From: Candidatus Gottesmanbacteria bacterium
GTDB taxonomy: Bacteria > Patescibacteriota > Microgenomatia > UBA10105 > UBA927
Direction of reading: 5' to 3'
Length of the DNA: 64,000 nt
Assembly: GCA_016214885.1 (NCBI GenBank)
Contig: JACRMP010000005.1
Coordinates: 134,725 to 198,724 of the forward strand
Position 1 is the first letter of the stretch, and every line of letters begins with the position of its first letter. The notes under the pieces were generated by a model that had not been told where the DNA came from, searched no databases, and saw only the letters and a list, made by a program, of their open reading frames with translations. Shown one piece after another: positions 1 through 64,000 of the stretch. The position numbers and the translations under genes are program-made.

Positions 1-1426
1 CCGTTGCGACATATTTCCACACCCGGCTCTTTTGGGTATCCAAAAGATACAGATTGCCGCCAAATGCCGCCATATCGGTAATAGTTCCCCACTCGGCAGA
101 CTTAGGAATAATATTAAGCACTGCTTTTTGATCAGAAAGGCGGATTTGGTGAATGCCGTTTGGCGTCCACACATATACTTTATCGCCGTATGTTGCCACA
201 TGCACCATCCCATCAAAGCCACTGCCTCCTCCGATAATGTTACCGTTCCTATTGGCCACCCCAAGGGTATACATGGTTTTACCGATAGCATCGGCTATAC
301 CTATCGTGTCCTCAAAGAGCGATATGTCCGTTGCCTTAGCGTCTTTTTTTAAAAGCCCCATATCAAAATACAATTCCGGAGATACATCGATACTATGCAT
401 GGCGCGCGTCAAATTCTTAACGACCTCATCATAAAGCTCCTGGGCTGCCCTCCCTTCCGGGGAACGGGATTTTTTGGCCACAATGGGGGCTAATGTATCA
501 CGGGCGATCGTCAACCGCTCCCGGCCTTTAACGGGATTTAATTCCAGAAGTGCCATCCCTTCATCAAACGAATGCTGAGCGACGGCTACGGCGTCGGTTA
601 TTGAACTTTGCACTTTTACGGTATATTGCCGCCGCACCCCCAAAACAACACTTATAAAAAACAGCCCTATCACCGCATACGTCACCAAGTGGCGCGCGGA
701 AAACCGCGGGTTTGCCCGGAGCATATGGACAAATCTCCGGAGCCGCACACGGGTTTCAACGGTGGTTACCCGCCGTCCAATTGCTTTAGCATGTTTAATA
801 AATATGGTCCGTTTACCGGTTTTGGGAACCGGACTAATAGTTGCGGGGGTTGCCGCCGTCTGCAAGGCTTCATCTGCTACCGGCTGCTCCATTTCAAAAA
901 TCAATGCGGCACCCCCCTCACTGCCCTCCCGTTCATGGAGGCGCATGGTCAGCTTTTCGGCAACCTCATGGGGCTTAAGGTGGTCAAATGAACCGATAAT
1001 CTCTTCCCGGGAAAGAGCACTTACAAACGCACCCGTTGCCGCAATTATTGTGTCGCCCGCGCGCATACTCCCCGACAACGAACCTGTTCCGTCTATAAGA
1101 CGCGCAAGCCTACTGTCCCGCTTAAGATACACAGCTCCGCTCCCCCGAGAAACAACATATAGCGTCGCCCCCACAGGAACCAGCAGGATAAGACTCACCA
1201 CATCCTCATTAACTGTTGTTTCGGCAATATCGGAAAGCGCGGACAACGAGACGGGAGTGGTGTCAAAAATACGGGTGAGCTTGGTTAACAGCTGGATGCC
1301 GCGTGTGCGGGCAATACCGTCAGGAGAGTACATTTCCACTACGCCGTACGCATGAGGGGTTTGCAGCACCTGCCCCCACTGCGTATCAGTAGGAACACCC
1401 ACTACGGACGCAACAACCGGCTTCAT
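1..1426 (-). CDS. hypothetical membrane-anchored protein, C-terminus runs off the window start
   Basis: Manual reverse-complement translation from the ATG at 1426..1424 (MKPVVASVVGVPTDTQWGQVLQTPHAYGVVEMYSPDGIA...) stays open to position 1, about 475 codons. It is absent from the ORF track because no stop lies in the window. A central hydrophobic helix (YAVIGLFFISVVLGV) is followed by a repeat-like C-terminal region (...GGNLYLLDTQKSRVWKY). The plus-strand ORFs 32..352, 153..434, 608..991, 762..1355 and 1352..1720 are shadows of this frame. Confidence 0.5.
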   Translation of the reverse strand, partial: MKPVVASVVGVPTDTQWGQVLQTPHAYGVVEMYSPDGIARTRGIQLLTKLTRIFDTTPVSLSALSDIAETTVNEDVVSLILLVPVGATLYVVSRGSGAVYLKRDSRLARLIDGTGSLSGSMRAGDTIIAATGAFVSALSREEIIGSFDHLKPHEVAEKLTMRLHEREGSEGGAALIFEMEQPVADEALQTAATPATISPVPKTGKRTIFIKHAKAIGRRVTTVETRVRLRRFVHMLRANPRFSARHLVTYAVIGLFFISVVLGVRRQYTVKVQSSITDAVAVAQHSFDEGMALLELNPVKGRERLTIARDTLAPIVAKKSRSPEGRAAQELYDEVVKNLTRAMHSIDVSPELYFDMGLLKKDAKATDISLFEDTIGIADAIGKTMYTLGVANRNGNIIGGGSGFDGMVHVATYGDKVYVWTPNGIHQIRLSDQKAVLNIIPKSAEWGTITDMAAFGGNLYLLDTQKSRVWKYVAT

Positions 1427-1467
1427 AGAATCCACCATACCATGAATCTATCGTATCACGGGGACAA

Positions 1468-1686
1468 CTATAAAATAAGAAGGGCCAGTACAAAAACGCC
1501 GATTGCCGCCGCCAGATGGAAAAACGCCGCAACCCTAAGCACCGGTTCGAATGACTCTTCCAACACCTGCGCCATGAGCTGTTCCTGGCGTAAAATAACG
1601 GTAGCAAACACCATATATAACCCCATCCCAAACAGAATAAGGTATTTAATAATGACAAATACTATGTTGGTTATATCAGGTGTCAT
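1468..1686 (-). CDS. small two-helix membrane protein
   Basis: 72 aa with two hydrophobic helices. Its start overlaps the stop of the upstream PH-domain gene by 4 nt (ATGA), consistent with the same operon. Confidence 0.35.
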   Translation of the reverse strand: MTPDITNIVFVIIKYLILFGMGLYMVFATVILRQEQLMAQVLEESFEPVLRVAAFFHLAAAIGVFVLALLIL

Positions 1687-2333
1687 AGCGATGATTTTTG
1701 ATTTTCCAATAACTCGCTGATTGCTTCAACTACCTTGGCAGGCTTCGGCACCGCTAAAAATTCTATATTCGGAAGATCTCCTCCGGCCGTCTGGACATAT
1801 GCATCGCCGTAATCAAAAAATACAGAAAATATCCCGCTGCTTTTATAACTGATATCCTGAATTTTATCGAGCCTCGCTTCAGAAAACTCCTTATAAAGAA
1901 GGTGAATAAAATCGATATCAACAATCCGCTTGTCCGTCACAATATAAATATTAAAAAACCACCGGAGAAAACTCATTAACCCAAAACCAAAGGTGACGAC
2001 ATACCAAAAAGCCGTACCCACAATGATGTAGTTTATTGGAATCTCAAACGGAAGCGTTAAAAAGGTAAATAACAGCGGAAAAAACAGCACGGGGGCAAGC
2101 GCGAGTAAGATAACCAGGAGCGCGGGACCCAACAGCACAATGAGATGCTGACGGAGAAACAGCGCGACTTTCTCTTCTTTTTCCTGTGTCTCAAAACTGA
2201 TACCTTCAGGACTCACTGCAAAACTCGTGAGCGGCGACATTATCGTGCGCTCTAAGTCAGGCTCCCTGGATGTAAATACAGTCGGCATCGCGGCTATTGT
2301 ACAACAATCAGGGGCAGTCGTCACCACCACCAT
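1683..2333 (-). CDS. membrane protein with bacterial PH (bPH_2/YdbT-like) domain
   Basis: Two N-terminal TM helices followed by VTDKRIVDIDFIHLLYKEFSEARLDKIQDISY...GDLPNIEFLAVPKPAKVVEAISEL, which is typical of bPH_2. The true start may be the internal Met at about 2240. Confidence 0.5.
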   Translation of the reverse strand: MVVVTTAPDCCTIAAMPTVFTSREPDLERTIMSPLTSFAVSPEGISFETQEKEEKVALFLRQHLIVLLGPALLVILLALAPVLFFPLLFTFLTLPFEIPINYIIVGTAFWYVVTFGFGLMSFLRWFFNIYIVTDKRIVDIDFIHLLYKEFSEARLDKIQDISYKSSGIFSVFFDYGDAYVQTAGGDLPNIEFLAVPKPAKVVEAISELLENQKSSL

Positions 2334-2345
2334 CCACGAGCGTGG

Positions 2346-4109
2346 CTACTTTCGCTCAATATTAAATAACGGCCCCACAATCTGGATATTGGCAGGCGCA
2401 CGGAGATTAAAAAAGTCCTTAAATTCGCTTCCCTCAAACGTGACACTCCCTGCATCACCGCTGATGGTTATTCCCGTCGTTCTTCCCAGCCCCCAGTCGA
2501 CGCCTGAGATGCTTATCCCGCTTACAGAGTTAAACGGTGTCCCGCCCCTGCTTTTGAGCTCTGCCTTAACCCTGTCCCTATCCCATGTGTCAGTGCCGGC
2601 GGGATTCGGCTTATCCGGCTGGTAGAGGTGTTCTTTTGTGCCACCGTCTTTCCTGGCAAGGAGTATAACGTTTGCCATATCCGCAACCTCTTCGCTTTTA
2701 AGCCACGCGCTCTTCCCGTATTCGTTACGAAAACCCTGTGCAGCATAAAAACAGGGTGAACTGCGATCGTATGCCTTGCTCTGCAGGTCTGAAAAGCTGG
2801 ATATGTCGCCGTTCGCATCGCGGGTCCGCTTGGTCCATGACCGGTGGCTCCCGCCCCACACATCATTATTCTGGAACGTGTACCCTCCGTCTGTTGATGA
2901 AAACCATGCGGCAATTGCAGCTCCTCCCTGCACCATCACTTTGCCCGATGTATCATTCACCGCCTGGTCCCAGGCTCCCCCTTTGGGATCTGTTTTAAAG
3001 ACCTGACAGCTTTGCGTAGCGCAAATGGAATTATTGCCGTTATCTGTTGAATACAGCGCGTAGGAACGTGCGGCGATCGCCTGTGCTTTAAGTGCTTCGG
3101 CAGGCCAGCTGGCCGGCACCTCATAAATCCGTTTTACATACTCCTCTAAACTCCCCGTCCAGATAACCGAACCTTGATTAACTCCGTTGCCATTATTCAC
3201 TTTAATCGTAATTCCCCCTTTATCCTGATAATCGTCAAAGTTGAAGTATGCACGCAGTATCCTGTCATATGAATGTCCGTCATTTGCCCGTCCTAGTGCG
3301 CCATATTGATTCATACCCACCCGGTGCGGAATGCCGTAGGTAAAAAACGCAAATGCCGGAGAAAATCCGGGATTGAGATTTCGATCATCCGTACAATACA
3401 AGGGGCCGGCTCCCAAACTCGACGGAAGATTAAGTCCTGATAATTTTGCCGCCAAAAATGACTGTTGCTTTGCAGACAACGCGGCAATTGCCGATGAAAG
3501 CTTGCTCTGATAAGCAGATGCCTCCCCTACAAGCTTCCTCACCGAAGCCGCCCTTCTGTCTAAATCTTCTTTGAGGGTTCCCAAGGTAATACGCTCTTTT
3601 TCAAGTTCCGCCTTTCTGGTTTCCAAGTCACGGATTGACACGGCGGTTTGTCCAATGAGTTTTTTATCTTCGTCAATAACGACGTGCTGATACGTAAACG
3701 CCCGCAATACCGAACCTACATTAGTAGAAGTAAGAAACGGCAATAGTGGATTATACGTTTGGGTTCTCCGGTATAACGCGGCAATCCGGCGCGTAGCAAG
3801 AGCAAGTGCGTCTGATAATTCATCTTCGGCAACTAAAATTGCCGCTGCTTTCTTAACAAGATCTGCTTCTATCTTCTTGATGCTTGCCTGAAAAGCGGCT
3901 ATATCCGCTTCCATTTTAGCAAGCGCGGAAACATGTGGAGCCTTCGCCTTTTCCATCTGATTCCACTCTTCCTGGCATTTCTCAATTTTCCTTAAACATT
4001 CATCACGGTCACCACAATTGCCGTCACAACTTTGCGCCAAAGCTACAGAGGGAGTAAATAAAATAATGACAGCCAGAAGAAAAATAGACAAAAATCGGGA
4101 AAACTTCAT
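2346..4109 (-). CDS. SpoIID/LytB-domain protein with signal peptide, Cys-rich segment and long coiled coil
   Basis: N-terminal signal peptide MKFSRFLSIFLLAVIILFTPSVALA; Cys cluster CDGNCGDRDECLRKIEKC; heptad-rich region; C-terminal SpoIID signature VPASWPAEALKAQAIAARSYAL. Confidence 0.65.
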   Translation of the reverse strand: MKFSRFLSIFLLAVIILFTPSVALAQSCDGNCGDRDECLRKIEKCQEEWNQMEKAKAPHVSALAKMEADIAAFQASIKKIEADLVKKAAAILVAEDELSDALALATRRIAALYRRTQTYNPLLPFLTSTNVGSVLRAFTYQHVVIDEDKKLIGQTAVSIRDLETRKAELEKERITLGTLKEDLDRRAASVRKLVGEASAYQSKLSSAIAALSAKQQSFLAAKLSGLNLPSSLGAGPLYCTDDRNLNPGFSPAFAFFTYGIPHRVGMNQYGALGRANDGHSYDRILRAYFNFDDYQDKGGITIKVNNGNGVNQGSVIWTGSLEEYVKRIYEVPASWPAEALKAQAIAARSYALYSTDNGNNSICATQSCQVFKTDPKGGAWDQAVNDTSGKVMVQGGAAIAAWFSSTDGGYTFQNNDVWGGSHRSWTKRTRDANGDISSFSDLQSKAYDRSSPCFYAAQGFRNEYGKSAWLKSEEVADMANVILLARKDGGTKEHLYQPDKPNPAGTDTWDRDRVKAELKSRGGTPFNSVSGISISGVDWGLGRTTGITISGDAGSVTFEGSEFKDFFNLRAPANIQIVGPLFNIERK

Positions 4110-4250
4110 AGAGTCTTACCATTGTACCAGACAGAGCGAAACGGGCCATTAGCTTTTATTATTTAGTAATATTTGCTACACTTATAGCCATGAAACGGGC
4201 GATTCTGTCGCTATTTTTGTTTTCCATAGCTCTGTTTATCGCTTCCCCAC

Positions 4251-4664
4251 TTGTGCGGGCTCCGTTATCACAGGTACACGCTCAGCGCCGGAACTGTGAC
4301 TGATGATTCTGTAGGAGAAAGTGCATGCCGGTTTGTCACCACTGGTGATGCCGGAGCATGGAAGTCATGTTTTGAGGGGGGGGGGGCATGGAAGGCAAGC
4401 GGTTGTATAGGTCAGGGGGGAACTCCCAATGATTTCGTCAGTTGGTTTCTGAAACTTGGCACCGGTCTGGGTGGAGGTATTGCATTCCTCCTTATCCTAT
4501 TTTCCGGATTTCAGCGTATTACAAGCGCCGGAAACCCGGAAAAACTCCATGAAGCAAAAGAGCTCATGACGGCCGCAATTTCGGGGCTGCTCCTTATTAT
4601 TTTTTCGATTTTCTTGCTTCGCCTCATCGGGGTAGATATATTACAGATACCGGGTCTCCGGTAA
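4251..4664 (+). CDS. TrbC/VirB2-like T4SS mini-pilin paralog (divergent, Cys-containing N-terminus)
   Basis: The C-terminal two-helix core GGIAFLLILFSGFQRITSAGNPEKLHEAKELMTAAISGLLLIIFSIF aligns with the seven other paralogs. The gene contains a G11 homopolymer at 4376..4386. Confidence 0.55.
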   Translation: MCGLRYHRYTLSAGTVTDDSVGESACRFVTTGDAGAWKSCFEGGGAWKASGCIGQGGTPNDFVSWFLKLGTGLGGGIAFLLILFSGFQRITSAGNPEKLHEAKELMTAAISGLLLIIFSIFLLRLIGVDILQIPGLR

Positions 4665-4668
4665 ACCT

Positions 4669-5019
4669 ATGAACAAAGTGCTTGCCCAGCTTATCATCGA
4701 AGGCAACAGTGGACTTCCGGATATATCTCTCGACGAACCGGAGGGATTTACCTTTAGCGGACAGGGTATCGGCGCTATCGTCGGACAGTCGCTTACCTAC
4801 GTATTTGCTGCAGCGGGGATTGGCCTTCTCCTCATGATTATTTCAAGCGGATATTCGCTCATCATGAGTGCCGGCGACCCCAAAAAAGCGGCCGCGGGCA
4901 AAGCCACCCTTACTAATGCCATTATCGGATTTCTTCTTATATTTGCTGCATTCTGGATTGTACAGATTATGGGGACAGTTCTGGGGTGGCAGAGTATCTT
5001 TGATATTTTTGGCCAGTAA
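4669..5019 (+). CDS. TrbC/VirB2-like T4SS mini-pilin paralog
   Basis: N-terminal MNKVLAQ leader shared with other paralogs; core LIMSAGDPKKAAAGKATLTNAIIGFLLIFAAFWIVQ matches the family motif (TM1 - AGGD-KK loop - TM2). Confidence 0.65.
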   Translation: MNKVLAQLIIEGNSGLPDISLDEPEGFTFSGQGIGAIVGQSLTYVFAAAGIGLLLMIISSGYSLIMSAGDPKKAAAGKATLTNAIIGFLLIFAAFWIVQIMGTVLGWQSIFDIFGQ

Positions 5020-5021
5020 CC

Positions 5022-5702
5022 TTACTTACCGAACCTTCGTTTCCGTTTGGCGTACACTTCTATCGCCTCGTCCAGTTTCTCCGGGGTAAAATCAGGCATA
5101 TGCCACACGGGAAAATACAGCTCACTGTAAACACTCTGCCATGGTAAAAAACCTGAAAGCCGCATCTCCCCACTGGTGCGGATAATGAGGTCGGGGTCAG
5201 GGACACCGGCGGTATCCAGATGAGCGGAAAAATCCTGCTCGGTAACGCGGATAGCGTCAGGCAACGAACGCACGGCGCGGAGGATCTCGTCGCGTCCTCC
5301 GTAATTCAATGCAAAAACCGCAGTAATTTTTTTGTTTTGCGCCGTCTGCTCCATAACTCCCGTGAGCGCTTTCCGGATATCCGGCGCAAACCGGGATATG
5401 TCACCGATAACCCGCACTTTCACTCCTTTGTCGTGGAGGCGCTGCCATCGTTTACGCACCGTATGCCGGAAAATCCGCATGATACCCTCTACCTCTTTTG
5501 CATCCCTGTTCCAGTTTTCCGTAGAAAACGCCCAAAACGTAATAAACGAAACCCCCCGTTTGGCCGCATGTTCAACCAGCGGCTCCAACACTTCATCGGA
5601 AACACGCTGATGCCCTGCAAGCACCGGCAGATTATGCTCTTTTGCCCAACGGCGGTTGCCGTCCATAATTATTGCGATATGAACCGGAATATTATTTGCC
5701 AT
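5022..5702 (-). CDS. uppS: undecaprenyl diphosphate synthase (isoprenyl transferase)
   Basis: IMDGNRRWAKEHNLPVLAGHQRV and FSTENWNRDAKEVEGIM, hallmark cis-prenyltransferase motifs. Confidence 0.9.
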   Translation of the reverse strand: MANNIPVHIAIIMDGNRRWAKEHNLPVLAGHQRVSDEVLEPLVEHAAKRGVSFITFWAFSTENWNRDAKEVEGIMRIFRHTVRKRWQRLHDKGVKVRVIGDISRFAPDIRKALTGVMEQTAQNKKITAVFALNYGGRDEILRAVRSLPDAIRVTEQDFSAHLDTAGVPDPDLIIRTSGEMRLSGFLPWQSVYSELYFPVWHMPDFTPEKLDEAIEVYAKRKRRFGK

Positions 5703-5708
5703 AATGCG

Positions 5709-6689
5709 TTAAAACAAGTGGGTGCTAACGATGTGAGCACCCCGCGCCGGCTTATTATAAATAATTTCTTCAATTCCAGGGAGCTTCATCACAGATTCCG
5801 CTACCCGCGGCTCATCATTACCCACACAGATAATATGGACATTCGGCCCGGCATCTATCGTAAAGTATACCGGTATGCCCTCAGCCCGCAAACGGACTAC
5901 GTGTGCCATTATACGCTGTGTCACGGGGCTCCAGTATCTAAGCGGCGGCACCTGACTCTGCATGACTGCATGCATATCCAGGCAATCCTCTTCTGTGACG
6001 CTCCCGAACAATGCAAAATCCTTCTTTTCTAATGCTTCCCGTATAACTGCCATACGGCGGGGCACTGCATTTAACCTAGCGGCAAGCTTTGGACTGGTGG
6101 TGACCCGCTCCATACCGTCTGTAGTTGAGACTTTTTTCATGCGTTTATCCACAATAACGAGAATATCCCGGATATCCCAGTAATCAGCAGGATGCAGTGA
6201 ATATGCATAGGAGGATTGACTGTCAGTCCCCTTTTCCCATACCGCGAATCCGTCGGGAATACTCCGGCACGCGGAGCCTGATCCCAACCGCGCAAATATC
6301 GTTTGTTCCTTTTCCGAAAGCACTGTCCCCAGTGCTGCAAAACCCGCCATCGTGAGCGCAGCAAATCCGGACGCGGAGGCTGCTGATCCCGCCCCCTTGG
6401 GGAATGTGTTTTTTGTGACCACCCTGGCTCTCAACTCGCTCCCCGCTCGTTCGCGGATACGGGTAAGTCCCTTTATAACACGTGCTTTTTCATGCTCTGA
6501 AAATTCCCCGCCAATAATATCCACACTATCCTCAATGAGTGCCGGATCAAATTCTACGGTAGTAATGGTATGCGCCCCGGTAAGATTCATCGATAGCGAA
6601 TCGTTAAGAGGCAAACGGAGCGTTTCATCGGCTTTTCCCCAATACTTAATGAAGGCAATGTTGGCAGGGGCTTTTGCTGATGCTTTCAT
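5709..6689 (-). CDS. mvaD: diphosphomevalonate decarboxylase family (MDD; a phosphomevalonate-decarboxylase variant cannot be excluded)
   Basis: NIAFIKYWGKADETLRLPLNDSLSMNLT matches the GHMP-family MDD N-terminal signature. The start is trimmed to the internal Met (MKASAK), whose ATG overlaps the upstream stop as ATGA. Confidence 0.8.
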   Translation of the reverse strand: MKASAKAPANIAFIKYWGKADETLRLPLNDSLSMNLTGAHTITTVEFDPALIEDSVDIIGGEFSEHEKARVIKGLTRIRERAGSELRARVVTKNTFPKGAGSAASASGFAALTMAGFAALGTVLSEKEQTIFARLGSGSACRSIPDGFAVWEKGTDSQSSYAYSLHPADYWDIRDILVIVDKRMKKVSTTDGMERVTTSPKLAARLNAVPRRMAVIREALEKKDFALFGSVTEEDCLDMHAVMQSQVPPLRYWSPVTQRIMAHVVRLRAEGIPVYFTIDAGPNVHIICVGNDEPRVAESVMKLPGIEEIIYNKPARGAHIVSTHLF

Positions 6690-7606
6690 GGCTCCCTCCG
6701 CACTCCCGGGGCATTCGGAGTAATGTGGATAACTTGTCCACCTGCAGCTTCTATAGCCTTTTCTATTTGGCCCCGCTTCTCCTTGGGCGCTACCGCAATC
6801 ATACAATCGCCTCCTCCGGCGCCCGACAATTTTGCCCCCCAGGCTCCCGCACCTTTAGCGGCTACTATGAGTGATTCCAGCTTTTCGGAGCTTACCCCCA
6901 AATCCCTAAGATACTCCTGATTAAAGTCCATGAGTTTCCCCACCCGCTCCCAATCTCCTTCCGCCATTTTTTCCCTGGCTCCCATAACCAGGTCCGCAAT
7001 TGCGTCAAAAATACGGGTCACCCGTTCAGTTTGTGCTGCGTATTTTTTAGCGACATCCGCAACAATGGCTGCCGTGTCAGCTTTCACCCCGGTAAACCCC
7101 ACGATAAGCGGCATATGATCACTTGCTGCGGGAGTGATGGTACGGCCAAGATGCTCATACCATACCGTGCCACCCCAAATTGCTGACGCTGCATCAAATC
7201 CTGATCCTACTTTCTGAACAGCAAGAATAGCGTTACGGGAAAGCCTGAACAGCTCGCCGGGAGTCACCTTCCTGCCAATATATTCTGCAATTGCGTATAG
7301 TGTAGCAACCGTCACCGCTGCCGACGATCCTAGCCCGTAATTACCCGAAAATCCGCTCTTTGTAGCAACCAGAACGGGCGGGAGTCTGTTCCCCCAACTC
7401 CCCTGTGCCGCTTCAATCGCGGCCGCAACAAACCGGGTGTCTGATACACCCGGCGTATCAAAATGCATCGCATTGTCGTGAGACGGTGAAAGTGAAACAG
7501 TAAGCCGTTCACTCACCGCAGTTACTAAACACGGCTTACCATACACCACCGCATGATCCCCCAACAAGAGAAGTTTACCCGGCGCGGAAACGGTTATTGT
7601 GTTCAT
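6686..7606 (-). CDS. GHMP kinase, second mevalonate-kinase-like enzyme (probable phosphomevalonate kinase)
   Basis: MNTITVSAPGKLLLLGDHAVVYGKP and GSGFDAASAIWGG are GHMP kinase motifs. It sits between MVK and MDD. Confidence 0.55.
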   Translation of the reverse strand: MNTITVSAPGKLLLLGDHAVVYGKPCLVTAVSERLTVSLSPSHDNAMHFDTPGVSDTRFVAAAIEAAQGSWGNRLPPVLVATKSGFSGNYGLGSSAAVTVATLYAIAEYIGRKVTPGELFRLSRNAILAVQKVGSGFDAASAIWGGTVWYEHLGRTITPAASDHMPLIVGFTGVKADTAAIVADVAKKYAAQTERVTRIFDAIADLVMGAREKMAEGDWERVGKLMDFNQEYLRDLGVSSEKLESLIVAAKGAGAWGAKLSGAGGGDCMIAVAPKEKRGQIEKAIEAAGGQVIHITPNAPGVRREP

Positions 7607-8550
7607 ACAAGCACCTGTTCAAGCTTTACCCCCGCTCCTCCCAGCGTCACCTGAAATGATGGGTAATTATATTTTTTCGCCATACGGACAAGTGAGCCAG
7701 GGCCATCATGTACTGCCAGAATAATACCTGATCCGCCTTTTATCCCCCCCGCGCCACTTATCTTTGCGGCGCCCCCCGATTTTTCAATATTCCTAATAAG
7801 CGTTTTGGCGTCCGGTGATACAATTTCCATTTTTTCCAATAGCATTTCATTTTTTGTGAGCGCATCGCGAAAAACCTGTTCATCCTCATCGTGGATTGCA
7901 CAAGCCACCTCTTTGGTCACCGTTTCCACATCATGTAATAAATTGGTGAAATATCCCCCGTCTTTGTCTTTCACTTCTGCCACATGCCGGACTAAATCAC
8001 CGGTGCTTTCAATTCTGCCGGTATTAATAAGGACAAACGGCGCAAACGTTTTGGGTATTTTAAACGGCAGGAGCCACAGTGTTTTAAGAAATTCCAATTC
8101 TTTCCGATACCAAAGCAGGCCGCCGTGAGTCGCCACCGCAGGATCGCTTCCTGAACTGTTTTCGTGTTTTGCTTTTTCCGCCTGGTACGCACTTTCGTTA
8201 ATAGCCTGAGCATTCCATGGCAATCCCTGCCACGCAGATAGCGCTCCAATAAGGGCTACGGCAAGTGCAGCAGATGAACCCATACCACTACGAACGGGAA
8301 CCGTTGAGGCTATAGCAATGCCAATATCTGCATCAATGGTGACGTTATGTTTTTTCTCAAAAACAGAACAGATCGCGTCGAGATATGTGTCTTTTTTTCT
8401 GACTTCAGATAGACGTGGTGTTGCACCCTTTTCCAGAGTGACATACAAACGAAGCGAGGTTGCCACAATAAGTGTTGGCTTGCCGTATACAACCGCATGT
8501 TCACCGGATATATGAAGCTTGCCCGGAGCTGAAACAGTTACTTTTTTCAT
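7603..8550 (-). CDS. mvk: mevalonate kinase
   Basis: MKKVTVSAPGKLHISGEHAVVYGKP and the GHMP ATP-binding loop PVRSGMGSSAALAVA. Confidence 0.7.
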   Translation of the reverse strand: MKKVTVSAPGKLHISGEHAVVYGKPTLIVATSLRLYVTLEKGATPRLSEVRKKDTYLDAICSVFEKKHNVTIDADIGIAIASTVPVRSGMGSSAALAVALIGALSAWQGLPWNAQAINESAYQAEKAKHENSSGSDPAVATHGGLLWYRKELEFLKTLWLLPFKIPKTFAPFVLINTGRIESTGDLVRHVAEVKDKDGGYFTNLLHDVETVTKEVACAIHDEDEQVFRDALTKNEMLLEKMEIVSPDAKTLIRNIEKSGGAAKISGAGGIKGGSGIILAVHDGPGSLVRMAKKYNYPSFQVTLGGAGVKLEQVLV

Positions 8551-8849
8551 ACCAGGGGTTTTGCTTTGATTCCATAAGGGATCACCCCGTCGCCGTCAGG
8601 GTGGGTCACCCTCCGCACTACGGTAACCACCTTTTGGCCAAACACGAGATCGTTTTCATCATAATCTACCAGCTGACAAGTTATTTTTTTGCCGTCCGAC
8701 AATTCTATAAGGGCTACAGGATACGGCGCCTGATCGGTAAATCCTCCGGGAGGAACACGGACAATTGTCCACGAAAGAATAAAGCCGGTTTTACCGATTA
8801 AACCAGCCACATTTTTTTGATTTCTCCACACTTTAACCGGACTTTGCAT
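8547..8849 (-). CDS. DUF35-type OB-fold protein (thiolase/HMG-CoA synthase scaffold), lacking the Zn-ribbon
   Basis: PYPVALIELSDGKKITCQLVDYDENDLVFGQKVVTVVRR...PDGDGVIPYGIKAKP resembles the C-terminal OB fold of archaeal DUF35 proteins. It lies immediately downstream of thiolase and HMGS. Confidence 0.6.
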   Translation of the reverse strand: MQSPVKVWRNQKNVAGLIGKTGFILSWTIVRVPPGGFTDQAPYPVALIELSDGKKITCQLVDYDENDLVFGQKVVTVVRRVTHPDGDGVIPYGIKAKPLV

Positions 8850-8850
8850 A

Positions 8851-9999
8851 TTATTTTTTAAGAATATGAATAACTGACGTAGCCCCGCTTCCTCCTACAT
8901 TATGGGCAAGCCCCACAGCAGCACCCTCAACCTGCCGCTTACCCGCCACTCCGCAAAGCTGATCCACCAATTCGACAATTTGTTTAACACCGGTAGCACC
9001 AACGGGGTGGCCGCACCCCTTAAGACCTCCTGACGGATTAACGACTATTCTCCCCCCCTTACCCACCGTAGTTTGCCCGGCGGCTATAGCAGCAGCTGCT
9101 TTCCCCTTGGGGAAAAACCCCAGGTCTTCCATTGCCAGCACCTCTGCAATCGTAAAACAATCATGCACCTCGGCAACATTAATATCATTTGCGGTCATAC
9201 CCGAAAGGTTGTATGCACGCGCTGCTGCCTGTTGGGTGGCCGACAATCCGGTTAGGGTTTTCCTTTGTGCAAGACCCAGGGAATCGGTGGCAACCGCTGA
9301 AGCGGCAATTTCTACCCGGCGAGCAGCTTTTTTTTGTTTCTTGGAGGTTATAACTACTGCTGCCGCTCCATCCGATATTGGAGAGCAATCCAACAGCTTC
9401 AACGGATCTGCAATCCTGCTGCTTTTCATAACCTGCTCAACGGATAACGTATTATGAAACTGTGCATTAGGATTAAGAGATGCGTGGTAATGGTTTTTAA
9501 CAGCGACCGCTGCCAACTCCTCTTCGGTCGTACCAAACTCGCGCATGTGAATACGGGCAAGCATTGCATATAACCCCGGAAAGGTTGCTCCACCGCTCCG
9601 CTCCTCTTCGCTTCCGGCACCCATAAGTGCAGTAGCGACATCCTCCGGCTTATGATCGGTCATTTTTTCTATCCCCAGCACAACGACCGTGTCATACTGG
9701 CCGCTCATGACGCTGTTTACTGCATTGTGGAGTGCTAATCCTCCCGATGCGCATGCGCCTTCCACTTTAAATGCAGGAGCAGTGAGACCCAATTCTTCCG
9801 CAAAAAACGCCCCCAAATGCTCCTGACCGCCCAGCATACCGGAAAGCATATTGCCGACAAAAAGCGCCTGGACATCGGCTATTTCTATACCTGCATCCGC
9901 AAGTGCACCAAACACCGCCTGGCGCGCTAACCCCCGGGGAGATGCGTTCCATAGTTCGCCAAATGCAGTAGTGGCCGATCCTGTTACATATATTTTCAT
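8851..9999 (-). CDS. acetyl-CoA acetyltransferase (archaeal/SCP-x-type thiolase)
   Basis: MKIYVTGSATTAFGELW..., a thiolase fold with catalytic Cys context GACASGGLALHNA, and C-terminal HNVGGSGATSVIHIL. Confidence 0.8.
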   Translation of the reverse strand: MKIYVTGSATTAFGELWNASPRGLARQAVFGALADAGIEIADVQALFVGNMLSGMLGGQEHLGAFFAEELGLTAPAFKVEGACASGGLALHNAVNSVMSGQYDTVVVLGIEKMTDHKPEDVATALMGAGSEEERSGGATFPGLYAMLARIHMREFGTTEEELAAVAVKNHYHASLNPNAQFHNTLSVEQVMKSSRIADPLKLLDCSPISDGAAAVVITSKKQKKAARRVEIAASAVATDSLGLAQRKTLTGLSATQQAAARAYNLSGMTANDINVAEVHDCFTIAEVLAMEDLGFFPKGKAAAAIAAGQTTVGKGGRIVVNPSGGLKGCGHPVGATGVKQIVELVDQLCGVAGKRQVEGAAVGLAHNVGGSGATSVIHILKK

Positions 10000-11039
10000 A
10001 ATTTGTGGGTCATCTTAAGAAATTTAATATAGTCGATATATGTTTTTCGATGCATCTGATCAGATACCAGATCTTTTGCTTTTTTACGGGATGACTGTAG
10101 CAGAGCGAGCCCTGCAGTGGTTTCCCAGACAAAGGCATCACTTCCTGCTCCTGATCCGTACGACACCATAAATATTTTCTGGCCGGGAGACGCTTGGTCC
10201 AAAATCGCCGAAAGCCCCAGCATGGCAGTTGCGGAATAGGCATTGCCGATATGATCAACAACAAGAGACGGAGCCAGCTGAGCCGGCGAAAAACCCAACC
10301 GCTTCGCCACTTCCCGCGGAAACTTTCCGTTGGGCATGTGGAAAACACAGTAGTCGTAGTCGGCGGCTGCGGTTTTGGTCATCTCGAACAACCTGTTTGC
10401 AGCCCCCATGACGTGCTGATAATACGCAGGCTCCCCCGTAAATCTGCCGGCATGAGAAGGATACCGCATGCCGTCCCGCCGCCAAAAATCAGGTGTATCC
10501 GACGAATACGATGTATCAGCAGTCAACCGCGCCGCTACTCCTTCGCTCCCCAATAAAAATGCAGCTCCCCCGGCCGCTGCCGTATATTCCAAAAAATCGT
10601 GCGGCTTTCCCTGCGCGGTATCGCTGCCGACCGCGAGACCATACCTGGCATGCCCTGCAGCCACAAGTCCCGCAATTGCCTGAATCGCGGCGGTTCCCGC
10701 CTTGCATGCAAATTCCATATCTGCGGCAAGATACGCTGTTCCCACTCCCAATAACTCACCAACAATGGTAGATGTCGGATTCACCGCATAGGGGTGGCTT
10801 TCGCTTCCCACGAACAAGACATCAATATCGGAGGGATTATGCTGAACAGCCGCAAGGCACGAAGATGCCGCCTCGATGGCAATTGTTGCTGCGTCTTCAT
10901 CAAACCCGGGAACCGACTTATCGGTAAGACCCAGCGACCGGGACACCTCATCGGCGTCCTTCTGCCAGGCCGCTGCAATATCGGCAATACGGATACGACT
11001 TCGGGGAATATAGGTTCCGTAGGAAACAATGCCTATCAT
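9996..11039 (-). CDS. hydroxymethylglutaryl-CoA synthase (archaeal-type)
   Basis: MIGIVSYGTYIPRSRIRIADIA...DEDAATIAIEAA and the active-site region MEFACKAGTAAIQ; an HMGS/thiolase-like condensing enzyme. Confidence 0.85.
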   Translation of the reverse strand: MIGIVSYGTYIPRSRIRIADIAAAWQKDADEVSRSLGLTDKSVPGFDEDAATIAIEAASSCLAAVQHNPSDIDVLFVGSESHPYAVNPTSTIVGELLGVGTAYLAADMEFACKAGTAAIQAIAGLVAAGHARYGLAVGSDTAQGKPHDFLEYTAAAGGAAFLLGSEGVAARLTADTSYSSDTPDFWRRDGMRYPSHAGRFTGEPAYYQHVMGAANRLFEMTKTAAADYDYCVFHMPNGKFPREVAKRLGFSPAQLAPSLVVDHIGNAYSATAMLGLSAILDQASPGQKIFMVSYGSGAGSDAFVWETTAGLALLQSSRKKAKDLVSDQMHRKTYIDYIKFLKMTHKL

Positions 11040-12211
11040 AGATCCTTCCCCCTCCCCAGCGTTTCGTGTGCCCGCGACAGCGTCCCCTGCTCTAACGAAC
11101 TTAACAATGATATTTCCCCCGCAAGAACCGCGCCCCCAACGATCTCTGAGAGGCGCATCGCCTCAGCGCCGCTTCCTCCTGCACCCACCCTCAGCATGGT
11201 AAGCGCCTCCCTCTGGGTTGCAAGACCCGTCCCTCCTCCTACGGTGCCGAGCATAAGATCAGGCAAATAAATACTCATATACAAATCTTCACCGTTTTGC
11301 ACTTCTGCTGTAGTTATGCCCAGACTCCCCTCTACGACATGCGCAGGATCCTGACCCGTTGCAATAAACAGGGCGGCAATAATATTTGCATACTGGGCGT
11401 TAAATCCCATTGATCCGCTCATTACACTCCCCAACATACATTTGGATATCCAGGTTTCATACACATGCCGTGCGTTCGTTTTGAGAACATCCCGCAATAC
11501 CGACTTGGGCAGCACCACCTCAGCCGACACAACAAATCCGCGGTTATTAAGAAAATTCTGCCATGACGGTTTTTTGTCCACACAAAAATTTCCGGAAAGT
11601 GCTGTGCAATGCGCTCCCGTTTGCTCCTCAATATAGGAAGCTGCCCTGTCGGTTGCGATGGTCACCATGTTAAGACCCATTGCATCCTGCGTATCGAACG
11701 AAAACCTCACATACCGATACAGTCCCACCCCTTTTGATGTAACCGCCATAAGCGTGAGGTGGTGAGATGTTTGTTCTGTTATTTTTTTGAGTTCCTCAAA
11801 ATGGCTATCGATAAACTGCATTAGCTTCTTGTTTTCGGCGAGTGAGCTCACTTTAAACGACGGACCCCTGGTCGCTCCAGCGCGAAAACTGTCCGTTGCG
11901 GCACCCCCGCTTAATGCAATCGCCTTACATCCCCGGTTTACCGATGCCACAAGCGCACCTTCGGTGGTCGCAAGCGGCAAAAAACACGTTTCCTTGACTC
12001 CGGACGTGCGGGTGAGCGCCAATGGACCTGCCACCCCCAAAGGGATCTGAACCGCTCCAATCATATTTTCACAATTTTTGGTAGAAGCCACACCTTCGTC
12101 TAAGGTAAAACTACCTGTGTGGGAGAGACTGACTGATAACCGCTCTTCCAACGCATTCCTACGGGCTTTTGCTGTCGTAAAGGTGCGTAATGATAATGGC
12201 GTATCGTTCAT
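11036..12211 (-). CDS. HMG-CoA reductase
   Basis: Catalytic-domain motifs ENMIGAVQIPLGVAGPL, TTEGALVASVNRGCKA and DAMGLNMV, plus C-terminal MLGTVGGGTGLATQ. The start is trimmed to the internal MNDTPL. Confidence 0.85.
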   Translation of the reverse strand: MNDTPLSLRTFTTAKARRNALEERLSVSLSHTGSFTLDEGVASTKNCENMIGAVQIPLGVAGPLALTRTSGVKETCFLPLATTEGALVASVNRGCKAIALSGGAATDSFRAGATRGPSFKVSSLAENKKLMQFIDSHFEELKKITEQTSHHLTLMAVTSKGVGLYRYVRFSFDTQDAMGLNMVTIATDRAASYIEEQTGAHCTALSGNFCVDKKPSWQNFLNNRGFVVSAEVVLPKSVLRDVLKTNARHVYETWISKCMLGSVMSGSMGFNAQYANIIAALFIATGQDPAHVVEGSLGITTAEVQNGEDLYMSIYLPDLMLGTVGGGTGLATQREALTMLRVGAGGSGAEAMRLSEIVGGAVLAGEISLLSSLEQGTLSRAHETLGRGKDL

Positions 12212-12221
12212 AAGTAATAAT

Positions 12222-12986
12222 TTATAAAAACGGAACTTTAAATATACCCAAGCGGTACATAGCATACGCCCACGCCGTCATGCCGGGGGCGGAACAAACC
12301 CCCACCACCACCGCCTGCAGAAGAGTAACTTTTAACCCAAACCGCAGGGTAAGATACGACAGCGTCACTTTCCACCATAATAGGGTAACGCTAAAAACCA
12401 GGAACAATAAACTGAACAGCACTCCGGGCACACTCGTTGTCCGTGGCGGCGGCAGAAGTACGTATAACACCGATGTAGCTAAAAACCATGTTACTGTCGG
12501 CACCAGGGTGTACGCCCATGCCAACAAAATCGGCCATAACTCTGCGCGTTTTCCAAACAACCTGCCCACCGCCGCAATACTCAGTGCCGCACAAAACACC
12601 CCGCTTACAGCGCCCATGGCGAGGGCGATAAACTGCTGCGTTAAAAGAAACGGACGGAATGATGCTATTTTTACAATACTTGCCAACGCAAAATATAAAG
12701 ACAACAATAAGCCGATATAAACAAATTCGCCCGATCTGCCGTGCGTCACAATACGCCGGTACGTTTCGTATGGACGTGAGATCAGCCCCACCAGTGTACG
12801 GCCGAAGGTAACCCCATCAACAATAAGTGCGCTCATGACGTCCATATTTAGGTAGTCGGAAAAATGAGGAAAAACCCGCGCTGGAGCGTTTAATTCCCTT
12901 ATGGAGCACCAACTAGAACCCGCGCTGGAGAAGCGTGACAATTGCCGAAACGGCCGGTCCGAATATGATATATAACCCTGCTGCAA
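12222..12986 (-). CDS. polytopic membrane protein of unknown function
   Basis: Five to six hydrophobic helices. The likely true start is the internal MDVMSALIVDG at about 12845. Same strand as the sigma factor and the mevalonate genes. Confidence 0.4.
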   Translation of the reverse strand: MQQGYISYSDRPFRQLSRFSSAGSSWCSIRELNAPARVFPHFSDYLNMDVMSALIVDGVTFGRTLVGLISRPYETYRRIVTHGRSGEFVYIGLLLSLYFALASIVKIASFRPFLLTQQFIALAMGAVSGVFCAALSIAAVGRLFGKRAELWPILLAWAYTLVPTVTWFLATSVLYVLLPPPRTTSVPGVLFSLLFLVFSVTLLWWKVTLSYLTLRFGLKVTLLQAVVVGVCSAPGMTAWAYAMYRLGIFKVPFL

Positions 12987-13143
12987 CCAGAAGACTCACC
13001 CCTACAAACCACGGCAGCGGTGTCACCTTAAGCCGCTTCGTCATCTGCTTATATAGTTGCGTTAAAGGACCCAAGGTTTGCGGTGGAATATCTGTCACCT
13101 CTTCCCACCGTTTTACAAATTTTTGATATGTAGCGTCAGGCAT
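12913..13143 (-). CDS. small single-pass membrane protein, candidate anti-sigma factor
   Basis: 76 aa with a cytoplasmic N-terminal part and one TM (LPWFVGVSLLVAAGLYIIFGPAV). It lies immediately downstream of the ECF sigma gene, 3 nt after its stop. Confidence 0.3.
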   Translation of the reverse strand: MPDATYQKFVKRWEEVTDIPPQTLGPLTQLYKQMTKRLKVTPLPWFVGVSLLVAAGLYIIFGPAVSAIVTLLQRGF

Positions 13144-13145
13144 AG

Positions 13146-13706
13146 TTATAATGACAAAAACACTTCGACAAACGCACGCCTTGCTCTAAACAGCCGTGAT
13201 TCTGCGCTCTTAAAGCTGATTGAAAGCTCTCGGGCAATATCTTCAACACTCACGTGCTCCAGATATTTAAGCACCAGCACCCTCCGGTGTACGGGAATGA
13301 GGCGCCGCATAGCGGCCTGAATTTTTTCTTTCACCAACGAAACATCAAGCTCTTCTTCCGGCCCCAACATGGGAGAAACCAGAAATTCAAGCTGCGGCAT
13401 TTGCGAAAACACAATGTGTTTTAATTTCTTTTTTCGGTAATAGTCGATGATCTTGTGCTGACAGATAGAGAACAGGTATGTTCGCACCGAACTTTTTTGC
13501 TGAAAATCCCGCAGACCCTCCAAAAATGAAAAGAGCGTGTCCTGAAGTATTTCCTCTGCATCCTCTGCTGTTTTAACCTTGGTGATGATATACCGGCGGA
13601 GCTGGGGCGCATAGGTACGGTAAAAAATACCTGCTGCCTGCCGGTCATGAGCAAATAGCCTGGTAATCAGCTGTGCGTCATCCATGGGATGCCCCCACTT
13701 TACCAT
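13146..13706 (-). CDS. ECF-family RNA polymerase sigma-70 factor
   Basis: Region 2 LQDTLFSFLEGLRDFQQKSSVRTYLFSICQHKIIDYYRKKK and region 4 LKYLEHVSVEDIARELSISFKSAESRLFRARR. Confidence 0.75.
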   Translation of the reverse strand: MVKWGHPMDDAQLITRLFAHDRQAAGIFYRTYAPQLRRYIITKVKTAEDAEEILQDTLFSFLEGLRDFQQKSSVRTYLFSICQHKIIDYYRKKKLKHIVFSQMPQLEFLVSPMLGPEEELDVSLVKEKIQAAMRRLIPVHRRVLVLKYLEHVSVEDIARELSISFKSAESRLFRARRAFVEVFLSL

Positions 13707-13708
13707 AA

Positions 13709-14056
13709 TTGACGCATCCGCTCAATTTTAGGTACACTGAAAGTATGTTTGAACAGGTGCTGGCCCAATCCGAAGATTTACAGGCGCTCGCCCCCAATCC
13801 CGGGCTTACATCGTTTGGCATGCTTATTACCGCAATTGTAAAGAATTCATTCGTTTTAGCAGGTATTATCAGCTTTATTTTGTTGATTTTCGGCGGATTT
13901 AACGTTATAGTAGCCGCAGGAGACGCCAAAAAGGCTCAACAGGGCAAAGCGGCAATTACAGGAGCCGTCACCGGACTGCTTCTGGTGCTTGGTTCTTTTT
14001 GGCTTGTCCAGATTATAGAAGTAATAACGGGTCTCAAGCTATTGAGTCCGCAATAA
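13709..14056 (+). CDS. TrbC/VirB2-like T4SS mini-pilin paralog
   Basis: Core FVLAGIISFILLIFGGFNVIVAAGDAKKAQQGKAAITGAVTGLLLVLGSFWLVQ. The likely true start is the internal MFEQVLAQ at 13745, which matches the xxLAQ leader of the other paralogs. Confidence 0.65.
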   Translation: MTHPLNFRYTESMFEQVLAQSEDLQALAPNPGLTSFGMLITAIVKNSFVLAGIISFILLIFGGFNVIVAAGDAKKAQQGKAAITGAVTGLLLVLGSFWLVQIIEVITGLKLLSPQ

Positions 14057-14065
14057 CACGAAATT

Positions 14066-14425
14066 ATGAAGCTGCTCGCACAGGCCGGAGAAATAGTCGG
14101 TTCAATAGAAAGCCCGCTTTCCAGCACCGGATACGGGAGCATATCATCGGGGGCTGTTGGATTGTTTATCACCAACGTTATCCGCTTGGCATTTGTCGCC
14201 GCCGGTATTTACGCCCTGTTTAACTTCATAATCGCCGGGTATTCATACATGAATGCTGCAGGTGACAGTAAAAAATTATCAGAAGCGTGGAGCCGTATCT
14301 GGCAATCCCTCATGGGTCTGGTTATTATTGTCGGATCATTTGCCCTCGCGTCATTGTTTGGCTACCTTATTTTCGGAAACGCCGGGTATATATTAAATCC
14401 GACTATCTACGGGCCCGGAGAATAA
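14066..14425 (+). CDS. TrbC/VirB2-like T4SS mini-pilin paralog
   Basis: MKLLAQ leader; core FVAAGIYALFNFIIAGYSYMNAAGDSKKLSEAWSRIWQSLMGLVIIVGSF. Confidence 0.65.
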   Translation: MKLLAQAGEIVGSIESPLSSTGYGSISSGAVGLFITNVIRLAFVAAGIYALFNFIIAGYSYMNAAGDSKKLSEAWSRIWQSLMGLVIIVGSFALASLFGYLIFGNAGYILNPTIYGPGE

Positions 14426-14426
14426 T

Positions 14427-14792
14427 ATGCGTGAACTTGCATTAGAATTAGGTCAAATCGGCGGCGAAGGCCTGGGGCCATTCGGATCAAACCCGGGCGA
14501 CGGGCTGACCGGCATCACCAGCATAGTTTCTTCTGTCATCGGCATCATGACAATAGCAGCAGGCATATGGTTCCTGTTCCAATTCATTATCGGAGGATTT
14601 AATTGGATCAACGCCGGAGGCGATAAAGCAAAGCTCCAGACATCCAAAGACAGACTTACCAATGCGTTTGTCGGGCTTATTGTCGTCGTTGCCGGGTGGG
14701 CAATCTTAGCCCTTGCAGGCACATTCTTTAATGTTGATTTCACCATATCAAATCCGGGCTCCCTGTTGCAGCAGCTGAGTCCGAACCGATAA
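14427..14792 (+). CDS. TrbC/VirB2-like T4SS mini-pilin paralog
   Basis: Core IAAGIWFLFQFIIGGFNWINAGGDKAKLQTSKDRLTNAFVGLIVVVAGWAILA. Confidence 0.65.
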   Translation: MRELALELGQIGGEGLGPFGSNPGDGLTGITSIVSSVIGIMTIAAGIWFLFQFIIGGFNWINAGGDKAKLQTSKDRLTNAFVGLIVVVAGWAILALAGTFFNVDFTISNPGSLLQQLSPNR

Positions 14793-14796
14793 CACT

Positions 14797-15138
14797 ATGA
14801 ACACTCTCGCCCAAATAGTAAATCCAGTACTCCCCGGCGCTCTGGGAAGCGGCGGCAACAGCACCGGGCCATCAGCGCTGGGCTCAATTATCAGCTCGCT
14901 TGTGGGTGTTTTTCTTATTCTTGCCTTCATTTCCGCCCTGCTTTACATGTTTCTTGGCGGATTTGACTGGATCACGAGCGGAGGCGACAAAACGAAACTT
15001 CAATCATCCCGGGACAAGATCACCAACTCCCTGGTAGGTCTTGTTGTTGTCGGAGCATCGTGGGCGGTTATGATGATTGTCGGCAACTTTATGGGCATTG
15101 ATTTCCCTAACCTACCTATTCCTGTTATCGGCAATTAA
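14797..15138 (+). CDS. TrbC/VirB2-like T4SS mini-pilin paralog
   Basis: MNTLAQ leader; core LYMFLGGFDWITSGGDKTKLQSSRDKITNSLVGLVVVGASWAVMM. Confidence 0.65.
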   Translation: MNTLAQIVNPVLPGALGSGGNSTGPSALGSIISSLVGVFLILAFISALLYMFLGGFDWITSGGDKTKLQSSRDKITNSLVGLVVVGASWAVMMIVGNFMGIDFPNLPIPVIGN

Positions 15139-15198
15139 CCAAGAGTGATAGGCTAAACCAAGAAAAAATAAACCTGTTTATTGACAAACCGAGTTTTG

Positions 15199-15228
15199 TT
15201 GCGCAAAAATGGAAGGTAGTGGTATAAT
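15199..15228 (+). promoter_or_regulatory. candidate sigma-70-type promoter upstream of pilin paralog 15263
   Basis: TTGCGC (15199..15204), an 18-nt spacer, then TATAAT (15223..15228), and AAAGGA 8 nt before the ATG at 15263. It lies in the only sizeable gap inside the pilin array. Confidence 0.35.
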
Positions 15229-15262
15229 AAAGCTTGTATTGATTTGACGAAAGGATTCATTT

Positions 15263-15592
15263 ATGCAAAAAGTATTTGCCCAAGCAGCACTGGATGTTAA
15301 ACAGCCGGACACTATCAAAATCACCGACATCGGCAAACTGATCAGTGCCCTCGTCGGAACCGTTCTTATCATCGCAGCGCTTTTGGCATTTCTTTACCTC
15401 ATCCTGGGAGGCATTAAGTGGATCACCTCCGGCGGCGACAAGGCCGGTATGGAAGAGGCGCGTAACAAAATTACCCACGCCATCGTCGGACTCATCATTG
15501 TCGGCTCTGCCTGGGCAGTGATGACGCTCGTCCAAAACTTCTTGGGCGTGCAGATCATCGGTGGTTCCATAAACTTCCCGAAGCCATACTAA
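15263..15592 (+). CDS. TrbC/VirB2-like T4SS mini-pilin paralog
   Basis: MQKVFAQ leader; core LYLILGGIKWITSGGDKAGMEEARNKITHAIVGLIIVGSAWAVMT. Confidence 0.65.
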   Translation: MQKVFAQAALDVKQPDTIKITDIGKLISALVGTVLIIAALLAFLYLILGGIKWITSGGDKAGMEEARNKITHAIVGLIIVGSAWAVMTLVQNFLGVQIIGGSINFPKPY

Positions 15593-15651
15593 CCGTTCAC
15601 AAAACGATTTTGGGCTTTACTCTGTAAGACTCCTGGGGGATAATATTATAT

Positions 15652-15948
15652 ATGGAAAGCTGCTCGATAGACGGCGTTGTACAAATCACCTGTATCATCC
15701 CGCTCGTTGCCAATGTAATCCGCGCTGTAGTGGCATTAGGCGCAGTAGCTCTGTTTGTCATGCTTCTTGCAGGAGGATTTAATTTCCTGTTTTCTTCCGG
15801 CGATCAAAAAAAACTTGAAGCTGCACGGGGCACCGTAACCCAGGCAATTGTTGGTATTATTATCATGTCTGTAGCATTCCTTATCTTACGCACCATACAA
15901 TTATTTACGGGAGTTGACGTGTCTACACTGCAGTTTCCTACACCGTAG
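15652..15948 (+). CDS. TrbC/VirB2-like T4SS mini-pilin paralog (shortest)
   Basis: Core VMLLAGGFNFLFSSGDQKKLEAARGTVTQAIVGIIIMSVAFLILR. Confidence 0.6.
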   Translation: MESCSIDGVVQITCIIPLVANVIRAVVALGAVALFVMLLAGGFNFLFSSGDQKKLEAARGTVTQAIVGIIIMSVAFLILRTIQLFTGVDVSTLQFPTP

Positions 15949-16000
15949 ATACAGAATTCGAGTTGACGGCATGGCTCATTATTAATGATAATAGACAGGC

Positions 16001-17626
16001 ATGAAGCGATTATTTTTAACCATCACCGGACTCATTCTGGCACTTGCTGTTTCAGTAAACCCGCTCCGTGTATACGCACAGGGTGCTGATGCCGCCGCAA
16101 CAACAGCTCCCGCAGCTGGTGAATGCGATTCCTGGTTTGTGGCTCCGGTCACTTGTCTTTTGGAACCGATAACCAAAGGTGTTGCGGGATCCCTCAATAA
16201 ACAAATCGGCGACATCGGCACAGCAACATTTGCCATGGGGCAAATGGTTATTGCCGGCATGGGACTATGCGATTCTGAATGCAATCCGAATTGTCCCAAG
16301 GGAGTGAGTTTCCAGCACAGTGCAGTTGCCGGTCTTTCGACGACGGCGCTTGCGATGTACCAAAATCCTCCCGCAGAAACCAAAACCTATATTGCCGATG
16401 TCGGAAGAACCCTAGGATTCATGCCGAGAGTGCAGGCACAGGGAATCGGATTCTCCGGTCTTTCTGCACTTCTTGACCTGTGGAAAGCATTTAGAAATAT
16501 TGCCTATGCCCTGCTCGCCATCATCCTTATTGTCGTAGGCTTTATGGTCATGTTCCGGAAGAAAATTGACCCCAAGACTGTAGTGACGGTACAAAACGCA
16601 ATCCCACGCATCGTTATCGCCCTTCTTCTGGTTACCTTCTCTTATGCCATAGTAGGTGTCATGATTGATCTGATGTATCTGGCGATCGTGCTTATTGTTT
16701 CTATCGTTGCCGGAGCAGCGGGACCTTCTCTGGGACAATCAGTGAGCCTGTTTACAACAGGTGGCTCATGTGTAGGCGCCGGCAGCGGAGCGGCGGTAGA
16801 AATCGGCGGGGGCACCGCAACCACCCAGCAAGTTTCCACAATACTGTTTAACGGCGGCGTCGGCGGACTTATGCAGTTTTTTATGGGAAGCGGATTTCAG
16901 GCGTGGGACGATATTGCCTCCATGCTTACCGGAGGATTTGACGCAAAAACTACCGCAGCATACTTTATTGTCCCCGGTCTAATCGGCGCACTCGTCGGCG
17001 GCGGAAAAGGATTGTTTACCGGTCTTGTATCAGCGCCCATACTATTAACACTTATTATCCTTATCGTCTTAATCTTCGGGTTTATCCGACTTGTATTCAT
17101 GCTTATTGATGCGTATATCAATATCATCATTTCGTTACTCACTGCCCCATTCCACCTTATGATGGAGGCAATTCCGGGAACCAATGCGTTTTCCAACTGG
17201 TTTAAGAACCTATTATCCAAAATAATAGTATTCCCGATAACTGCGGTGTTACTTCTGGTTGCGGCGGTCTTGACCAGCCAGAATGTCGCTACCAAGATAT
17301 GGGCACCACCCATGCTTTCGAGCGGCGGCGGCGCGTTTGGCATGGCTGGTATTATCGGACTCGGCATGCTGCTTGTTATCCCGACCGTAGTTGCGGGCAT
17401 CCAAAAAGGACTTAAGGCAGAACCTCTGGTGCCGGGCGGAGTGGCGCCTATATTCGGTCCATTGGGAAGCGGCGTCGGACAACTCTTCTCGTTGGTATAT
17501 CAGGCGTCATTTGTCTCGAGTGCGCTACGGCACAAACCAGACGACAGAAGCGGTATGCAATTAGCACGCGAAGGCTCAACAAAGGGCTTGGGTGCCATCA
17601 CCGGTGGCGGCAGCGGCGGCCATTAA
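16001..17626 (+). CDS. VirB6/TrbL-like polytopic T4SS membrane protein with signal peptide
   Basis: Signal peptide MKRLFLTITGLILALAVSVNPLRVYA, a periplasmic Cys-containing N-domain, then at least six TM helices rich in Gly/Ala, and a Gly-rich tail ...GGGSGGH. It directly follows the pilin array. Confidence 0.55.
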   Translation: MKRLFLTITGLILALAVSVNPLRVYAQGADAAATTAPAAGECDSWFVAPVTCLLEPITKGVAGSLNKQIGDIGTATFAMGQMVIAGMGLCDSECNPNCPKGVSFQHSAVAGLSTTALAMYQNPPAETKTYIADVGRTLGFMPRVQAQGIGFSGLSALLDLWKAFRNIAYALLAIILIVVGFMVMFRKKIDPKTVVTVQNAIPRIVIALLLVTFSYAIVGVMIDLMYLAIVLIVSIVAGAAGPSLGQSVSLFTTGGSCVGAGSGAAVEIGGGTATTQQVSTILFNGGVGGLMQFFMGSGFQAWDDIASMLTGGFDAKTTAAYFIVPGLIGALVGGGKGLFTGLVSAPILLTLIILIVLIFGFIRLVFMLIDAYINIIISLLTAPFHLMMEAIPGTNAFSNWFKNLLSKIIVFPITAVLLLVAAVLTSQNVATKIWAPPMLSSGGGAFGMAGIIGLGMLLVIPTVVAGIQKGLKAEPLVPGGVAPIFGPLGSGVGQLFSLVYQASFVSSALRHKPDDRSGMQLAREGSTKGLGAITGGGSGGH

Positions 17627-17709
17627 TCTCCCCTAATAGATTGATGTTTTTCTCCCGGGAAATAATTCGTGCACGCGGGCTACTCACGGTAACGCAGCGT
17701 CACAAAAAC

Positions 17710-20700
17710 CTAATGCCCTCCCCCGCCAGCACTCTTCTGCTCTTCTACGGACTTTTCCGCAGCGATAGCAAGAGTTGCAAGGATGGGCACCCACCAATAC
17801 TTCCGCCCCATTGCCCAGAGCCGGTCAATAAGGGTGGTGTGGAACTCTTTCTGTAAATCCTGCAGGTACTCGGGGTGATTGATAAACAACCCCATATCGT
17901 GAGCGGTATGGATAATCTCCGACATTTTTATCTCATCCCACACATTTCCGTGGGAACCCGTGTATCGGGTTGAATAAGAAACCGCCTCAGCAATAGAATG
18001 CGGCCAATGGGCAATTTTTTCTTTCGCCAGGTGCTCCCAACGCTCTTTACCGAATATCGTCTGCAGCAGTTTGTTTTTCTCCAGACCACGGAAGTCCGGC
18101 TCAAAATGCTGGAGCAATCCGGTTAAACCAGGCACCAATTGCATTGATAGGTGCCTCCCCTTGTTCATCTCAAAAAACACGCGCATCATTTCCTTGACCG
18201 TTGCCTCGGCTGCATCAGGACCAGAATAATCAACGATGGCGGTGCGCACTTCCATCATCTTCTGCAAACTCTTAGTGTAGTCATTGGGGGAAAGCACCAT
18301 CTCGGAATTGGAGAAAAATTCCAGCATGCCGTCGCGGGCGCGCATCTGGGCGCCGACATCGCGGATCCTCCGGTGCATCGCAACAGTTCCGAGCTGATAA
18401 AAATTAGATTCTTTCCAGTCAAAGTCGGTTAAACTCATGGTAAGCGGCAACTTAAGCGCTGATATGGCGTCCATTTTATTCCTGAATGTAGCTCCCGACG
18501 CCTCAACCGTACGGCTCCGGTATATTTCCGCCTGCATATCCACAATCACCTGGCGCATGTTTTCATTGCGCGCGGGGTCGAACTTTAACAATTTAAGATA
18601 AGGCGCCACCAGTGCATCAAAATCTTTTTTGTCTGCCAAATCAATACGGGCAAACTGCCAATCTTTCTCATGGGCCATTTTCAGTTCAGCAAGCGACAGC
18701 GCTTCCTTAAACTTTTTCCACTCTTCGTGGGTTACATTATTTTTGGTTAATATCTTTTCCGTATCTTCTTCCAGTAGTTCAAGGAACTTAGAGGGGTTTC
18801 TCCGGAGCATGCGGTCGAGTATCGGTTTGCGCTCTGCAGCGTTTCCGGCAGTCAGCAACTGGATAGACAGCGCTTGGTTATCAAGAAGCGCAGCGTTTTC
18901 CGGAAGCTTCTTCATACTGAGCATCTTGCCTCGGAGTTCGTCAGATATTCCTTTTTCAAGCCGCCACGCGGTTCCGTCATAAAATCCTCCGGATGACATA
19001 AATCCGGGGCCTAATAACTCGCTGAAGGATATGCCGGTTGCATCCTCGGCAAACTCCCAGGTTTCCATTGCTTTCTGCCGCTGCTTGTCGTGCTCATGAT
19101 GCTTGGCGTCATGCCATTCGTGGGTTTTAGTAAGCTTCATCTTTTGTCCGATACTTTCCGCCATGCCTCCCAGATACTTCCTGAACCACCCCACTTCTTT
19201 AGGATTAATGCCCTTGGTGGTCAGAAGGTTTTTCCGGAATATGCTCCGAGCAGTAATACCCATGTCGCCGCCGATATTAAACCGGGTGGCAAATGTTTCC
19301 GGGTTGAATATGCGCTGAATATCCTCAAAAGCAGGAGCGCGCATCACGTGTTTGCCCGACGCTGTCCCATATTCGTTTGCCGGAGGAACAGACATCATGG
19401 CACCAATCATCGCCATACGCCCGCTCCCTATCATGGCCGTGCGCGATGCCCACAGTGCCATACGGACTTCATATTCGGCCGGTTTATAATTTGGATCCTC
19501 GGGATGCTGCGCCTGCAGATACTCCACAAGCCGCTTTCTCACCTCAATATCGACGGGTGATAATCCGCGGGTTTCCAACAGCTCCTGGGTGAAGTTTTCA
19601 TTAAGCATTTCTTCACGGTGTGAGTAAATCTGATAAAGGCGTTCAACTTCGGATAGCTGCTCCATTTCCTTTTCATTAAGTGCCACTCCCTCGCTCTTTT
19701 TCTTTAAGAGGTCCTCGCGGGCATTACGTAGCTTAGACAGGGTAATATGAAGCTCTGTATAGCTTTGCACGTCATCGTCCCACAGCATCACCCCTTCTGC
19801 TGCCAAGTCCTGCTGCTGCTGGATCTCGTGCATAAGCCGCTGGTCTTCAACAGACAACGGACTCTGGGTTTTCCCCTTTTCCGGGTCATATCCTTCCTGC
19901 CGTTGTTTTGCCTTAAGTTCTTTGAGAATGTCCTCGCGTTTCATCTTGCCGCCGTTCCAGTTCACTTCTTCCCGCATGTATTTCACTGCTTCTCCGTATT
20001 TTGCCCGCTTTGTTGCCATAAGCTCAAAAAGCACGTGTTCATACAGGCTGTATGCCTCGTTTGAATGATCGAAATTTTTATATAGGTGATCAAGGTCTGC
20101 TCCTTGGAGCAAACTCATGGCCTTAAGCCGGTCCTTCACGTCGCCCGGGTTATACATGAGTCCTTTTACGGCATATTCGTATTGACCGCGGCTATCCCAA
20201 TGCTTCTGGTACAACTGAACCGCCAAATGATATTCACTGCCGTATTTCCATACAAGGAAGTCCTTGAATTCCTGGAAGCGCTGATCCTGGGTAAGTGTCG
20301 GCCTGGTTTCTTCGCGGCCCATGGAATATATTTGGTCAATAAAATCGAAGTACCACCTAGCCTCTCCTTCATCTCCCTGGATAAGCATTTCGACATCAGA
20401 CGGCGGAATATACCGGAAATCGGGGAACACTTCGTCAGGTTTATGGAGTTCGGGGTTCGGCGAGTTCCCCATCACCTCGCCCCAGGTAACCACACGGCCG
20501 CCCCTGAGTTTCTCCTGGTGCTTCTGCATCCGTAAATCAGTAAAGCGCTCAAACTGGCGGACGCGTTCAACCGCCTGCTGCACCAATTTTTCACTTACTC
20601 CTTCTTTTCTCCCTTTTTCCACCATGCGGCGGACAGCGTCGTCTGTAAGTCTGCCGTCATACGCAGCTCCCGGATCGACCCGGAACCGAAACTGCAGCTC

Positions 20701-21327
20701 TTTAAGATCGGATGCTAGCGGTGTGTCTTTAAGATCCACGTCGGCTGCTTCGTCATATAAACTCTTCACTGCTCCCGTAAGCTCAGGGTCATTATCTCTA
20801 ACAGGTTCCCCGGCTTCACCATCTTCCCCCACTCCGGAGCCGCCCTGAATAACCGGCACCGCTTCGTATGCAATGCCTTCCAGTGTCGGGTGCTCCGCAA
20901 TAATTTTGCGCAAATATTTCCTCGCCTCAACGGCGGTGGGGCTTGTATATTCTGCTTCTTTGGCCACCCGTGCTAACCGCTCGGCAACCCCCCGCATATA
21001 CTCAGGATCGGCCAACTGGGATTCGTCTGCGGTAAGAAGCGACTCAACAATACTAAACACTCTGGCGTCTTTAGGTAAATCGGATTCATTCCCCACAATC
21101 CTTTTGGTTGTTTCTGATGTCGTCTCCTTGAGCTTGCCCACCAGCGCTGCCAGACGATCTACAGACACGGTGTGCTCACCTGTTTCGGGCACTTCAGGAG
21201 GTGCTTCCGCGGGAGGAGGCGTCGGCTCAACGGGGGCAGCCTGCTCCACTGGCTTAGCGGGCTGACCTGCTTCTGCAGCTTTTTTGGCCGCCTCATTTAA
21301 CCGCTTAAATAGTTCTTCGTTAGCCAT
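17710..21327 (-). CDS. large (1205 aa) tail-anchored protein of unknown function, T4SS-associated by position
   Basis: A single uninterrupted ORF. The N-terminus is Pro/Ala/Glu-rich (PVEQAAPVEPTPPPAEAPPEVPETGEH); the body is mostly predicted-helical and soluble; a His-rich segment THEWHDAKHHEHDKQ is present; one C-terminal TM (YWWVPILATLAIAA) is followed by SAGGGGH at the C-terminus. Confidence 0.55.
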   Translation of the reverse strand: MANEELFKRLNEAAKKAAEAGQPAKPVEQAAPVEPTPPPAEAPPEVPETGEHTVSVDRLAALVGKLKETTSETTKRIVGNESDLPKDARVFSIVESLLTADESQLADPEYMRGVAERLARVAKEAEYTSPTAVEARKYLRKIIAEHPTLEGIAYEAVPVIQGGSGVGEDGEAGEPVRDNDPELTGAVKSLYDEAADVDLKDTPLASDLKELQFRFRVDPGAAYDGRLTDDAVRRMVEKGRKEGVSEKLVQQAVERVRQFERFTDLRMQKHQEKLRGGRVVTWGEVMGNSPNPELHKPDEVFPDFRYIPPSDVEMLIQGDEGEARWYFDFIDQIYSMGREETRPTLTQDQRFQEFKDFLVWKYGSEYHLAVQLYQKHWDSRGQYEYAVKGLMYNPGDVKDRLKAMSLLQGADLDHLYKNFDHSNEAYSLYEHVLFELMATKRAKYGEAVKYMREEVNWNGGKMKREDILKELKAKQRQEGYDPEKGKTQSPLSVEDQRLMHEIQQQQDLAAEGVMLWDDDVQSYTELHITLSKLRNAREDLLKKKSEGVALNEKEMEQLSEVERLYQIYSHREEMLNENFTQELLETRGLSPVDIEVRKRLVEYLQAQHPEDPNYKPAEYEVRMALWASRTAMIGSGRMAMIGAMMSVPPANEYGTASGKHVMRAPAFEDIQRIFNPETFATRFNIGGDMGITARSIFRKNLLTTKGINPKEVGWFRKYLGGMAESIGQKMKLTKTHEWHDAKHHEHDKQRQKAMETWEFAEDATGISFSELLGPGFMSSGGFYDGTAWRLEKGISDELRGKMLSMKKLPENAALLDNQALSIQLLTAGNAAERKPILDRMLRRNPSKFLELLEEDTEKILTKNNVTHEEWKKFKEALSLAELKMAHEKDWQFARIDLADKKDFDALVAPYLKLLKFDPARNENMRQVIVDMQAEIYRSRTVEASGATFRNKMDAISALKLPLTMSLTDFDWKESNFYQLGTVAMHRRIRDVGAQMRARDGMLEFFSNSEMVLSPNDYTKSLQKMMEVRTAIVDYSGPDAAEATVKEMMRVFFEMNKGRHLSMQLVPGLTGLLQHFEPDFRGLEKNKLLQTIFGKERWEHLAKEKIAHWPHSIAEAVSYSTRYTGSHGNVWDEIKMSEIIHTAHDMGLFINHPEYLQDLQKEFHTTLIDRLWAMGRKYWWVPILATLAIAAEKSVEEQKSAGGGGH

Positions 21328-21410
21328 AGAGCGTAAACGACACGAAATAACGCGCTAAATACATGCGCCTCTTAATATTCTATCGTTTCGATCCGCTACA
21401 AACAAGGGAG

Positions 21411-21965
21411 CTATCGATAAAGACCGTGGGTAGCAATATACTGGCTGACATCGGGCGGTACGAACTCGTCAATCGACAGACCTGCTTTCACCCGCTCGCG
21501 GATTTTTGTCGATGAAATATTGCTCCCGATAAGAAAATCGCTGGTGATCAGCGTCATATGAGGATACAGCGGCTCGTTGGGAAACCCATACCGGGGAAAC
21601 ACCAGAAACGGCATATGCCGCAGCAATTCTTCCCATTTGCCCCACAAATGAAACGTCGGAAGCTGATCAGAGCCGATAATAAACCGAAATTCGTGTCCGT
21701 TTGGCAAGTGCGGCAACAGGTGAATAGTGTCCCCGTCAAGCTTGTGGTCAATTTCCAGTGTGGAAACTTGGGTTTTCTCAAATTCCAGAAGCTTGGTCAT
21801 CGCAAGGCGGTGCGATACTTCAATAACCGGCTTGGGGGGGATTTGTCCATAATTAGGAAGAAACCATACCTCGTCGGCATCCGTAAAATCCAGCACCTGC
21901 CGGGCAATCATCAGGTGACCTATGTGGGGAGGGTTAAACGCGCCGCCCAAGAGTCCGATCTTCAT
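21411..21965 (-). CDS. nadD: nicotinate-nucleotide adenylyltransferase
   Basis: MKIGLLGGAFNPPHIGHLMIARQVLDF (the (H/T)xGH nucleotidyltransferase motif) and IGSDQLPTFHLWGKWEELL. Confidence 0.85.
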   Translation of the reverse strand: MKIGLLGGAFNPPHIGHLMIARQVLDFTDADEVWFLPNYGQIPPKPVIEVSHRLAMTKLLEFEKTQVSTLEIDHKLDGDTIHLLPHLPNGHEFRFIIGSDQLPTFHLWGKWEELLRHMPFLVFPRYGFPNEPLYPHMTLITSDFLIGSNISSTKIRERVKAGLSIDEFVPPDVSQYIATHGLYR

Positions 21966-21971
21966 AGCCTC

Positions 21972-24155
21972 CTATTCTACCTTTTTTGTGTACCGTTCGC
22001 GAGAAACACGGATAACGGTCTCCCGCTGTTCGTTGCGGCTCTTTGGAAGCGGAAGGGTGGTAGCAGAAAAAGGTGTCGATGTTTGATTATCTATAGATAG
22101 CTTGAGAACGACCTCAAAATTCCCGAGTCCCACCAGCTCCGCTTCTTCATATTTTTCACCAAACTCGCGCCCCAACATGCGGGCGTCAGCTGCTCCCACC
22201 GCAAACGATATGATGGAGCCCGCGTTGCCGAAAATCGCTTTCTGTACATCCTCGTCAATCTGCCCCACATATTGGTTGGCAAGGGCGAGGTTCAGCCGGT
22301 ATTTACGCGCCTCGGAGAGAATCTTAATAAACGACTGGGTGGCAAAATTCTGGAATTCATCGACGTAGAGATAAAAATCACGTCTGTTTTCTTCTGCGGT
22401 ATATACCCTATTCATGGCGGCTAATTGCATCTTGGTAATAATCATTGCCCCCAACAGCGCACTACTATCTTCTCCGAGTTTCCCCTGTGCCAAATTCACG
22501 ATGACAATTTTCCCTTCATTCATCATGCGCTCCAAATCCACTGTCGATGACGGGCTTCCCACTATGTTTCTGATCGTTTTGGAGGAGAGAAACTGCCCGA
22601 CTTTATTAAGTATCGGCGAAATCGACTCGCTCTTCATCTGCGGCGACAACCTGTTAAACTCGTTAAGCCAGAAATTCTTCAGCACCCGGTCATCCAATTT
22701 TTCGACTACCTTCTCACGGAAGCGATCGTTGGTCAGAAGCTCCGGGATATCCAAAAATGTCGATTGCGGTACGTGGGTGAGCGTTAAAATGGTGTTACGT
22801 AAAATATACTCAAGCCTAGGACCCCAACTCATATGGTATAGCTTGTAAAATATGGAAACAATACCGGAAGCGATGAGTTCACGGTACGCAGAATTTTTTA
22901 CCTCCAGAGGATTTAAGTGGAACGGGTGCTCGGTGTCAGACGGATCAAGATACGCCACATCGTTCATACGGTGTGAAGGAATATAATCAAGCAAAATATC
23001 ACTCAAGTCCCCGTGGGGATCAATAACGGCCACTCCCTCGCCGTTTTTCATATCATTAATTGCCATATTGGCAATAAGGGTGGATTTGCCTGTTCCTGTT
23101 TTTCCGATGATATACATATGCTTCCGGCGGTCCGCCTTTTTCACACCGAACGTGGTGGGAGTATTCTTATATTCCGTACGGGCAAAGAAATTTATGGATC
23201 GTTTCTCCTCATCGCTTCCGCCGGCAATCGGAAGATTCTCAGGAGCTTCTCCCAACAAATGCGCCCCCCAACGGATATTCTTAATCATCGACAGACCCAT
23301 CCCTGGAGGATGCCACAATGACGCCAACTCAGAAGACCCCAACACCTGATACTTTGGCCGGGCATAGTCACCGCGTGCTATCACGCTTTGTTCCAGTTTG
23401 TTTTTCTGCCAGAACTGCGGCTCGTGGAGCACCAAGCTGTTTCCACCGCCAAGACTATACACCCCAAATGTACCGGAGGCCGTGTGAAGCAGATGTTGCG
23501 CCCGCTCAACAGAACCCGCCACCGAAATAAGCCTTATCGCCGCATAAAATCCCACCTGATTCATTTTAATTTCCATAAGCCGGGCGTGCGGATGGGTCTT
23601 TGTCCTCCCTGTTGTAGAGTTAGGGTCGGCAACCCCTTTGGCGATAAGGGCCGCTATTCCCCGCTGCCAACTGTTGCCCGCGGGAGCTATACGGATCTGG
23701 ACGGCCATTGCTTCCTGCGGAGATAATTTAGCGAGCTGGCCAACAACACCAGAGAGGATATCGAGATCCTTCATGTCTTTGTAGGTTTTAAGCGGCAGAT
23801 AATAACTGTTTCCGTACACCAACTGACCTACCGCATGCGGAAGGGTCAAAAAATGCGGCATATAGTCTTTTGCCGGGGAAATAAGCACCCGCGGATACTG
23901 CGCAGTAAGCTGACTTTCCACGTATCCCCTCTGGGACTGGGGGGTTACGAGAAAAAAATGGATACCGCTATTAACAGACGCTATCTCCAAACTTAAAAAA
24001 GAAGAAGGGGCGCCTCCTCCGAACAACATCTGGAATATATTGCGGTGACCTCCCCCGGTGCTTAACGCAGCAAGCACCTGCTCCATAGCCAGCGGCGGTT
24101 CTTCGCTTTCCCTGCTATTTTGGATTTCCAACACGACGGGATCAATTGACGTCAT
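21972..24155 (-). CDS. VirD4/TraG-family T4SS coupling-protein-like ATPase with a novel roughly 330-aa N-terminal domain and no N-terminal TM anchor
   Basis: Walker A YIIGKTGTGKSTLIANM and AVIDPHGDL; Walker B FYLYVDEFQNF; RKYRLNLALANQYVGQI resembles the TraG-D_C signature. It is transcribed divergently from the VirB4 operon. Confidence 0.55.
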   Translation of the reverse strand: MTSIDPVVLEIQNSRESEEPPLAMEQVLAALSTGGGHRNIFQMLFGGGAPSSFLSLEIASVNSGIHFFLVTPQSQRGYVESQLTAQYPRVLISPAKDYMPHFLTLPHAVGQLVYGNSYYLPLKTYKDMKDLDILSGVVGQLAKLSPQEAMAVQIRIAPAGNSWQRGIAALIAKGVADPNSTTGRTKTHPHARLMEIKMNQVGFYAAIRLISVAGSVERAQHLLHTASGTFGVYSLGGGNSLVLHEPQFWQKNKLEQSVIARGDYARPKYQVLGSSELASLWHPPGMGLSMIKNIRWGAHLLGEAPENLPIAGGSDEEKRSINFFARTEYKNTPTTFGVKKADRRKHMYIIGKTGTGKSTLIANMAINDMKNGEGVAVIDPHGDLSDILLDYIPSHRMNDVAYLDPSDTEHPFHLNPLEVKNSAYRELIASGIVSIFYKLYHMSWGPRLEYILRNTILTLTHVPQSTFLDIPELLTNDRFREKVVEKLDDRVLKNFWLNEFNRLSPQMKSESISPILNKVGQFLSSKTIRNIVGSPSSTVDLERMMNEGKIVIVNLAQGKLGEDSSALLGAMIITKMQLAAMNRVYTAEENRRDFYLYVDEFQNFATQSFIKILSEARKYRLNLALANQYVGQIDEDVQKAIFGNAGSIISFAVGAADARMLGREFGEKYEEAELVGLGNFEVVLKLSIDNQTSTPFSATTLPLPKSRNEQRETVIRVSRERYTKKVE

Positions 24156-24188
24156 GAAGTAATCTTATCATACGTATTTTTCCCGCGT

Positions 24189-24218
24189 TCGTGAAAACTA
24201 AAAAAGTGGAGTTTTCAC
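24189..24218. promoter_or_regulatory. perfect 10-bp inverted repeat, candidate operator in the divergent T4CP / T4SS-operon promoter region
   Basis: CGTGAAAACT - aaaaaagtgg - AGTTTTCACG, located between the start of the minus-strand gene at 24155 and the plus-strand gene at 24278. Confidence 0.35.
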
Positions 24219-24277
24219 GGTCCTGATGCGCTTTGTGCTATTGAACCCCAATCATTTTACCTCTACAATATTTTTAC

Positions 24278-25600
24278 ATGGAACAGCACCCAGTGCCGCA
24301 AAACGTAACCACTTTTCAATTCCGTCTCATAGGAGACATGACGATCAAACAATTCGGATATCTTATTGCCGGAGGCATCCTCGCGGTTATTGCATACAAA
24401 TTACCCCTTCCGTTTATCATCACCTGGCCGCTTGCGGGTGCGTTTGCATTTTTAGGAGTGGGGTTTGCGTTTATCCCCGTCGAGGAACGGCCGATGGACG
24501 TATGGGTGTTCTCATTCTTTAAAAGCGTGTATAGCCCGACACAGTATATATGGTCACACGACCAAACTCCGGAAAACGCGGCCACTGCTGCTACCCCCGA
24601 TGTTATACATACTCCCACAAAACCTGCCCCGCTTACGGCTGCAACACCGGCACCCGCACCACAACCGGTACAAGTAGCACAACCGCAGGCCGCCAAAGCT
24701 GTGCTGACCGGATTGTTCCAACCCACCCAACAGGTCGCTCCCCCACCAAAACCGGTAGCGTTTACCGTGCCAGCAAAACACACATCGTTTATGGACGAGG
24801 TTATGGGATGGCTTTTTCCTAAACCTAAGGCCGCTACTGCGCCGGTACCCCCTCAGGCAGCAACACCTTCCGTAACAGGATACCGGCCTCCCGCGCCCCC
24901 TACCGCGGCACCTGTTTCGGCAGCAGATACCAAAGCTAACGAAGCCATTCACAACAAAATGACCCAACTGGAAGACACCCTAAAAACGTTGGAGGAGCGG
25001 TTGTCCACAAAAACCATAACTGAGGACCGGGTGTTGGAACTGCAAAAACAACTTACCGACGTCTTGTCACAAAAAGCAAAAACCGAAGACGAGCTTATTG
25101 CGTTAAAGCGGCATCTTACCACCCCACCGCCTCAACCTTCCGTGCCCCCACAACCCACAACGGTTGCCCAACCGCAACAAAAAGAGGCGCCTCTCACCCC
25201 GGCCTCCCGCGGGGCAGTAAATGTCATCACCACGCAGGAGGGGGCAGTAAAGGCGGGGCTCCCCCGGCTTACTAATGTCCCCAATGTCATAACGGGGCTT
25301 GTCAAAGACGACACGGGCAACTTTCTTCCCGGCATACTCGTTACTGTAACAAACAGCGACGGCATCCCCATGCGCGCGCTCAAAACAAACAAGCTCGGAC
25401 AGTTTGCTGCCTCAACCCAACTCGCGTCCGGAACATATTTTGTGGAAGTCGAAGATCCGAGGGGAAGATTTACCTTTTCCCGCGTGCAGATTACCCTAAA
25501 CAATGCCGTTGTTCCCATTCTCGAAATAATTGCAAAAAGCGAAAAAGCGCTCACCCGAGAAAAACTTGCACAGGAAATTTTTGGTAAACCAAATCTGTAA
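24278..25600 (+). CDS. mosaic T4SS membrane protein: VirB3/PrgI-like two-TM N-terminus, Pro-rich linker, coiled coil, C-terminal CarboxypepD_reg-like beta-sandwich
   Basis: Two TM helices at the N-terminus (YLIAGGILAVIAYKL, ITWPLAGAFAFLGVGFAFIPV); PAPLTAATPAPAPQPVQVAQPQ low-complexity region; heptad segment LEDTLKTLEERL...LELQKQLTD; C-terminal GLVKDDTGNFLPGILVTVTNSDGIPMRALKTNKLGQFAASTQLASGTYFVEVEDPRGRF. Confidence 0.45.
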   Translation: MEQHPVPQNVTTFQFRLIGDMTIKQFGYLIAGGILAVIAYKLPLPFIITWPLAGAFAFLGVGFAFIPVEERPMDVWVFSFFKSVYSPTQYIWSHDQTPENAATAATPDVIHTPTKPAPLTAATPAPAPQPVQVAQPQAAKAVLTGLFQPTQQVAPPPKPVAFTVPAKHTSFMDEVMGWLFPKPKAATAPVPPQAATPSVTGYRPPAPPTAAPVSAADTKANEAIHNKMTQLEDTLKTLEERLSTKTITEDRVLELQKQLTDVLSQKAKTEDELIALKRHLTTPPPQPSVPPQPTTVAQPQQKEAPLTPASRGAVNVITTQEGAVKAGLPRLTNVPNVITGLVKDDTGNFLPGILVTVTNSDGIPMRALKTNKLGQFAASTQLASGTYFVEVEDPRGRFTFSRVQITLNNAVVPILEIIAKSEKALTREKLAQEIFGKPNL

Positions 25601-25603
25601 CCT

Positions 25604-26266
25604 ATGGCCGAACCAATTACTCCAATCAGAGACTCAACGCAAATGTTTACTGAAATCGTGGCAGTGGATCACGACCTTGTCTTGTTCCGCGACGGATCGG
25701 TTGCCCTTGTCATTGCTACTACCGCGGTAAATTTTGGGTTGCTTTCTGAAAAGGAACAGGACGCGATCATCTATTCCTATGCAGGGCTTCTTAACTCATT
25801 GTCATTTCCCATACAAATCCTTATTCAGACAAAACACAAAGACATTTCCGCCTACCTTAAGCTCCTTGAGGATCAGGAGTCGCGGCAAACGAACCCCAAG
25901 CTGACCCGCAACATTCACAGTTACCGGCTCTTTGTAGCTTCTATGGTAAAGGAAAAAGATGTTTTGGATAAAAAGTTTTATATCGTTATACCTTTTTCAA
26001 GCATTGAGCTTGGGGTGTCTTCATCGCTCTTGTTTAGTCCGAAAAAATCAGGCCTCCCGTACGAAAAGTCATATATCTTTGACAAGGCGCAACTGGTGCT
26101 GGTGCCCAAACGTGATCATATTTTGCGCTTACTGGCGAGGGTGGGTCTTAAGGCCACACAACTGTCTTCCGATGCGCTCGTAAATCTGTTTTTCAGCATG
26201 TATAACCCGGGAAGCCCCGCCCCAGATGTCACCCGGCTGTTTCCGGGAAAGGAGCCGCATGAGTAA
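25604..26266 (+). CDS. soluble hypothetical protein inside the T4SS operon
   Basis: 220 aa with no TM helices. Its 3' end overlaps the VirB4 start by about 8 nt, suggesting translational coupling. Confidence 0.4.
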   Translation: MAEPITPIRDSTQMFTEIVAVDHDLVLFRDGSVALVIATTAVNFGLLSEKEQDAIIYSYAGLLNSLSFPIQILIQTKHKDISAYLKLLEDQESRQTNPKLTRNIHSYRLFVASMVKEKDVLDKKFYIVIPFSSIELGVSSSLLFSPKKSGLPYEKSYIFDKAQLVLVPKRDHILRLLARVGLKATQLSSDALVNLFFSMYNPGSPAPDVTRLFPGKEPHE

Positions 26267-28190
26267 ACCATTTAATCTAACGACATTTGTAAGCGGATTT
26301 ATGAATCCGGTAAAGCCGGGTTTGTCTTCACCGCGGCAATCAGGGCAACCGCTCGTCGTTACCGACATTATTGCTCCTCCCGCAATCGAGGTGGATTTTG
26401 ATCTTCTGAAGATCGGCGACTGGTACTATAGATCGCTTTTTGTCGCCGGATATCCTCGCTTTGTATCAGCAAACTGGCTTGAGCCGCTGGTTTCTTTTAA
26501 CCACACGCTCGATATATCAATGTATATCTATCCCACCCGGAGCGAAGAAATATTAGAAAACCTGAAGCGAAAAGTGGGAGAAATGGAAGCGACCATCCAA
26601 TCGGATCTCAAACGCGGCCGCGTTATTGAGCCGTCAGTGCAGGTGGCTCTGGAAGATGCATTGGCACTGCAACAGGAGTTGGCAAAAGGATCAGAGCGGT
26701 TTTTCCAATTCGGCCTTTATGTAACAATTCCCGCAAAAACCCGTGAGGATCTGGATAAAACAACCAAATCCGTTGAGGCAACGCTCGGAAGCTTACTTAT
26801 CGTCACCAAAAAATCCATCCTCCAGATGGAAGAGGGGCTCAAAACCACGCTTCCCATGGGACGAGACAGATTACTGGTCACCCGCAACATGGACACCACG
26901 TCGCTCGCAACCACGTTTCCGTTTACGACCAGCGAACTTACTGCCAACGAAGGAATTCTCTATGGCCTTAATGAACACAATGATTCGCTTATTATCTTCG
27001 ACCGATTCACTCTCGAAAACGCAAACTCTGTCGTGTTCGGCAAATCAGGAGGCGGAAAAAGCTACATGGTCAAACTGGAGATCATGCGGAGCCTCATGTT
27101 CGATACTGAAGTTATAGTCATCGACCCTGAAAATGAATATGAGGCGCTTACCCACACACTTGGAGGGGAATATATCCGGTTCCGTTTCGGCTCCAACACA
27201 AAACTCAACCCATTTGATCTGGCCCTACTCGGCAATGACGGAGCCTCACAAAGCGAACTCAGCCAAAAAGTATTGTCGTTACACGGGTTTTTCCGTGTGG
27301 TTATGGGCAAACTTACCCCGACAGAAGACGCGTTGCTTGATAGAGCGCTCATCCTTACCTATAAGCAAAAGGGTATTACTCCCGACCCAACTACCCACAG
27401 CAAAGAGCCGCCGCTCATGGAGGATCTTTATAAAACACTGGTGGGAATGGAAGAGCTCCTTGCGAAGGGGCTTGCCGACCGTATCGAAAAATTTGTCAAA
27501 GGAAGCTTGGTGGGCATATTTGACCAGCAAACAAATATAGAAATCAGAAACCAGCTAACTGTGTTTTCCATCCGCGACCTTGAGGACGAGCTCAGACCGA
27601 TTGCCATGTATCTTATTTTGGATTACATCTGGAACAAAATACGGCACAACAAAAAACGGCGCCTGCTTATTGTTGACGAGGCCTGGTACATGATGAAATA
27701 CCCTGATTCGGCACAATTTTTATACGGTATTGCGAAACGTGCAAGAAAATACTACCTTGGCTTGACTACCATAACCCAGGACGTCGAGGATTTTATGGCA
27801 ACGGAAATGGGCAAGGCCATTATTCAAAATAGCAGCATGCAGATACTTCTCAAACAATCCTCTGCTGCCATAGATACCATTGCTCAGGTGTTTTACCTTT
27901 CGGAAGGAGAAAAGCACCTGCTTCTTGCCGCCGATGTCGGTCAGGGATTGTTTTTTGCGGGACCCGCTCATGCCGCCATGCGGGTTATTGCAAGTCCCGA
28001 AGAGCACGCGGTTGCCACCACCAAGCCACAGGAGGCGCTCAAGGCTAAACCCACCGTTCAAAACACACAACCCGTTCATCCCTCCGAAGCCATGCCCGCT
28101 CCGCAGCAAAACGCGGCGCCCACTACCCCGCCGCCCTCCAACCGGCCGATTTTCACCGTAGAAACAGTAGACACTAAGCCGACGCCGTAA
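26259..28190 (+). CDS. VirB4/TrsE/PrgJ-like T4SS ATPase
   Basis: CagE_TrbE_VirB-type N-region IEVDFDLLKIGDWYYRSLFVAGYPRFVSANWLEPL; Walker A VVFGKSGGGKSYMV; Walker B RRLLIVDEAWYMM; Pro/Ala-rich C-terminal tail. The start is trimmed to MSKPFNL. Confidence 0.75.
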   Translation: MSKPFNLTTFVSGFMNPVKPGLSSPRQSGQPLVVTDIIAPPAIEVDFDLLKIGDWYYRSLFVAGYPRFVSANWLEPLVSFNHTLDISMYIYPTRSEEILENLKRKVGEMEATIQSDLKRGRVIEPSVQVALEDALALQQELAKGSERFFQFGLYVTIPAKTREDLDKTTKSVEATLGSLLIVTKKSILQMEEGLKTTLPMGRDRLLVTRNMDTTSLATTFPFTTSELTANEGILYGLNEHNDSLIIFDRFTLENANSVVFGKSGGGKSYMVKLEIMRSLMFDTEVIVIDPENEYEALTHTLGGEYIRFRFGSNTKLNPFDLALLGNDGASQSELSQKVLSLHGFFRVVMGKLTPTEDALLDRALILTYKQKGITPDPTTHSKEPPLMEDLYKTLVGMEELLAKGLADRIEKFVKGSLVGIFDQQTNIEIRNQLTVFSIRDLEDELRPIAMYLILDYIWNKIRHNKKRRLLIVDEAWYMMKYPDSAQFLYGIAKRARKYYLGLTTITQDVEDFMATEMGKAIIQNSSMQILLKQSSAAIDTIAQVFYLSEGEKHLLLAADVGQGLFFAGPAHAAMRVIASPEEHAVATTKPQEALKAKPTVQNTQPVHPSEAMPAPQQNAAPTTPPPSNRPIFTVETVDTKPTP

Positions 28191-28194
28191 CCCT

Positions 28195-30375
28195 ATGACA
28201 GACACGCCACAGACACTGCGCGAGTTTGCCCAAAACCTGCTATCGGATTTATCAAGCGGAGCAATCACTGTTCATGAGGCGTACGCAGCGGCCAACCAAT
28301 ACGCATACCTCCGTCAGGAACTCACCGGCGCATCGCTTACCCTCAGTGAGGCGGCGGCGCTCGGTGATGAAGAGCTCGTCCAAGCATTTACCAGTATCCT
28401 CTCTGAAACGGTAAAAAAGCTGTCAGAGTTACCGAACTTTCAAACACAACAACCAGACGCAGTTGAAACGGAGAAAAACATCCGGGACGTGGCGGCTTTA
28501 CAAAAAACAGCCACAACCCGCATACGGGAGTCAGAAAAAAATAAACCGGATAAAAATAAGCGAAGAGCGTTTGTTCATTCGTTGGTTGACCGCTTCAGCT
28601 CTACCATACCCGCGCTCACCGAGCGTCAGATTGACCGCCTGATAGAAAAGTCCTCGGTAACGGCCGCGCGGGCAACGCCTACCGATCAACAGTCGCGGTT
28701 TACCCAACAGCTCGCTGATTCTATAGAAAGCCTTGCCGGTGATATACCCGATGACCAAAAAAGAAATATAGATACGGTTATCCGAGCCGCCGTTGCAGAA
28801 CAGAAAGACGTTGTTAACACACAGATCGCCGGCGCCAGACGGGAACTGGCCGTATATGCTGCGCTTTTCGGCGTCACTGAACTCAAGCGACCGGATGTGT
28901 TTGCCGACGTTATACTTAACGCCCCGCAATCAGAACAGTTGGATGTGTCATTAACCCGCGCAGAAAAACTTGCCCGCGTTGCACAGGCTCTGGAAGAATC
29001 CAGCAATTCCCGTGGTGGCAAACTGCAATTTTTCTCGGCTAACGGAGCTAAGGGAGTTGCCGGCGGATTGCAAAAAGGCGCTGATGGCATCCTTTCACTT
29101 ATCGGGGAGCCGGCTCGGGAAATGCTTCTCCATGAAAAAGTAAACGGAACGCTCCGGAATATGCTTACCAGCACTCAACAGTTTGCAGACCGGCTAGGCG
29201 AATCGTTTGTTCATTCTGCGGTGTTTACCCACATTACCCAGGACCTCACCAAGCAACTTGCCCAAAAACCACAGGGCGGTCAGGCGCGGTCTGTTTTTGA
29301 TGACGTATTTTCCTCAGTATTCAGGGGGCCTCTCGCCGCCCCGCTTACCCGCAGCACAAAAAGCGGTATTCTGGATTTTTATGAGCTTGCCCGCGCCAAT
29401 GCAGCAGCCCCGTTAGGAAAAAAGTTTCTCGCTCCCGGCGTACTCCCGTGGGATATTTTCCGCGCGTTTGAACCGGGGGGCATGACTTCCTCTGGAAGCT
29501 ATAAAGGGCCTTCTGCGCGTAAACCATTTCTATCGCTTCTCGGCTTCGGATCGTTTGGGAATTTTTTGGGGGATATGGTAAGCGGGCTCATCGACAAAAC
29601 AACGTCGATGGCGCTCCTTAATCCCAGGCTCCCCGGACAACTTTCTGCCTCCAGAAGAGCGGCCGGCATACCCACCCCCCTTGTCGATGATATGCCCCTC
29701 TTAACGGCCCTTGTTGTTGTAGTAGTACTAGTCCTTCTCTTTCTCCTCCCCTCGCCGCTTAACCTCAATACAATCAACCACAGCTCAAAGGCAAGCGCTC
29801 TTCTGGCTGCTCTTTCAGATGGTCTCCAGACAATAATAAACCCGATCGCCGAAATTATCTGTGTCGGCGAGTGCAAGTGGCCGACATCAGGAACAATAAC
29901 TCAGGGTCCGAACACAAGCTCTTCACATAAAGGTACGATTAAGGAAAGCATAGATATTGGAACTTCGTGCGGCACACCCGTAGTTTCCACGCTTCAGGCC
30001 GGCGCGGTGGTGACGGGGGTATTCAACGAATGTCTCGACGATACCGGATATATCGGGAATAAATGCGGTGGCGGCTGGGGAAATTACGTTGATATTAAAG
30101 GGACAATTAATACGGGCACAGGAAAAGCAACTGCCGTAACGGTGCGGCTTTCACACCTTATGAAAAACAGCATGCCTCCCTCAGGAACAGTTTTACAACA
30201 GGGACAAAAAGTTGGCCAGGTTGATGACAACGGAAACTCCTCTGATTGCCATCTCCACTACGAGGTTAGGAGCGGGGGTCCTATAAACAACGTTCTTCCC
30301 TACCCGGTTCCTTCCTGTACAAGCTCGGCGGCGTGTTGTTCGCAAATGGGTGTAAAATGTAATGTAACTCCATGA
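28195..30375 (+). CDS. membrane-anchored M23 (LytM) peptidase, T4SS-associated peptidoglycan hydrolase (PrgK/VirB1 analog)
   Basis: Long helical N-terminal region, a TM helix LLTALVVVVVLVLLFLLPSPL, then the M23 signature GWGNYVDIKG...VRLSHLMKN...GQKVGQVDDNGNSSDCHLHYEVRSGG. Confidence 0.65.
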   Translation: MTDTPQTLREFAQNLLSDLSSGAITVHEAYAAANQYAYLRQELTGASLTLSEAAALGDEELVQAFTSILSETVKKLSELPNFQTQQPDAVETEKNIRDVAALQKTATTRIRESEKNKPDKNKRRAFVHSLVDRFSSTIPALTERQIDRLIEKSSVTAARATPTDQQSRFTQQLADSIESLAGDIPDDQKRNIDTVIRAAVAEQKDVVNTQIAGARRELAVYAALFGVTELKRPDVFADVILNAPQSEQLDVSLTRAEKLARVAQALEESSNSRGGKLQFFSANGAKGVAGGLQKGADGILSLIGEPAREMLLHEKVNGTLRNMLTSTQQFADRLGESFVHSAVFTHITQDLTKQLAQKPQGGQARSVFDDVFSSVFRGPLAAPLTRSTKSGILDFYELARANAAAPLGKKFLAPGVLPWDIFRAFEPGGMTSSGSYKGPSARKPFLSLLGFGSFGNFLGDMVSGLIDKTTSMALLNPRLPGQLSASRRAAGIPTPLVDDMPLLTALVVVVVLVLLFLLPSPLNLNTINHSSKASALLAALSDGLQTIINPIAEIICVGECKWPTSGTITQGPNTSSSHKGTIKESIDIGTSCGTPVVSTLQAGAVVTGVFNECLDDTGYIGNKCGGGWGNYVDIKGTINTGTGKATAVTVRLSHLMKNSMPPSGTVLQQGQKVGQVDDNGNSSDCHLHYEVRSGGPINNVLPYPVPSCTSSAACCSQMGVKCNVTP

Positions 30376-31340
30376 AAAAAACCCGCGTCATCTTTCTTGC
30401 TTTGTTCATTATATTACTCGTGTCAGCGTGGCTTTTTCTTCCCAAAAAACCCCCGCAGGAAACAACCCCCCCACCAAAACCCACGCTTGTTGGTGATCCG
30501 CCTATTATGGAGTTTGTTCCGGGCGCACCGAAAAATGTCCGCTTTTCTATTGAAAGCGGCGCTACTGTCCGCCTTCCTTCTTTACACCAAACATACGCCG
30601 TCGTACCTCTGGATCCTGAGCCGCTTGCGTATTCGTTTGCGGCGAGAACGGGGTTTACTAACCCCGCCTCTGTTTCCCACGACTCAACAAAAAAAACGGT
30701 TTGGAAATCGGCCACAGGATCCTTGTCATTTACAACAAACGGTCGTATTGGCGCCATCAGTTTTCGAAACGACACGGGCTACCAGGTGACACAAGGATCT
30801 CAGCAACAAGCCGCGGAAGAATATCTCCGGCTTTTGCTGGGAGCAGAAGCAAAAAACTACTCCCTATTTTCACAACAAATCCTTTCCGAATCATCAACAG
30901 AGGGGGGGTCGGCGATTAAAGCAGGTGCTGTAATGTTCCTTTTTTCGTATTCTGTAGGCGGGGTGCCGGTGCTCGTTGCTAATTTTGATCCTGTTTCTGC
31001 TTCGGTTATAGTGGGGAGCGACGGGAAAATATTATATTCTTCAACAACATTCCCCCCAGGGACGCTTTCGCTGCGTTCTAACCAGGCCTCTGTTTCAATT
31101 GAAAATATTGTTGCCAGTCTCAACGCCAACAAGGGAGTGTTGCTATCATCTTATGATGACGCAAGCGACGAGTATGGGGAGGAGCCGGTGTTTTCTGCGG
31201 TAAACATTTCCCGTTCTACAGGAGTTTTATATTATGACTCGGAGGCTTCTTTGCTAATTCCGGGGTTGTTAATCGACGGCACGGGAACATCAGCAACCAA
31301 AAATCAGGTGGTACAGTATTTTATCAGGGCGACCGAATAA
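30372..31340 (+). CDS. N-terminally anchored extracytoplasmic protein (possible VirB8/TcpC-like T4SS component)
   Basis: MKKTRVIFLALFIILLVSAWLFL is a signal anchor, followed by a Pro-rich linker PPQETTPPPKPT and a soluble domain. It is the last gene of the VirB4 operon. The family assignment rests on position and topology only. Confidence 0.4.
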   Translation: MKKTRVIFLALFIILLVSAWLFLPKKPPQETTPPPKPTLVGDPPIMEFVPGAPKNVRFSIESGATVRLPSLHQTYAVVPLDPEPLAYSFAARTGFTNPASVSHDSTKKTVWKSATGSLSFTTNGRIGAISFRNDTGYQVTQGSQQQAAEEYLRLLLGAEAKNYSLFSQQILSESSTEGGSAIKAGAVMFLFSYSVGGVPVLVANFDPVSASVIVGSDGKILYSSTTFPPGTLSLRSNQASVSIENIVASLNANKGVLLSSYDDASDEYGEEPVFSAVNISRSTGVLYYDSEASLLIPGLLIDGTGTSATKNQVVQYFIRATE

Positions 31341-32453
31341 CTATTCGCTTCCACTTACCCGCACCGGCATAATTATATGAAGCGCGTCGTCGTCTTTCAC
31401 GGGACGAAACACGCCGGAATTTAAAGACCCCGTCATTTCAAAAAGGAATTCCTCATCGGGAAAACTAGAAAGAAAATCCAACAAAAAGCGGCTGTTAAAG
31501 GCTATTTCGCCGCCATCGCCGTCAATTTTCGCCCCTAACTCTATGGCGTTTTTCCCTGTTTGAGCGGCGTTTGCAGATACAACAACACGCTGCTTGTCCA
31601 GATTAAGGCGGATAATATTTGCGTTGTCCCGAGCAAAGATTGCTGCAGAACGGACAGCCTGCAAAAACGGCTCTTTTTCGATAAGTGCTCTTGTGGTAAA
31701 TGTTTTTGGAATAATTCTCTCAAAGCTTGGATATTCCCCATCAATAAGCCTCGTTAAAAGGGTTGTGTCCCCCACCACAAACCCCGCTTGATGTTCCCCT
31801 GCCAGCCCCACTTTAATTTCCTTTTCTTCTTTGTCCTCGTTGCTTAATTTAACAACCTCTATAAGTGCTTTAGCAGGAATAATCACTCCGGAAAGACTTT
31901 TGACAGGAAGCACAACTCTCCTAAGTGACAACCTATACCCATCAGTTGCCACAAATAGGGTCTTTTCCCCCTCTTCTACAACCCTTACTCCTGTCAGCAC
32001 GGGCCGGCCTTCGTCAGTTGCTGCTGCAAATAACACGCCAGAAAGAGTTGAACAAAACTTCTCTTTGTCTATTTTTGCCACATCCTTTGATAACAGCTCG
32101 GGTTTTGGAGGAAACTCCGCTGCTCCGACGGTAGGCAGCTCTGCAGTAAATTTCCCGCAAGAAACATGAAGCGCTTCTTCTTTTATTATCAGGTGAACCG
32201 TCTCAGGAGGAAGAGAGGCAACGAGCTCAGTAAGCACCCTGGCAGAAACGCAGACTTCTCCCGATTTTTCCACTTTGCTCCCCACCCAAATAGTTTCGGT
32301 GGTCTCCATGTTTGTTGCCGTTATCTCAAGCCCCTCCTCTGAAGCAACCAGCTTTAGGTTCTGAAGGATTGGTAGTTGTGGGCGTGTGGGAACAACGCGG
32401 GTAATTCTTGTTAACGATTTAAGAAGGTTTTCTTGAAGGACATGTATATTCAT
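31341..32453 (-). CDS. dnaN: DNA polymerase III beta sliding clamp
   Basis: MNIHVLQENLLKSLTRITRVVPTRPQLPILQNLKL, three-domain length (370 aa), immediately downstream of dnaA. Confidence 0.9.
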   Translation of the reverse strand: MNIHVLQENLLKSLTRITRVVPTRPQLPILQNLKLVASEEGLEITATNMETTETIWVGSKVEKSGEVCVSARVLTELVASLPPETVHLIIKEEALHVSCGKFTAELPTVGAAEFPPKPELLSKDVAKIDKEKFCSTLSGVLFAAATDEGRPVLTGVRVVEEGEKTLFVATDGYRLSLRRVVLPVKSLSGVIIPAKALIEVVKLSNEDKEEKEIKVGLAGEHQAGFVVGDTTLLTRLIDGEYPSFERIIPKTFTTRALIEKEPFLQAVRSAAIFARDNANIIRLNLDKQRVVVSANAAQTGKNAIELGAKIDGDGGEIAFNSRFLLDFLSSFPDEEFLFEMTGSLNSGVFRPVKDDDALHIIMPVRVSGSE

Positions 32454-32635
32454 ATTAATCTAACCAGTAATAGTAATAGAAGTAACGCGTGGAAAAGTGT
32501 ATGAGTTTTTAGTTTGTGTGTCAACTGCGGGAAAAACCGGGCTTTTTCCTTGTGGAAAAGGCGGAAGAAAAAGCGCAGTAAAACGGGGATATCCTTGTGG
32601 ATAAGAACGGCCTCTTTGTGGATAAGTGGAAAAGC
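32454..32635. other. oriC candidate: DnaA-box cluster in the dnaA-dnaN intergenic region
   Basis: Perfect TGTGGATAA boxes at 32596..32604 and 32617..32625. Near-consensus TGTGGAAAA at 32551..32559 and CGTGGAAAA at 32488..32496. The flanking sequence at 32454..32485 is AT-rich. Confidence 0.6.
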
Positions 32636-34003
32636 TCATGAGGAGGTGGCCCATAATTTTTGTTTTATCCCCGCAACCGCCGCCCGAAGGGGCTCGTTTG
32701 TGGACAGTTCCTGGGTTATTGTTTCGACCCCATGCATTATCGTAGTGTGATCTCTTCCTCCGAGGCTGCCGCCAATGTCGTCGTACGTAAGGCCAAGCTC
32801 TGTTTTTGCCAAATACATATACACCTGGCGGGGTCTGGCAATAGGCCTGTCTCTTTTGGTGCCCTTAAGCACTGTTGTCTTTATCTCAAAATATGCAGAA
32901 ACGGCATCGAGAAGCTCTTGTGATGAAACCCGTTTTGTGGGCTTGGTTTGAAGGTTGACCAAAGATTTTGTGTTAAGAAGCGAAGAAACAAGGTCGGGGC
33001 TTACCGGCTGTGGGCGGGCAGAAAGTTCTGTGGCGAGTCTCCGGAGGAACCCCTCTATTGCTCTTGTGTCGACGACGTTTGCGGCAATGAGCTGCGCCGC
33101 GTCGCTTGGGACATTTATCCCCAGCGCTTTTGATTTAATATTAACAATAGCCGCCCGGAGCTCAAAGTCCGGGGGAGAAATATCTACAATGAGCCCGCCC
33201 TCAAACCTGCTTCGAAGCCTGTCTTCTAGTCTGGATATTTCGTGAGGGGGTCGGTCTGATGTGAGAAGTACTTGTCCTCCCTCTCTTAATACCGCGTTGA
33301 ACGTGTGAAAAAACTCTTCCTGTGCGGTTTGTTTGCCCGCAATAAACTGTACGTCGTCAACCATGAGAAGTTGGGCGCCGCGGTATTTTTGTTTAAACTG
33401 TCTGGCTGTTTTTGACTGAATTGCCTCGATGATCTCGTTAAGGAATTCTTCGCCCATACAATACACCACCTTTAAAGTAGGTCTAACCATGAGAATGCTA
33501 TTGGCTATCGCGTACATGAGGTGCGTTTTTCCCACCCCCACCCCGCCATAAAGGAACAACGGGTTATATGCTCCCCCCAAGGTTTTTGCTACGGCGGTGG
33601 CGGCGGCGTAGGCTAGCTGATTGGTGGTAGAGACGGCATAATTATCAAAAGTAAGTTCCGGGTTAATATGAAGGCGCTTGGCCTGCATAAGCGCGCTTGT
33701 TTCTGCCTCGACAGGCTGCATAAATAAAGGCCCCGCGTCTGCCCCCTCCTGCTCTTTCTTAGGGAGAACAGTGAACACAAGGCTGGTGTTGCCGTTTGTT
33801 TTATGATCAAGCGTGCTCTTAATAAGACTGTAATACCGTGTTTCCGCGAGCGTTCTCATAATTGGGCTAGGAAAGCCAATTGATGCCACGTCTCCGTTTA
33901 GCGCAACGAGCTCTGAGTGTGCAAAGTGGGTGTGATAAGTAGCCTTCGAGACAGAAAGCTCAATTTCCGCTAATACTGATTTCCAAAGGCGAGTGAGATC
34001 CAT
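32636..34003 (-). CDS. dnaA: chromosomal replication initiator protein DnaA
   Basis: Walker A LFLYGGVGVGKTHLMYAIAN; box VII-VIII LLMVDDVQFIAGKQTAQEEFFHTFN; C-terminal DNA-binding helix RPIARPRQVYMYLAK. The start is trimmed to MDLTRLWKSVL. Confidence 0.9.
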   Translation of the reverse strand: MDLTRLWKSVLAEIELSVSKATYHTHFAHSELVALNGDVASIGFPSPIMRTLAETRYYSLIKSTLDHKTNGNTSLVFTVLPKKEQEGADAGPLFMQPVEAETSALMQAKRLHINPELTFDNYAVSTTNQLAYAAATAVAKTLGGAYNPLFLYGGVGVGKTHLMYAIANSILMVRPTLKVVYCMGEEFLNEIIEAIQSKTARQFKQKYRGAQLLMVDDVQFIAGKQTAQEEFFHTFNAVLREGGQVLLTSDRPPHEISRLEDRLRSRFEGGLIVDISPPDFELRAAIVNIKSKALGINVPSDAAQLIAANVVDTRAIEGFLRRLATELSARPQPVSPDLVSSLLNTKSLVNLQTKPTKRVSSQELLDAVSAYFEIKTTVLKGTKRDRPIARPRQVYMYLAKTELGLTYDDIGGSLGGRDHTTIMHGVETITQELSTNEPLRAAVAGIKQKLWATSS

Positions 34004-34084
34004 ATATGAGGGCAAGGAGCAACTCTCCCCGAATCGCTGTTGCTGTTTTTTCCGGCAAGACCCCGGAAGCAAACAAAATTAGTT

Positions 34085-34103
34085 TGGGGATAAGTTGTCC
34101 ACA
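34085..34103. other. second DnaA-box pair upstream of dnaA
   Basis: TGGGGATAA at 34085..34093 and TTGTCCACA at 34095..34103, each one mismatch from the consensus, in opposite orientation, in the 121-nt gap between dnaA and the divergent gene at 34125. Confidence 0.4.
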
Positions 34104-34124
34104 TAGTAAATGCGGGGCAAATAA

Positions 34125-36173
34125 ATGTCAAGCGGAACGATGGGGCCGCCGTGCTATAGTAAAAGCGTGACCCACATACACCTTTTCTGGACCACATCGT
34201 TAAGCGCGGTGCTGTTCGCCGCCATTTTATTGGGAGATGCCCGCCAGTCAGTGGTTGATGTTTTTATGGCCGGCACGGTTATTGCGGGGTTTTTTGCTCT
34301 ATGGAAAACCGCCTCATTCCGCAGGATGCCAAAAGAGGCTGTGATGTTGTGGGGGGCCGTTATTGTTATGGCAACGCCGTTTTTTTGGCCCAATAACATA
34401 GGAGGGGCAATACAGGGGTATATCAGGTACCTTTTGGGATTCATGGTGTTTGGTTTGTTGTACTCGGTGGCAACAAGAGGTGCTTCATGGTTATTAGAGA
34501 GGGTTTTGTTGGTTGTTGGGGTTGCCGTATCTATATTTACCGTGTTATTTTTGTTTATCCCCCACCCGCCATGGCTTCCCCTTATGAATCTTCTTTATCC
34601 ATCATATGGGCACAATCACGCCGCGGATATTCTCCTGTTTGTGCTCCCGCTGGTTCTTTACACCAAAGAACTGAATGGTCGGGTGCGGACCGCTCTTTGG
34701 ATTGTAGTGCTTTGCGGTTTGGTTTTTTCATTTGCGCGAGGCGCGTGGGTTTTAGCGGCACTTTTTGGTGTGTGGGCGTTTTTGTTTTCCGGTATAAGGA
34801 GGCAAAGAAAAATTTTATTATCCGGTGTCGTTTTTGTGCTCGCCCTTGTATTCGTTGGCGCTTCTGCGACAAACAACTGGACGCGAAACGTACGCGGAAA
34901 GCTTGTAGATTCCCCCGCGATCCACAGGGTGATTAATAAGGGAAGTCCTTTAAGTGACCCGAGGCTTGAATATTGGACGCAGGCACTTAAGATGATTCGT
35001 GAACGCCCTTTGTTTGGAAGCGGGCCGGGCAGTTTTTATTATGGCTCTCGTCGGCTGCAATCACAGCCATCCTTATACTCATGGTTTGCCCATTCTTTTG
35101 TTTTACAGACCCTCGCTGAACAAGGAATTATCGGGGCGCTTCCTGTGCTTGTTTTGTTTGGGTTGGTTCTGTGGCGCGCTGTTTGCGTCATCCTGCGTCA
35201 CCCGCCGGAACACAGTCCGTTGGGGCGCCTGAGTGTCGGTCTTTTGCTGGTTGCCGCCTATTCATTTATTGAGTTTAATTTAAGTTTTGCTGTTGTGTGG
35301 GCGCTGTTTTGGGCCGTAGCGGGTTTGATTTTCGGCGCGGAAAAAATTTATGAAGAACACAAAACCAACAACGGCCGGCAATTATTAGCCGCCCTCCTAT
35401 TGCTCCTGGTGTTTTATGTGTTGTTTATCGGACAAAGTGCGGCGCTGGTGATGTTTCCGAAGCGCGCCGACATTGCTTTTTATCTGACGCCATTTGACGC
35501 AGTAACCGCGCGGTATTATCTCACCTCCGGTGTTGTAACCCCTCGTGGCATTACGATGGTTGAGTCACTTCATGGGGCAGACCCCGAAACGTTACAGGTT
35601 GTTGCTGATGCGTGGAGGAAGTCCGGGTTTATGGGTAAATCTCTTTATACAAGAGGACAGATCCTTATTGCGGACCCACTTAATGAAGACAACCACAAAG
35701 AATATTTGAGTCAACTTGTTGAGTCGGCGCGGTACGATGAAGCGGCGGCCTGGTTTAGCCGTTACCCTTCTTTATTTTTCCCCGCCGCCGTTGGTGGGCG
35801 CGCAGTTAATGTTCCGGCTTTATATATAAAGGATTATCCACAGGAATATCAAAAACTATTTGAAAGTAAGTATTCACATGAGGTGCGGTATTCCCGCTTT
35901 TATTACAACCTCGGTCTGTGGTATCTTTCGACCGAGCCTGAAAAAACACGCGATCTGTGGGAGCTGGCGTCGCTGCTGCAGCCAAAACTAAGCTTTCTAT
36001 GGTTGGAAAGATTTTTTTTGGAGAAGCAGGTTTTTACCGATGAGATTGCTGCAAAAAAAATTATTGAAGAGTGTCTGAATAATCCGTCGGCTGCGAAGCA
36101 CTGCGGCGGGGTGAGCATCGAGAACCAGGTATATTTACCGGGCCACTACAAAACAGAAATTAATGAAAAATAG
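34125..36173 (+). CDS. O-antigen-ligase-like (Wzy_C) polytopic membrane protein with extended C-terminal soluble domain
   Basis: At least ten TM helices. VFSFARGAWVLAALFGVWAF and IRERPLFGSGPGSFYY are typical of the WaaL/Wzy_C family. A roughly 250-aa helical C-terminal domain follows. Confidence 0.55.
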   Translation: MSSGTMGPPCYSKSVTHIHLFWTTSLSAVLFAAILLGDARQSVVDVFMAGTVIAGFFALWKTASFRRMPKEAVMLWGAVIVMATPFFWPNNIGGAIQGYIRYLLGFMVFGLLYSVATRGASWLLERVLLVVGVAVSIFTVLFLFIPHPPWLPLMNLLYPSYGHNHAADILLFVLPLVLYTKELNGRVRTALWIVVLCGLVFSFARGAWVLAALFGVWAFLFSGIRRQRKILLSGVVFVLALVFVGASATNNWTRNVRGKLVDSPAIHRVINKGSPLSDPRLEYWTQALKMIRERPLFGSGPGSFYYGSRRLQSQPSLYSWFAHSFVLQTLAEQGIIGALPVLVLFGLVLWRAVCVILRHPPEHSPLGRLSVGLLLVAAYSFIEFNLSFAVVWALFWAVAGLIFGAEKIYEEHKTNNGRQLLAALLLLLVFYVLFIGQSAALVMFPKRADIAFYLTPFDAVTARYYLTSGVVTPRGITMVESLHGADPETLQVVADAWRKSGFMGKSLYTRGQILIADPLNEDNHKEYLSQLVESARYDEAAAWFSRYPSLFFPAAVGGRAVNVPALYIKDYPQEYQKLFESKYSHEVRYSRFYYNLGLWYLSTEPEKTRDLWELASLLQPKLSFLWLERFFLEKQVFTDEIAAKKIIEECLNNPSAAKHCGGVSIENQVYLPGHYKTEINEK

Positions 36174-37218
36174 GCCGTTTTTAAACGCATTCAAGAACAG
36201 CAGAAGCATAGCGGTCATCGGTGTTAAAGGAATTCCCCCGGAGTTTCCCGGAACAAGCGGGGTCGAGTTCTATGTGTCACCACGCCTGCCCTTTCTGGCC
36301 GCAGCGGGCGCGAAAGTCGTTTGCTATGTGCGGAATTGGGCAACCCCGCGTCATATAAAAACTCACAATGAGGCCGTCCTTGTCCATCTTCCCAGTGTAT
36401 CCACGCTTTACTTTGATGCGGTGAGCCATTCGTTTCTTGCGACGGTTCACGCGTGTTTTTCGCAGGTAGACACGGTTTGGTATCAGGCTGCGGGACCTGC
36501 AATGTTTTCTTTTTTACCCAGGATCTTCGGTAAAAAAGTTGTGGTTACACTACACACCCTCGAGTGGAAGCGGAAAAAATGGGAAGGGGTTGGCGGGGCT
36601 ACACTTTTGTTTGCCGAAAGGGTTGCTGTTCACAGTGCGCACGAATTGTTAGTGGTATCTCGGGAGTTGGCGCGCTATTGCCAGAGTGTGTACAGCCGCG
36701 ACTGCTATATAGACACCCCGTTAGCACACCCTCCCCGCCGAGTACCGGCGAAAATTATTTCAGACAAATATGGCCTTCATAAAGACAGGTTTGTTTTATA
36801 TTTAGGAAGGTTTGTTCCCGAGAAGCGGATAGAGTGGCTTATAAGAGCTTTCCAAAAAACTTCCCGTGCCGGTATTCGGCTTGTGCTTGCCGGCGGCGCA
36901 CATCATATGGATAAGTATGCCGTCAGCCTCCGTAAGCTTGCCGGAAACGATGCGCGCATTTGCTTTGTGGGGTGGGTGTTTGGAAAAGAAAAAGAGGAGC
37001 TCCTTGCCAACTGCCTCCTTTTTGTCCTCCCTTCTTCGGTAGAAGGAAACCCCGTTGTGCTTTATGAGCTTCCCGATGACCGCAGGGCGCTTGTGTCTGA
37101 GGCGGTGGCGAGGTTGGTGACACACCGAGGCCGCCTCTCTACATTTCCTGAATCAGGTAAGTCGTTATTTGAGAAAAAACTGCGCGAGCTAATTAATGAT
37201 GATAGAATAAAGCATTAA
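36163..37218 (+). CDS. glycosyltransferase family 4 (DUF1972 N-terminus plus GT1 domain)
   Basis: SIAVIGVKGIPPEFPGTSGVEFYV is a DUF1972-type N-terminus. The C-terminus is a GT1 domain (LPSSVEGNPVVLYE). Confidence 0.65.
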   Translation: MKNRPFLNAFKNSRSIAVIGVKGIPPEFPGTSGVEFYVSPRLPFLAAAGAKVVCYVRNWATPRHIKTHNEAVLVHLPSVSTLYFDAVSHSFLATVHACFSQVDTVWYQAAGPAMFSFLPRIFGKKVVVTLHTLEWKRKKWEGVGGATLLFAERVAVHSAHELLVVSRELARYCQSVYSRDCYIDTPLAHPPRRVPAKIISDKYGLHKDRFVLYLGRFVPEKRIEWLIRAFQKTSRAGIRLVLAGGAHHMDKYAVSLRKLAGNDARICFVGWVFGKEKEELLANCLLFVLPSSVEGNPVVLYELPDDRRALVSEAVARLVTHRGRLSTFPESGKSLFEKKLRELINDDRIKH

Positions 37219-37415
37219 TGAAAATATTTACGCGTATCACCGCATATATACCCCGCATCATCACTGAGGTTTTTCTTACTCTCGCTTTTGTTTTGGGGGT
37301 GGGTGTTGTCTCCGTCGTGTTCCGTTTAGTTGGGCGCCGCATGCTTAAGTACAGCACAAAAAAATCCCTTTGGGAGGAGCCAACGGGAAGCAGCAGTCTC
37401 GCGAGAATGTATTAG
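37218..37415 (+). CDS. small membrane protein preceding the carbamoyltransferase
   Basis: 65 aa with one TM helix (VFLTLAFVLGVGVVSVVF). It is coupled on both sides: the ATGA overlap with the upstream glycosyltransferase and a 3-nt gap to the carbamoyltransferase. Confidence 0.3.
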   Translation: MKIFTRITAYIPRIITEVFLTLAFVLGVGVVSVVFRLVGRRMLKYSTKKSLWEEPTGSSSLARMY

Positions 37416-37418
37416 CGT

Positions 37419-39116
37419 ATGAACATACTGGGAATTTCCTGTTATTACCATGATAGCTCGGCGGTTCTGATTCAGGACGGCAAGATTGTTGCGGCTGTTG
37501 CAGAAGAACGCCTCAGCCGTAAAAAACACGACAACGATTTTCCTGAGCGGGCAATCAGATTTTGTTTTGATTGGGCACACACGGATGGGCGCGGGATTGA
37601 TGCAGTAGCATTTTACGAAAAACCCCTGGTTAAGTTTGAGCGCGTGCTCGCACAGCACATAGATGCTTTTCCTTTGGGAGCGAAAGCGTTTCGCGAAAAC
37701 ATCGGATCCTGGTTTTCCCGTAAGCTTAAAATTAAAGAAACGCTTCGGAAAAAGTTTGGTTATGAGGGAGAGGTTCTTTATATCCCTCACCACCTGTCCC
37801 ATGCCGCCAGCGCCTTTTATCTTTCCGGGTTTGATAAGGCCGCTGTGGTAACTATTGACGGTGTCGGCGAATGGGCAACAACAACAATGGGCATGGGAGA
37901 CGGAATCCGTGTAAATGTGGAGAGGGAGATACGATTCCCCCACTCTCTTGGACTCCTTTATAGCGCGGTCACTTCGTATTTGGGTTTTGAGGTAAACGAT
38001 GCAGAGTATAAGGTCATGGGGTACGCCGCCTACGGAAACCCCCAGACATACAGGGAGCAATTTTCCCAACTGATTACACTTCATAAGGACGGCAGCTTCT
38101 CGCTTGCCATGGATTATTTCACCTATGTGTGGTCGGACAGGATGTATAACAAAAAGCTTGAACAGCTTTTTAACCTCCCCACCAGACAAAAGGAGTCGGG
38201 CGTGCAGCAGGAATATGCGGACATTGCCGCAGGTCTTCAGCGCGTCCTGGAGGACTCGGTGGTGAATTTGTTGGTTGCGGTACACAAGAAGCATCCTGTG
38301 AACGCGCTGTGTTTAGCCGGGGGTGTAGCATTAAATTCGGTAATGAACGGAAAATTGCTAAAACGCACCCCGTTTAAGCAACTATATATCCCCCCTGATC
38401 CTGGCGACGGAGGGGGTGCCATGGGTGCGGCCATGTACGCGTATGTGCAAAAAGCAAAAAAATCCATATGCGGAGACTTTTTCCCCAACTTGGGACCCTC
38501 GTATCCTACGGAACAGATAATCGGCACACTGGAGAGCTTCGGATTAATTTATGAGGAGGCAGAGAGTGATGCGGCTCTTGTTGACGTTGTTTCCGGGTTT
38601 CTTGCCGAAGGAAAAGTGATCGGTTGGTTTCAGGGGCGCGTGGAATGGGGCCCCAGGGCGCTGGGGTTCAGGAGTATTCTGGCGAACGCAGGAAAAACAG
38701 AAATGAAGGATGTCATCAATGCAAAAATTAAACACAGGGAGCTTTTCCGGCCGTTTGCACCCGTTATTATGGATAAGTATGTGTATGATTATTTTTTGGC
38801 AGACAGCAGGCTGTCAGAATCGACAAAATACATGCTGATGGTTTACCCGTTTACACCCAAGGGAATTAAAAGGGTGCCTGCAACGGTTCATGTGGACGGA
38901 ACCGGCAGGCTTCAAGTGATAACCAGAAAAGACAATCCGTTATATTACGATCTAATCGACGCATTTAGAAAGAAAACAGGAACACCGGTTATCCTTAACA
39001 CCTCCTTTAACGTCCGGGGGGAGCCTATTGTGGCAAGCCCCAAAGATGCCGTAGAATGTTTCTTAAAGACAGATATAGACTATTTGGTTTTAGGAAAATA
39101 TATTATTAAAAAATAA
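37419..39116 (+). CDS. NodU/CmcH-family O-carbamoyltransferase
   Basis: MNILGISCYYHDSSAVLIQDGKIVAAVAEERLSRKKHD..., the canonical carbamoyltransferase N-terminus, and the C-terminal YrdC-like region. Confidence 0.85.
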   Translation: MNILGISCYYHDSSAVLIQDGKIVAAVAEERLSRKKHDNDFPERAIRFCFDWAHTDGRGIDAVAFYEKPLVKFERVLAQHIDAFPLGAKAFRENIGSWFSRKLKIKETLRKKFGYEGEVLYIPHHLSHAASAFYLSGFDKAAVVTIDGVGEWATTTMGMGDGIRVNVEREIRFPHSLGLLYSAVTSYLGFEVNDAEYKVMGYAAYGNPQTYREQFSQLITLHKDGSFSLAMDYFTYVWSDRMYNKKLEQLFNLPTRQKESGVQQEYADIAAGLQRVLEDSVVNLLVAVHKKHPVNALCLAGGVALNSVMNGKLLKRTPFKQLYIPPDPGDGGGAMGAAMYAYVQKAKKSICGDFFPNLGPSYPTEQIIGTLESFGLIYEEAESDAALVDVVSGFLAEGKVIGWFQGRVEWGPRALGFRSILANAGKTEMKDVINAKIKHRELFRPFAPVIMDKYVYDYFLADSRLSESTKYMLMVYPFTPKGIKRVPATVHVDGTGRLQVITRKDNPLYYDLIDAFRKKTGTPVILNTSFNVRGEPIVASPKDAVECFLKTDIDYLVLGKYIIKK

Positions 39117-39117
39117 T

Positions 39118-39261
39118 ATGTGGAAAGACTTGGTTCAGTTCATCTGGGAAAATAAAAAATGGTGGATGATTCCTCCGGTAATCATACTTATTCTCTTCGG
39201 TATTCTGATTTTTGTAACCACTGCCACCCCCGTGAGCCCGTTCATCTATATGCTGTTTTAA
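39118..39261 (+). CDS. SxtK/DUF5989-like 47-aa membrane mini-protein (below the ORF-track size cutoff)
   Basis: Hand-translated as MWKDLVQFIWENKKWWMIPPVIILILFGILIFVTTATPVSPFIYMLF. The pattern KKWW-hydrophobic helix-PFIY(T/M)LF is the family hallmark as I recall it. It starts 1 nt after the carbamoyltransferase stop. Confidence 0.45.
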   Translation: MWKDLVQFIWENKKWWMIPPVIILILFGILIFVTTATPVSPFIYMLF

Positions 39262-39324
39262 TTGTCAGTCTCCCCTTTTGTGTTTTTTGTCCGGCATAGT
39301 ACACTACGGAGGAATCTTTCCTGT

Positions 39325-39747
39325 ATGGGAGAAGTCCAGTTTTTAATGAATAATGCTCGTATGAAAATTCTCAGATTGCCGCAATTTCTTGACGATGCAA
39401 GACTTTTGTCGACACAGAACGCGTCGGTTATTCCTTTTTCAATCAGGCGGGTATTTATAATATGTGACGTTCAGGCCGACACCCTGCGGGGTAAGCACGC
39501 ACACAAAAAAACGAAACAGGCGATGTTTTGTATCCAGGGCTCTGTGCACGTCCGGTTAAGCGACGGGAAGAAAAAAAGAGTGTATCGGCTGACCGACCCC
39601 CGTCGGGGTATTTTTATTGACCGCCTCGTATGGTCGGAAATGTATAATTTCAGTTCCGATGCAATACTCATGGTTTTTGCCTCAGATTATTATAAAGAGG
39701 GTGATTATATACGTGATTATAAAAATTTTCTTAAATTAATAAAATGA
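39325..39747 (+). CDS. WxcM/FdtA-like cupin, dTDP-4-keto-6-deoxyhexose 3,4-isomerase
   Basis: RGKHAHKKTKQAMFCIQGSVHVRL...LVWSEMYNFSSDAILMVFASDYY matches the FdtA/WxcM cupin. The track ORF starts at a TTG (39262). A GGAGG sits 12 nt before the ATG at 39325; ATGs at 39346 and 39361 are alternatives. Confidence 0.55.
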   Translation: MGEVQFLMNNARMKILRLPQFLDDARLLSTQNASVIPFSIRRVFIICDVQADTLRGKHAHKKTKQAMFCIQGSVHVRLSDGKKKRVYRLTDPRRGIFIDRLVWSEMYNFSSDAILMVFASDYYKEGDYIRDYKNFLKLIK

Positions 39748-40853
39748 AACAACGTATAGTCATGAATGATTTTTCTCGGGAATACAGGGATCTTGGCAAG
39801 CCTCTCATAAAAAAACTGGATTCATTTTTAGCTGCTGGCCAATACATACTTGGTCCCAATGTAGCAGCTTTTGAACGCGGGTTTGCGCGACACCTCGGAT
39901 CAAAATACTGTGTCGGGGTTGGTAACGGCCTTGAAGCAATTCAGATTGCTCTCATGGGGCTTGGAGTTGGAAAGGGCGACGAGGTGATTACCGTGTCTAA
40001 TTCTGATGTTGCAACCGCCCTTGCGATTCTTTATGCCGGAGCTACTCCCGTATTTATCGATGTGGATGAGTATTATCATTTGGATCCTAAATTGCTTGAG
40101 CGGGCCATCACAAAGCGCACAAAAGCTATTTTACCGGTTCACTTGTTTGGTCAGGCTGCTGACATGTCTGCAATTTTAGATGTCGCAAAAAAACACAAGT
40201 TAATGATTGTAGAAGATGCCTGTCAGGCACACGGGGCAACATATAAGGGAAAATATGCCGGTACATTCGGAACAGCCGGATGTTTTAGTTTTTATCCCAC
40301 TAAAAATCTTGGTGCGGCTGGTGACGCAGGCGCAATAGTAACGGATAATAAAGCACTTTACGAAAAATGCCTGATGCTCCGGAACAGGGGGGCAAAAAAA
40401 AGATGTGTTCATGTGCTGCGGGGCTTGAATAGCCGGCTTGATGAACTGCAGGCGGTCATTCTTCGCCATAAGCTCCCCCGCTTGAGGGCGGCGAACAAAA
40501 GGAGGAGAGAGGTAGCGGCCAGGTATATTTCACTTCTTTCCGGTGTTGCCGGAGTCGGGTTACCAGGAGAGAGACAGGGTGCTCGGCACGTCTATCATCA
40601 GTTTGTAATCTCTGTACCCCATCGCGATAAACTGATGAAATATTTGTCTATGCACGGTGTGGATTCATTGGTTCATTATCCTGTTCCCATACATTGGCAG
40701 GAATCATTTTCAGGGTTCAGAAATACGCATCTTCCAAAAACAGAAAGGTACACGAAGGAGATGCTTTCTCTCCCTGTGCATCCGTATATGACGGAAGCAC
40801 AGGTCGACGCTGTAGCCGGTTTAGTTAAAAAATTCTTTTGTAATAAGAAATAA
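39744..40853 (+). CDS. DegT/DnrJ/EryC1-family PLP sugar aminotransferase
   Basis: ILGPNVAAFERGFARHLGSKYCVGVGNGLEAIQIAL, the PLP-lysine context FYPTKNLGAAGDAG, and its pairing with the FdtA-like gene. Confidence 0.85.
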   Translation: MKQRIVMNDFSREYRDLGKPLIKKLDSFLAAGQYILGPNVAAFERGFARHLGSKYCVGVGNGLEAIQIALMGLGVGKGDEVITVSNSDVATALAILYAGATPVFIDVDEYYHLDPKLLERAITKRTKAILPVHLFGQAADMSAILDVAKKHKLMIVEDACQAHGATYKGKYAGTFGTAGCFSFYPTKNLGAAGDAGAIVTDNKALYEKCLMLRNRGAKKRCVHVLRGLNSRLDELQAVILRHKLPRLRAANKRRREVAARYISLLSGVAGVGLPGERQGARHVYHQFVISVPHRDKLMKYLSMHGVDSLVHYPVPIHWQESFSGFRNTHLPKTERYTKEMLSLPVHPYMTEAQVDAVAGLVKKFFCNKK

Positions 40854-40867
40854 TCATTGACATCAGC

Positions 40868-41584
40868 ATGTATAAGACCAGCATTTCAGTGTTTTTCCCC
40901 TGTTATAATGACGCCAAAAGCATAGGACGACTTGTATTAGACGCGCAAGAAATCCTTACCACCCTTGTAAGCGATTGGGAAATAATTGTGGTAAATGACG
41001 GATCTACCGACGAAAGCATGATGGTTTTGGAGAAGCTTCGTCTGACAGTTCCGCGGTTGAGAATTATAAACCACGTTAAAAATAAGGGGTATGGAGCAGC
41101 GCTAAGAAGTGGTTTTGCCGCAGCCCGCAAATCGCTTGTTTTTTATACTGACGGAGACGGTCAATACTCCGTGAAAGAGCTTGGTATTCTTCTTCCTCTT
41201 ATGACCGGCGAGATAGATTTTGTAAACGGGATAAAAATGAGCCGCAAGGATCCCACGTATCGGATCTTCCTTGGTAATTGGTACAGCCTGGTGGCCCGGT
41301 GGATGTTTTGGCTACCAATTTATGACGTGGACTGCGATTTTCGTCTGATCCGCCGCCGGGTTCTTAAAAAAATGTCACTTTTCAGCAGCAGCGGATCCAT
41401 TTGTATCGAACTGGTGAAAAAAGCAGAGTTGTCCGGTGCGCGATTCAGGCAGGTATCTGTGCATCACTACGAACGAAAATACGGATCCTCACATTTTTTC
41501 CGTATAGACCGGCTTTTTTATACATTATGTCAGGTAATTATTTTGTGGATTCAAATTTGGGTCAAGTATTTTTTCAAAAAATAG
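40868..41584 (+). CDS. GT2 polyprenyl-phosphate glycosyltransferase (GtrB/DPM1-like)
   Basis: SVFFPCYNDAKSI...EIIVVNDGSTDES...VKNKGYGAALRSG...TDGDGQYS, the GT-A DXD fold. Confidence 0.75.
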   Translation: MYKTSISVFFPCYNDAKSIGRLVLDAQEILTTLVSDWEIIVVNDGSTDESMMVLEKLRLTVPRLRIINHVKNKGYGAALRSGFAAARKSLVFYTDGDGQYSVKELGILLPLMTGEIDFVNGIKMSRKDPTYRIFLGNWYSLVARWMFWLPIYDVDCDFRLIRRRVLKKMSLFSSSGSICIELVKKAELSGARFRQVSVHHYERKYGSSHFFRIDRLFYTLCQVIILWIQIWVKYFFKK

Positions 41585-41654
41585 TTTATTCACGCGGATG
41601 CATTTTGCCATTGGTTTTTATCTGTCAAATGTATAAATAACACCTCAAATTGCC

Positions 41655-42698
41655 ATGCGTAGATTCATATACATAGTTTGTTTAGCCGCCGTTTCGTTAA
41701 CAGCCACAATAGCAGTATTAGAATTGAGCCTGAAAGCTATCAGGTACAAACCACGTGCTGTTTGGTGGCAATGGGTTACTAATCCCGACAATCAAAAATT
41801 TGTTCTTGATACCCGGAGAATTTATCGATTAAAAAAAGGGGTTATTGTGGATTTCGAGGAGAATACCCCCGTGCAGACGATTAACGCCGAAGGTTGGCGC
41901 GCCTCCCCCTGCGCGCAGGGGTCGGAAACCTGGTTATTTGTCGGCGATTCGTTTGTTTACGGCCACGGTGTGGATGATCAGCAAACATTCCCGGCGTATG
42001 CTTATAAAGCAATGATGGATCACGGGAAACCGGTGTGTACGGTAAACGCGGGTGTGCAGGGGTATTCCCTTGGTCCGTCATATGTTGCGTTTCGGGAAGC
42101 GCTTGTAAGGGTAAAACCCGACGTAGTAGTGTGGGGCATCCGTTCGGATGATTTTCTGGATTCGGCACAAAATGGTGTGATATCGGTGAATAAAGACGAT
42201 GTTATAGTTCGGGGCGCGTGGACAAGCGGCGTGTTTCTTCAGGGGGTATTAAATAAGACTGTTGGAAGAATATTCCCCCATAGCCTGCTATTAAATGCGC
42301 TCATGTACGTTTTGCAGGCAGACAGGACGGATAATCGGTATATAGCGGAGCAAATGCGCACGCTCCCCTTTTTCTTATCGCATATGCGAGCGCTTTCACA
42401 AAAGCATTTGTTTACGCTGTATTATGTTATTACGCCTTCTCAGTCCGTCGTTATTGATCCAACAAGGAGCGATAATCCCGAGGGCGCGGTGTATGCGCCA
42501 TTGCGGCAGGCGCTGCGGACAAACGGCGAACCGTTTTTGGACATGAACGCCGTTTTGTCGCCGGTGTATCTTACTCATCTTAAAAAAATTGTGGGTATAG
42601 AAAGCGATAAAATTTTTCAAACAGACGGGCATCTAACCGCAAGCGGCAACAAACTTATGGGAAAACTGTTTTATGATGCTACTTATGCCGGGAGGTAG
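41655..42698 (+). CDS. SGNH/GDSL-family hydrolase or acyltransferase, N-terminal TM
   Basis: LFVGDSFVYGHGVDD (GDS block) after a signal anchor. Paralogous to 42794..43843 and 58440..59645. Confidence 0.5.
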   Translation: MRRFIYIVCLAAVSLTATIAVLELSLKAIRYKPRAVWWQWVTNPDNQKFVLDTRRIYRLKKGVIVDFEENTPVQTINAEGWRASPCAQGSETWLFVGDSFVYGHGVDDQQTFPAYAYKAMMDHGKPVCTVNAGVQGYSLGPSYVAFREALVRVKPDVVVWGIRSDDFLDSAQNGVISVNKDDVIVRGAWTSGVFLQGVLNKTVGRIFPHSLLLNALMYVLQADRTDNRYIAEQMRTLPFFLSHMRALSQKHLFTLYYVITPSQSVVIDPTRSDNPEGAVYAPLRQALRTNGEPFLDMNAVLSPVYLTHLKKIVGIESDKIFQTDGHLTASGNKLMGKLFYDATYAGR

Positions 42699-42793
42699 TA
42701 TTTACTATATGGATCTTGTTGGGCGCGGACAGCATTATCTATTACATTACTCTACGGCGGGCAAAAAATAACGCGTAGGCTTATTTACGCGTC

Positions 42794-43843
42794 ATGCTTA
42801 TGAAGCAGTATTCCTTCAGGGTTAAAGCTGTAGCAGGACTTTTGATAGTTCTGGAGAGCCTTGTGCTAATAGGTGCGCTTGGATATTTTGTTTACGTCAA
42901 ATCTCAATCGTATGGATTGGGAGCGGGTGTTTCCCGAATAAATAAAGAAAATGTTGTTTTTCGGCCGGGTGAGCGCCTTAAATTTTTTTATGAATGGGAA
43001 GCCCATCAAACCATTGTCTATGAGCGGTCCTGGCTTCCTCAGGTCTTTGAAACCAAAACAAACAGCGACGGGCTGATATCTCCGGTTGATTATGAGCCAT
43101 CAAAGCCGCCTGACGTATACCGAATTTTGGCTATAGGCGATTCCTTTGTGGAGGGTCCGTTTGTTGAGCCTGGTGAAGCCTATCCAAGACAACTGGAAGC
43201 GCTGTTAAATGCATCAGATGCCTGTAAAGCCGTGCGCACATATGAAGTGCTTAATCTGGGTGTTGGCGGTTATGACATAGAATATGCAGGCGCCCGACTC
43301 TTATCCAAGGGCATAAAGTACAACCCCGATGTAATTATATGGTTTCTTAAAAATGATGACTTTATTGAACGATCAGACATAAACTTTATCAGAGAACAAA
43401 AATATATAGAGTTTGTAAATAACACTCTGGGAGGTGATATAGAAAAATTTGCTCCTTATAAGAAATGGCTGAATCAGATCGGAGATACAAAAAACGTCAG
43501 TCAAATCATACACGGAGTAGTTGTGGGTGAGCAGGTAGAAGAAGAGGCTCACAAATTATATTTCAAAGAACAGAACGATATGATTAACGAAGTTGCAAGT
43601 GTAATAAAGCTGCCGATTATCCTTGCCACATTTTCTGATACGGATGCAATCTTTAAAGCAAGAATGAGATTGTGGGCAAACTATCACGAGAATATGCATT
43701 TCTTTGATAAAATACCCGCGCTAAAATCCGGAGATGAGACATTTGACCCTCATGACGGACACCCGAACAGCAGCGGGTATCGGGTGATAGCAAATAGCCT
43801 GTTTGACGAGTTAGTAAATAACGGCTTTGTGTGTAGAGATTAA
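42794..43843 (+). CDS. SGNH/GDSL-family hydrolase or acyltransferase, N-terminal TM
   Basis: ILAIGDSFVEGPFVEPGEAYPRQLEALL and C-terminal DPHDGHPNSSGYRVIANSL (block V, DxxH). Confidence 0.5.
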   Translation: MLMKQYSFRVKAVAGLLIVLESLVLIGALGYFVYVKSQSYGLGAGVSRINKENVVFRPGERLKFFYEWEAHQTIVYERSWLPQVFETKTNSDGLISPVDYEPSKPPDVYRILAIGDSFVEGPFVEPGEAYPRQLEALLNASDACKAVRTYEVLNLGVGGYDIEYAGARLLSKGIKYNPDVIIWFLKNDDFIERSDINFIREQKYIEFVNNTLGGDIEKFAPYKKWLNQIGDTKNVSQIIHGVVVGEQVEEEAHKLYFKEQNDMINEVASVIKLPIILATFSDTDAIFKARMRLWANYHENMHFFDKIPALKSGDETFDPHDGHPNSSGYRVIANSLFDELVNNGFVCRD

Positions 43844-43876
43844 TGCAGTATTTTATGCACGCCGTGAATATTCATT

Positions 43877-45643
43877 ATGTATAAACGCATGACACGAATG
43901 ATAGGTAGTTTTATTGAAACGGTGGGCGTGTTTGTAAAGAAGTATTTTTTGGTAGCCGCGCTATTTTTTATTTTAACCGTTATTGTGACTTACCCCCTTG
44001 TTAACAATGTTTTGACCAGAATACCCGGTTATGGTGACGCTTTAACATACCTTTGGACTCTGTGGTGGTTTCATCACGCTGTGGCCGTTCTTCACCAAAA
44101 TCCCCTATTCACGAATTTTCAATTCTATCCTGAAGCCATCAATATTTCACAGGATGTGTCATTGCTGCATGGAGTGTATGCACTCCCCATCATTTCCTGG
44201 CTTGGTGTATATGCCGGATATAATGCCGTTATATTTTTTACGTACGTTGTTACCGGTCTTGGATTCTATATATTTTTCCGGTCACTAATAATTAGCAAAA
44301 CCGCGGCATTTATAGGTTCGTGTCTATTTACCTTTTCCTATTACCGTAACATTCGTGTTACGGAAGGTCATGTGGATATTGCATCTACAGAATGGTATGG
44401 TTTTGTTTTATACTTTTTGACCGCAATATTTTATTTCGGAAAAAATTCAAGAAGAAATATTTTTGGCGCCGCGCTATTTTTGTCGCTATGTGCTTATACG
44501 GAGTACAGAAATTTTTTTTATATCGCGTTATTTTTCGGATTATTTGTTCTGGTCTCAACAATCGTACAGATGGCTAGGTCCAAAAGACATGAGGTAAAAG
44601 CGCTTCTTATAGCGCAAACGGAATCTTTTATTTCCGTTGCACTTATCGTCTGGTTTATGCTTTTGCCGTTATTTATCATTAACCTAAGTAAGATTGGAGA
44701 TGTCCAGTACGCACCTACATATCCAAGTTTTAACGCATACGCGCCTGCGTTTATACTCCCTCCATGTAGTACTCATCTTGGGCAAATATTACCGCGGTGT
44801 TTCTCTTCTCCAGTATACGAAGGCGGCATGGTGTATCTGGGTATAACATCCGTTTTATTTTCCCTTTATTACCTTATTTTGAGAAGCAGAAAGCGAGATT
44901 GGGGAATCGTTATGCTGTTCGGATCCCTCATTGTTATATTTATATTGCTTTCTCTCGGTACCAAAACACCGTTATATTCCTGGCTATTTGATAATATGCC
45001 GCTTTTTAAGGTTGTCCGGGTGCCAAGCCGGCTCGTTGTGTTGGTGGGCGCATGTTTGTCGGTTATCAGTGCGATGGGTGTTCACGCAATGCTTCAGCGG
45101 AGTGCTGCGCCGCAACGACTCATGATAATAGTGTTCGCTACGATACTTTTTATTGCTGAGGGGGCGGTATCAAACGAGAAATATGTATACGATAGCGCGG
45201 GAGTGTCACCGCACCTTGCTGTATTAGAAGCAAGCAATTCCTATTCGTTATTAGAAATTCCGTTTGGTTTTAGAGGAAACATATATGAAACATTCGGTTC
45301 CCATAATACCGGTCAGAGTTTTTATTATCAGATGAGACATCAAATTCCGTTAATCGGCGGCTACATGTCCATGATTGATTTCAGCACATGGAGAAATATC
45401 AGCGAAGATTCGTTGTTAATAAAGCTTGTTAATTGCCAGGAAATATCCGTGTGCGAGCCGTTAAGTGATATAGAAAAACAGGCATTCAGTCAAAAATATA
45501 AAGTAAAATACGTATCATTTTTATCCAATAATTATATGCATCTTGAACAGTATCTAAAGAGTAACTTAAATCTACAAGTAGTATACCGTGACGGGACAAA
45601 GGCTGTGTTCCAAAATTCTTCATTGGTTGCTGACGCTGATTGA
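43877..45643 (+). CDS. large polytopic membrane protein, putative GT-C-fold glycosyltransferase (YfhO/ArnT-like)
   Basis: At least twelve hydrophobic helices, an early periplasmic loop with YPLVNNVLTRIPGYGDALTYLWTLWWFHHAV, and a C-terminal soluble domain. Confidence 0.4.
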   Translation: MYKRMTRMIGSFIETVGVFVKKYFLVAALFFILTVIVTYPLVNNVLTRIPGYGDALTYLWTLWWFHHAVAVLHQNPLFTNFQFYPEAINISQDVSLLHGVYALPIISWLGVYAGYNAVIFFTYVVTGLGFYIFFRSLIISKTAAFIGSCLFTFSYYRNIRVTEGHVDIASTEWYGFVLYFLTAIFYFGKNSRRNIFGAALFLSLCAYTEYRNFFYIALFFGLFVLVSTIVQMARSKRHEVKALLIAQTESFISVALIVWFMLLPLFIINLSKIGDVQYAPTYPSFNAYAPAFILPPCSTHLGQILPRCFSSPVYEGGMVYLGITSVLFSLYYLILRSRKRDWGIVMLFGSLIVIFILLSLGTKTPLYSWLFDNMPLFKVVRVPSRLVVLVGACLSVISAMGVHAMLQRSAAPQRLMIIVFATILFIAEGAVSNEKYVYDSAGVSPHLAVLEASNSYSLLEIPFGFRGNIYETFGSHNTGQSFYYQMRHQIPLIGGYMSMIDFSTWRNISEDSLLIKLVNCQEISVCEPLSDIEKQAFSQKYKVKYVSFLSNNYMHLEQYLKSNLNLQVVYRDGTKAVFQNSSLVADAD

Positions 45644-45677
45644 TTGTAGCGCGGGTCTGTTGCGGTGATGCGGTAAG

Positions 45678-46892
45678 TTGGGGTTCCCCCACAGAAAATA
45701 TACACTGGCATTAATTTCAGTCTTGCTCTATCCTAGAGGCATTATTGGAGCCCCGTGTATCAATATGCGTGTGATGATCTACCGTGATTATAAAGAAGAA
45801 GGCTGGGAAAGCATGCAGGTGTATGCTGATAATTTGGCTACCTCCCTGCGCAGGATGACCAAAAAATTGCGGGTAGATGAATTTGTTGCGTTCCCCACTC
45901 TGTCGCAGCATCTTGCGCGCGACAATAAATTATTCCGGTATGTATTCAGATTTGCCGTTAACCCCCTCTTCGCACCCCGGCATCAGGGTGATGTAAATCA
46001 TATTATCGATCAGGCAAACGCACACCTTCTTGCCGTTTTGGATCCGAAGAAAACCATAGTTACCTGCCATGATCTTATTGTCCCCTATTGGGTTATGCAT
46101 AATGTGCATCCCCAGACTTACAAAAAAAGGATAAAACGAATTGTTGAATTGTGGAGAATTGGTTATTTGAAAAAAGCGGCAAGAATTATCGCCGTCTCCC
46201 ACGCAACCAAGAAGGAAATCATTGATACGATCGGAATAAATCCAGAAAAAATTGCGGTAGTGCCTGAAGGCGTTGATGAAATTTTTACCGCACCTTTATT
46301 GGCCGCAGAACTTCGGTCTGTCCGGCTCCGTTACGCGTTGCCGGAGCGATACGTGCTTCATGTGGGTACAACGCATGAGTACAAAAATATGGAAGGGCTT
46401 TTAAAAGCCGTGGCTCATTTGCGGAGGAATGACCGCTCTTTGAAGCTGGTGAAGGTAGGTACCCCTTGGACCAGATCTCAGAGCCGGCTGATCGATAAGC
46501 TTTTGTTAGCGCCACACATTTCCCATCTCGGCTTTGTTCCGAAAGAGGATCTCCCCGGTATTTATGCTTCTGCCCTGTCGCTCATTCACCCTTCATATAC
46601 CGAAGGGTTCGGGTTTACCGTCCTAGAGGCAATGGCAGCAGGGTGTCCCGTAATTGTTTCGGATATTCCGGCACTTCGGGAAATGGCCGGCGCAGCCGGA
46701 ATATACATTAATCCGGCAATTACCGTTTCAGATATCCGAAGAATTTATTCAGCGATTCATTCGTCACAAAAACGAGCACGCTTAAAAAGTTTGGGCAGGA
46801 AACGCGCCACCTATTTTTCTTGGAGCCGAACCGCGAAACTAACCGATGCCATTTACCGTGAGGTAGCGGCGCAACAAAGGAAAAACCCATGA
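45678..46892 (+). CDS. glycosyltransferase family 4
   Basis: LSLIHPSYTEGFGFTVLEAMAAGCPVIVSDIPALREMAG (GT1 E-x7-E region). Confidence 0.7.
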   Translation: MGFPHRKYTLALISVLLYPRGIIGAPCINMRVMIYRDYKEEGWESMQVYADNLATSLRRMTKKLRVDEFVAFPTLSQHLARDNKLFRYVFRFAVNPLFAPRHQGDVNHIIDQANAHLLAVLDPKKTIVTCHDLIVPYWVMHNVHPQTYKKRIKRIVELWRIGYLKKAARIIAVSHATKKEIIDTIGINPEKIAVVPEGVDEIFTAPLLAAELRSVRLRYALPERYVLHVGTTHEYKNMEGLLKAVAHLRRNDRSLKLVKVGTPWTRSQSRLIDKLLLAPHISHLGFVPKEDLPGIYASALSLIHPSYTEGFGFTVLEAMAAGCPVIVSDIPALREMAGAAGIYINPAITVSDIRRIYSAIHSSQKRARLKSLGRKRATYFSWSRTAKLTDAIYREVAAQQRKNP

Positions 46893-48064
46893 ATATTGTT
46901 TTTGTTTCTCTTTATTCTCCCATTACTTATCTTGGCGGAGCGGAAATACTTACGCTGGTTTTGGCAGAGTCACTCGTGAAGCTTGGTCATCATGTCATTA
47001 TATATACGGCGGGAACAGGACGAAGGAATATGTTAAGAGGTGTAGTTATACAGGAAACGCCACTGTTTATGTTTCCTCTGAGATTTCGTGCCACCCTTCT
47101 CCCGCTATATTCACTGGTATTGGGTGCATTTTTTTCATTGAACCGGGATTTTCGCAATGCCGATATTGTTCATGCGATTGACAGCGGAGCAATCGTACTT
47201 TTATCAGGCTGGGGATTTCTCCGGGAAAAATTTGTTGCCACTATTCAGGATTACTCGCTTATCTGGCCGACGAAGGATTATTTTTCATTAGGAAGATCAA
47301 AAAGAACCCCGTTGTCATTTGCCGGAGTTCTCACCCGTATGATCCGTAAAACAGTTAGTCTGAGCGCAGCGCGCCGGTTGCGGTATGCAGTTTGTGTGAG
47401 TGAGTACGTCGCTAGCAAATTCAGGGCAGTAAATTCTAAAACAAATATTACTGTTATTGGTAATTGTGTTTCGCCTGATTGGGAAAAGCAGGTGGCCACC
47501 GCCCCGCGAGATATTGATATTCTTTATGTCGGTAAATTAATGCCATATAAAGGCCTTGATGTGCTTCTTTCGTCACTACGACGCCTATCAGATATGCGCA
47601 CATTATCGGTGGTGATTGTCGGGGAGGGGCTTATGCCGCGCTATAAGAATCAAGCGGTGCGGATTGGCATATCCCGCCATGTTACGTTTACCGGCCCTAT
47701 TCCTTACCTGGATATCCGCAGGTTTTACCAGAGGTCAAAAATAGTTGTGTCTCCCTCTATCTGGCCGGAACCATGCGGCAGGTCAATTATTGAGGCAATG
47801 TGGTTGGGGTGTGCGGTGGTGGCAACCAATGTCGGCGGAACTCCTGAATCACTGATCGATGGTATTCATGGATATCTGGTTGATCCGGGAAAGCCGTCTG
47901 AAATAGCAATTGCTTGTGGGAAGCTGTTACGAAATACCAAAAAGCGCAATACATTCGGGGAGGAAGCCGCAAGATATGCGCATAAGAATTATTCATCGGA
48001 TCGGATCGCAAAAGAATATTTGCGTTTCTACAGCTTGATAAAATCAGGCCAGTTGATAATATAG
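46889..48064 (+). CDS. glycosyltransferase family 4
   Basis: VVSPSIWPEPCGRSIIEAMWLGCAVVATNVGGTPESLIDGIHGYLV. Confidence 0.7.
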   Translation: MNIVFVSLYSPITYLGGAEILTLVLAESLVKLGHHVIIYTAGTGRRNMLRGVVIQETPLFMFPLRFRATLLPLYSLVLGAFFSLNRDFRNADIVHAIDSGAIVLLSGWGFLREKFVATIQDYSLIWPTKDYFSLGRSKRTPLSFAGVLTRMIRKTVSLSAARRLRYAVCVSEYVASKFRAVNSKTNITVIGNCVSPDWEKQVATAPRDIDILYVGKLMPYKGLDVLLSSLRRLSDMRTLSVVIVGEGLMPRYKNQAVRIGISRHVTFTGPIPYLDIRRFYQRSKIVVSPSIWPEPCGRSIIEAMWLGCAVVATNVGGTPESLIDGIHGYLVDPGKPSEIAIACGKLLRNTKKRNTFGEEAARYAHKNYSSDRIAKEYLRFYSLIKSGQLII

Positions 48065-48070
48065 GGAGAT

Positions 48071-48886
48071 ATGAAAAATCCACTACGACTTTTCCGGCAA
48101 AAAAAGGCTCTTACGTTTGTGATAATAGGAATTGTCGGACTTATTCTTGCGGGATTGGCGAGCTATCAAGTTGTTACGCAAAAACCTACGTTTGTTACCG
48201 TGAGAATAAAAGGGAGCCCCGGTAATTGGTGGTGGGTCACTCCCCGGCCGCCCGATTGGCTAGCAAATTCAGTACACGCGGGAGACAAAGAATATAACGC
48301 ATCAAATAAAGCAATTGCCGAAGTGTTAGCGGTTGATATTTATGATGCCGGCGGTCCTACAAAAGATATATATCTTACGACAAAATTAGATGTCCGTTAT
48401 AACACAAAAACGAAAAAATACCGGTATAAAGGTGAACCTTTGGAAATTGGAGGGCCGATTAGCTTAAGTCTCGGGAGCACTTTTTTCCCCGGAATGGTTG
48501 TGGGTATTTCCGGTGAGGGAACCGTTGCTCCGGAATATAAAGATTTGATTATCCAGGTGCGTCACAAGGATCGTTGGCCATACGAATATGACGCGATAAA
48601 AATCGGCGAAAAGATTGTTGACGGAAACAATCAGCCGATTGCCGAGATTATTGCTAAGTCTCAGTCGCCCGCCATAAGAGAAGTGCAAACGCTCGCTGGT
48701 CAGGTCGTCAAAGGGCTCAGTCCGGTGTTAAATGATTATTATGTAACCATAAGAATTCGCGCAGAGGAACAGGATGGGCAATTTATATACCGCGAGGAAC
48801 AGTATATAAAGGTAGGAAATCAAATGTGGTTGTTGTTCCCCAGTTATAATATGAGCGGCGCACATATTATAGCTATTGAAAAATGA
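48071..48886 (+). CDS. signal-anchored extracytoplasmic protein of unknown function
   Basis: One N-terminal TM (LTFVIIGIVGLILAGLASY) followed by a soluble domain. No recognisable motif. Confidence 0.35.
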   Translation: MKNPLRLFRQKKALTFVIIGIVGLILAGLASYQVVTQKPTFVTVRIKGSPGNWWWVTPRPPDWLANSVHAGDKEYNASNKAIAEVLAVDIYDAGGPTKDIYLTTKLDVRYNTKTKKYRYKGEPLEIGGPISLSLGSTFFPGMVVGISGEGTVAPEYKDLIIQVRHKDRWPYEYDAIKIGEKIVDGNNQPIAEIIAKSQSPAIREVQTLAGQVVKGLSPVLNDYYVTIRIRAEEQDGQFIYREEQYIKVGNQMWLLFPSYNMSGAHIIAIEK

Positions 48887-48889
48887 TTC

Positions 48890-50437
48890 ATGGACAATAC
48901 CGCTACCTATCCTGATATATATGAGCAGGGCCGCTTTGGATTGCAGCTCCAGATGCCCAGCTACCAAACCGAGTTTCCCCACGATCTTCCCTTTGATCCC
49001 GGTGCGACGAGCAGTCTTTTTGAGCTTAATTATTTCCCCTCAACCGCATCAAGGCTATTGCTTTTGATTCCCATTGCGCTGGTGCTGCTTGTATTTTTTT
49101 TCCGGAAACACATCCAGAGCGGGTTCGGGCATATCGGCTTTCTGATAGGAATGATACTTGTTTTTTTTGGTCCCCTGCGACTGCCGTCGTTTTTTCCGTT
49201 TAACACAACTTTAGGACTGGTTAAAGCAATCGGACTATTGCTCACGGGATATGCAGCGGTACTTTACGTATTGAAGCGTGTTAAGTTCGATCTCTTTGAG
49301 ATCCCCTCTCTTGCCCGGGTCGGCGTCTATATTATCAGCTTATTATTATCGGTATTTGTGATGACAAACCCTTCTTTTTTTATTGCTGACTTCGGCATAG
49401 TACTAACCGGCGTGCTGTTTTTTATCCTGGGATTTATTTATTTTACCTGGAGTACGGCCGGACTACTCATTACCACCTGGGCAAGACTGTTGGCTATTGC
49501 TGGCATAATTGTACTTACAATATTCATTGATCGAGGTGTCGGTGCGGAAATCATTTCATTATTGTTTCAGAAGTATGAGAATTTTGTATTCCTGCACGAT
49601 CTTTCCCGCGGGAGAATATTTTCCATTATCGACTTTGAATATTTTATTCCCTGCGTTGCCATTTTTATTGTCGGGTTTAGGCTAAATAAACAGCGCCGGT
49701 CGATTCTGGAATATTATATTTTTACCACAATGTCATTCGTTGCAATTCTTCTAGTGAATTATCGGTACCGGTTTCTTACCTATGTATTGGGTTTAATTTC
49801 AATTTCATTGTTTACCAAAACAATGGCAAAAGCTATCAGAAAACATACTATAATTCTTCTTGTTATTTTAAGCACATTATATTTCGGTTACTCGATTGCG
49901 TTTTTTAGAAGCACAATCCTCGACCGTTTCCTGGTAAGGAATTATTCTGAAGACCAGGTTAGTATTGACCGGCGCCTTGTTATGTATCAGCAGGCGTGGG
50001 AGCTTTTCCAGGAGCGTCCAATTTTGGGAGTAGGCCTGGGGAATTATAAAGACAATGTGCAGATAGTTTATTCCCGGTTTGGCGGGAGAACGTATGAGCC
50101 GTATTATAAGATTTTACAAAACGTATATGCATATCCCCATAACTGGTTTTTGACCGTGTTGGCAGAAAACGGCATTGTGGGATTTGTTGTTTTGATGTGG
50201 ATGCTTGGGATGTTTTTGGTTATGGATATAAGGCTTTATCAGAAGCTCGCTGGTGACCGTCTTCTGGTTTTTGTGACACTTAGTACCATTGGTTGGCTAT
50301 ATGTGTTTGCCAATCTGTTTACCATGATGCACGTGTCGCTTCCTATGGTGATAGTGTTTTGGGCGTGCAGAGGTATGATAGAGAGGATTCATCATGAAGT
50401 ATTCCCCCAGGGAAGAAAACTTAGTGCCCCAAGATAA
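48890..50437 (+). CDS. Wzy/O-antigen-polymerase-like membrane protein
   Basis: At least ten TM helices. The late periplasmic loop ILGVGLGNYKDN...AYPHNWFLTVLAENGIVGF is a Wzy_C hallmark. Confidence 0.55.
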   Translation: MDNTATYPDIYEQGRFGLQLQMPSYQTEFPHDLPFDPGATSSLFELNYFPSTASRLLLLIPIALVLLVFFFRKHIQSGFGHIGFLIGMILVFFGPLRLPSFFPFNTTLGLVKAIGLLLTGYAAVLYVLKRVKFDLFEIPSLARVGVYIISLLLSVFVMTNPSFFIADFGIVLTGVLFFILGFIYFTWSTAGLLITTWARLLAIAGIIVLTIFIDRGVGAEIISLLFQKYENFVFLHDLSRGRIFSIIDFEYFIPCVAIFIVGFRLNKQRRSILEYYIFTTMSFVAILLVNYRYRFLTYVLGLISISLFTKTMAKAIRKHTIILLVILSTLYFGYSIAFFRSTILDRFLVRNYSEDQVSIDRRLVMYQQAWELFQERPILGVGLGNYKDNVQIVYSRFGGRTYEPYYKILQNVYAYPHNWFLTVLAENGIVGFVVLMWMLGMFLVMDIRLYQKLAGDRLLVFVTLSTIGWLYVFANLFTMMHVSLPMVIVFWACRGMIERIHHEVFPQGRKLSAPR

Positions 50438-51697
50438 TTACAGAAGGCGTTTTTGTTTCACCAACACCGCACTACCGATCGATTCCCCTACCCATCCCCA
50501 CAATACAGCCGTTGCTAACCCAACGCCATCCATATCTTTTGCGATAAAAAATAATACTCCAATATTTATTGATGCGCGCAGCACGGTAAGGAAAAGGTTC
50601 TCTTTTGTGTGTCCTGCCATATCAAGAAGTTGCCGGTTTGGCCACGCGATAAGGGCGTAAACAGCGTGTGCGGCAACCAGAATAAATAATATATGATTGG
50701 CAGGGCTGTAGAGTGTGCCAAAGATCATTGATATGATTGGCGCACCGTACGCAAAAAGAATCCCGGAAGGAACGAGCACTGAAACGCCAAGCCACAGCAT
50801 CAGTGTTTTATATATTGACCAAACGGATTTTTTTTGTGCATGTACGCGGCTTGCTGCAGGCAAAAACACAGACAATACCATTTGTGGAACGATATGAGTG
50901 AGCGCAGCGAGTGAAACAGCGGCTGCATAAAATCCCACTGCATCACCACTGCCTTCCGCACGGATGACGTAAAGTAGTCCTATATTTATTGCTGCCGTAA
51001 TGATCTCCGAAAGGCTTACCGGGAGGGTAAAGTTCAGGAATCCGATGGATAGCTGCGGTGTAAATCGTTTGATGACGGACAATTTGACCAATATAAATAG
51101 ATTAATGACGGCCGCAAGGAGCGTGCCCGCCGTATACCCGATTAATGCACCGATTATCCCCCAACGGAGCACCAGCATGCCGATGATAGTAAAGACAAAC
51201 CTCAGCACCATGTCGTTAGCCTCGGTTACATACGATAACCTGACGCGTAAAAGTCCAAGAAGAATGCCTTTCACAAGAAGGGTTGCTGTAGAACCGATGA
51301 ATCCGAACGAGAGTATGCGAAGATATGGCGCTGCATGCTTTGCGTGGATAAGAATGCCGATGGAGTCTGCATGGAAGTAAAGAATGATGCCGACAATACA
51401 CGATGAGACGCCCATGATGGTTATTGCGGAGGCGATTATGGAGTACCTGGCATCTGATTGTGATTTTTTCTCCAGAAAAGAAATAAACCGCGTCACGCTC
51501 ATCGGAATACCGAGGGCGGCTATCGTGGTCAATCCAAGAAAAGTTGAAGTGGCAAGATAATAGTCCCCGAAGTCAGCGACACCAAGCCGGGACACGAAAA
51601 TTTTAAGAATAAAATTAAGCAGCTTTGATCCTCCCAAGATGAGAACGCCCAGTGAAATGCTAGTGACAAAAGACGCAATGAGATCGTTTTTTTTCAC
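50438..51697 (-). CDS. Wzx-like polysaccharide flippase (MOP superfamily)
   Basis: 419 aa, about 12 TM helices; N-terminal LLNFILKIFVSRLGVADFGDYYLA is typical of Polysacc_synt. Confidence 0.6.
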   Translation of the reverse strand: MKKNDLIASFVTSISLGVLILGGSKLLNFILKIFVSRLGVADFGDYYLATSTFLGLTTIAALGIPMSVTRFISFLEKKSQSDARYSIIASAITIMGVSSCIVGIILYFHADSIGILIHAKHAAPYLRILSFGFIGSTATLLVKGILLGLLRVRLSYVTEANDMVLRFVFTIIGMLVLRWGIIGALIGYTAGTLLAAVINLFILVKLSVIKRFTPQLSIGFLNFTLPVSLSEIITAAINIGLLYVIRAEGSGDAVGFYAAAVSLAALTHIVPQMVLSVFLPAASRVHAQKKSVWSIYKTLMLWLGVSVLVPSGILFAYGAPIISMIFGTLYSPANHILFILVAAHAVYALIAWPNRQLLDMAGHTKENLFLTVLRASINIGVLFFIAKDMDGVGLATAVLWGWVGESIGSAVLVKQKRLL

Positions 51698-51743
51698 AAT
51701 GAAAAGTGTACACGCTTTTACGGGATATGACTACCGTAAGTTC

Positions 51744-52766
51744 TTATGAGGATTTCGTCGGTACCACTACTCCGAAGTCCGGCTTGTCAGGCAGCGGGAA
51801 ATGGATAGCTGCTTTGTCTTTGAACGCTTCGAGGGCCACCCGGAATATTTTTTTCCGCATCATGGACTTTGCCGTGCACACCATCCAGCAAGCGTCACAG
51901 GAAGCGACACGTTTGGCATATGTTTGATTAGCGAGGATAGTTTCCATGGACTGGGTTTTAATATTTCCCATCTTCCATGGTTTTAGATGGCATGTATATA
52001 CGCTCCCTAATGAATCCATATAAAAGAATCCTGTACCCGCATCACATACCAGCGCTCTTTTTCCTGTTTGGACGAAGGATATAAGCCTTTTGATAAACCA
52101 ACCGCGCATGAGTTCTTTTGGAGACATCCGCGTAAGATGGATTTTTGCAGCTTCTTTAAGACGGAACTCCAGTCGTTCAGGATTCTTCGGACGAAGGTTT
52201 TCTTTTCCGGAACCAAAATAGATAACTGAGTTAGTTGCTACCGTCATAGAAAACTCTACACCAAGATCGTCTGCTAATTTCTGAACCTTGGGAAGTTCAT
52301 CGACGTTTTGATCGATAAGCGTGAAGGCTATTCCGAGGTCTTTGGCACCAACTTCTTTTGCAATACGGAGCGACTCTAAGATTTTTTTATATCCTCCAGG
52401 GATTCTGCGGATGGCATCGTGTGCTTCCCCTATGCCGTCTATGGACACACGGAACGCAAAATTGGGATCTATCTCGAGTATTTTAGGAAGGTGTTTTTTG
52501 ACCATGTGCGGCATGAATCCATTGGTATTCATAATAAACCGGGCGTTTGGGGCGGCCTCCCGCATGTTGCGTACAATTTCGACGATATCCTGCCGGAGGA
52601 ATGGTTCTCCCCCGGTGATGTTTATATCCTTAAGGCTGGACGGGAGCTTTTTATAGTATTCAGCAGGGAGTTCGTTGGGTATTTTATTTTTCCAAATGTC
52701 ACACATAATGCAACGTGAGTTGCAATTGAGCGTTATGGCGATGATTGCCGATGTCGGAGCCTGCAT
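51744..52766 (-). CDS. radical SAM enzyme with C-terminal SPASM/twitch-like Cys cluster
   Basis: CNSRCIMC (CxxxCxxC) near the N-terminus and GGEPFL; additional Cys motifs CDAGTGFFYMD...TCH and CDACWMVC. Confidence 0.65.
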   Translation of the reverse strand: MQAPTSAIIAITLNCNSRCIMCDIWKNKIPNELPAEYYKKLPSSLKDINITGGEPFLRQDIVEIVRNMREAAPNARFIMNTNGFMPHMVKKHLPKILEIDPNFAFRVSIDGIGEAHDAIRRIPGGYKKILESLRIAKEVGAKDLGIAFTLIDQNVDELPKVQKLADDLGVEFSMTVATNSVIYFGSGKENLRPKNPERLEFRLKEAAKIHLTRMSPKELMRGWFIKRLISFVQTGKRALVCDAGTGFFYMDSLGSVYTCHLKPWKMGNIKTQSMETILANQTYAKRVASCDACWMVCTAKSMMRKKIFRVALEAFKDKAAIHFPLPDKPDFGVVVPTKSS

Positions 52767-52780
52767 AATAGACTACTGTA

Positions 52781-53455
52781 TCATATTTTTCCTATAATCC
52801 GGCGGATTAACTGTTTGAGCTTATTAAAACGACTCAAGCCGTACAGATTAAAATGATGATAATCCCACCATGGCCTTTTATCGTTGCTTATGCGCTGTAC
52901 AATGCATAGATTTGGTTGGGATACCTGCAGGAACCGGAAGTCGGGTCTATTGGAGGCGATCCAGCCCAAAACCATTCTGGTTTGCGGTAAGGATGCATCA
53001 TGAAAGAGTAAAAAGCCCCCCGGAGAAAGCAGCTTTTCCAGATAGTAGAAATCGAGAAATATACCGTCAAAAAGATGCCCCCCGTCGATAAAAGCAAAAT
53101 CGAAAACTCTTTTTTTCTTTAGCAACAAGGGCAACGCCCAGTGTGAATACCCGGCGATTAGTGTAGTGTTTTTCCAAAGTCCCAGCGCCTTCATGTTGCG
53201 TATGCCCATGTTGCCATACTTTTTCTGAAATGGGTCAATAACGGTATGCAACGCTCCCGTAGTGCCTGCAATAATAGCGGCTGAATAGCCGTATGCAAAA
53301 CCTATTTCCACGGTGCGTTTGCCCTTCCAGTTGTGGGAAATAAGAAAGTTATATAAGGCGGCCGCTTCGTCATCTGTTATGGAGATGGAGCGTTTATTTT
53401 GTGGTATCCGGATATTTCCGCGGATTTGTTCAAATGACAGTGGCGGTGTTTTCAT
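52781..53455 (-). CDS. class I SAM-dependent O-methyltransferase (TylF/MycF/CmcI-like)
   Basis: VEIGFAYGYSAAIIAG is a Gly-rich SAM loop; FIDGGHLFDGIFLDFYYLEKLLSPGGFLLFHD matches the macrocin-O-MT-like fold. Confidence 0.5.
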   Translation of the reverse strand: MKTPPLSFEQIRGNIRIPQNKRSISITDDEAAALYNFLISHNWKGKRTVEIGFAYGYSAAIIAGTTGALHTVIDPFQKKYGNMGIRNMKALGLWKNTTLIAGYSHWALPLLLKKKRVFDFAFIDGGHLFDGIFLDFYYLEKLLSPGGFLLFHDASLPQTRMVLGWIASNRPDFRFLQVSQPNLCIVQRISNDKRPWWDYHHFNLYGLSRFNKLKQLIRRIIGKI

Positions 53456-53460
53456 ACAAA

Positions 53461-54684
53461 TTATCCGGCAATCCTATCATGATTAATAACAGACATCATG
53501 TAGGCAATTTTTGCCCTCCACGAATTACTCACTGCTAGTGTACGCTGTTTTTGTCTGTACGAACGCGGCCAAGTAGCGCGTACACATTCCCGTATGGCCG
53601 CAGCGAACGCTTTTGGTGTCGCCGCGATCTTAATGAGAGGCACAAGGCGTTTAAGTTCCGGTATCGGGGTTGCAACAACAGGAACCCCCATATAAAAGTA
53701 TTCATGAGTTTTGACGGGAAAACTGAAATGGTTAAAAATATGACGCACATTATATGGTGTTATACCGGCAGAAAAAGTACGCATATAGGAGGGGAGTAAT
53801 TTTCTCGGCTTGTTTCCGAGCATGAAGACATTTGGAAGGTTTGTAAGCGTGTGTATTGACGGCGTTTTTGTATTTGCTATCTGATGCCGGTAGTCATTAT
53901 CTATCGGACCGATAAATATAAATGCATAGTGCGGGAGAAGTTGAATTACTTTTTGCATAAGCGTCACATCAATTCGTTCGCTAATATTGCCGATAAATCC
54001 GATCCGCGGACCCGGGATGCTTATGATATCGCGCGGTACACGCCGAATCCCGTTCCCCATGCGGTAAGTGTCCAGGTCGAACCCTGCAGGCGTGTGATAT
54101 ACAGAGGGGTGAAGGTGTTTGAGTCTATGAAAAAGCGTTGTTGTATTTGTAAATACGTATCGAGAGCCCCGCAGTATCAGTTGTTCGCGGCGCTGCCATA
54201 ACCTGCGGAGTGACGGGACTTCCGATATAAACGCATCGAGGCAATCGTAGACTTTAATCCAACGTTTGGAGAACCATTGCGGGATGACCGCTGTTTGCAG
54301 GGAAAACATCCAGAGCACGGTGCGTTGTCTGATGCGGTATTTTTGACGGAGATAGACGCAAACTGCCCTTGTTTGTATAGCAGCAAAAAAGAAGTTTATT
54401 TCGGCAATAAACCTGATTCGCTGAAACGGGAAGACATACAGCGGTCTGAATATATATAACGAATGGTTATGGGTGAGAAGAAAACCATATTTGTGTTCCT
54501 GCAACAGTGACCGGAAAGTATAACCCTCCCCCACCAGGAAGCAAAGCACAACGTTGTCTTCCGAAAGTATCGTTGCGGTAATGCGTTCATAATCCGCTCC
54601 CCAGGCAAACGGAAGCGCAAATGGGAGGACAATAAGCCGATTCATAATCGTTGGATGTTTTGTCGGGCTGCCTGAGGTGATCAT
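53461..54684 (-). CDS. glycosyltransferase (GT1/GT4-like C-terminal domain)
   Basis: THEYFYMGVPVVATPIPELKRL and a Rossmann-like IGFIGNI. Motifs are weak. Confidence 0.45.
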   Translation of the reverse strand: MITSGSPTKHPTIMNRLIVLPFALPFAWGADYERITATILSEDNVVLCFLVGEGYTFRSLLQEHKYGFLLTHNHSLYIFRPLYVFPFQRIRFIAEINFFFAAIQTRAVCVYLRQKYRIRQRTVLWMFSLQTAVIPQWFSKRWIKVYDCLDAFISEVPSLRRLWQRREQLILRGSRYVFTNTTTLFHRLKHLHPSVYHTPAGFDLDTYRMGNGIRRVPRDIISIPGPRIGFIGNISERIDVTLMQKVIQLLPHYAFIFIGPIDNDYRHQIANTKTPSIHTLTNLPNVFMLGNKPRKLLPSYMRTFSAGITPYNVRHIFNHFSFPVKTHEYFYMGVPVVATPIPELKRLVPLIKIAATPKAFAAAIRECVRATWPRSYRQKQRTLAVSNSWRAKIAYMMSVINHDRIAG

Positions 54685-55892
54685 GCGGTCACACCGGCCT
54701 CACGAATAAACTTTTTTAATTGTGTTATTGCGGTTAACGATCCGTGTGTTTGTTGTATGTAATTCATAATCTTCTTTTTTAAAAGCGTTTTTTGACCGGG
54801 CGGTAACCGGAGAAATAGTTGTATGGCGGTAGCAAGGCCTTTGTAATCGGGTTGCTTGGCCAGGAGCCCCGCAAAGTGCCGGAGGATTTCCTGCGATCCC
54901 CCAGTGGGGAAAGCAATAACCGGCGTTCCGACCGATAACGACTCCAGTGTTACCATGCCGAGCGTTTCCAGTTTTACCGAAGGCATGATGGTCGCATCCG
55001 CGGCCTTGTAAAGGCTCCACATATCATTCGGCGCCCTTTCCCCCATGAAGAAGGTGTGTATGTTGCCCGGCAAAGAAACACGGAGGAGATCCGAAAAATA
55101 ATACACGGCATTTGGATGTACAGGTCCGCAAAAAATAATAGCTATTTTTATATCCGCGGGTATAATCGACAACGCCCGCAATAGGATGTCTTGGCCTTTT
55201 CTTGGCTCAATTCTTGAGGGAACCACTAACAGAAATCTATGCGGATCAATGCCCAGTTGTTTTCTGGCTGCGCGTTTTTCATCTGCGGTTGTTTCGTGAT
55301 ACATGAACGGAACCGAGAGAAGATTTGCCTTGTGTTTGTGAAACAATCCATTGAGTTGTCGCCGGGCAAAGGTGCTAAAACAGCCCACCGTTGAGCGTTG
55401 TATAAGTATGTATTGCAGGAGCCAGTGCAGCCAATGGACGAAGGAGTGTTTTATTTTTCTCAACAAATTTATTTTTCCCTGAACATATGATTTTTTTTCC
55501 AGATACAGAGCTCCGTGATAAAAATAGGCATAAGGAATTCTCAGTGCGCTGCAATACAGATTTGCGGCGAAAGCGCTGTAAACAATATTCCCAATAACGC
55601 CCCCCAGTAAATATTCCTTGCGGATAGACCGGATCAACTGTATTGTCCGGTAGGCTATATAGAAAAAACGGCGCGGATGACCGATGTCGGGAATGCTATA
55701 CGTGATGATTTTTTTGGCATACGGAAACCATTCAGTATCCAATGTCTGTCCGGGGGAAATGCCAGTAAGAACGATAATGTCCGCTTTAAGGCTTGATTGT
55801 GCTGCTGAAAGAACCGCACGGTTCAGCGTGAATGCTCCACCCGTGAACAAATCGTCAAATATAACTAGGATTGCCCTGTTTTTCCGGTCCAT
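54681..55892 (-). CDS. glycosyltransferase family 4
   Basis: ADATIMPSVKLETLGMVTLESLSVGTPVIAFPTGGSQEIL. Confidence 0.7.
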   Translation of the reverse strand: MDRKNRAILVIFDDLFTGGAFTLNRAVLSAAQSSLKADIIVLTGISPGQTLDTEWFPYAKKIITYSIPDIGHPRRFFYIAYRTIQLIRSIRKEYLLGGVIGNIVYSAFAANLYCSALRIPYAYFYHGALYLEKKSYVQGKINLLRKIKHSFVHWLHWLLQYILIQRSTVGCFSTFARRQLNGLFHKHKANLLSVPFMYHETTADEKRAARKQLGIDPHRFLLVVPSRIEPRKGQDILLRALSIIPADIKIAIIFCGPVHPNAVYYFSDLLRVSLPGNIHTFFMGERAPNDMWSLYKAADATIMPSVKLETLGMVTLESLSVGTPVIAFPTGGSQEILRHFAGLLAKQPDYKGLATAIQLFLRLPPGQKTLLKKKIMNYIQQTHGSLTAITQLKKFIREAGVTA

Positions 55893-55901
55893 AGTACATG
55901 G

Positions 55902-56795
55902 TTATTGCATGCGGTTGGTTAGGTAGGACAGGTATGACTGGTAAAATAATCGTCCGAATAATCCGAACGTATGGAAGTGTTCGTACGGCGTGTTGTCGTT
56001 ATAAATTGCCCTAGGCGTATAATTACATCCTTTACATATGTCGATTTGTGACCGGTTGCCTTTCCAGAGCTGATGGCGCGCCTCGTTGAATTTTTTAGAA
56101 AACCATACGGACAGCACATGGTGTTTTTTTACATTTCCCATCACTTGTTTCCCAAAGTAGTCGTCACAACACTGTACCGTATTCCCCTCCCAGTTTATGA
56201 CCATGGTAGAGCTTGGCCGGAAACATGGCTTGTTGAGAGGTTTTTTAGGGACAGTAAGGTGGGTGAGTAATCCACCACGATTGTCAAAGAATGCATTGTT
56301 TACCCGTACGGCAATCCGGCGTCTCCATGTGGGGTGATGTTTTTCCACCCATGCCAATACTTCGGCAACATTTGTGTTCACCTTGCCGTCATATTGGCTG
56401 ACATAGACAAGATCAACTCCTGCGCGGATGAGCGAGGTGAGGATATCTGTTTTCAAAAAATCGCCGTTGGTGTTGATTTTGACAAAGGTGTGGGGACACC
56501 GTTTTTTGAGCAGCGTTAAAAGTTTTGGCAGACGCTTGTCCAGTAGTGGCTCACCATACATATGAAGAGACACACGTCCGTCGTAGCCCATATCAGCCAG
56601 ATCGCCGACGATTTTTGTAAACACTTTATCGGGAAGAAAGCCCTTCCCTCTTCCGCGATAAATATTCGGACAAAACGAGCACCGGCGGTTACATATTGAG
56701 GTTGTTTCAATTTCTATGCCGGTGAATACCGGAAACCGTTTGTATTTGATCAGATTTCCCAGGTAAAAATAGAATAAGGTAATAAACTGTTCCAT
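55902..56795 (-). CDS. radical SAM enzyme with C-terminal Cys-rich (SPASM-like) region
   Basis: CNRRCSFC (CxxxCxxC), HMYGEPLL, and C-terminal CCDDYFG and CKGCNY. Confidence 0.6.
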   Translation of the reverse strand: MEQFITLFYFYLGNLIKYKRFPVFTGIEIETTSICNRRCSFCPNIYRGRGKGFLPDKVFTKIVGDLADMGYDGRVSLHMYGEPLLDKRLPKLLTLLKKRCPHTFVKINTNGDFLKTDILTSLIRAGVDLVYVSQYDGKVNTNVAEVLAWVEKHHPTWRRRIAVRVNNAFFDNRGGLLTHLTVPKKPLNKPCFRPSSTMVINWEGNTVQCCDDYFGKQVMGNVKKHHVLSVWFSKKFNEARHQLWKGNRSQIDICKGCNYTPRAIYNDNTPYEHFHTFGLFGRLFYQSYLSYLTNRMQ

Positions 56796-56803
56796 AAGGT
56801 TTG

Positions 56804-57442
56804 TTAAAAGCGTCTTATGATATGGCTAAGCATTGCGGCGTTGCTGTCTTTTTGCTCCACAAGAATAATATCCGCGGTTGTTTTTTTCTGTATGCTATTT
56901 TTTATTTTTTTATTATCCACCAGCACCACATCAGTATTGTTAAGCACGTCCTCGGTAGCGATTTGTGACTCCTGGAAGGGAAATTCAGGAATGTCAGATG
57001 AAATTTGAACTATGCATGCTTTTTCTGCAAAGATTCCCGGAAGAAATAGCCAATGAGGCCGTATGGTAGCGCCTGTTTCCCAAACCACCAACGGGCGCCC
57101 CTTAACAGATCCCTTAAGAATTATATCCGGATGAAATAACCGGACAACATACAGCCAGCAGATCAATAAAAATGTGTTGAGCTGGTGAACGTGCTGGTTC
57201 CGCTCGAATGGGATAAGTCCGAACGGATGAAAGATCATTACATTTTTCCTGGTAAGCAACAGAAGCTTAAAGCCAACGATAGCCCTCCGCAGGCTCAGGG
57301 CGTGTTTGTATGTGTAGATTGAGGTGCCCGTGATGAGGAGTATGTTGTGTTCTTTTTTGAGGAGGTGAATGTGTTTTGCCCACTTGGCAGGGTTTTGACA
57401 CGCGTCATCAGCAAGCAGAATAAGTGTGTTTTTTGATTTCAT
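56804..57442 (-). CDS. hypothetical protein
   Basis: 212-aa ORF that overlaps its neighbours by 4 nt, consistent with the operon. No motif recognised. Confidence 0.35.
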   Translation of the reverse strand: MKSKNTLILLADDACQNPAKWAKHIHLLKKEHNILLITGTSIYTYKHALSLRRAIVGFKLLLLTRKNVMIFHPFGLIPFERNQHVHQLNTFLLICWLYVVRLFHPDIILKGSVKGRPLVVWETGATIRPHWLFLPGIFAEKACIVQISSDIPEFPFQESQIATEDVLNNTDVVLVDNKKIKNSIQKKTTADIILVEQKDSNAAMLSHIIRRF

Positions 57443-58356
57443 GTATGGTTAAAACGGAACCCCCGTGTGTGAACAGCAAGCCGGATTGCGTCGAGTTGGA
57501 ATAATGCTTTGGCTCTCCAGCAATAATGGAGGCAGATAATATTCTGGCGTGCCCGTCGTATTGTATCAAATTGAATGACATATCGCTTTTTGGGAAGCGG
57601 GGTGCGCTCCCTTTTTGCAATCACGCTTCCGACGATGACTTCATCGGATCCGAATTGATTATCAAAGTATGTTGTTTTGAGAATTCCCAGAAGCCTGTTC
57701 ATTGTGGAGAGCTCGAAAAGTGATTTGTCAGGTATACACACCAGCCCGGTGTTAAATAGTGGATTTGCGCCGGGTGCGCTGCTATGGACGAGCAGCTGTC
57801 GGTATGAGTGGTATAAATCTAAATAGCATTCGTCATCGGTATGTTTACGGGTGCGTTCCCTGGGTTCGTATTCGAGGTGGAGCACCTTATTTGGATTGCT
57901 GAGCCATTGTGCTATTTCCGGCGATTTTTGGAAAAAAAGAATATCGGCATCATAAATAATAAACCGTTTAAACGGGCAAACAAGCTTCAGCAGAAGCTTC
58001 CATTTTATGACGGGCGCCTCAGGGGAATCCATAAACTTTTTGATATTCGGGTAGGTCTGCAGAATTGTTTTTGCCCGCCGTAATAGCTGTCCCCTCGTGA
58101 TGATGGTGATGGTAAAATGCCCGGCAAGGCGCTGTTTGTCCTCTGCGGTAAGTGTACCGTCATCAACAACATATAACGGGAGATTTTGGTTAATGGCAAA
58201 AAACAACGAATATACAGCATAGATATACATGGTTACATCCCTGTGACAAAGAAGCGATGCGACACCGGTTTTTCTTGACGGAGCTTTGGCGTCTAAGAAA
58301 ATCCGGGGAAGAGTCGAAAAAATCCCTTGTTTAATGCTATTTTTCAGTTGATACAT
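57439..58356 (-). CDS. putative GT-A-fold glycosyltransferase
   Basis: LYVVDDGT and FIIYDADILFF (DXD-like), consistent with a nucleotide-diphospho-sugar transferase fold. Confidence 0.4.
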   Translation of the reverse strand: MYQLKNSIKQGIFSTLPRIFLDAKAPSRKTGVASLLCHRDVTMYIYAVYSLFFAINQNLPLYVVDDGTLTAEDKQRLAGHFTITIITRGQLLRRAKTILQTYPNIKKFMDSPEAPVIKWKLLLKLVCPFKRFIIYDADILFFQKSPEIAQWLSNPNKVLHLEYEPRERTRKHTDDECYLDLYHSYRQLLVHSSAPGANPLFNTGLVCIPDKSLFELSTMNRLLGILKTTYFDNQFGSDEVIVGSVIAKRERTPLPKKRYVIQFDTIRRARQNIICLHYCWRAKALFQLDAIRLAVHTRGFRFNHT

Positions 58357-58439
58357 TTGGTTAGAAATAAGTGAATGTCATTATAACGTTTGTGCACCAT
58401 ACGGCAACATATTTGGACTAGATTCCCCGTCTGCCTGGG

Positions 58440-59645
58440 TTACTGTGCGTTTAACGCATCAATGATACGGGGGGTAATATACTCCGCAATCATTTTATTT
58501 CCCTCCGGTGATATATGGGCAAAATCAAGGTAAACAGGTTGATCTACATTTGAAAAGACGCCGCTTGCATCAACAAAGTCGGGAAGAGCCAATTCGGTGA
58601 CTTTTTTTGTAATTTCTTTGTATAAACCGGCCGATTCGGTTTTAGAATTTATTACTTCGGTTTCGTCGTCGGTAAGTTTTTTGGTTGCTATGGATGGCTG
58701 CCAAATAAACAGCGTCTTAAACCCGTAGATTTTACTCAGATTTCGCACCATGGCTATGTTTTCTGCGTATATACGTGTAACGTCATCAGGCAATGCTGCG
58801 GTGTTGTGAAATTTAATAAGCCTGTTGTTTTCCTCATTATTCCCTGTACGCAGGATGCGGAAGAACTTAATCGGGTAATCGATTACTTTAATTCTTGATG
58901 CAAGCGAACGCGCCGCTTGCGAAAGATATGAAAAATCGAGCAATGACTGATTGCGGTACGGTACATGGAATGAATAGATGTTTCCCAGTCTGGTACGTAT
59001 TATGTCTTCATACACTGTCTGATTACCAGGAGAATATGTATAAAGATAGCGGGAGTAAAGCTCATTTATCCCGTCATAAAAAACAACCATATCAGGAATA
59101 TTTCCCTGTTTGAGTTGTATGAGTAGGCTTGCTAGCTCCTGTGATGAGTTATAGGCGCTGACGCCAAAGTTAGTAATCCGGTGCACCGGCGCCTTGGTGT
59201 TTAATAATTTGGCAACATGTGACGGAACCGTTTCCCCGTCTGATACGTTCGTACCGAATAGCGTAGATCCGCCGAACATGAAAATTTTTATTTGCTGATG
59301 AGAGATTGTAGCAGGGTTTCCTGTCGTTTCCCGTATACCTAAATCATTAATTGTAATGTGCGGGGTGTTGAGTGGTTTAGGGGTAAAGCTTAATAATGGA
59401 TGGTACTGCGCCTGTATTTTTTCGCTTTCGGTAAGCCACCATTTATTACTGTCTTTTGCATAAAACCAATCATTAGTCATTAGCCCCATTTTTTCTTTGT
59501 ATTCGTACACGCGCCAAAAAACATACCGGGAGAATGATATTGTCTGCAAAATCATCTCCAGAAAAAGTAATCCGGCAATGATTTTTGTTGCGCGCAGGCT
59601 CCGGGAAGTATTTTTTATCGGCAGTGAGCCGGGAGTGTTTTTCAT
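58440..59645 (-). CDS. SGNH/GDSL-family hydrolase or acyltransferase, N-terminal TM
   Basis: IKIFMFGGSTLFGTNVSDGETVPSHVAKLL and C-terminal block DFAHISPEGNKMIAEYI. Confidence 0.5.
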   Translation of the reverse strand: MKNTPGSLPIKNTSRSLRATKIIAGLLFLEMILQTISFSRYVFWRVYEYKEKMGLMTNDWFYAKDSNKWWLTESEKIQAQYHPLLSFTPKPLNTPHITINDLGIRETTGNPATISHQQIKIFMFGGSTLFGTNVSDGETVPSHVAKLLNTKAPVHRITNFGVSAYNSSQELASLLIQLKQGNIPDMVVFYDGINELYSRYLYTYSPGNQTVYEDIIRTRLGNIYSFHVPYRNQSLLDFSYLSQAARSLASRIKVIDYPIKFFRILRTGNNEENNRLIKFHNTAALPDDVTRIYAENIAMVRNLSKIYGFKTLFIWQPSIATKKLTDDETEVINSKTESAGLYKEITKKVTELALPDFVDASGVFSNVDQPVYLDFAHISPEGNKMIAEYITPRIIDALNAQ

Positions 59646-60343
59646 AGGCTGCTGCGTTTTTTTCCGTTATACCGTCCTTTTTCCAGTTCTATAACCCGGT
59701 CGCAGTTCTGCCGGACAAATTCCATCCAGTGCGACACAAGGATAAATGTCTTGTGTTGGCTGATAAGCTTTTGGAGGGCGCGTTGTGATTTGCGTTTAAA
59801 TTTTGCGTCACCTACCCCAAGGCTTTCATCGAGTATTAAAATATCCGGATTGGAGTGGAGGGCAATCGAAAATCCAAGCCGCAGCTTCATGCCAAAAGAA
59901 TAGGTAAACAGCGGCACATCGATAAACTGTCCTATATCTGCAAACGCAATAATCGCCGGCAATGCGCGCTCTATCTGCCGTTTAGACATCCCAAGTAACA
60001 TGCCGTTAAGGTACGCATTTTGCAGTCCAGTAAGATCAGGGTGAAACCCTGCTTCCAGATCAATGAGTGATACCGTTTTTCCGTTACGCACCACCGTGCC
60101 GGTTGTGGGATGGGTAATTCCGGCAATTATTTTTAACAAAGTTGTCTTCCCCGCTCCGTTTGGTCCAACAATCCCTACGCGTTCGCCTTTCCGGATAGTC
60201 AGATTGATATCTCGCAGCGCCCAGAAAATTTCGTTTCGGCCGCGGGTCAGTTTTTCGATGAGCGTGGGCTTATCGTGATGTATTTCATACCGCTTACTTA
60301 CATTCGTAAGCTGGATGGCAATTTCAGGATTTATCTTTTTCAT
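59642..60343 (-). CDS. ABC transporter ATP-binding protein (Wzt/TagH-like polysaccharide exporter)
   Basis: Walker A GIVGPNGAGKTTLLKIIAG; signature FSFGMKLRLGFSIAL; Walker B ILILDE. Confidence 0.85.
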   Translation of the reverse strand: MKKINPEIAIQLTNVSKRYEIHHDKPTLIEKLTRGRNEIFWALRDINLTIRKGERVGIVGPNGAGKTTLLKIIAGITHPTTGTVVRNGKTVSLIDLEAGFHPDLTGLQNAYLNGMLLGMSKRQIERALPAIIAFADIGQFIDVPLFTYSFGMKLRLGFSIALHSNPDILILDESLGVGDAKFKRKSQRALQKLISQHKTFILVSHWMEFVRQNCDRVIELEKGRYNGKKRSSL

Positions 60344-61110
60344 AGCCAGTCGTCAAACAGTTTTGATTCAGATTGGAATACCCAGATACCGATAATGAGG
60401 GTGGCTATGGCAATGGTGCCGTTGCATCCTATCATGGCAAGACCAGGAGCGGGGTAGTTGATGAAGGCATTTTGAAAAAATTGAACTACTGAAGTCATGG
60501 GGTTTAACCGCCAGATAAAAAGTAAAGCCGGAGGCACCGAATAGATGGAATAAACGATTGGCGTGAGGTAGAACCATACGATAAGACCTGCCTGGGTAAA
60601 AAACGTAATATCCCGGTACCGCACGTTGAGTGCCGCCGTAAGCAGGCTGGCTCCCGAAGTAAAGATGATGAGCAGGATAAATCCTAAAATGAATGAGCCC
60701 ACCCGTTCCATCGAAAACATTTGATAATAGAGGGTAAACGGCAGGATGAGTGCAAATGAAAGCAATAGGTTTATCGCGTTTGAAAGTACTATGGACAACG
60801 GAATTATTGCGTGCGGAAATTTGGATTTTTTTATAAGGGAGCGCTCGTTAACGATGGACGATGAGCCTTTGGCAAGGGAAAGCGAGAAAAAATTCCAGGT
60901 CAGCAGTCCGGTAAATAAGTACAAGTTATAGTGGGGTATCGGTTCTTTGATGAAAAGGGGGAAAATAAATCCTATAACTATCATTTGAATGAGAGGGTTA
61001 ATGAATACCCATAAGAATCCAAAAAGGGTGTGTTTGTACCGCGTGGTTAACTCTTTGTGGGTCATGCTGATAAGCAGTTCCCAAAAATGGTGGAGCGCGT
61101 AGCGTTTCAT
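60340..61110 (-). CDS. ABC-2-type permease (Wzm/TagG-like)
   Basis: 256 aa with six TM helices. Its start overlaps the ATPase gene by 4 nt. Confidence 0.75.
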   Translation of the reverse strand: MKRYALHHFWELLISMTHKELTTRYKHTLFGFLWVFINPLIQMIVIGFIFPLFIKEPIPHYNLYLFTGLLTWNFFSLSLAKGSSSIVNERSLIKKSKFPHAIIPLSIVLSNAINLLLSFALILPFTLYYQMFSMERVGSFILGFILLIIFTSGASLLTAALNVRYRDITFFTQAGLIVWFYLTPIVYSIYSVPPALLFIWRLNPMTSVVQFFQNAFINYPAPGLAMIGCNGTIAIATLIIGIWVFQSESKLFDDWL

Positions 61111-61780
61111 GCACCGTATTATACGATATGCTGCACGATTAGGTTATACTGGTGTATTATCGGGTACATATATGATCTCGGTGTTTTATCACTTGACCGT
61201 CATGGTCATTTTTTTGGTATCCCTTCCGCTGCAGGTGTTGATTGCCATACTCATTATGATGATGAGCGGGCTTCCCATTGTCTTCCGGCAGAAGCGCACC
61301 GGCAAGAACGGCGCACCTTTTGTTATGTATAAATTCCGTACGATGGTGAATGGCGCGGAAAAGAAGAAACCGGCTTATGCACACCTTAATGAATCACAGG
61401 GTCCTGCATTTAAGATTCGGAAAGATCCCCGTTTTACGGGAATCGGCGCTTTTTTGAGCCACACCGGGCTTGATGAACTTCCCCAGCTATTTAATGTATT
61501 GCGGGGCGATATGGCCCTTATTGGTCCCCGCCCCCTCCCTATCGCTGAGGCTCAAAAATTAAAACCATGGATGAGGGTGCGTGAACAGATACTCCCCGGC
61601 ATCATCTCCCCCGCCATATTAACCGGTAAATATCATGAGAACTTTGATTCGTGGATGCGCAGTGATGTTTCCTACGTCAAAAAGAAAAACGCCATAGGCG
61701 ACGTACGGCTGTTTTTGCAGAGTTTTTCATTTCTGGCAAGACTGTTTGTCCGGAGTATGGGCATGAAGCAGAGCACTTGA
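61109..61780 (+). CDS. initiating sugar-phosphate transferase (Bac_transf / WbaP-PglC-like)
   Basis: MSGLPIVFRQKRTGKNGAPFVMYKFRTM and DELPQLFNVLRGDMALIGPRP. Confidence 0.85.
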   Translation: MHRIIRYAARLGYTGVLSGTYMISVFYHLTVMVIFLVSLPLQVLIAILIMMMSGLPIVFRQKRTGKNGAPFVMYKFRTMVNGAEKKKPAYAHLNESQGPAFKIRKDPRFTGIGAFLSHTGLDELPQLFNVLRGDMALIGPRPLPIAEAQKLKPWMRVREQILPGIISPAILTGKYHENFDSWMRSDVSYVKKKNAIGDVRLFLQSFSFLARLFVRSMGMKQST

Positions 61781-61881
61781 CAGGACGCCTTCCTTATTAC
61801 ATATACTATATACGTAATGCGCGACAGCAACACGCACAAACAGACATATTTCGTGCCTATTTTTAATAGGTGACATCGTCC

Positions 61882-61904
61882 CCCGGCTTACCGCCGGGTT
61901 TTTT
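61882..61904 (+). terminator. rho-independent terminator after the sugar-transferase gene
   Basis: CCCGGC - ttacc - GCCGGG stem-loop followed by TTTTTT. Confidence 0.5.
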
Positions 61905-61956
61905 ATGGCTGACAGGATTGACAAAGGTGAATATATAATGTTACTATAGGTTAATT

Positions 61957-64000
61957 ATGTTGACTGCTGAGGTTCATACACCAGACAAGAGCATACATGA
62001 CGCGTTATTAATCGACGCTCGACGCCCCAAGTTAGTCGAAACCCTCCCCTTCTGGATGAGCCGTGAATCCCGTGTCCGAGTTGGTGATAATTTTATTGAC
62101 CTCGACGAAACACGCCTCCCCCGTCTTGAGGGGGTCATGGGAGCAGTGCACCTTCTCCGTAAGGGTCAGGCTGAATTTAAGCATGAGGCAATAGCCCCCG
62201 CGAATACTCCTGCAAATAAAGAGCAATCAGGCGCACTATTGGCAGTAAAAGCTATTCTTGAGATGGCCGGGTTATACGGCGGTGCTCAGGCAATGAAGAA
62301 AGGCCGCGGCAAAAACGGTTTATTATTTCTTGGAGGTCTAGGGTTAATGGCAGGAAGCGGAATAGGGCTTACCATGGATTTGTCCGGATGCGGCCCACAG
62401 GGCATAGAAACTCCCCCGGCTATGGTCACCGATATTCCTGCAACGGCAAAGCCCGTTGAGACCAGCACTCCCTCTCTAGGAAATGAGGTGCTTACAGGTA
62501 CTCCCTCGGCGGCTCCGGAAACACCGGCTCCCGTTGGGAGCGTGTATCCTTCTGAGGTTTCCAATATGACCGACCCTAAAGTGTATAGTTATGGCGGGGC
62601 TGAAGGCCGGGCGAATATGAATGAGTATACCCGCGCATTGTTTGATCGGTATATTGCGGAAATGGGTCCCGAGCGCGGAGGATTTTTGACTGGTGCGACC
62701 GTAGAAGAGCTTTATCGCTCGTTTGATAGTGGCTATGATTTCAAGCTGTACACGACCGATGCCGGTCTTGTGTGGCTTGTGCAGAGCAAATCAGACGGGA
62801 GCTTCTTGGTGCCAAAAAATCAGGATGGACAGGTGTTCCGGGATCTTCAGCTTTCCTATGATTATATGTTCCAGAATGGGACTGCTGTTTCGGTGGGAAC
62901 TGATAATTTCGATTTCCAGAAATTTTCGGCAAACCGCGTAGGATTTGTGGGCGCCTGGCCGGTGCTTGTGAGCGTTGATGCACAGAATGTGCCGGTGAGC
63001 TGGGTGAATATGGAGCAGGGAGGGGCAACCGCTCCTATTGTTTTGGCATCTGCTACCGAATTGCCAGAGGTGGCTGTCGCTACCGCAACACCGGATTCCG
63101 GAGTCAGTCTTGTATCTGGTACGGAAACCATTAGGGTGACTACCGACGTGATTCATTCTGAAGAAGTTACCAGCTTATCAATTGATGCCTCCAAAGCCCA
63201 AAAGGTGGGTGACGTTTGGGTGTACACCGACGCGTCGGGGAGATATTTGTGGAATGACGAACGGCAGGCGTGGGCCCCAGAATTTACCACGAGCATGGAT
63301 TATACCCACCCAGAGCTCGCGCCGTTCGTCCCCATGGATGCCTATACGGATGGATCCGCTGCATTGTCCGCGCAGTTATATATGGCAGAACACCCGGGGC
63401 TAATTGAAGCAGACGCTTCCTATCCACATTATATGGTTAATGTTGAGAATAGCGAAGGTTATCATATAAGTTTGATTCCGGTAAACAGAAACGCATTTCC
63501 TGCCGATAAAATCACTACTTTAACCGCAAATACAAATAAACCATTTGAATACCTCGGACTTCAGCAAACAACCGATTCTGCAGGGCACGTTATTTACGTT
63601 GTTGTGAAAGAAAACTGGAATCCTGTTCCCGGAAATGAGAGTCAGACGCTCCCGACGTTCCATGGTTTTGATAAAGCAGCGTATAACGAGTGGATCAAGT
63701 ATCCATTAATACTGAAATTCCTTACAAATGACACGAATCCTTTTGGACAGTTATTGCCTATTTTCCCTGCTCCTCCGGGCAGCTACGCCGAACCGGCTGA
63801 AACCTATGCCTACTGGAGCCAACCTGCAAATCCCCATGTTCGTGCACTGAATGGTCAGAATTCGATAACTATTTTTCCTGCAGATATACAAGCCGCTATC
63901 AAAGCAATGTATGCAAAGGTCGGGGAAAATTATGATCCTGTCACCAACCCCAAAAGTATTTCCTTGTCCCAGCTTCCTGAAGGGCTTTCGCGGATGATTC
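61957..64000 (+). CDS. large hypothetical surface protein, N-terminal part only (runs off window end)
   Basis: Hand-translated frame is open from the stop at 61936..61938 to 64000 and is absent from the ORF track. Candidate starts lie at 61957, 62137, 62263 and 62293. A hydrophobic anchor LLFLGGLGLMAGSGIGLTMDLSGCGPQ (lipobox-like LSGC) is followed by a Thr/Pro-rich linker and a large soluble domain. Confidence 0.45.
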   Translation, partial: MLTAEVHTPDKSIHDALLIDARRPKLVETLPFWMSRESRVRVGDNFIDLDETRLPRLEGVMGAVHLLRKGQAEFKHEAIAPANTPANKEQSGALLAVKAILEMAGLYGGAQAMKKGRGKNGLLFLGGLGLMAGSGIGLTMDLSGCGPQGIETPPAMVTDIPATAKPVETSTPSLGNEVLTGTPSAAPETPAPVGSVYPSEVSNMTDPKVYSYGGAEGRANMNEYTRALFDRYIAEMGPERGGFLTGATVEELYRSFDSGYDFKLYTTDAGLVWLVQSKSDGSFLVPKNQDGQVFRDLQLSYDYMFQNGTAVSVGTDNFDFQKFSANRVGFVGAWPVLVSVDAQNVPVSWVNMEQGGATAPIVLASATELPEVAVATATPDSGVSLVSGTETIRVTTDVIHSEEVTSLSIDASKAQKVGDVWVYTDASGRYLWNDERQAWAPEFTTSMDYTHPELAPFVPMDAYTDGSAALSAQLYMAEHPGLIEADASYPHYMVNVENSEGYHISLIPVNRNAFPADKITTLTANTNKPFEYLGLQQTTDSAGHVIYVVVKENWNPVPGNESQTLPTFHGFDKAAYNEWIKYPLILKFLTNDTNPFGQLLPIFPAPPGSYAEPAETYAYWSQPANPHVRALNGQNSITIFPADIQAAIKAMYAKVGENYDPVTNPKSISLSQLPEGLSRMI

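Follow-up and report, generated by a model that had tools for sequence, protein, structure and literature searches.

The occurrence of several pilin genes in one array is already published for Patescibacteria. Between 2 and 11 divergent VirB2-like pilins per array were reported in 383 assemblies (PMC12102498, Quinonero-Coronel et al. 2025), and Southlakia epibionticum possesses six such pilins, each essential (PMC10633639, Wang et al. 2023). The six PF18895 genes of S. epibionticum, SEML1_0014–0019, were each scored "GD ES ES" by Tn-seq (PMC10633639); the essentiality of the upstream array genes could be due in part to polar effects. A location of the T4SS adjacent to dnaA/dnaN has likewise been reported for Patescibacteria, and HMM searches are reported to find VirB6 only rarely in Microgenomatia. 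Both studies (PMC12102498, PMC10633639) favour variation or host adaptation as the explanation, and neither reports the strict 1:1 orthology, fixed order, purifying selection and hyper-conserved member (c7) described below.

The window analyzed here is a 64,000-nucleotide stretch of DNA from Candidatus Gottesmanbacteria bacterium (CPR/Patescibacteria). Its array resembles the published ones in the tandem arrangement of PF18895 genes beside a monoderm-type T4SS near dnaA, in a within-array identity of about 25%, in the explicit naming of Microgenomatia as array-rich, and in the presence of one member whose N-terminal domain is extended (SEML1_0015 in S. epibionticum, c1 in the window). It differs in having eight members, split 2 + 6 by an 8.7-kb block. 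The sequence-only reading had proposed eight TrbC/VirB2-like mini-pilin paralogs, and we located all eight as paralogous ORFs on the + strand, two at 4.2–5.0 kb and six at 13.7–15.9 kb of the window, as follows.

4190–4664, + strand: c1, signal-peptide-type pilin, disrupted here (PF18895, 28.1 bits)
4251–4664, + strand: c1 as first listed (137-aa ORF, TTG start)
4669–5019, + strand: c2, pilin paralog, 116 aa (PF18895, 34.6 bits; left-out HMM E=5e-20)
13745–14056, + strand: c3, pilin paralog, 103 aa (PF18895, 20.7 bits, below cut-off; left-out HMM E=4e-22)
14066–14425, + strand: c4, pilin paralog, 119 aa (PF18895, 20.6 bits; left-out HMM E=2e-19)
14427–14792, + strand: c5, pilin paralog, 121 aa (PF18895, 24.9 bits; left-out HMM E=1e-26)
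14797–15138, + strand: c6, pilin paralog, 113 aa (PF18895, 23.8 bits; left-out HMM E=4e-28)
15263–15592, + strand: c7, most conserved paralog, 109 aa (PF18895, 41.2 bits)
15652–15948, + strand: c8, pilin paralog, 98 aa (PF18895, 24.2 bits; left-out HMM E=4e-21)

Two of the ORFs as first listed needed correction: the 137-aa ORF of c1 is an artefact of its TTG start, and c3, first listed at 13709–14056 on the + strand, almost certainly starts at ATG 13745 (MFEQVLAQ), in agreement with the gene callers in relatives. An HMM of the eight copies run against 815 window ORFs detected no ninth copy, the next ORF having E=0.06. The best Pfam match of every copy was PF18895 (T4SS_pilin), with c1, c2 and c7 above the gathering threshold of 26.6 bits and the other five at 20.6–24.9 bits. 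When each copy was left out and searched with a model built from the other seven, every one was recovered (E 4e-13 to 4e-28), while the top non-family ORF reached only 0.03–0.4, so that the similarity is not an artefact of low complexity or transmembrane composition. When the profiles of c7 and c1, the groups that differ most, were aligned with hhalign, the probability was 93% (E=3.5e-7, 71 columns). Together, these two results confirm at the sequence level that the eight copies are paralogs, with pairwise identities of 20–30%. The motif originally proposed, GG(F)xW(I)xxGGDKxK, is found in c5–c7 only; the family-wide form is looser, G-G-[FYI]-x-x-[IMLF]-x-[SA]-[AG]-G-[DN]-x-x-K, with only the three glycines invariant. 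Similarly, the N-terminal xxLAQ is shared by c2, c3, c4, c6 and c7, and c5 reads ELAL instead.

The assignment to TrbC/VirB2-like pilins was supported by the PF18895 matches, by NCBIfam NF045849, by a hairpin model of c7 and by the adjacent T4SS genes. All eight copies weakly matched NF045849 ("pilin-like conjugal transfer protein"; 13–30 bits), their only consistent NCBIfam match, and all scores lay below its 40-bit cut-off. This family is represented by Mbov_0395/MMCAP2_0565 of Mycoplasma ICE, and belongs to an MPF-FATA-type element of wall-less or monoderm bacteria; in contrast to the chromosomal eight-gene set, Mbov_0395/MMCAP2_0565 is known as a single-copy gene carried by a mobile element. 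AlphaFold2 modelled c7 as a two-helix hairpin (H22–55 and H60–94) whose turn carries the GGDK motif. The canonical pilins (Agrobacterium VirB2, RP4 TrbC and F TraA; PF04956 and relatives) are also small two-helix hairpins whose turn is short and charged. Their genes accompany those for VirB4, VirB6 and the T4CP, and their leader ends in an Ala that precedes Gln; cleavage of the VirB2 signal peptide likewise falls at Ala|Gln. However, canonical Sec leaders are 36–51 aa long, whereas c2–c8 lack a Sec signal peptide and have 5–8 residues before the leader Ala, and the array copies do not match the PF04956 HMM (c7 only, at E=0.64).

The surroundings of the array contained the following genes.

12913–13143, − strand: 76-aa single-TM protein, on the divergent side of c3 beside the sigma factor
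13146–13706, − strand: ECF-type sigma factor (Sigma70_r2 and r4_2 matches), divergent from c3
16001–17626, + strand: 541-aa polytopic membrane protein, after c8 in 72 loci
21972–24155, − strand: VirD4-like coupling protein, T4CP (TrwB_AAD_bind, TraG-D_C and DUF87 matches)
24278–25600, + strand: PrgI (VirB3-like) family protein with a CarboxypepD_reg domain (PF12666, 27.6 bits)
26226–28190, + strand: VirB4-type ATPase (P-loop_TraG 2e-25, AAA_10)
28195–30375, + strand: M23 peptidase (PF01551)

The T4CP, PrgI, VirB4 and M23 hydrolase genes lie within 15 kb of the array and belong to a chromosomal, monoderm-type T4SS, in which the M23 peptidase is probably the cell-wall hydrolase; dnaA and dnaN adjoin the T4SS/pilin locus. 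The 541-aa protein, which gave no significant Pfam match in 24 orthologs, is, by its position only, a candidate for a divergent VirB6. The gap between c2 and c3 is occupied by about 8.7 kb of minus-strand genes encoding UppS, a mevalonate operon, Yip1, the small transmembrane protein and the ECF sigma factor.

We compared copy number and gene order across about 65 related species. In 62 of the 67 related species loci, the order c3-c4-c5-c6-c7-c8 was preserved and each gene had a single ortholog; c3 had 65 positional orthologs, and c8 was the terminal gene of the array in every case. Every copy had its positional ortholog as best match, with a score that was in the median 1.69 times that of the second-best paralog, and the duplications were not lineage-specific among these loci. 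The c1-c2 pair, in which c2 follows c1 without exception, was kept upstream or, in distant genomes, contiguous with the rest; in the distant Microgenomates L063 and L067 the order is c1-c2-c3-c4-c5-c6-c7'-c7-c8, and the pair and the six-gene group go back to a single ancestral array. Every copy is under purifying selection, with dN/dS of about 0.03 for c7 and 0.08–0.17 for the others, values that are rough because dS was saturated in most between-species comparisons. Each copy, its N- and C-terminal tails included, has conserved motifs of its own, such as LGQIGGEGLGPFG at the N-terminus of c5 and YILNPTIYGPG at the C-terminus of c4; these are retained in c2–c6 and c8 even though each evolves faster than c7. 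Among 4–5 independently sampled strains of the same species (about 98.8% ANI), c3–c8 exhibited zero amino-acid differences, whereas the housekeeping genes beside the array did vary. No long DNA identity was found between the paralogs, giving no sign of gene conversion.

The most conserved copy was c7, with identities of up to 93% among more than 1200 homologs, 51 invariant columns among 31 sequences, and a column conservation of 0.80 against 0.60–0.67 in the other copies. The c7 protein was 100% identical between species whose other copies were 75–81% identical, while its dS was about 0.9, indicating selection rather than recent transfer.

From these data we favour, with moderate confidence, the view that the eight VirB2-like hairpin subunits are an ancient, fixed and non-redundant T4SS set in which one pilin is major and several are minor. 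The candidate major, polymerising subunit would be c7, given its hyper-conservation and a conserved promoter-like element of its own (below); c2–c6 and c8 would serve as minor subunits with distinct roles in nucleation, as adaptor or cap, or in channel lining. By analogy with VirB2 systems, each subunit would enter the membrane as a hairpin whose G-G-D-K turn lies on the cytoplasmic or luminal side, a short leader ending V-x-A|Q would be removed, and the VirB4 machine would then extract the subunits into a pilus or conduit for epibiotic interaction. Canonical pili differ in being homopolymers of one pilin with a VirB5 tip. In its organisation only, such a set works like those of type IV pili (PilA with FimU-PilVWXE) and type II secretion (GspG with GspH-K), where one conserved, abundant subunit is accompanied by diverged paralogs in conserved order, each required; there is no homology, a class III signal peptide (G|F...E5) is absent here, and the fold and assembly ATPase differ.

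Alternatively, each paralog or sub-operon (c1-c2, c3–c6, c7, c8) might be specific to one state and form its own homopolymer; free-living versus attached cells, or different hosts, are examples of such states. Consistent with this, at least three separate promoter-like sites were found, upstream of c3, c7 and c8, the first two being the following.

13709–13738, + strand: c3–c6 promoter-like site TTGACG-N18-TACACT (pattern scan)
15181–15228, + strand: c7-specific promoter-like element TTGACA-N12-TTGCGC-N18-TATAAT (conserved pattern)

The -10 element of the c3–c6 site ends 6 nt before ATG 13745, and most of the inspected loci keep the TTGAC...TACACT arrangement with this spacing to the ATG; a leaderless transcript may arise from it. 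In 44 of 70 loci the c7 element precedes c7. On both strands together, 2.5 Mb of loci contained its pattern only 47 times, and the window contained it once; judged from this motif and a lower dS, c7 may be highly expressed. The ECF sigma factor and the 76-aa protein adjoin c3 in all near relatives, and the virB2 paralogs of Anaplasma differ in expression between tick and mammalian cells. However, the conserved promoter-like sites resemble those of sigma-70, not ECF, the spacing of only 1–10 nt at c4, c5 and c6 suggests co-translation with c3, and all six S. epibionticum array pilins are essential under a single co-culture condition. We consider separate homopolymers a possible but unlikely explanation.

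It is also quite unlikely, in our judgment, that no pilus is made and that "pilin" is a misnomer taken from the Pfam name, the hairpins instead staying in the membrane to form or line the translocation channel, or serving in the assembly of the monoderm T4SS. Pili are said to be absent from monoderm MPF-FATA systems, the nearest named family is the Mycoplasma "pilin-like" protein of unknown structure, and c2–c8 have no Sec signal peptide. The fold search was uninformative, and a two-helix hairpin discriminates poorly: the best Foldseek match in the PDB was not significant (E=3.6), and a profile search of PDB sequences gave no match. On the other hand, weak TrbC, CagC and DUF6112 matches in the Pfam scan tie the array to the VirB2 clan, the S. 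epibionticum genes match PF04956 together with PF18895, the tails carry conserved Pro/Gly-rich, extracellular-looking motifs, and c1 has a disulfide-type ectodomain.

Bartonella Trw trwL and Anaplasma/Ehrlichia virB2 resemble the present array in comprising many diverged VirB2-type genes per genome in a host-interaction T4SS. Those families, as is partly published, show lineage-specific amplification and diversifying selection, concerted evolution or differential expression; the Gottesmanbacteria set differs in its fixed copy number, 1:1 orthologs, dN/dS far below 1 and identity between strains. The proposal of a repertoire for antigenic or host-range variation, with interchangeable surface variants that diversify to evade recognition or match host strains, made from the sequence and also speculated in PMC12102498 by likening the copies to Bartonella trwL and Anaplasma virB2, agrees with the low identity between paralogs, the lower conservation of tails (0.38–0.60) than of helices (0.60–0.92) within ortholog groups and the strong between-species variation of the c1 N-terminal domain in length and sequence, but it was not borne out and is highly improbable, being largely refuted for c2–c8 by the fixed order, 1:1 orthology, low dN/dS and strain identity, and opposed by the lack of shared DNA tracts. 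Heteropolymeric pili, the alternative put forward in the sequence-only reading, are more consistent with the data, though unproven.

Within the proposed heteropolymer, the strongest candidate for a subunit that sits distally and contacts the host would be c1. Close orthologs of c1 measure 165 aa and carry a Sec-type signal peptide, MKRAILSLFLFSIALFIASPLVRAPLSQVHAQ, and c1 orthologs have four invariant cysteines, modelled as a small 4-Cys module. The window copy is damaged: relative to loci L081, L083 and L084, it has a 23-nt deletion after 4284 and six clustered substitutions. Because of this deletion, the signal peptide (ATG 4190; ORF 4190–4303) is out of frame with the pilin body, which runs from 4251 (TTG) or 4296 (GTG) to 4664. 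Cys65 and Thr76, both invariant in 45 orthologs, are also lost from the window copy.

The window holds eight small paralogous pilin genes, c1 to c8, six in tandem and one pair, as the sequence-only reading had placed them. The ORF list gave them as follows:

4251-4664, plus strand, pilin gene c1, ORF as called (NCBI annotation HZB58_01435)
4669-5019, plus strand, pilin gene c2
13709-14056, plus strand, pilin gene c3
14066-14425, plus strand, pilin gene c4
14427-14792, plus strand, pilin gene c5
14797-15138, plus strand, pilin gene c6
15263-15592, plus strand, pilin gene c7
15652-15948, plus strand, pilin gene c8

The stop codons between the genes were all TAA or TAG and the large neighbouring ORFs were intact, showing that code 11 applies. 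The nearest database records were Candidatus Gottesmanbacteria MAGs. An alignment of the eight products gave pairwise identities of 20-30% and a mean column identity of 37%, with a common plan in which two hydrophobic helices are joined by a turn and bordered by variable N- and C-tails. The motif GGFxWIxxGGDKxK, earlier read as common to all copies, was found in exact form in c5-c7; the family-wide turn consensus was looser, G-G-[FYI]-x-x-[IMLF]-x-[SA]-[AG]-G-[DN]-x-x-K, and only three glycines were invariant.

PF18895 (T4SS_pilin, VirB2-like clan) was the top Pfam match for all eight copies. The gathering score of 26.6 bits was exceeded by c1 (28.1 bits), c2 (34.6 bits), and c7 (41.2 bits), while c3-c6 and c8 remained under it (20.6-24.9 bits). 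Leave-one-out HMMs recovered each omitted copy at E values of 4e-13 to 4e-28, the best unrelated ORF reaching 0.03-0.4, and joined the five sub-threshold copies to the rest at 1e-19 to 1e-28. Profile-profile comparison also linked c7 with c1, which represent the most distant groups (probability 93%, E = 3.5e-7). By these sequence comparisons, the likeness among c1-c8 exceeds chance or composition, and the possibility of a low-complexity artefact is excluded. No ninth copy was found when an HMM of the eight was searched against the 815 ORFs of the window (next best E = 0.06). All eight copies also weakly matched NCBIfam NF045849, a "pilin-like conjugal transfer protein" of Mycoplasma ICEs. The cut-off of the canonical TrbC/VirB2 family PF04956 (27.9 bits) was not reached by any copy, with c7 alone giving a match (10.7 bits, E = 0.64). 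The TrbC/VirB2-like assignment made initially is thus upheld through PF18895, the PF04956 match being insignificant. Type IV pilins and pseudopilins have a class III signal peptide (G↓F-x-x-x-E) and only one hydrophobic helix, located N-terminally, neither of which was seen here; the copies have two hydrophobic helices and an M-x-x-[VL]-[FL]-A-Q start, and the resemblance is organisational only.

The AlphaFold2 model of c7, built on an alignment of 31 sequences, was a two-helix hairpin (residues 22-55 and 60-94, helix pLDDT 87-96) with SGGD as its turn. The model of a c1 ortholog, of moderate confidence (overall pLDDT 67), likewise contained a hairpin (helices 87-120 and 124-159), preceded on the N-terminal side by a small helix/beta-hairpin module. 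A Foldseek search of the c7 model against the PDB gave no significant match (best E = 3.6), the hairpin fold being too simple for discrimination; the archaeal conjugation pilus 8dfu was ranked ninth (E = 7.9). Searching the PDB sequences with a profile of the c7 alignment gave no match up to E = 10.

The genes around the array constitute a monoderm-type T4SS, the core genes (VirB4, T4CP, and VirB3/PrgI) being encoded alongside the PF18895 genes as expected of T4SS_pilin:

16001-17626, polytopic membrane protein of 541 aa, directly after c8
21972-24155 (-), VirD4-like T4CP
24278-25600, PrgI/VirB3-like protein
26226-28190, VirB4
28195-30375, M23 peptidase
31341-34072 (31.3-34.1 kb), dnaN and dnaA, directly beyond the T4SS cluster

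The cumulative GC skew had its minimum and turned around 32-34 kb, at dnaN/dnaA. Since these genes adjoin the T4SS, the replication origin sits beside it, the same arrangement as published for many Patescibacteria, in which the T4SS is often close to dnaA (PMC12102498). The 541-aa protein was encoded downstream of c8 in 72 loci. No Pfam or NCBIfam match was obtained for the window copy or for 24 orthologs, save a single TrbL match at E = 0.92. Its identification as VirB6 was not adopted, as no domain match supported it and only its position speaks for this assignment; it is a candidate divergent VirB6, a component that PMC12102498 notes as "missing" in Microgenomatia. A 1205-aa ORF at 17710-21327 (-), between the VirB6-like and T4CP genes, was syntenic in relatives (1205-1212 aa) and had no Pfam or NCBIfam match; its product could be a surface protein or a T4SS component not yet characterised.

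One genome per GTDB species was scanned with the c7 alignment, giving 557 relatives, of which 80 loci were retained; family members in these loci were called by HMM and each was assigned to the best-matching window copy. The exact order c3-c4-c5-c6-c7-c8 on one strand was observed in 62 of the 67 loci with enough flank, and the five exceptions comprised one split c7, one solitary extra copy, and three more distant arrays. The positional ortholog was always the best match, with a median score ratio of 1.69 over the second-best paralog, and the c1-c2 pair was found 6-8 kb upstream wherever the flank extended far enough. Copy number and order are therefore fixed in this lineage and do not reflect lineage-specific duplications. 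In the loci L063 and L067 of distant Microgenomates, the array was contiguous (c1-c2-c3-c4-c5-c6-c7'-c7-c8), indicating that the two groups of the window are one ancestral array that has since been interrupted. The extra c7-like copy of these loci (6146-6640 in L063 and 9319-9849 in L067) carries a Cys-rich C-terminal extension (CPGPxCDRCPG...), making it a second pilin type to which a disulfide module has been added.

The sequence-only reading had proposed that the array is a repertoire for antigenic or host-range variation, or for heteropolymeric pili. Between species, dN/dS was approximately 0.03 for c7 and 0.08-0.17 for the other copies, values usable as upper bounds only because dS was saturated (>1.5 or undefined) for most species pairs. 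A strain-level comparison was therefore adopted, with 4-5 independent same-species assemblies that were 98.8% identical over 14.7 kb. Among these strains, no amino-acid differences were observed in c3-c8, as compared with 0-1 in c2 and 0-4 in the neighbouring enzymes. Regarding gene conversion between paralogs, no long shared DNA tracts were found, only imperfect matches of 20-23 nt at the GGF motif. The N- and C-terminal stretches, previously described as variable, were indeed less conserved within ortholog groups (0.38-0.60) than the helices (0.60-0.92); they were not hypervariable, and paralog-specific motifs were kept within ortholog groups, tails included, such as LGQIGGEGLGPFG in c5 and YILNPTIYGPG in c4. 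A diversifying repertoire of the Bartonella trwL or Anaplasma virB2 type would be expected to differ between close relatives in copy number or order through lineage-specific duplications, and to show diversifying selection or strain-level polymorphism in exposed parts, as well as gene conversion or concerted evolution between copies. The set in the window lineage is instead fixed and corresponds 1:1, its dN/dS values are low, c3-c8 are invariant among strains, and its copies share no long DNA tracts. Every defining feature of a diversifying repertoire fails here, and a variation repertoire is contradicted by the comparative data.

The c7 gene stood apart from the rest. Across 31 sequences of 71-93% identity, 51 columns of its product were invariant, and the protein was 100% identical in comparisons (L001, L004, L085, and L087) in which the other copies were only 75-81% identical. 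As dS in these identical-c7 comparisons was approximately 0.9, the identity reflects selection and not recent transfer. The 124-nt spacer upstream of c7 contained a conserved element, TTGACA-N-TTGCGC-N17/18-TATAAT (window 15181-15228), the fuller form of which, TTGACAA-N-TTGCGCAAnAAT-N-TATAAT, includes two TTGnCAA-like half sites. Of 70 loci, 44 had this element upstream of c7, and it was nearly absent from other positions (47 matches in all across 2.5 Mb of loci). It may act as a strong promoter, either alone or combined with a regulator site. A second conserved site, TTGAC-N17/18-TACACT (window 13709-13747), precedes c3; in most species 6 nt separate the end of its -10 element from the ATG, a proximity that suggests a leaderless c3-c6 transcript.

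The N-termini of c2-c7 (4669, 13745, 14066, 14427, 14797, and 15263) were compared across the loci L001-L080. These copies start with a mini-leader of 5-8 residues, M-x-x-[VLI]-[FLY]-Ala, followed by Gln, Asp, or Ala. The leader Ala was present in 71 of 72 c7 orthologs, at a median of 12.5 aa from the upstream stop codon, leaving no room for a Sec signal peptide. The long N-terminal Sec signal peptide that signal peptidase removes in the canonical VirB2 type was absent from c2-c8, in which the conserved Ala is preceded by 5-8 residues, and was present in full only in the c1 orthologs. In these, unlike in the other copies, a variable linker and then four invariant cysteines separate the signal peptide from the hairpin. 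An ending of V-[YH]-A↓Q, as in the mini-leaders, is shared by the full signal peptides of c1 and by that of c8 in L063.

In three near-identical assemblies (L081, L083, and L084), c1 was intact and encoded 165 aa. Relative to these, the window c1 had a 23-nt deletion after 4284, directly past the signal-peptide cleavage motif, and the resulting frameshift uncouples the reading frame of the Sec signal peptide (ATG 4190) from that of the pilin body. It also had six substitutions within 130 nt (4190-4450 region), two of which, Cys65 to Trp and Thr76 to Lys, abolish residues invariant in 45 orthologs, and another of which creates a G11 run at 4376-4386. Phase variation at this run was rejected, because the three assemblies have GGGCGGGGGGG there with unchanged length and the frameshift lies upstream, at the deletion. 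A diversity-generating retroelement as the cause of the clustered substitutions was likewise dismissed, as the changes (C>G, C>A, T>G, and G>A) were not adenine-specific. The substitutions increase the likeness of two 15-nt near-repeats 30 nt apart (4353-4367 and 4383-4397), which points to local mis-assembly or micro-conversion. The damage is either a pseudogene in the population or a local assembly error.

The data best support a fixed multi-paralog set whose members are non-redundant and of three kinds. From its conservation and its own promoter-like element, c7 is probably the hyper-conserved, separately promoted major subunit; several other copies would be minor subunits, and c1 would be a signal-peptide-bearing, disulfide-stabilised member. 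Known VirB2 pili are homopolymers with a VirB5 tip, and we know of no T4SS pilus with a heteromeric major/minor architecture. We infer that the paralogs co-assemble into one structure. Tentatively, and with somewhat less than an even chance in our view, this structure is an obligately heteromeric VirB2-type fibre or conduit, with one c7-type major pilin and approximately seven minor pilins of fixed role, among them a c1-type tip subunit that carries a signal peptide and is stabilised by disulfides. On this reading, processing of the short leader (5-8 residues, ending in V-x-A↓Q) would follow a route independent of a Sec signal peptide, and the design would be convergent with the major/minor pilin logic of type IV pili and the T2SS.

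One of the two main rivals is that the paralogs are condition-specific alternative pilins. Genetic data come from Southlakia epibionticum, in which six divergent VirB2-like pilins belong to an essential T4SS cluster (PMC10633639, Wang et al. 2023; review PMC12857230, 2025). Each of its six PF18895 genes, SEML1_0014-0019, was scored "GD ES ES" (PMC10633639, Table S1); these scores fit non-redundancy, polar effects being possible for the upstream genes. The other main rival is that the paralogs are membrane-retained channel components. Polymerisation into an extracellular pilus is a putative property, the pilus still being termed "potential" in the review (PMC12857230).

Arrays of this kind have been published before. 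In 383 Patescibacteria assemblies, Quinonero-Coronel et al. (2025, PMC12102498) reported 441 arrays, each with 2-11 genes for VirB2-like pilins; these were most notable in Microgenomatia and Saccharimonadia and had a mean within-array identity of 25%. The window matches with six tandem genes and a pair, and with a similarly high divergence (20-30% identity). They drew the Bartonella/Anaplasma analogy and suggested adaptation to different host strains, a speculation with which the repertoire reading coincides. In the only Patescibacteria amenable to genetics, the epibiotic lifestyle depends on the T4SS genes, those of the pilin array among them. With the Microgenomatia set fixed in number and order, under purifying selection, and containing one hyper-conserved member, the working hypothesis shifts from a variable surface repertoire to a multi-subunit machine, and experimenters might treat the c7-type as the major subunit and the c1-type as the probable host-contact subunit. 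Precomputed Pfam annotation of L085-L094 missed c3-c6, and often c8, in most contigs because they were below threshold; HMM-threshold surveys thus undercount array length in this lineage, as 5 of the 8 copies here are under the Pfam cut-off.

The array of the window is split by a minus-strand block (5022-13706) encoding UppS, mevalonate genes, Yip1, a small transmembrane protein, and an ECF sigma factor. The mevalonate pathway block (5022-12265, -), which lies between the two array halves in Gottesmanbacteria, looks complete, with HMG-CoA reductase, HMG-CoA synthase, thiolase, an OB-fold partner, two GHMP kinases, diphosphomevalonate decarboxylase, and UppS. In all near relatives, c3 has as divergent neighbours the genes for an ECF-type sigma factor and for a 76-aa protein with one TM segment, which may be an anti-sigma factor (12913-13706, -), and a Yip1-family membrane protein (12222-12986, -) was encoded beyond this pair. 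ECF-sigma control of the array may be less likely, given that the conserved promoter-like motifs look sigma-70-like.

Follow-up and report, generated by a model that had tools for sequence, protein, structure and literature searches.

The window, a stretch of 64,000 nucleotides from the genome of a CPR bacterium, Candidatus Gottesmanbacteria, carries on its minus strand a single tightly coupled operon of eight genes (5022-12265; Table 1), which encode a class-I HMG-CoA reductase (HMGR), an archaeal-type HMG-CoA synthase (HMGS), an SCP-x/archaeal-type thiolase, a DUF35 protein of 100 aa, two GHMP kinases, a diphosphomevalonate decarboxylase and UppS. The genes for HMGS, thiolase and DUF35 are adjacent, overlapping or one base apart. 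Five junctions of the operon carry ATGA overlaps, among them the HMGR/HMGS junction, where the overlap lies at the HMGS start, and the junction that couples the thiolase start to HMGS; together with the one-base spacer at the thiolase/DUF35 junction, they indicate that the operon is translationally coupled.

Table 1. Features of the mevalonate operon and its upstream neighbours, in window coordinates.
Feature	Coordinates	Strand	Length (aa)	Supporting match
Cis-prenyltransferase (undecaprenyl-diphosphate synthase, UppS)	5022..5702	-		PF01255 245 bits; TIGR00055 221.5 (cutoff 109)
Diphosphomevalonate decarboxylase	5709..6806	-		TIGR01240 261 bits (cutoff 171); PF22700 and PF18376
GHMP kinase B, mevalonate kinase	6686..7606	-	306	TIGR00549 182.5 bits (cutoff 163)
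GHMP kinase A, mevalonate-kinase-like	7603..8550	-	315	TIGR00549 163.4 bits (at cutoff)
Short-form DUF35 protein without zinc ribbon	8547..8849	-	100	PF01796 (OB_ChsH2_C) only, 53.7 bits (cutoff 27.1)
Archaeal/SCP-x-type acetoacetyl-CoA thiolase	8851..9999	-	382	NF004720 463 bits (cutoff 420)
Archaeal-type HMG-CoA synthase	9996..11039	-	347	NF003274 478 bits, TIGR00748 433.5 bits (cutoff 353), both above cutoff
Class-I (NADPH-type) HMG-CoA reductase	11036..12265	-		PF00368 373.7 bits
Yip1-domain membrane protein	12222-12986	-		Pfam match
Single-TM ORF upstream of HMGR	12913-13143	-	76	
ECF-like sigma-70 factor	13146-13706	-		Pfam match

HMGR is assigned to class I by a score of 397 bits against TIGR00533, versus 38.6 bits against the class II model TIGR00532. 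Its true start is likely the second ATG of the ORF, at 12211 (MNDTPLSL..., 391 aa), which is the more plausible because the gene then stays clear of the upstream Yip1-like ORF, whose end lies at 12222; the first-pass annotation had closed its interval at 12211, a position that holds as the preferred gene start, although the ORF itself extends to 12265. GHMP kinase B matches the Methanosarcina mevalonate kinase (6mde/4hac) at 138 bits, and the best PDB matches of GHMP kinase A are likewise mevalonate kinases, at only 75 bits. Following the CPR pathway of Hoshino & Gaucher 2018 (PMC6107057), we infer which kinase performs which step: kinase A, placed there by the literature and not by a model scoring above cutoff, probably carries out the phosphomevalonate-kinase step. 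The decarboxylase likely starts at the ATG at 6689, overlapping the kinase B stop in an ATGA junction.

Eight small ORFs in all, at 4251-5019 and 13709-15948, match PF18895 T4SS_pilin, so that the setting originally described, a thiolase/HMGS/DUF35 trio alongside HMGR and GHMP kinases in a bacterial genome that also has arrays of T4SS pilins, is borne out by Pfam and curated-model matches. The window ORFs scanned, a set that does not include the seven ORFs of at least 150 aa at 55.9-61.8 kb, contain neither IDI nor a trans-prenyltransferase, which indicates that, as far as these ORFs go, the window does not hold the complete pathway.

Archaeal-type identity of thiolase and HMGS

Among solved structures, the trio finds its closest relatives in the channeling complex of Methanothermococcus thermolithotrophicus (6ESQ/6ET9), each protein in the corresponding chain: thiolase matches 6esq_A (301 bits, E-value 1e-88, 44.7% identity), HMGS matches 6esq_I (367 bits, 8e-109, 51.5% identity) and DUF35 scores 50 bits (2e-12), E-values that place the similarity of the trio far beyond chance. 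Structures of bacterial mvaS reach at most 82 bits against HMGS. We also considered an upper pathway of the bacterial mvaS and thiolase-II (atoB, mvaE) type and rejected it, as both of its models score below cutoff: 122.5 bits against a cutoff of 360 for the bacterial HMGS equivalog TIGR01835, and 92.7 bits against 240.55 for TIGR01930. Curated-model scores and the rank of the 6ESQ chains in the PDB thus uphold the first-pass annotation in assigning both enzymes to the archaeal type and not to atoB/mvaS, and the HMGS N-terminus it had read, MIGIVSYGTYIPRSR, is indeed present.

The catalytic residues of both enzymes are in place. The HMGS tetrad E80/C112/H234/N266 aligns to E82/C114/H238/N270 of M. 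thermolithotrophicus and is kept in 73-74 related loci, with one N-to-D exception; in the thiolase, the motifs C83-A-S85 (CxS), H279-D-C-F282 (HDxF) and G330-H331 (GHx) are present, kept in 76-80 related loci, and the HDxF His, CxS and GHx are identical to residues of the archaeal complex, where the His is His284. Mutagenesis of the archaeal complex has shown that the same HMGS tetrad, together with thiolase HDxF His284, CxS and GHx, is essential (PMC12960953). This bears on whether the trio might be a non-mevalonate acyltransferase or thiolytic complex, repurposed in the manner of PhlABC, MucABC or the Pseudomonas fluorescens ACAT/HMGS-DUF35 kind. Genes for HMGS, ACAT and DUF35 are reported to lie together in more than 1,000 bacterial loci, most of them uncharacterised (PMC12960953), and the second-best solved relative of the window HMGS is PhlA (205 bits). 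The known repurposed complexes, however, are without the HMGS E-C-H-N tetrad, and PhlC and MucB are also without HDxF (PMC12960953), whereas both are intact here and the trio lies between the HMGR gene and those of the lower mevalonate pathway. Since all published catalytic residues are kept, we do not regard the trio as a PhlABC-type complex, and consider repurposing very improbable.

The DUF35 protein has lost its zinc ribbon

The 100-aa ORF had been proposed as a DUF35 OB-fold protein lacking the Cys4 ribbon, and both parts of this proposal withstand scrutiny. It matches the OB-domain family only, with no match to the zinc-ribbon domain PF12172 (zf-ChsH2), and aligns to 6esq_E from residue 19 to 99 (chain positions 50-128). 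Its AlphaFold2 model (pLDDT 89.3) predicts a helix at residues 4-15 joined straight to a five-stranded OB fold, and the top 17 Foldseek matches of this model in the PDB are all DUF35 subunits of thiolase complexes, led by 6esq chains E, F and G. Alignments of the model to MucC span 136-140 columns, so that helix and OB fold both superpose across the gap at the ribbon. [quoted passage not shown] A single Cys is left, at residue 58. Because the DUF35 ATG lies one base past the thiolase stop (TAA-T-ATG) and a CxxC...CxxC motif is absent from every coding frame of the operon, the protein cannot be extended upstream to recover a ribbon. By comparison, all solved DUF35 structures bind zinc (PMC6996347, PMC12329534).

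The short form belongs to a large family, which its sequences indicate to be under purifying selection; the exact window protein is on record from Candidatus Gottesmanbacteria. It accounts for at least 415 clusters at 90% identity, and at least 875 such clusters match a profile built from diverse short forms (A1, E <= 1e-5), with all 120 listed matches about 100 aa long; at 50% identity, it makes up 93 of 128 near-full-length DUF35 representatives. The best-conserved positions are S3, P4, V5, K6, W8, R9 and Q11 in the helix and R31, P33, P34, F37 and Q40-P44 in the beta1-beta2 loop, with W8 and R9 invariant across long and short forms (A4). Among relatives encoded in the same kind of operon, the ribbon varies and may be Cys4, Cys-less, partly deleted or fully deleted. 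The gene order HMGS-thiolase-DUF35 and its translational coupling are the same in long-form operons. In the papers searched, we found no description of family-wide ribbon loss in DUF35 proteins.

These degenerating ribbons, and one relative whose DUF35 is split into ORFs of 53 and 104 aa, would fit a constraint that has been relaxed over part of the protein's length, and could be read as signs that the 100-aa ORF is itself a functionless product of decay, or else an annotation artefact of a truncated gene. Such a reading is hardly credible when set against a length that stays at 99-100 aa in hundreds of clusters, 21 columns that do not vary in a set of 120 short-form sequences, a median dN/dS of about 0.09, a confident fold prediction and a coupled start that leaves no space for an upstream extension.

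Conservation of the locus and its origin

We compared the locus with 80 species-level genomes of Gottesmanbacteria, Woesebacteria and Microgenomates, in which gene order is identical wherever the contig allows. The full ten-gene order, from the sigma factor to UppS, which is the final gene of the conserved order, is found in 53 of the 80, and nearly all other cases are explained by contig ends or split tblastn hits. The sigma factor and Yip1 protein lie upstream of HMGR in every related locus with a long enough contig, and also in one (L084) whose DUF35 is only 38% identical. The archaeal-type trio is thus that of the published CPR/Microgenomates mevalonate cluster and not a peculiarity of one genome; the operon itself is not new, as CPR mevalonate clusters have been known since 2018 to include a thiolase and an HMGS of archaeal type (Hoshino & Gaucher, PMC6107057).

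Identical gene order in relatives and an operon GC content of 0.50-0.52, the same as in the flanks, give no sign of recent acquisition. A recent horizontal transfer of the trio from an archaeon into this particular bacterium might be suspected because every best-matching curated model and solved structure is archaeal, and because a 2024 study argues for an archaeal origin of mevalonate genes and their transfer into bacteria, CPR included (PMC11052028). [quoted passage not shown] The ancestor of CPR may still have received the genes by an ancient transfer, and the choice between ancient inheritance and transfer from archaea, the two options that the first-pass annotation had named, is the subject of an existing debate (PMC6107057 vs PMC11052028).

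A proposed role for the short DUF35 protein

We are largely confident that the locus is a Microgenomates-type CPR mevalonate operon whose thiolase and HMGS are orthologous to the archaeal enzymes and whose 100-aa DUF35 protein is an orthologue of the archaeal clamp, which we propose acts here as a minimal, metal-free scaffold. The condensation of acetyl-CoA to acetoacetyl-CoA by thiolase is an unfavourable reaction, and in Methanothermococcus, in work of 2018 attributed to Voegeli, the DUF35 protein reportedly clamps thiolase and HMGS so that they share one CoA-binding site. By homology, a physical complex of the trio, and channeling within it, would also be expected in the CPR host. The SCP-x-type thiolase would convert two acetyl-CoA to acetoacetyl-CoA, which the archaeal-type HMGS would at once pull on to HMG-CoA; the DUF35 protein, corresponding to the archaeal clamp minus its Cys4 ribbon and with a beta1-beta2 loop that is long and conserved, would bind thiolase via its helix and OB fold and would most likely still hold HMGS. 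Class-I HMGR, mevalonate kinase, the second GHMP kinase and diphosphomevalonate decarboxylase would then yield IPP, and UppS would consume it to make the undecaprenyl carrier lipid on which the synthesis of cell wall and surface polysaccharides depends.

The step of this scheme most exposed to ribbon loss is the hold on HMGS. The short protein could be a partner of thiolase only, stabilising or solubilising it as in KT/DUF35, BbsAB and Ltp2-ChsH2, with HMGS left untethered and no fused CoA site. [quoted passage not shown] Should the ribbon supply most of the contacts that DUF35 makes with HMGS or with CoA in 6ESQ, the short form might be left with thiolase as its only partner. Yet the order HMGS-thiolase-DUF35 and its coupling are unchanged from long-form operons, HMGS and thiolase are still 45-52% identical to their archaeal partners, and the conserved beta1-beta2 loop is equivalent to the OB loop of PhlB that closes the cavity between two enzymes (PMC6392133). 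We regard a thiolase-only role as a plausible but unlikely alternative. In Sal/Shy, it is the zinc finger that gives the substrate cleft of its thiolase-fold partner its shape (PMC12329534), so that loss of the ribbon could also alter the active-site environment.

Returning to the metal-free clamp, its modest new element is the ribbon-less DUF35 protein, with which a whole bacterial radiation would run a complex of primary metabolism without a ribbon, its helix and OB fold being kept under strong purifying selection. The chances are about even that the short protein of CPR bacteria is a DUF35 pared down in nature to its minimum and yet able to clamp thiolase to HMGS with no metal site. If it is, the zinc ribbon would be dispensable for the scaffold function of DUF35, the minimal interaction module would be the N-terminal helix plus the OB fold with its beta1-beta2 loop, and the series from Cys4 through Cys-less and partly deleted to fully deleted ribbons would trace how the ribbon was lost step by step as genomes were streamlined. 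Mevalonate flux could then be engineered with a scaffold that is smaller and needs no zinc. The short form makes it a testable question by which part DUF35 keeps thiolase and HMGS joined, and what purpose the ribbon serves. It is also a compact scaffold candidate for engineering the first step of the mevalonate pathway, which is thermodynamically difficult.

Comparison with known systems

The window trio most resembles the 6ESQ complex, with which it shares the adjacency of the three genes, a one-to-one correspondence of each protein to its best solved relative, identical HMGS tetrad and thiolase CxS/HDxF/GHx motifs, and a DUF35 protein that keeps its N-terminal helix and OB fold. It differs in the length of that protein (100 aa, against about 130 aa in the archaeal one), in the absence of the rubredoxin-like Cys4 zinc ribbon (archaeal residues about 19-49), and in its bacterial host, where the operon continues into HMGR and a lower pathway of bacterial/eukaryotic type.

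The published CPR cluster (PMC6107057) has the same synteny of archaeal-type AACT and HMGS, HMGR-I, MVK, a second GHMP kinase (PMVK), DPMD and cis-prenyltransferase. DUF35 is not mentioned in that paper (0 occurrences), and IDI-I, which is part of its CPR set, is neither in the operon here nor among the scanned window ORFs.

The Friedel-Crafts acyltransferases PhlABC (Pseudomonas protegens) and MucABC (Streptococcus) are homologous HMGS-like/thiolase-like/DUF35 heteromers of the same overall architecture, and the modelled window DUF35 has both PhlB and MucC among its top matches in structure. These complexes have lost the tetrad and HDxF and kept the Cys4 ribbon (PMC12960953, PMC6392133), the reverse of what is seen in the window trio. 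Finally, in BbsAB, Ltp2-ChsH2(DUF35), Sal-Shy(DUF35) and Sulfolobus KT/DUF35, all of them structural matches, DUF35 docks on an SCP-x-type thiolase fold; unlike the window protein, all have a zinc site, Cys4 or Cys3His (PMC6996347, PMC12329534), and they serve other pathways, with thiolase-fold partners and without an HMGS.

Excision of the zinc ribbon from the DUF35 protein

The zinc-ribbon deletion in the 100-aa DUF35 protein of the mevalonate operon is real, clean, family-wide and under selection. Solved DUF35 proteins comprise an N-terminal helix, a rubredoxin-like ribbon that holds zinc on four Cys, and an OB fold, a Cys3His site being the sole reported deviation from Cys4 (PMC12329534). 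The protein in the window has a single Cys and no ribbon motif. The first-pass annotation had described this ORF as a DUF35 OB-fold protein that lacks its Cys4 ribbon, and both parts of that description hold. The family assignment stands on PF01796, on a best match among all PDB sequences to 6ESQ/6ET9, the thiolase/HMGS/DUF35 channeling complex of the archaeon M. thermolithotrophicus (50 bits, E 2e-12), and on structural modelling; the missing ribbon is confirmed by a multiple alignment with long forms, in which the helix and the OB fold are both aligned and the 32-column gap between them coincides precisely with the ribbon. HMMER aligns residues 19-99 to residues 50-128 of the archaeal DUF35 chain 6esq_E and, weakly, residues 5-20 to its residues 3-18. 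The N-terminal helix reads SPVKVWRNQK..LIG in the short form and ..WR...RY.L.G in the long form, with W8 and R9 invariant in both.

The AlphaFold2 model (pLDDT 89.3) places a helix at residues 4-15 that leads directly into a five-stranded barrel. Foldseek against the PDB ranks DUF35 subunits in the first 17 places, headed by 6esq chains E, F and G, and the alignments to MucC span 136-140 columns, so that helix and barrel are both placed across the gap. A ribbon that had moved to another site in the operon or joined a neighbouring protein was also considered, and two observations exclude it: the alignments of thiolase and HMGS with their archaeal counterparts run over the full length, and the ribbon Cys motif is absent from every coding frame of the operon.

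The short form as a family

The identical 100-aa protein is recorded from the class Candidatus Gottesmanbacteria of the Candidate Phyla Radiation (CPR). A single-sequence search matches at least 415 clusters at 90% identity, and the best 120 of these are nearly all 98-107 aa long with PF01796 as the only domain, four of them running to 113-117 aa from an upstream start. A profile search extends the set to at least 875 clusters; the organism names among its listed matches do not go beyond Gottesmanbacteria and Patescibacteria. In the closer family 21 columns are invariant, mostly in the helix (S3, P4, V5, K6, W8, R9, Q11) and the beta1-beta2 loop region, and median pairwise dN/dS is 0.09, with dS near saturation. 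When ribbon states were counted among the best 150 representatives of a library clustered at 50% identity, the 128 near-full-length sequences comprised 93 short forms, 5 with a partial insert, 8 with a full-length insert without Cys, and 22 with three or four Cys.

Every DUF35 form whose genomic context was checked stands right behind HMGS and thiolase, and contigs of sufficient length carry bacterial features (PBPs, FemAB-like enzymes, SecG, L28, LepA). Because Cys4 long forms (L082, L086), Cys-less long forms (L081, L083, L088), a partly deleted form (L085), a split gene (L089) and a distant short form (L084) occupy like contexts, the ribbon appears to degenerate repeatedly or progressively inside an otherwise conserved operon. 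A count of 17 long/short parsimony changes on a neighbour-joining tree (126 DUF35 sequences, 100 columns) was rejected as too poorly resolved to number the losses, given an alignment of insufficient length and the presence of fragments and split genes, L089 for one, among the “short” entries. At L089 (6830-7315), a bacterial HMGR-HMGS-thiolase locus, DUF35 is divided into a 53-aa ORF with the N-terminal helix (KYWRNNKLRYRLLG) and a Cys-free tail, and a 104-aa ORF with the OB fold, which represents either a long-read assembly frameshift or a genuinely split, degenerating gene.

An operon with an archaeal-type thiolase and HMGS

Eight co-directional genes on the minus strand (5022-12265) were assigned from the ORF map and curated family models. 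ATGA start/stop overlaps occur at five junctions and a single base separates the thiolase stop from the DUF35 start; the genes therefore form a translationally coupled operon. A promoter/terminator scan was uninformative, with counts close to shuffle expectation, and neither an IDI nor a trans-prenyltransferase was found among window ORFs outside 55.9-61.8 kb.

Features of the window, with coordinates and supporting evidence
Feature	Position	Strand	Evidence or remark
Undecaprenyl-diphosphate synthase (UppS)	5022-5702	minus	TIGR00055 221.5 vs cutoff 109
Diphosphomevalonate decarboxylase (MDD)	5709-6806, likely start 6689	minus	TIGR01240 261 vs cutoff 171
GHMP kinase B (mevalonate kinase)	6686-7606	minus	TIGR00549 182.5 vs cutoff 163
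GHMP kinase A	7603-8550	minus	TIGR00549 163.4 bits, at cutoff
DUF35 OB-fold protein, 100 aa	8547-8849	minus	PF01796 53.7 vs cutoff 27.1; without zinc-ribbon domain
Thiolase, SCP-x/archaeal type	8851-9999	minus	NF004720 463 vs cutoff 420; thiolase-II TIGR01930 92.7 vs 240
HMG-CoA synthase (HMGS), archaeal	9996-11039	minus	NF003274 478 bits; TIGR00748 433.5 vs cutoff 353; bacterial TIGR01835 122.5 vs 360
Class-I HMG-CoA reductase (HMGR)	11036-12265, likely start 12211	minus	PF00368 374 bits; TIGR00533 397 vs class-II TIGR00532 39
ECF-like sigma-70 factor, 76-77-aa single-TM ORF, Yip1-domain membrane protein	12222-13706	minus	directly upstream of HMGR
Patescibacteria-type type IV secretion locus	4251-5019, 13709-15948, 16001-30375
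Eight small T4SS-pilin ORFs, two arrays	4251-5019, 13709-15948		PF18895; flanking the mevalonate operon
Polytopic 541-aa protein	16001-17626		no Pfam match
1205-aa protein	17710-21327		no Pfam match
VirD4/TrwB-like coupling ATPase	21972-24155
PrgI-domain protein	24278-25600
TraG/VirB4-like P-loop ATPase	26226-28190
M23 peptidase	28195-30375
dnaN	31341-32453
dnaA	32636-34072
Surface-polysaccharide cluster, large	about 34-61 kb, including 34125-55892

The first-pass annotation had located and described the thiolase/HMGS/DUF35 trio correctly, had set it beside HMGR and GHMP kinases in a bacterium with T4SS pilins, as the family models and the eight PF18895 ORFs bear out, and had judged thiolase and HMGS to be archaeal rather than bacterial mvaS/atoB in type. 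The family-model scores agree with this last judgement, as do the PDB searches: both proteins find 6ESQ/6ET9 chains first (thiolase 301 bits, E 1e-88; HMGS 367 bits, E 8e-109), with identities to the archaeal 6ESQ chains of 44.7% and 51.5%, respectively, while bacterial mvaS structures score at most 82 bits against the HMGS.

Mutagenesis of the archaeal complex in a 2026 study found HMGS E82/C114/H238/N270 and His284 of the thiolase HDxF motif to be essential (PMC12960953). Aligned to the archaeal chains, the window's HMGS has the tetrad E80/C112/H234/N266 and its thiolase has C83-x-S85, H279-D-x-F282 and G330-H331, and these catalytic positions are kept in 73-80 related loci with one exception, an N-to-D change. 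Because the essential residues are kept in the window and in related loci, the pair is judged to be a genuine acetoacetyl-CoA thiolase with a genuine HMG-CoA synthase. Repurposed acyltransferases, as in the bacterial PhlABC and MucABC and the P. fluorescens complex, have lost the HMGS tetrad and/or the HDxF His (PMC12960953), whereas the window pair keeps both; such an identity is ruled out here by the intact tetrad and thiolase HDxF/CxS/GHx motifs.

Distribution and synteny

With each GTDB species represented by a single genome, a scan found 80 loci in Gottesmanbacteria, Woesebacteria, Microgenomates and unclassified Patescibacteria MAGs, a range that under-samples the taxonomic breadth of the short form, as the scan used a narrower, Gottesmanbacteria-biased alignment; when 42 diverse short-form sequences were aligned instead, no stretch was conserved enough for locus scanning. 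The gene order sigma, Yip1-like, HMGR, HMGS, thiolase, DUF35, kinase A, kinase B, MDD, UppS recurs in almost all 80 loci, contig permitting, and a few lack tblastn matches for the kinases or MDD. The GC content of the operon resembles that of its flanks, and nothing suggests recent acquisition. Many MAGs titled “uncultured Gammaproteobacteria bacterium” (SRP/ERP/binchicken co-assemblies; L004-L006, L008, L010 and about 40 further loci) carry a Gottesmanbacteria-type operon with 50-80% DUF35 identity; these titles look like placeholders or wrong taxonomy.

At L084, from a distant CPR relative whose DUF35 is 38% identical, the upper part of the operon matches the window's arrangement. Its lower pathway (5610-8402) encodes one GHMP kinase, an MDD-like decarboxylase and an amino-acid-kinase-fold protein, presumably an isopentenyl phosphate kinase. 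This alternative mevalonate route replaces the window's two kinases and MDD, and agrees with reports that pathway types in CPR are mixed (PMC6107057).

The tripartite complex reportedly occurs in some bacteria as well as in archaea. CPR bacteria, particularly most Microgenomates, are described as carrying archaeal-type AACT and HMGS (Hoshino & Gaucher 2018, PMC6107057), and the archaeal trio inside a bacterial operon is therefore already known. The alternative of horizontal acquisition or an ancient shared module, raised in the first-pass annotation, is an existing debate: Hoshino and Gaucher argue for inheritance from an ancestor shared with archaea, and a 2024 study argues instead that the pathway arose in archaea and later passed into bacteria, CPR among them (PMC11052028). 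The 2018 paper makes no mention of DUF35, and the 15 top-ranked of 480 matches in a full-text literature search on DUF35 in CPR do not mention it either.

Neighbouring loci

The sigma/TM/Yip1 trio lies immediately upstream of HMGR in all related loci (L001-L080) whose contigs extend to this point, and at L084 (151-1554) too, which hints at a regulatory or functional link to the mevalonate operon; the small single-TM ORF may be anti-sigma-like. GC skew turns from negative to positive around 32000, at dnaN/dnaA, and this probably marks the origin of chromosomal replication, some 20 kb away from the mevalonate operon. The polysaccharide cluster encodes two Wzy/O-antigen-ligase-like proteins, several GT1/GT2/GT4 glycosyltransferases, a carbamoyltransferase, a flippase, FdtA-like and DegT aminotransferase sugar-modifying enzymes, a radical-SAM/SPASM protein and GDSL-like proteins.

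Proposed role and comparison with known complexes

By homology, the thiolase would make acetoacetyl-CoA, an unfavourable step, and HMGS would consume it, with DUF35 expected to hold the two enzymes together. HMGR, the two kinases and MDD would then lead to IPP, and UppS to a C55 carrier lipid, an output that fits the neighbouring SpoIID-like gene and the polysaccharide cluster, whose proteins likely consume the undecaprenyl carrier from the operon. [quoted passage not shown] Because these elements are the most conserved parts of the CPR short form, we favour it as a minimal, zinc-free scaffold. On these grounds we are highly confident that it would still bind thiolase; binding to HMGS as well has about even odds, and a role as partner of thiolase only is a possibility to which we give rather less weight. 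The ribbon deletion that underlies the minimal-scaffold reading should be of modest interest in structural enzymology and pathway engineering, and is unlikely to surprise most specialists.

The Thermococcus orthologue “AcaC” (P0183/P0275, 134 aa) carries C-x4-H...C-x2-C (CENGHVHFPKRPICPVCG) where the first CxxC would stand. This pattern suggests that zinc is bound by Cys3His in a mevalonate-type DUF35 from an archaeon, as in bacterial Shy, the only protein for which such a site was reported (PMC12329534). Among the distant matches, P0263 (470 aa) is a natural HMGS-DUF35 fusion with a ribbon at about residue 354 and an OB fold at 391-468, resembling the fused HMGS-DUF35 of P. fluorescens (PMC12960953). 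Compared with the DUF35 of 6ESQ, the window protein has the helix and OB fold in common, but the zinc ribbon present in the archaeal chain has been excised.

Follow-up and report, generated by a model that had tools for sequence, protein, structure and literature searches.

An origin-proximal type IV secretion gene cluster without a relaxase on a Candidatus Gottesmanbacteria chromosome

The stretch of 64,000 nt of Candidatus Gottesmanbacteria DNA analysed here (the window) carries a real, complete-looking type IV secretion system (T4SS) gene cluster that is fixed beside the replication origin. The cluster occupies 13.7–31.3 kb of the window and abuts dnaN, dnaA and a cluster of DnaA boxes. Its proteins fill the VirB1, VirB2, VirB3, VirB4, VirB6 and VirD4 roles, and no recognisable VirB8 counterpart was found among them. 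Very probably this is a chromosomal, vertically inherited Patescibacteria T4SS that descends from monoderm conjugation machinery (MPF-FATA type) but has ceased to belong to a mobile element. Every component that a preliminary description of this DNA had listed was found in its place.

Gene content of the cluster

The genes apparently form three transcription units (Table 1), with no intergenic gap larger than 124 bp. The first unit (+ strand) comprises pil1–pil6 followed by the VirB6-like gene, the second (− strand) the T4CP-like ATPase, nadD and the 1205-aa protein, and the third (+ strand) PrgI, TrsD, VirB4, the M23 hydrolase and p322. A spacer of 122 bp separates the divergent second and third units.

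Table 1. Features of the T4SS cluster and its surroundings (window positions)
Feature	Position	Strand	Evidence or remark
Two additional T4SS_pilin genes	4251–4664, 4669–5019	+	PF18895 28.1 and 34.6 bits, both above gathering score
76-aa single-TM ORF	12913–13143	−	directly 3′ of ECF sigma gene
ECF sigma factor	13146–13706	−	Sigma70_r2, Sigma70_r4_2; TIGR02937 77.5 bits (cut-off 42.9)
pil1, VirB2-like T4SS pilin	13709–14056	+	PF18895 20.7 bits, below gathering score; two TM helices
pil2, VirB2-like pilin	14066–14425	+	PF18895 20.6 bits; ortholog identity median 61%
pil3, VirB2-like pilin	14427–14792	+	PF18895 24.9 bits; ortholog identity median 54%
pil4, VirB2-like pilin	14797–15138	+	PF18895 23.8 bits; ortholog identity median 53%
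pil5, candidate major subunit	15263–15592	+	PF18895 41.2 bits, above gathering score 26.6
pil6, VirB2-like pilin	15652–15948	+	PF18895 24.2 bits; ortholog identity median 56%
VirB6/DotA-like polytopic membrane protein, 541 aa	16001–17626	+	predicted fold
1205-aa, mostly helical, tail-anchored orphan	17710–21327	−	final gene of T4CP-nadD operon; C-terminus AGGGGH
nadD, nicotinate-nucleotide adenylyltransferase	21411–21965	−	TIGR00482 129.3 bits (cut-off 112.45)
VirD4/TrwB-like coupling-protein-type ATPase, 727 aa	21972–24155	−	Pfam DUF87, TrwB_AAD_bind, TraG-D_C
PrgI/VirB3-like fusion, 440 aa	24278–25600	+	PrgI 27.6 bits (cut-off 27); CarboxypepD_reg 32.3 bits
TrsD-like protein, 220 aa	25604–26266	+	NF041427 TrsD 26.9 bits, sub-threshold
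VirB4 ATPase, CD1110 (MPF-FATA type) family	26301–28190	+	NF045971 396 bits (cut-off 325)
M23 membrane peptidoglycan hydrolase	28195–30375	+	Peptidase_M23 32.0 bits (cut-off 28.7)
p322, N-terminally anchored extracytoplasmic protein, 322 aa	30372–31340	+	start overlaps M23 stop
dnaN	31341–32453	−	Pfam DNA_pol3_beta domains 1–3; flanks cluster
dnaA–dnaN spacer, probable oriC region	32454–32635	.	three DnaA-box matches and skew minimum
dnaA	32636–34072	−	Pfam Bac_DnaA and Bac_DnaA_C; flanks cluster

All six open reading frames of the array (13709–15948), described earlier as tandem mini-pilins, match the Pfam family PF18895 (T4SS_pilin); within the array the gathering score of 26.6 bits is passed by pil5 only, and the other five reach 20.6–24.9 bits (E 2e-5 to 5e-4). 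The six share a layout of helix, GG..(G/A)GD..K loop and helix. They fall into six separate orthogroups with 1:1 orthology and fixed order, pil1 for example having a 1:1 ortholog at the matching array position in related loci, and are under purifying selection. The true start of pil1 is probably the ATG at 13745, giving 103 aa; a promoter-like TTGACG-18-TACACT lies upstream and ends 6 nt before this ATG. The most conserved pilin is pil5, the candidate major subunit. Its orthologs are 60–100% identical, with a median of 78% that equals the median of VirB4, and its dN of 0.00–0.12 is the lowest among the genes compared. The 124-bp gap lies ahead of pil5 and contains a promoter-like site at 15181–15210. 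A complete ordered array adjoining the VirB6-like gene was found on 38 of 80 metagenome contigs. The two additional pilin genes, which the preliminary description lacked, lie 8.7 kb upstream of the array, beyond the limits of the cluster as first described, and raise the count in the window to eight. A comparable pair adjoins uppS in five related loci (L055, L097, L104, L105 and L111).

The 541-aa protein has a signal peptide, an external N-terminal domain that contains Cys, no fewer than six TM segments and a GGGSGGH tail at its C-terminus. Its structural model identifies it as VirB6/DotA-like by fold: the best matches are R388 TrwI/VirB6 and Legionella DotA, with low TM-scores of 0.2–0.4. 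At the level of sequence no match to these proteins was obtained. The 1205-aa tail-anchored protein turned out to be real, conserved and without known family. Positional orthologs are present in most related loci, only 101 representative clusters match among 1.84 billion proteins, and the profile of this lineage-restricted orphan family matches nothing in Pfam or the PDB. The family contains no invariant His or Tyr. The short C-terminal hydrophobic anchor (YWWVPILATLAIAA) was spotted by eye and does not reach the hydropathy scan's threshold. Oligo-Gly-His C-termini are common to the 1205-aa and VirB6-like proteins, and the two tails co-vary.

The VirD4-like ATPase has three Pfam domains above cut-off (DUF87 44.6, TrwB_AAD_bind 30.7 and TraG-D_C 25.6 bits) and DUF8128 as a weak precomputed match. 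Its nearest sequence relatives in the PDB are TrwB (9e-6) and DotL (1.7e-3), and a Walker A motif (GKTGTGKS) and a Walker B motif (VDEFQ) can be read from the sequence. The hydropathy scan found no TM segment; an N-terminal domain of ∼330 aa replaces the TM helices in this soluble protein. With a median of 71%, ortholog identity is higher than in most structural parts. T4CP-like homologs in other CPR lineages are unlinked to virB4, and in published Tn-seq data the homolog of S. epibionticum is non-essential. Because the ATPase is TM-less, unlinked elsewhere and non-essential by Tn-seq, its part in the machine is read solely from the conserved linkage. In 34 of 39 genome loci nadD, a genuine housekeeping gene missing from the preliminary description, lies between the T4CP-like and the 1205-aa genes.

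In the VirB3-like mosaic protein a Pro-rich/coiled-coil linker joins the PrgI part, with its borderline score (27.6 versus 27 bits), to a CarboxypepD_reg-like beta-sandwich. It has two TM helices (residues 26–64), and full-length orthologs adjoin TrsD-VirB4 in 39 of 39 loci. VirB4 scores above the cut-off of the NCBIfam family conju_CD1110 (NF045971), the alignment spanning model positions 186–730 of 752, so that the first ∼185 are absent. The open reading frame begins at 26226 and the public annotation at 26301. VirB4 also matches P-loop_TraG (2e-25) and, in the PDB, its nearest solved relative 4ag5 (Thermoanaerobacter VirB4, 1.5e-45) far better than TrwK (5e-6). It is 100% identical to P0002; its nearest homologs number in the thousands (75–97% identity, from Gottesmanbacteria/Patescibacteria), and its nearest plasmid relatives, from Firmicutes/Actinobacteria, are 30–37% identical. 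The 220-aa TrsD-like gene had been overlooked before. Its product aligns to positions 129–234 of the VirB4_plasma model, has PF26593 (TraC-like) as a weak precomputed match and is separately encoded in all related gene calls; the alignments point to a split-off N-terminal domain of VirB4.

The last two genes of the cluster evolve rapidly. The M23 hydrolase (dN 0.41–0.65), a membrane protein as had been proposed, combines an N-terminal domain of ∼500 aa, one TM segment (residues 500–518) and an external C-terminal M23 metallopeptidase domain scoring above the Pfam cut-off, and is predicted to be the peptidoglycan hydrolase in the VirB1 role. Its orthologs keep the HxH and H..D motifs, and the C-domain differs in two loci. 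The accessory protein p322, whose N-terminal anchor was found by the hydropathy scan, is the fastest of 18 genes compared (dN 0.8–0.96). Only four close homologs exist among 5.8 billion clusters, and the positional orthologs (∼330 aa) share only ∼20% identity. A low-confidence model (pLDDT 48) gave YycH/YycI/YpeB-like folds as top matches and no match to a VirB8-like fold.

Chromosomal position and inheritance

The position beside dnaA and dnaN, noted before, is borne out by Pfam matches to both genes, by DnaA boxes and by the GC skew. The spacer between the two genes is the probable oriC region as judged from its sequence, with DnaA-box matches at 32551, 32596 and 32617 and a cumulative GC-skew minimum at ∼32–33 kb. 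The order ECF/pil1–6/VirB6-like/big protein/nadD/T4CP/PrgI/TrsD/VirB4/hydrolase/p322/dnaN/dnaA is common to 39 species-level genomes, whose VirB4 is 65–92% identical to that of the window, and to 80 metagenome contigs as far as these reach. This conserved order and the genuine embedded nadD argue for vertical inheritance and against a mobile element.

Every recognisable part descends from monoderm conjugation modules and the cluster includes a T4CP-like ATPase, as would also be expected of an integrated or recently decayed conjugative element that lies at oriC by chance and moves DNA between cells. We regard this as extremely improbable and already largely refuted. A Pfam search of ORFs of at least 110 aa across the 64-kb window revealed no relaxase, integrase or transposase domains, and the window contains no tRNA target. 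Also, the GC content of the cluster equals that of the left flank, a housekeeping gene is embedded, and 39 species share the same location and gene order. Beyond the 64 kb covered by our search, genome-wide scarcity of relaxases is documented in a published survey, with 109 relaxases in only 103 of 3,035 genomes (PMC12102498). We have little doubt that the cluster belongs to the Patescibacteria T4SS clade and is not a conjugative element, in agreement with its first description as a resident apparatus.

Relation to known secretion systems

Systems of this kind have already been published (Wang 2023, Cell; Quinonero-Coronel 2025, Microb Genom; a 2025 FEMS review). Patescibacteria-wide T4SSs, including those of Microgenomatia, feature TrsD, PrgI, pilin arrays, dnaA proximity and no relaxase (PMC12102498), both the T4SS and the pilin array proved essential in Southlakia epibionticum (PMC10633639), and a review treats these systems (PMC12857230). 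Because the relaxase-less, pilin-bearing, origin-proximal kind was described in 2023–2025, we present the cluster as an example of a known machine and not as a discovery; modest additions are the pilin orthogroups, the VirB6/DotA-like fold, the fast-evolving M23/p322 pair and the co-varying Gly-His tails. It shares with Patescibacteria T4SSs (PMC12102498; S. epibionticum SEML1_0006–0019, PMC10633639) the MPF-FATA-derived VirB4, separate TrsD-like gene, PrgI/VirB3-like gene, tandem divergent VirB2-like pilins (likewise six in S. epibionticum), M23-type hydrolase downstream of virB4, lack of a relaxase and dnaA/dnaN position. The co-occurrence of VirB2-like pilins and a Gram-positive-type set, first called unusual, is real but an already published hallmark of these systems.

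In contrast to the survey, in which only 148 of 5,713 T4CP homologs were so placed, a T4CP-type ATPase lies within the cluster (PMC12102498). PrgI adjoins virB4 in 39 of 39 loci here versus 22.6% of Microgenomatia VirB3 matches in the survey (PMC12102498), probably a matter of sensitivity since the PrgI score here is borderline. VirB6 was found ‘scarce’ in Microgenomatia (PMC12102498), whereas the cluster has a VirB6-like protein that is invisible to sequence HMMs. Lineage-specific extras are the 1205-aa protein, embedded nadD, flanking ECF sigma gene and Gly-His tails.

Monoderm T4SSs of the CD1110/CTn2 type (MPF-FATA) offer a further comparison. The Paenibacillus urinalis plasmid NZ_CP118103 carries colinear genes for PrgI, VirB4, a ∼730-aa hydrolase whose catalytic domain is likewise C-terminal, and a ∼270-aa protein (∼270–320 aa in the two systems), with a VirD4-like ATPase and a TrbL-like protein nearby; VirB4 identity to this type is 30–37%. 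Unlike the cluster, the plasmid encodes a relaxase, an unsplit 789-aa VirB4 and NlpC/P60 instead of the M23 domain. No pilin array was detected on it, and the hydrolase N-domain and downstream protein show no sequence similarity to their plasmid counterparts. In the R388 Trw and Legionella Dot-Icm systems, TrwI/VirB6 and DotA are likewise polytopic, helical and located at the pilus or channel base, but these systems are diderm and possess outer-membrane core complexes, which the cluster lacks. The Mycoplasma ICE pilin-like family (NF045849, Mbov_0395 family) consists of small two-helix proteins encoded two locus tags from an MPF-FATA-type VirB4; in Mycoplasma their genes are known as single-copy components of a mobile element. 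Of the eight window pilins, seven resemble this family (E 3e-7 to 5e-4, 19.7–30 bits, all below the 40-bit cut-off; pil2 25.8 bits), and therefore small pilin-like proteins may not be foreign to monoderm T4SSs.

Possible function and regulation

The cluster more probably than otherwise encodes a pilus-like conduit that works at the host-cell interface; export of protein or another macromolecule is a tentative suggestion, only slightly more probable than import of host DNA or other molecules. By analogy with solved T4SSs, the M23 hydrolase would open the cell wall locally, PrgI, TrsD and VirB4 would form a membrane-associated ATPase complex, and the VirB6-like protein would serve as channel and pilus-assembly platform. 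VirB4 might pull pilins from the membrane for polymerisation into a VirB2-type filament or conduit, with Pil5 as likely major subunit and at least five further paralogs as subunits that are specialised and non-redundant. The soluble T4CP-like ATPase could feed or receive substrate, perhaps docked on the co-transcribed 1205-aa protein.

The archaeal Ced importer consists of a VirB2-like, VirB6-like and VirB4 trio. Like the cluster, crenarchaeal Ced and H. pylori ComB are relaxase-less and chromosomal with VirB4/VirB6/VirB2-like parts, so an inward machine is conceivable that takes up host DNA, nucleotides or macromolecules via pilus and VirB6 channel; such uptake would offset missing biosynthesis. 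We consider it rather unlikely. Faint, sub-threshold similarity to CedB (49 bits, cut-off 700) and CedD (36 bits) speaks for import, but VirB4 reaches 396 bits against a bacterial conjugative family. A T4CP-type ATPase is tightly linked in the cluster, whereas ComB, to our knowledge, operates without one, and the cluster encodes no recognisable DNA-binding or nuclease component. However, import is favoured by the authors of PMC12102498, and the T4SS of S. epibionticum is essential, whereas ComEC competence can be dispensed with (PMC10633639, PMC11665869).

In model T4SSs pilus biogenesis can proceed without a coupling protein, and eight pilin genes in the window would suit a VirB2-type filament that mainly attaches to the host without translocating substrate. 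Pilins are also essential in S. epibionticum (PMC10633639). This reading is improbable: the T4CP-type ATPase is co-conserved, more strongly than most structural parts, and type IV pili already serve Patescibacteria in adhesion (PMC12206443, PMC12857230).

Regulation of the proposed conduit may involve the ECF sigma gene divergent from the pilin array, which was absent from the preliminary description. It occupies the matching place in 22 loci from genomes and in many from metagenomes and is a candidate regulator of the cluster. The 76-aa ORF matches no family; its position is typical of an anti-sigma factor, a role we assign to it speculatively.

Gene content and synteny of an origin-proximal secretion locus

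An ORF map combined with family scans recovered all components of a type IV secretion (T4SS)-like machine where a preliminary description of the sequence had placed them (see table), and the proximity to the replication genes also held: dnaN and dnaA directly follow the cluster, the spacer between them contains three DnaA-box matches and the cumulative GC skew turns at ∼32–33 kb. No relaxase, integrase or transposase domain was detected by a Pfam scan of all ORFs of at least 110 aa in the 64-kb window, in agreement with the reported lack of relaxases and transposases, and the window contains neither tRNA genes nor Rfam matches. We then searched one genome per species with the T4CP-like ATPase (a VirD4/TrwB-like protein) and obtained 68 loci, in 39 of which the probe adjoins VirB4. 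The gene order in these 39 loci is dnaA, dnaN, p322 (encoding a 322-aa anchored protein), hydrolase, VirB4, TrsD, PrgI / T4CP, nadD, the gene of a 1205-aa protein / VirB6-like, pil6 to pil1 / ECF sigma, Yip1-like, HMG-CoA reductase. Scanning metagenome contigs with a VirB6-like profile yielded 80 further loci from the same lineage, with an identical order as far as the contigs reach. The embedded CTP_transf_like gene encodes a genuine NadD (129 bits vs 112). As this order is constant across loci and includes an embedded NadD, the cluster has long been a vertically inherited part of the chromosome rather than an integrated element. The feature is therefore real, and its earlier interpretation as a resident apparatus rather than a conjugative element is supported by the lack of mobility domains in the window and by a location that is fixed in 39 species.

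Coordinates of features in the window
Feature	Position	Strand	Remark
SpoIID/LytB-domain gene	2346–4109		
Additional T4SS_pilin gene	4251–4664	+	above Pfam cut-off
Additional T4SS_pilin gene	4669–5019	+	above Pfam cut-off
Mevalonate operon	5709–12265	−	beside uppS
ECF sigma gene and 76-aa single-TM ORF (possible anti-sigma)	12913–13706	−	divergent from pil1; position conserved in related loci
Promoter-like TTGACG-18-TACACT	13709–13747		
pil1–pil6	13709–15948	+	tandem pilin array
pil5	15263–15592	+	
VirB6-like gene	16001–17626	+	541 aa
1205-aa protein gene	17710–21327	−	convergent with VirB6-like gene
Site of insertion in sibling strains	21328–21456		L001 914–5156
Surface-polysaccharide genes	38000–61000		GC 0.40–0.46

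In two sibling strains (L001 and L002, 99.5% DNA identity on both sides) an insertion of 4.2 kb separates the 1205-aa gene from nadD; it alters the nadD 3′ end and encodes a 257-aa protein, YcaO, a nitroreductase and DUF2268. This insertion looks like an azoline-type RiPP cassette and shows that small indels are tolerated at a locus which is not itself mobile. Many MAG records with the Gottesmanbacteria-type synteny (L006, L010, L011, L013 and others) are titled ‘uncultured Gammaproteobacteria’ or ‘Pseudomonadales’; these TPA_asm binchicken record titles are evidently mislabelled.

The cluster matches the published Patescibacteria T4SS almost point for point, and this kind of system has already been described, the present class included. 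In 3,035 Patescibacteria genomes Quinonero-Coronel et al. (2025, PMC12102498) found a monophyletic VirB4 clade nested in MPF-FATA, with TrsD, PrgI and VirB2-like pilin arrays (2–11 genes) widespread especially in Microgenomatia and Saccharimonadia, dnaA/dnaN proximity in Paceibacteria and Microgenomatia, and relaxases in 103 genomes only; a 2025 FEMS review repeats this picture. The window shares with that clade a tandem array of divergent VirB2-like pilins (six PF18895 matches and two upstream), a chromosomal dnaA/dnaN-proximal position in a 64-kb stretch free of Pfam relaxase domains, and separate TrsD-like and PrgI genes that both adjoin virB4 in 39/39 loci. Its VirB4 is of MPF-FATA ancestry with patescibacterial nearest relatives, judged by similarity and HMM scores rather than by a formal phylogeny. 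In contrast to the survey, where such linkage is rare, a T4CP-type ATPase and PrgI lie inside the cluster in all 39 T4CP-probe loci adjoining VirB4. The T4SS of Southlakia epibionticum (SEML1_0006–0019) is essential, its pilins included, and has no recognisable coupling protein or relaxase (Wang et al. 2023, PMC10633639); the low SEML1 locus-tag numbers are consistent with a position near the start of numbering, i.e. dnaA. Outside the phylum the nearest plasmid VirB4s belong to Firmicutes and Actinobacteria (30–37% identical). A Paenibacillus plasmid carries colinear PrgI, VirB4, a ∼730-aa hydrolase with C-terminal catalytic domain and a ∼270-aa protein, but it differs in having a relaxase, an unsplit VirB4 and NlpC/P60 instead of M23.

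ATPases and membrane components

The VirB4-like ATPase scores 396 bits against NF045971 (CD1110-family equivalog, cut-off 325), and its best PDB relative is 4ag5. The alignment covers model positions 186–730 only, and positions 1–185 are absent from the protein. The preceding 220-aa gene, a component absent from the preliminary list, matches TrsD (NF041427) at a sub-threshold 26.9 bits as well as the N-part of a VirB4 model, is recorded as TraC-like and is predicted to supply the missing N-domain. A frameshift artefact was rejected as the cause of the split, as every related gene call and locus has TrsD and VirB4 as two genes, which is the published norm for these systems. Public gene calls open VirB4 25 codons later than our ORF (629 aa in the 100% identical public form P0002 vs 654 aa). 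The best 120 of 8000 VirB4 matches are 75–100% identical and, where named, come from Gottesmanbacteria or Patescibacteria. The 440-aa protein, which had been called a VirB3-like mosaic, consists of PrgI (27.6 bits, cut-off 27) fused to a CarboxypepD_reg-like domain.

In the 727-aa minus-strand protein described as VirD4-like, DUF87, TrwB_AAD_bind and TraG-D_C all score above threshold. It combines a TrwB-type nucleotide-binding domain, in which Walker A/B motifs are present, with a TraG-D_C region, and among proteins of solved structure the coupling proteins TrwB and DotL are nearest in sequence. The N-terminal ∼330 aa were recorded as DUF8128 (weak match), and hydropathy revealed no TM segment in the protein, hence no N-terminal TM anchor. 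Scores of the cluster for the Ced DNA-uptake families lay below the cut-offs (CedB with VirB4, 49 bits vs 700; CedD, 36 bits vs 600). The T4CP homolog of more distant CPR lineages is not adjacent to T4SS genes.

Since the T4CP-like ATPase has no TM anchor, we suggest the tail-anchored 1205-aa protein, whose gene follows the T4CP-like gene and nadD in the same orientation, as its membrane platform. The family is small (101 clusters among 1.84 billion representatives), and most loci have a diverged ortholog in this position. Pfam and PDB contain no relative of the protein or of a 39-member profile, NCBIfam gave no match for the protein, and the family has no invariant His or Tyr; a hidden relaxase or another known family was rejected on these grounds. 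The assignment of the 541-aa protein as VirB6/TrbL-like stood with regard to fold and gene placement: the predicted polytopic helical fold resembles TrwI/DotA, and the gene is sited with the pilin and virB4 genes. It did not stand at the level of sequence profiles, as the window protein has no Pfam or NCBIfam match (TrbL, VirB6 or PrgH), a profile search of the family against PDB gave no match and only 1 of 23 orthologs matches TrbL (E 5e-4).

Pilin array, wall hydrolase and glycine-histidine tails

All six ORFs of the array match PF18895 (T4SS_pilin), as expected from their description as tandem mini-pilins, although only pil5 exceeds the gathering score (41.2 bits; the other five reach 20.6–24.9 bits). 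The aligned pilins have a common layout, in which a short N-terminus precedes two hydrophobic helices joined by a GG..(G/A)GD..K loop. With 19–43% identity to each other the paralogs are divergent and represent six distinct orthogroups, with 1:1 orthologs that occupy corresponding places in the array. Within the Gottesmanbacteria-type lineage, to which the metagenome scan was confined among CPR classes, this positional orthology was found in 27/27 genome loci with at least five pilins, in 38 complete metagenome arrays and in all partial arrays but one. The pilins are under purifying selection (dN/dS at most 0.25 wherever estimable), and pil5 equals VirB4 in conservation (both with a median identity of 78% to the window). 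Distinct orthogroups, fixed positions and low dN/dS argue for specialised, non-redundant subunits with pil5 as candidate major pilin, and the same sequence data argue against rapid antigenic variation within the lineage. A tblastn search of plasmids with pil5 gave no match. Seven of the eight window pilins are similar, below cut-off, to a pilin-like family of Mycoplasma ICEs, which weakens the view of VirB2-like proteins as foreign to monoderm systems.

The two additional pilin genes lie 8.7 kb from the main array between the SpoIID/LytB-domain gene and uppS, and comparable pairs adjoin uppS in L055, L097, L104, L105 and L111. Divergent from pil1, and separated from it by a spacer of less than 40 bp up to the ECF sigma start, the ECF sigma gene and the 76-aa ORF are followed by the gene of a Yip1-like membrane protein. 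This group may control expression of the pilin operon. The promoter-like site ends 6 nt ahead of the ATG at 13745, which suggests this codon as the pil1 start (103 aa); the pil1 mRNA may thus have no leader, or almost none. Promoter and terminator scans barely exceeded shuffled expectation and serve as hints only.

The annotation of a membrane M23 peptidoglycan hydrolase was confirmed at the sequence level: the 726-aa protein has one predicted TM segment (500–518) followed by an M23 domain that is predicted to lie outside the membrane (32.0 bits vs 28.7), and the H..D and HxH zinc-ligand motifs are conserved in orthologs, as would suit the VirB1 role. Homology of its N-domain to that of the Firmicutes T4SS hydrolase was rejected after a BLASTP comparison of the two without a match. 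Two species (L031 and L056) have an unrelated Cys-containing domain in place of the C-terminal M23 domain, which suggests that the head of the wall hydrolase is exchanged as a module. The hydrolase and p322 are the fast evolvers of the cluster, the pilins not being among them: median identity to the window is 37% and 27%, respectively, compared with 71% for the T4CP-like ATPase and 72% for dnaA, and dN amounts to 0.4–0.96 versus 0.06 for VirB4. For p322, with a dN of 0.8–0.96, a large protein database contains only four close homologs, and positional orthologs are ∼20% identical. Size, anchor and position after the hydrolase would suit VirB8/TcpC. A homology of this kind was unsupported, as Pfam and PDB searches and hhalign against the positional counterpart on the Paenibacillus plasmid gave no match, and a low-confidence model (pLDDT 48) is most similar to YycH/YycI/YpeB-like tandem alpha/beta proteins. 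Neither sequence nor this model revealed a VirB8 equivalent in the cluster, and the literature likewise recognises none.

The VirB6-like and 1205-aa proteins both end in oligo-Gly followed by His (GGGSGGH and AGGGGH), and such Gly3–11-His tails are often seen at the ends of both proteins across loci (L006–L057, L075–L154). Among ORFs of at least 150 aa in 42 related genome loci, 31/31 with a Gly-His tail are VirB6-like or 1205-aa genes. Across 78 loci both tails occur in 30, neither in 34 and only one in 14. This co-variation is a correlation, much of which shared ancestry may explain. M23 is a family of Gly-Gly endopeptidases, and a connection of the tails with it is only an idea.

Possible functions and the remainder of the window

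Patescibacteria account for much of bacterial diversity and appear to live at the expense of other cells. The T4SS that they carry near the origin, without a relaxase, proved essential in the single species examined, and its function is still called ‘completely unknown’ (PMC11665869). The Gottesmanbacteria locus is no new kind of system, yet an unusually complete and rigidly conserved version with a linked coupling-type ATPase, a VirB6-like protein missed by sequence methods and six pilin orthogroups. It offers a useful template for structural modelling and contrasts constrained parts (pil5, VirB4, T4CP-like) with racing ones (M23, p322). Apart from the functional question its interest lies in lineage-specific details, to which we add the pilin orthogroups, the speed of M23 and p322, the T4CP/PrgI linkage, the Gly-His tails and the conserved ECF sigma gene with its 76-aa ORF.

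Gene content, operon layout, conservation and the lack of mobility genes in the window are observed directly, whereas roles can be proposed from solved T4SSs by analogy. The M23 hydrolase would remodel the wall locally, PrgI, TrsD and VirB4 would form the energising complex, and the VirB6-like protein would act as channel and assembly platform. The pilins would polymerise into a filament or conduit; that this structure provides adhesion only appears improbable. The soluble T4CP-like ATPase would handle a substrate. Export of protein or another macromolecule seems somewhat less likely than not, and import from the host by the same machine slightly less likely still. Any such direction of transport is speculation, as is docking of the Gly-His tails. 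A more specific and, taken as a whole, improbable model regards the array not as an antigenic-variation cassette but as six (or eight) non-redundant subunits, constant as a set, that build a heteromeric conduit, with the extracytoplasmic Gly-His tails docking into or being trimmed by M23 and the hypervariable p322. If true, docking or trimming would couple the opening of the wall to assembly of the channel in a machine that exchanges macromolecules with the host.

Elsewhere in the window, ORFs of at least 110 aa encode housekeeping and envelope functions only, including the mevalonate pathway, uppS, glycosyltransferases, Wzy-type ligases and radical-SAM enzymes. The mevalonate operon is seemingly complete (thiolase, HMG-CoA synthase, HMG-CoA reductase, two GHMP kinases and diphosphomevalonate decarboxylase), which is notable for a reduced CPR genome. 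On the other side of oriC, the low-GC stretch (compared with ∼0.49–0.52) is packed with glycosyltransferases, two Wzy-type ligases, a flippase, GDSL esterases, two radical-SAM/SPASM enzymes and an ABC-2 exporter and may represent a variable surface-glycan island.
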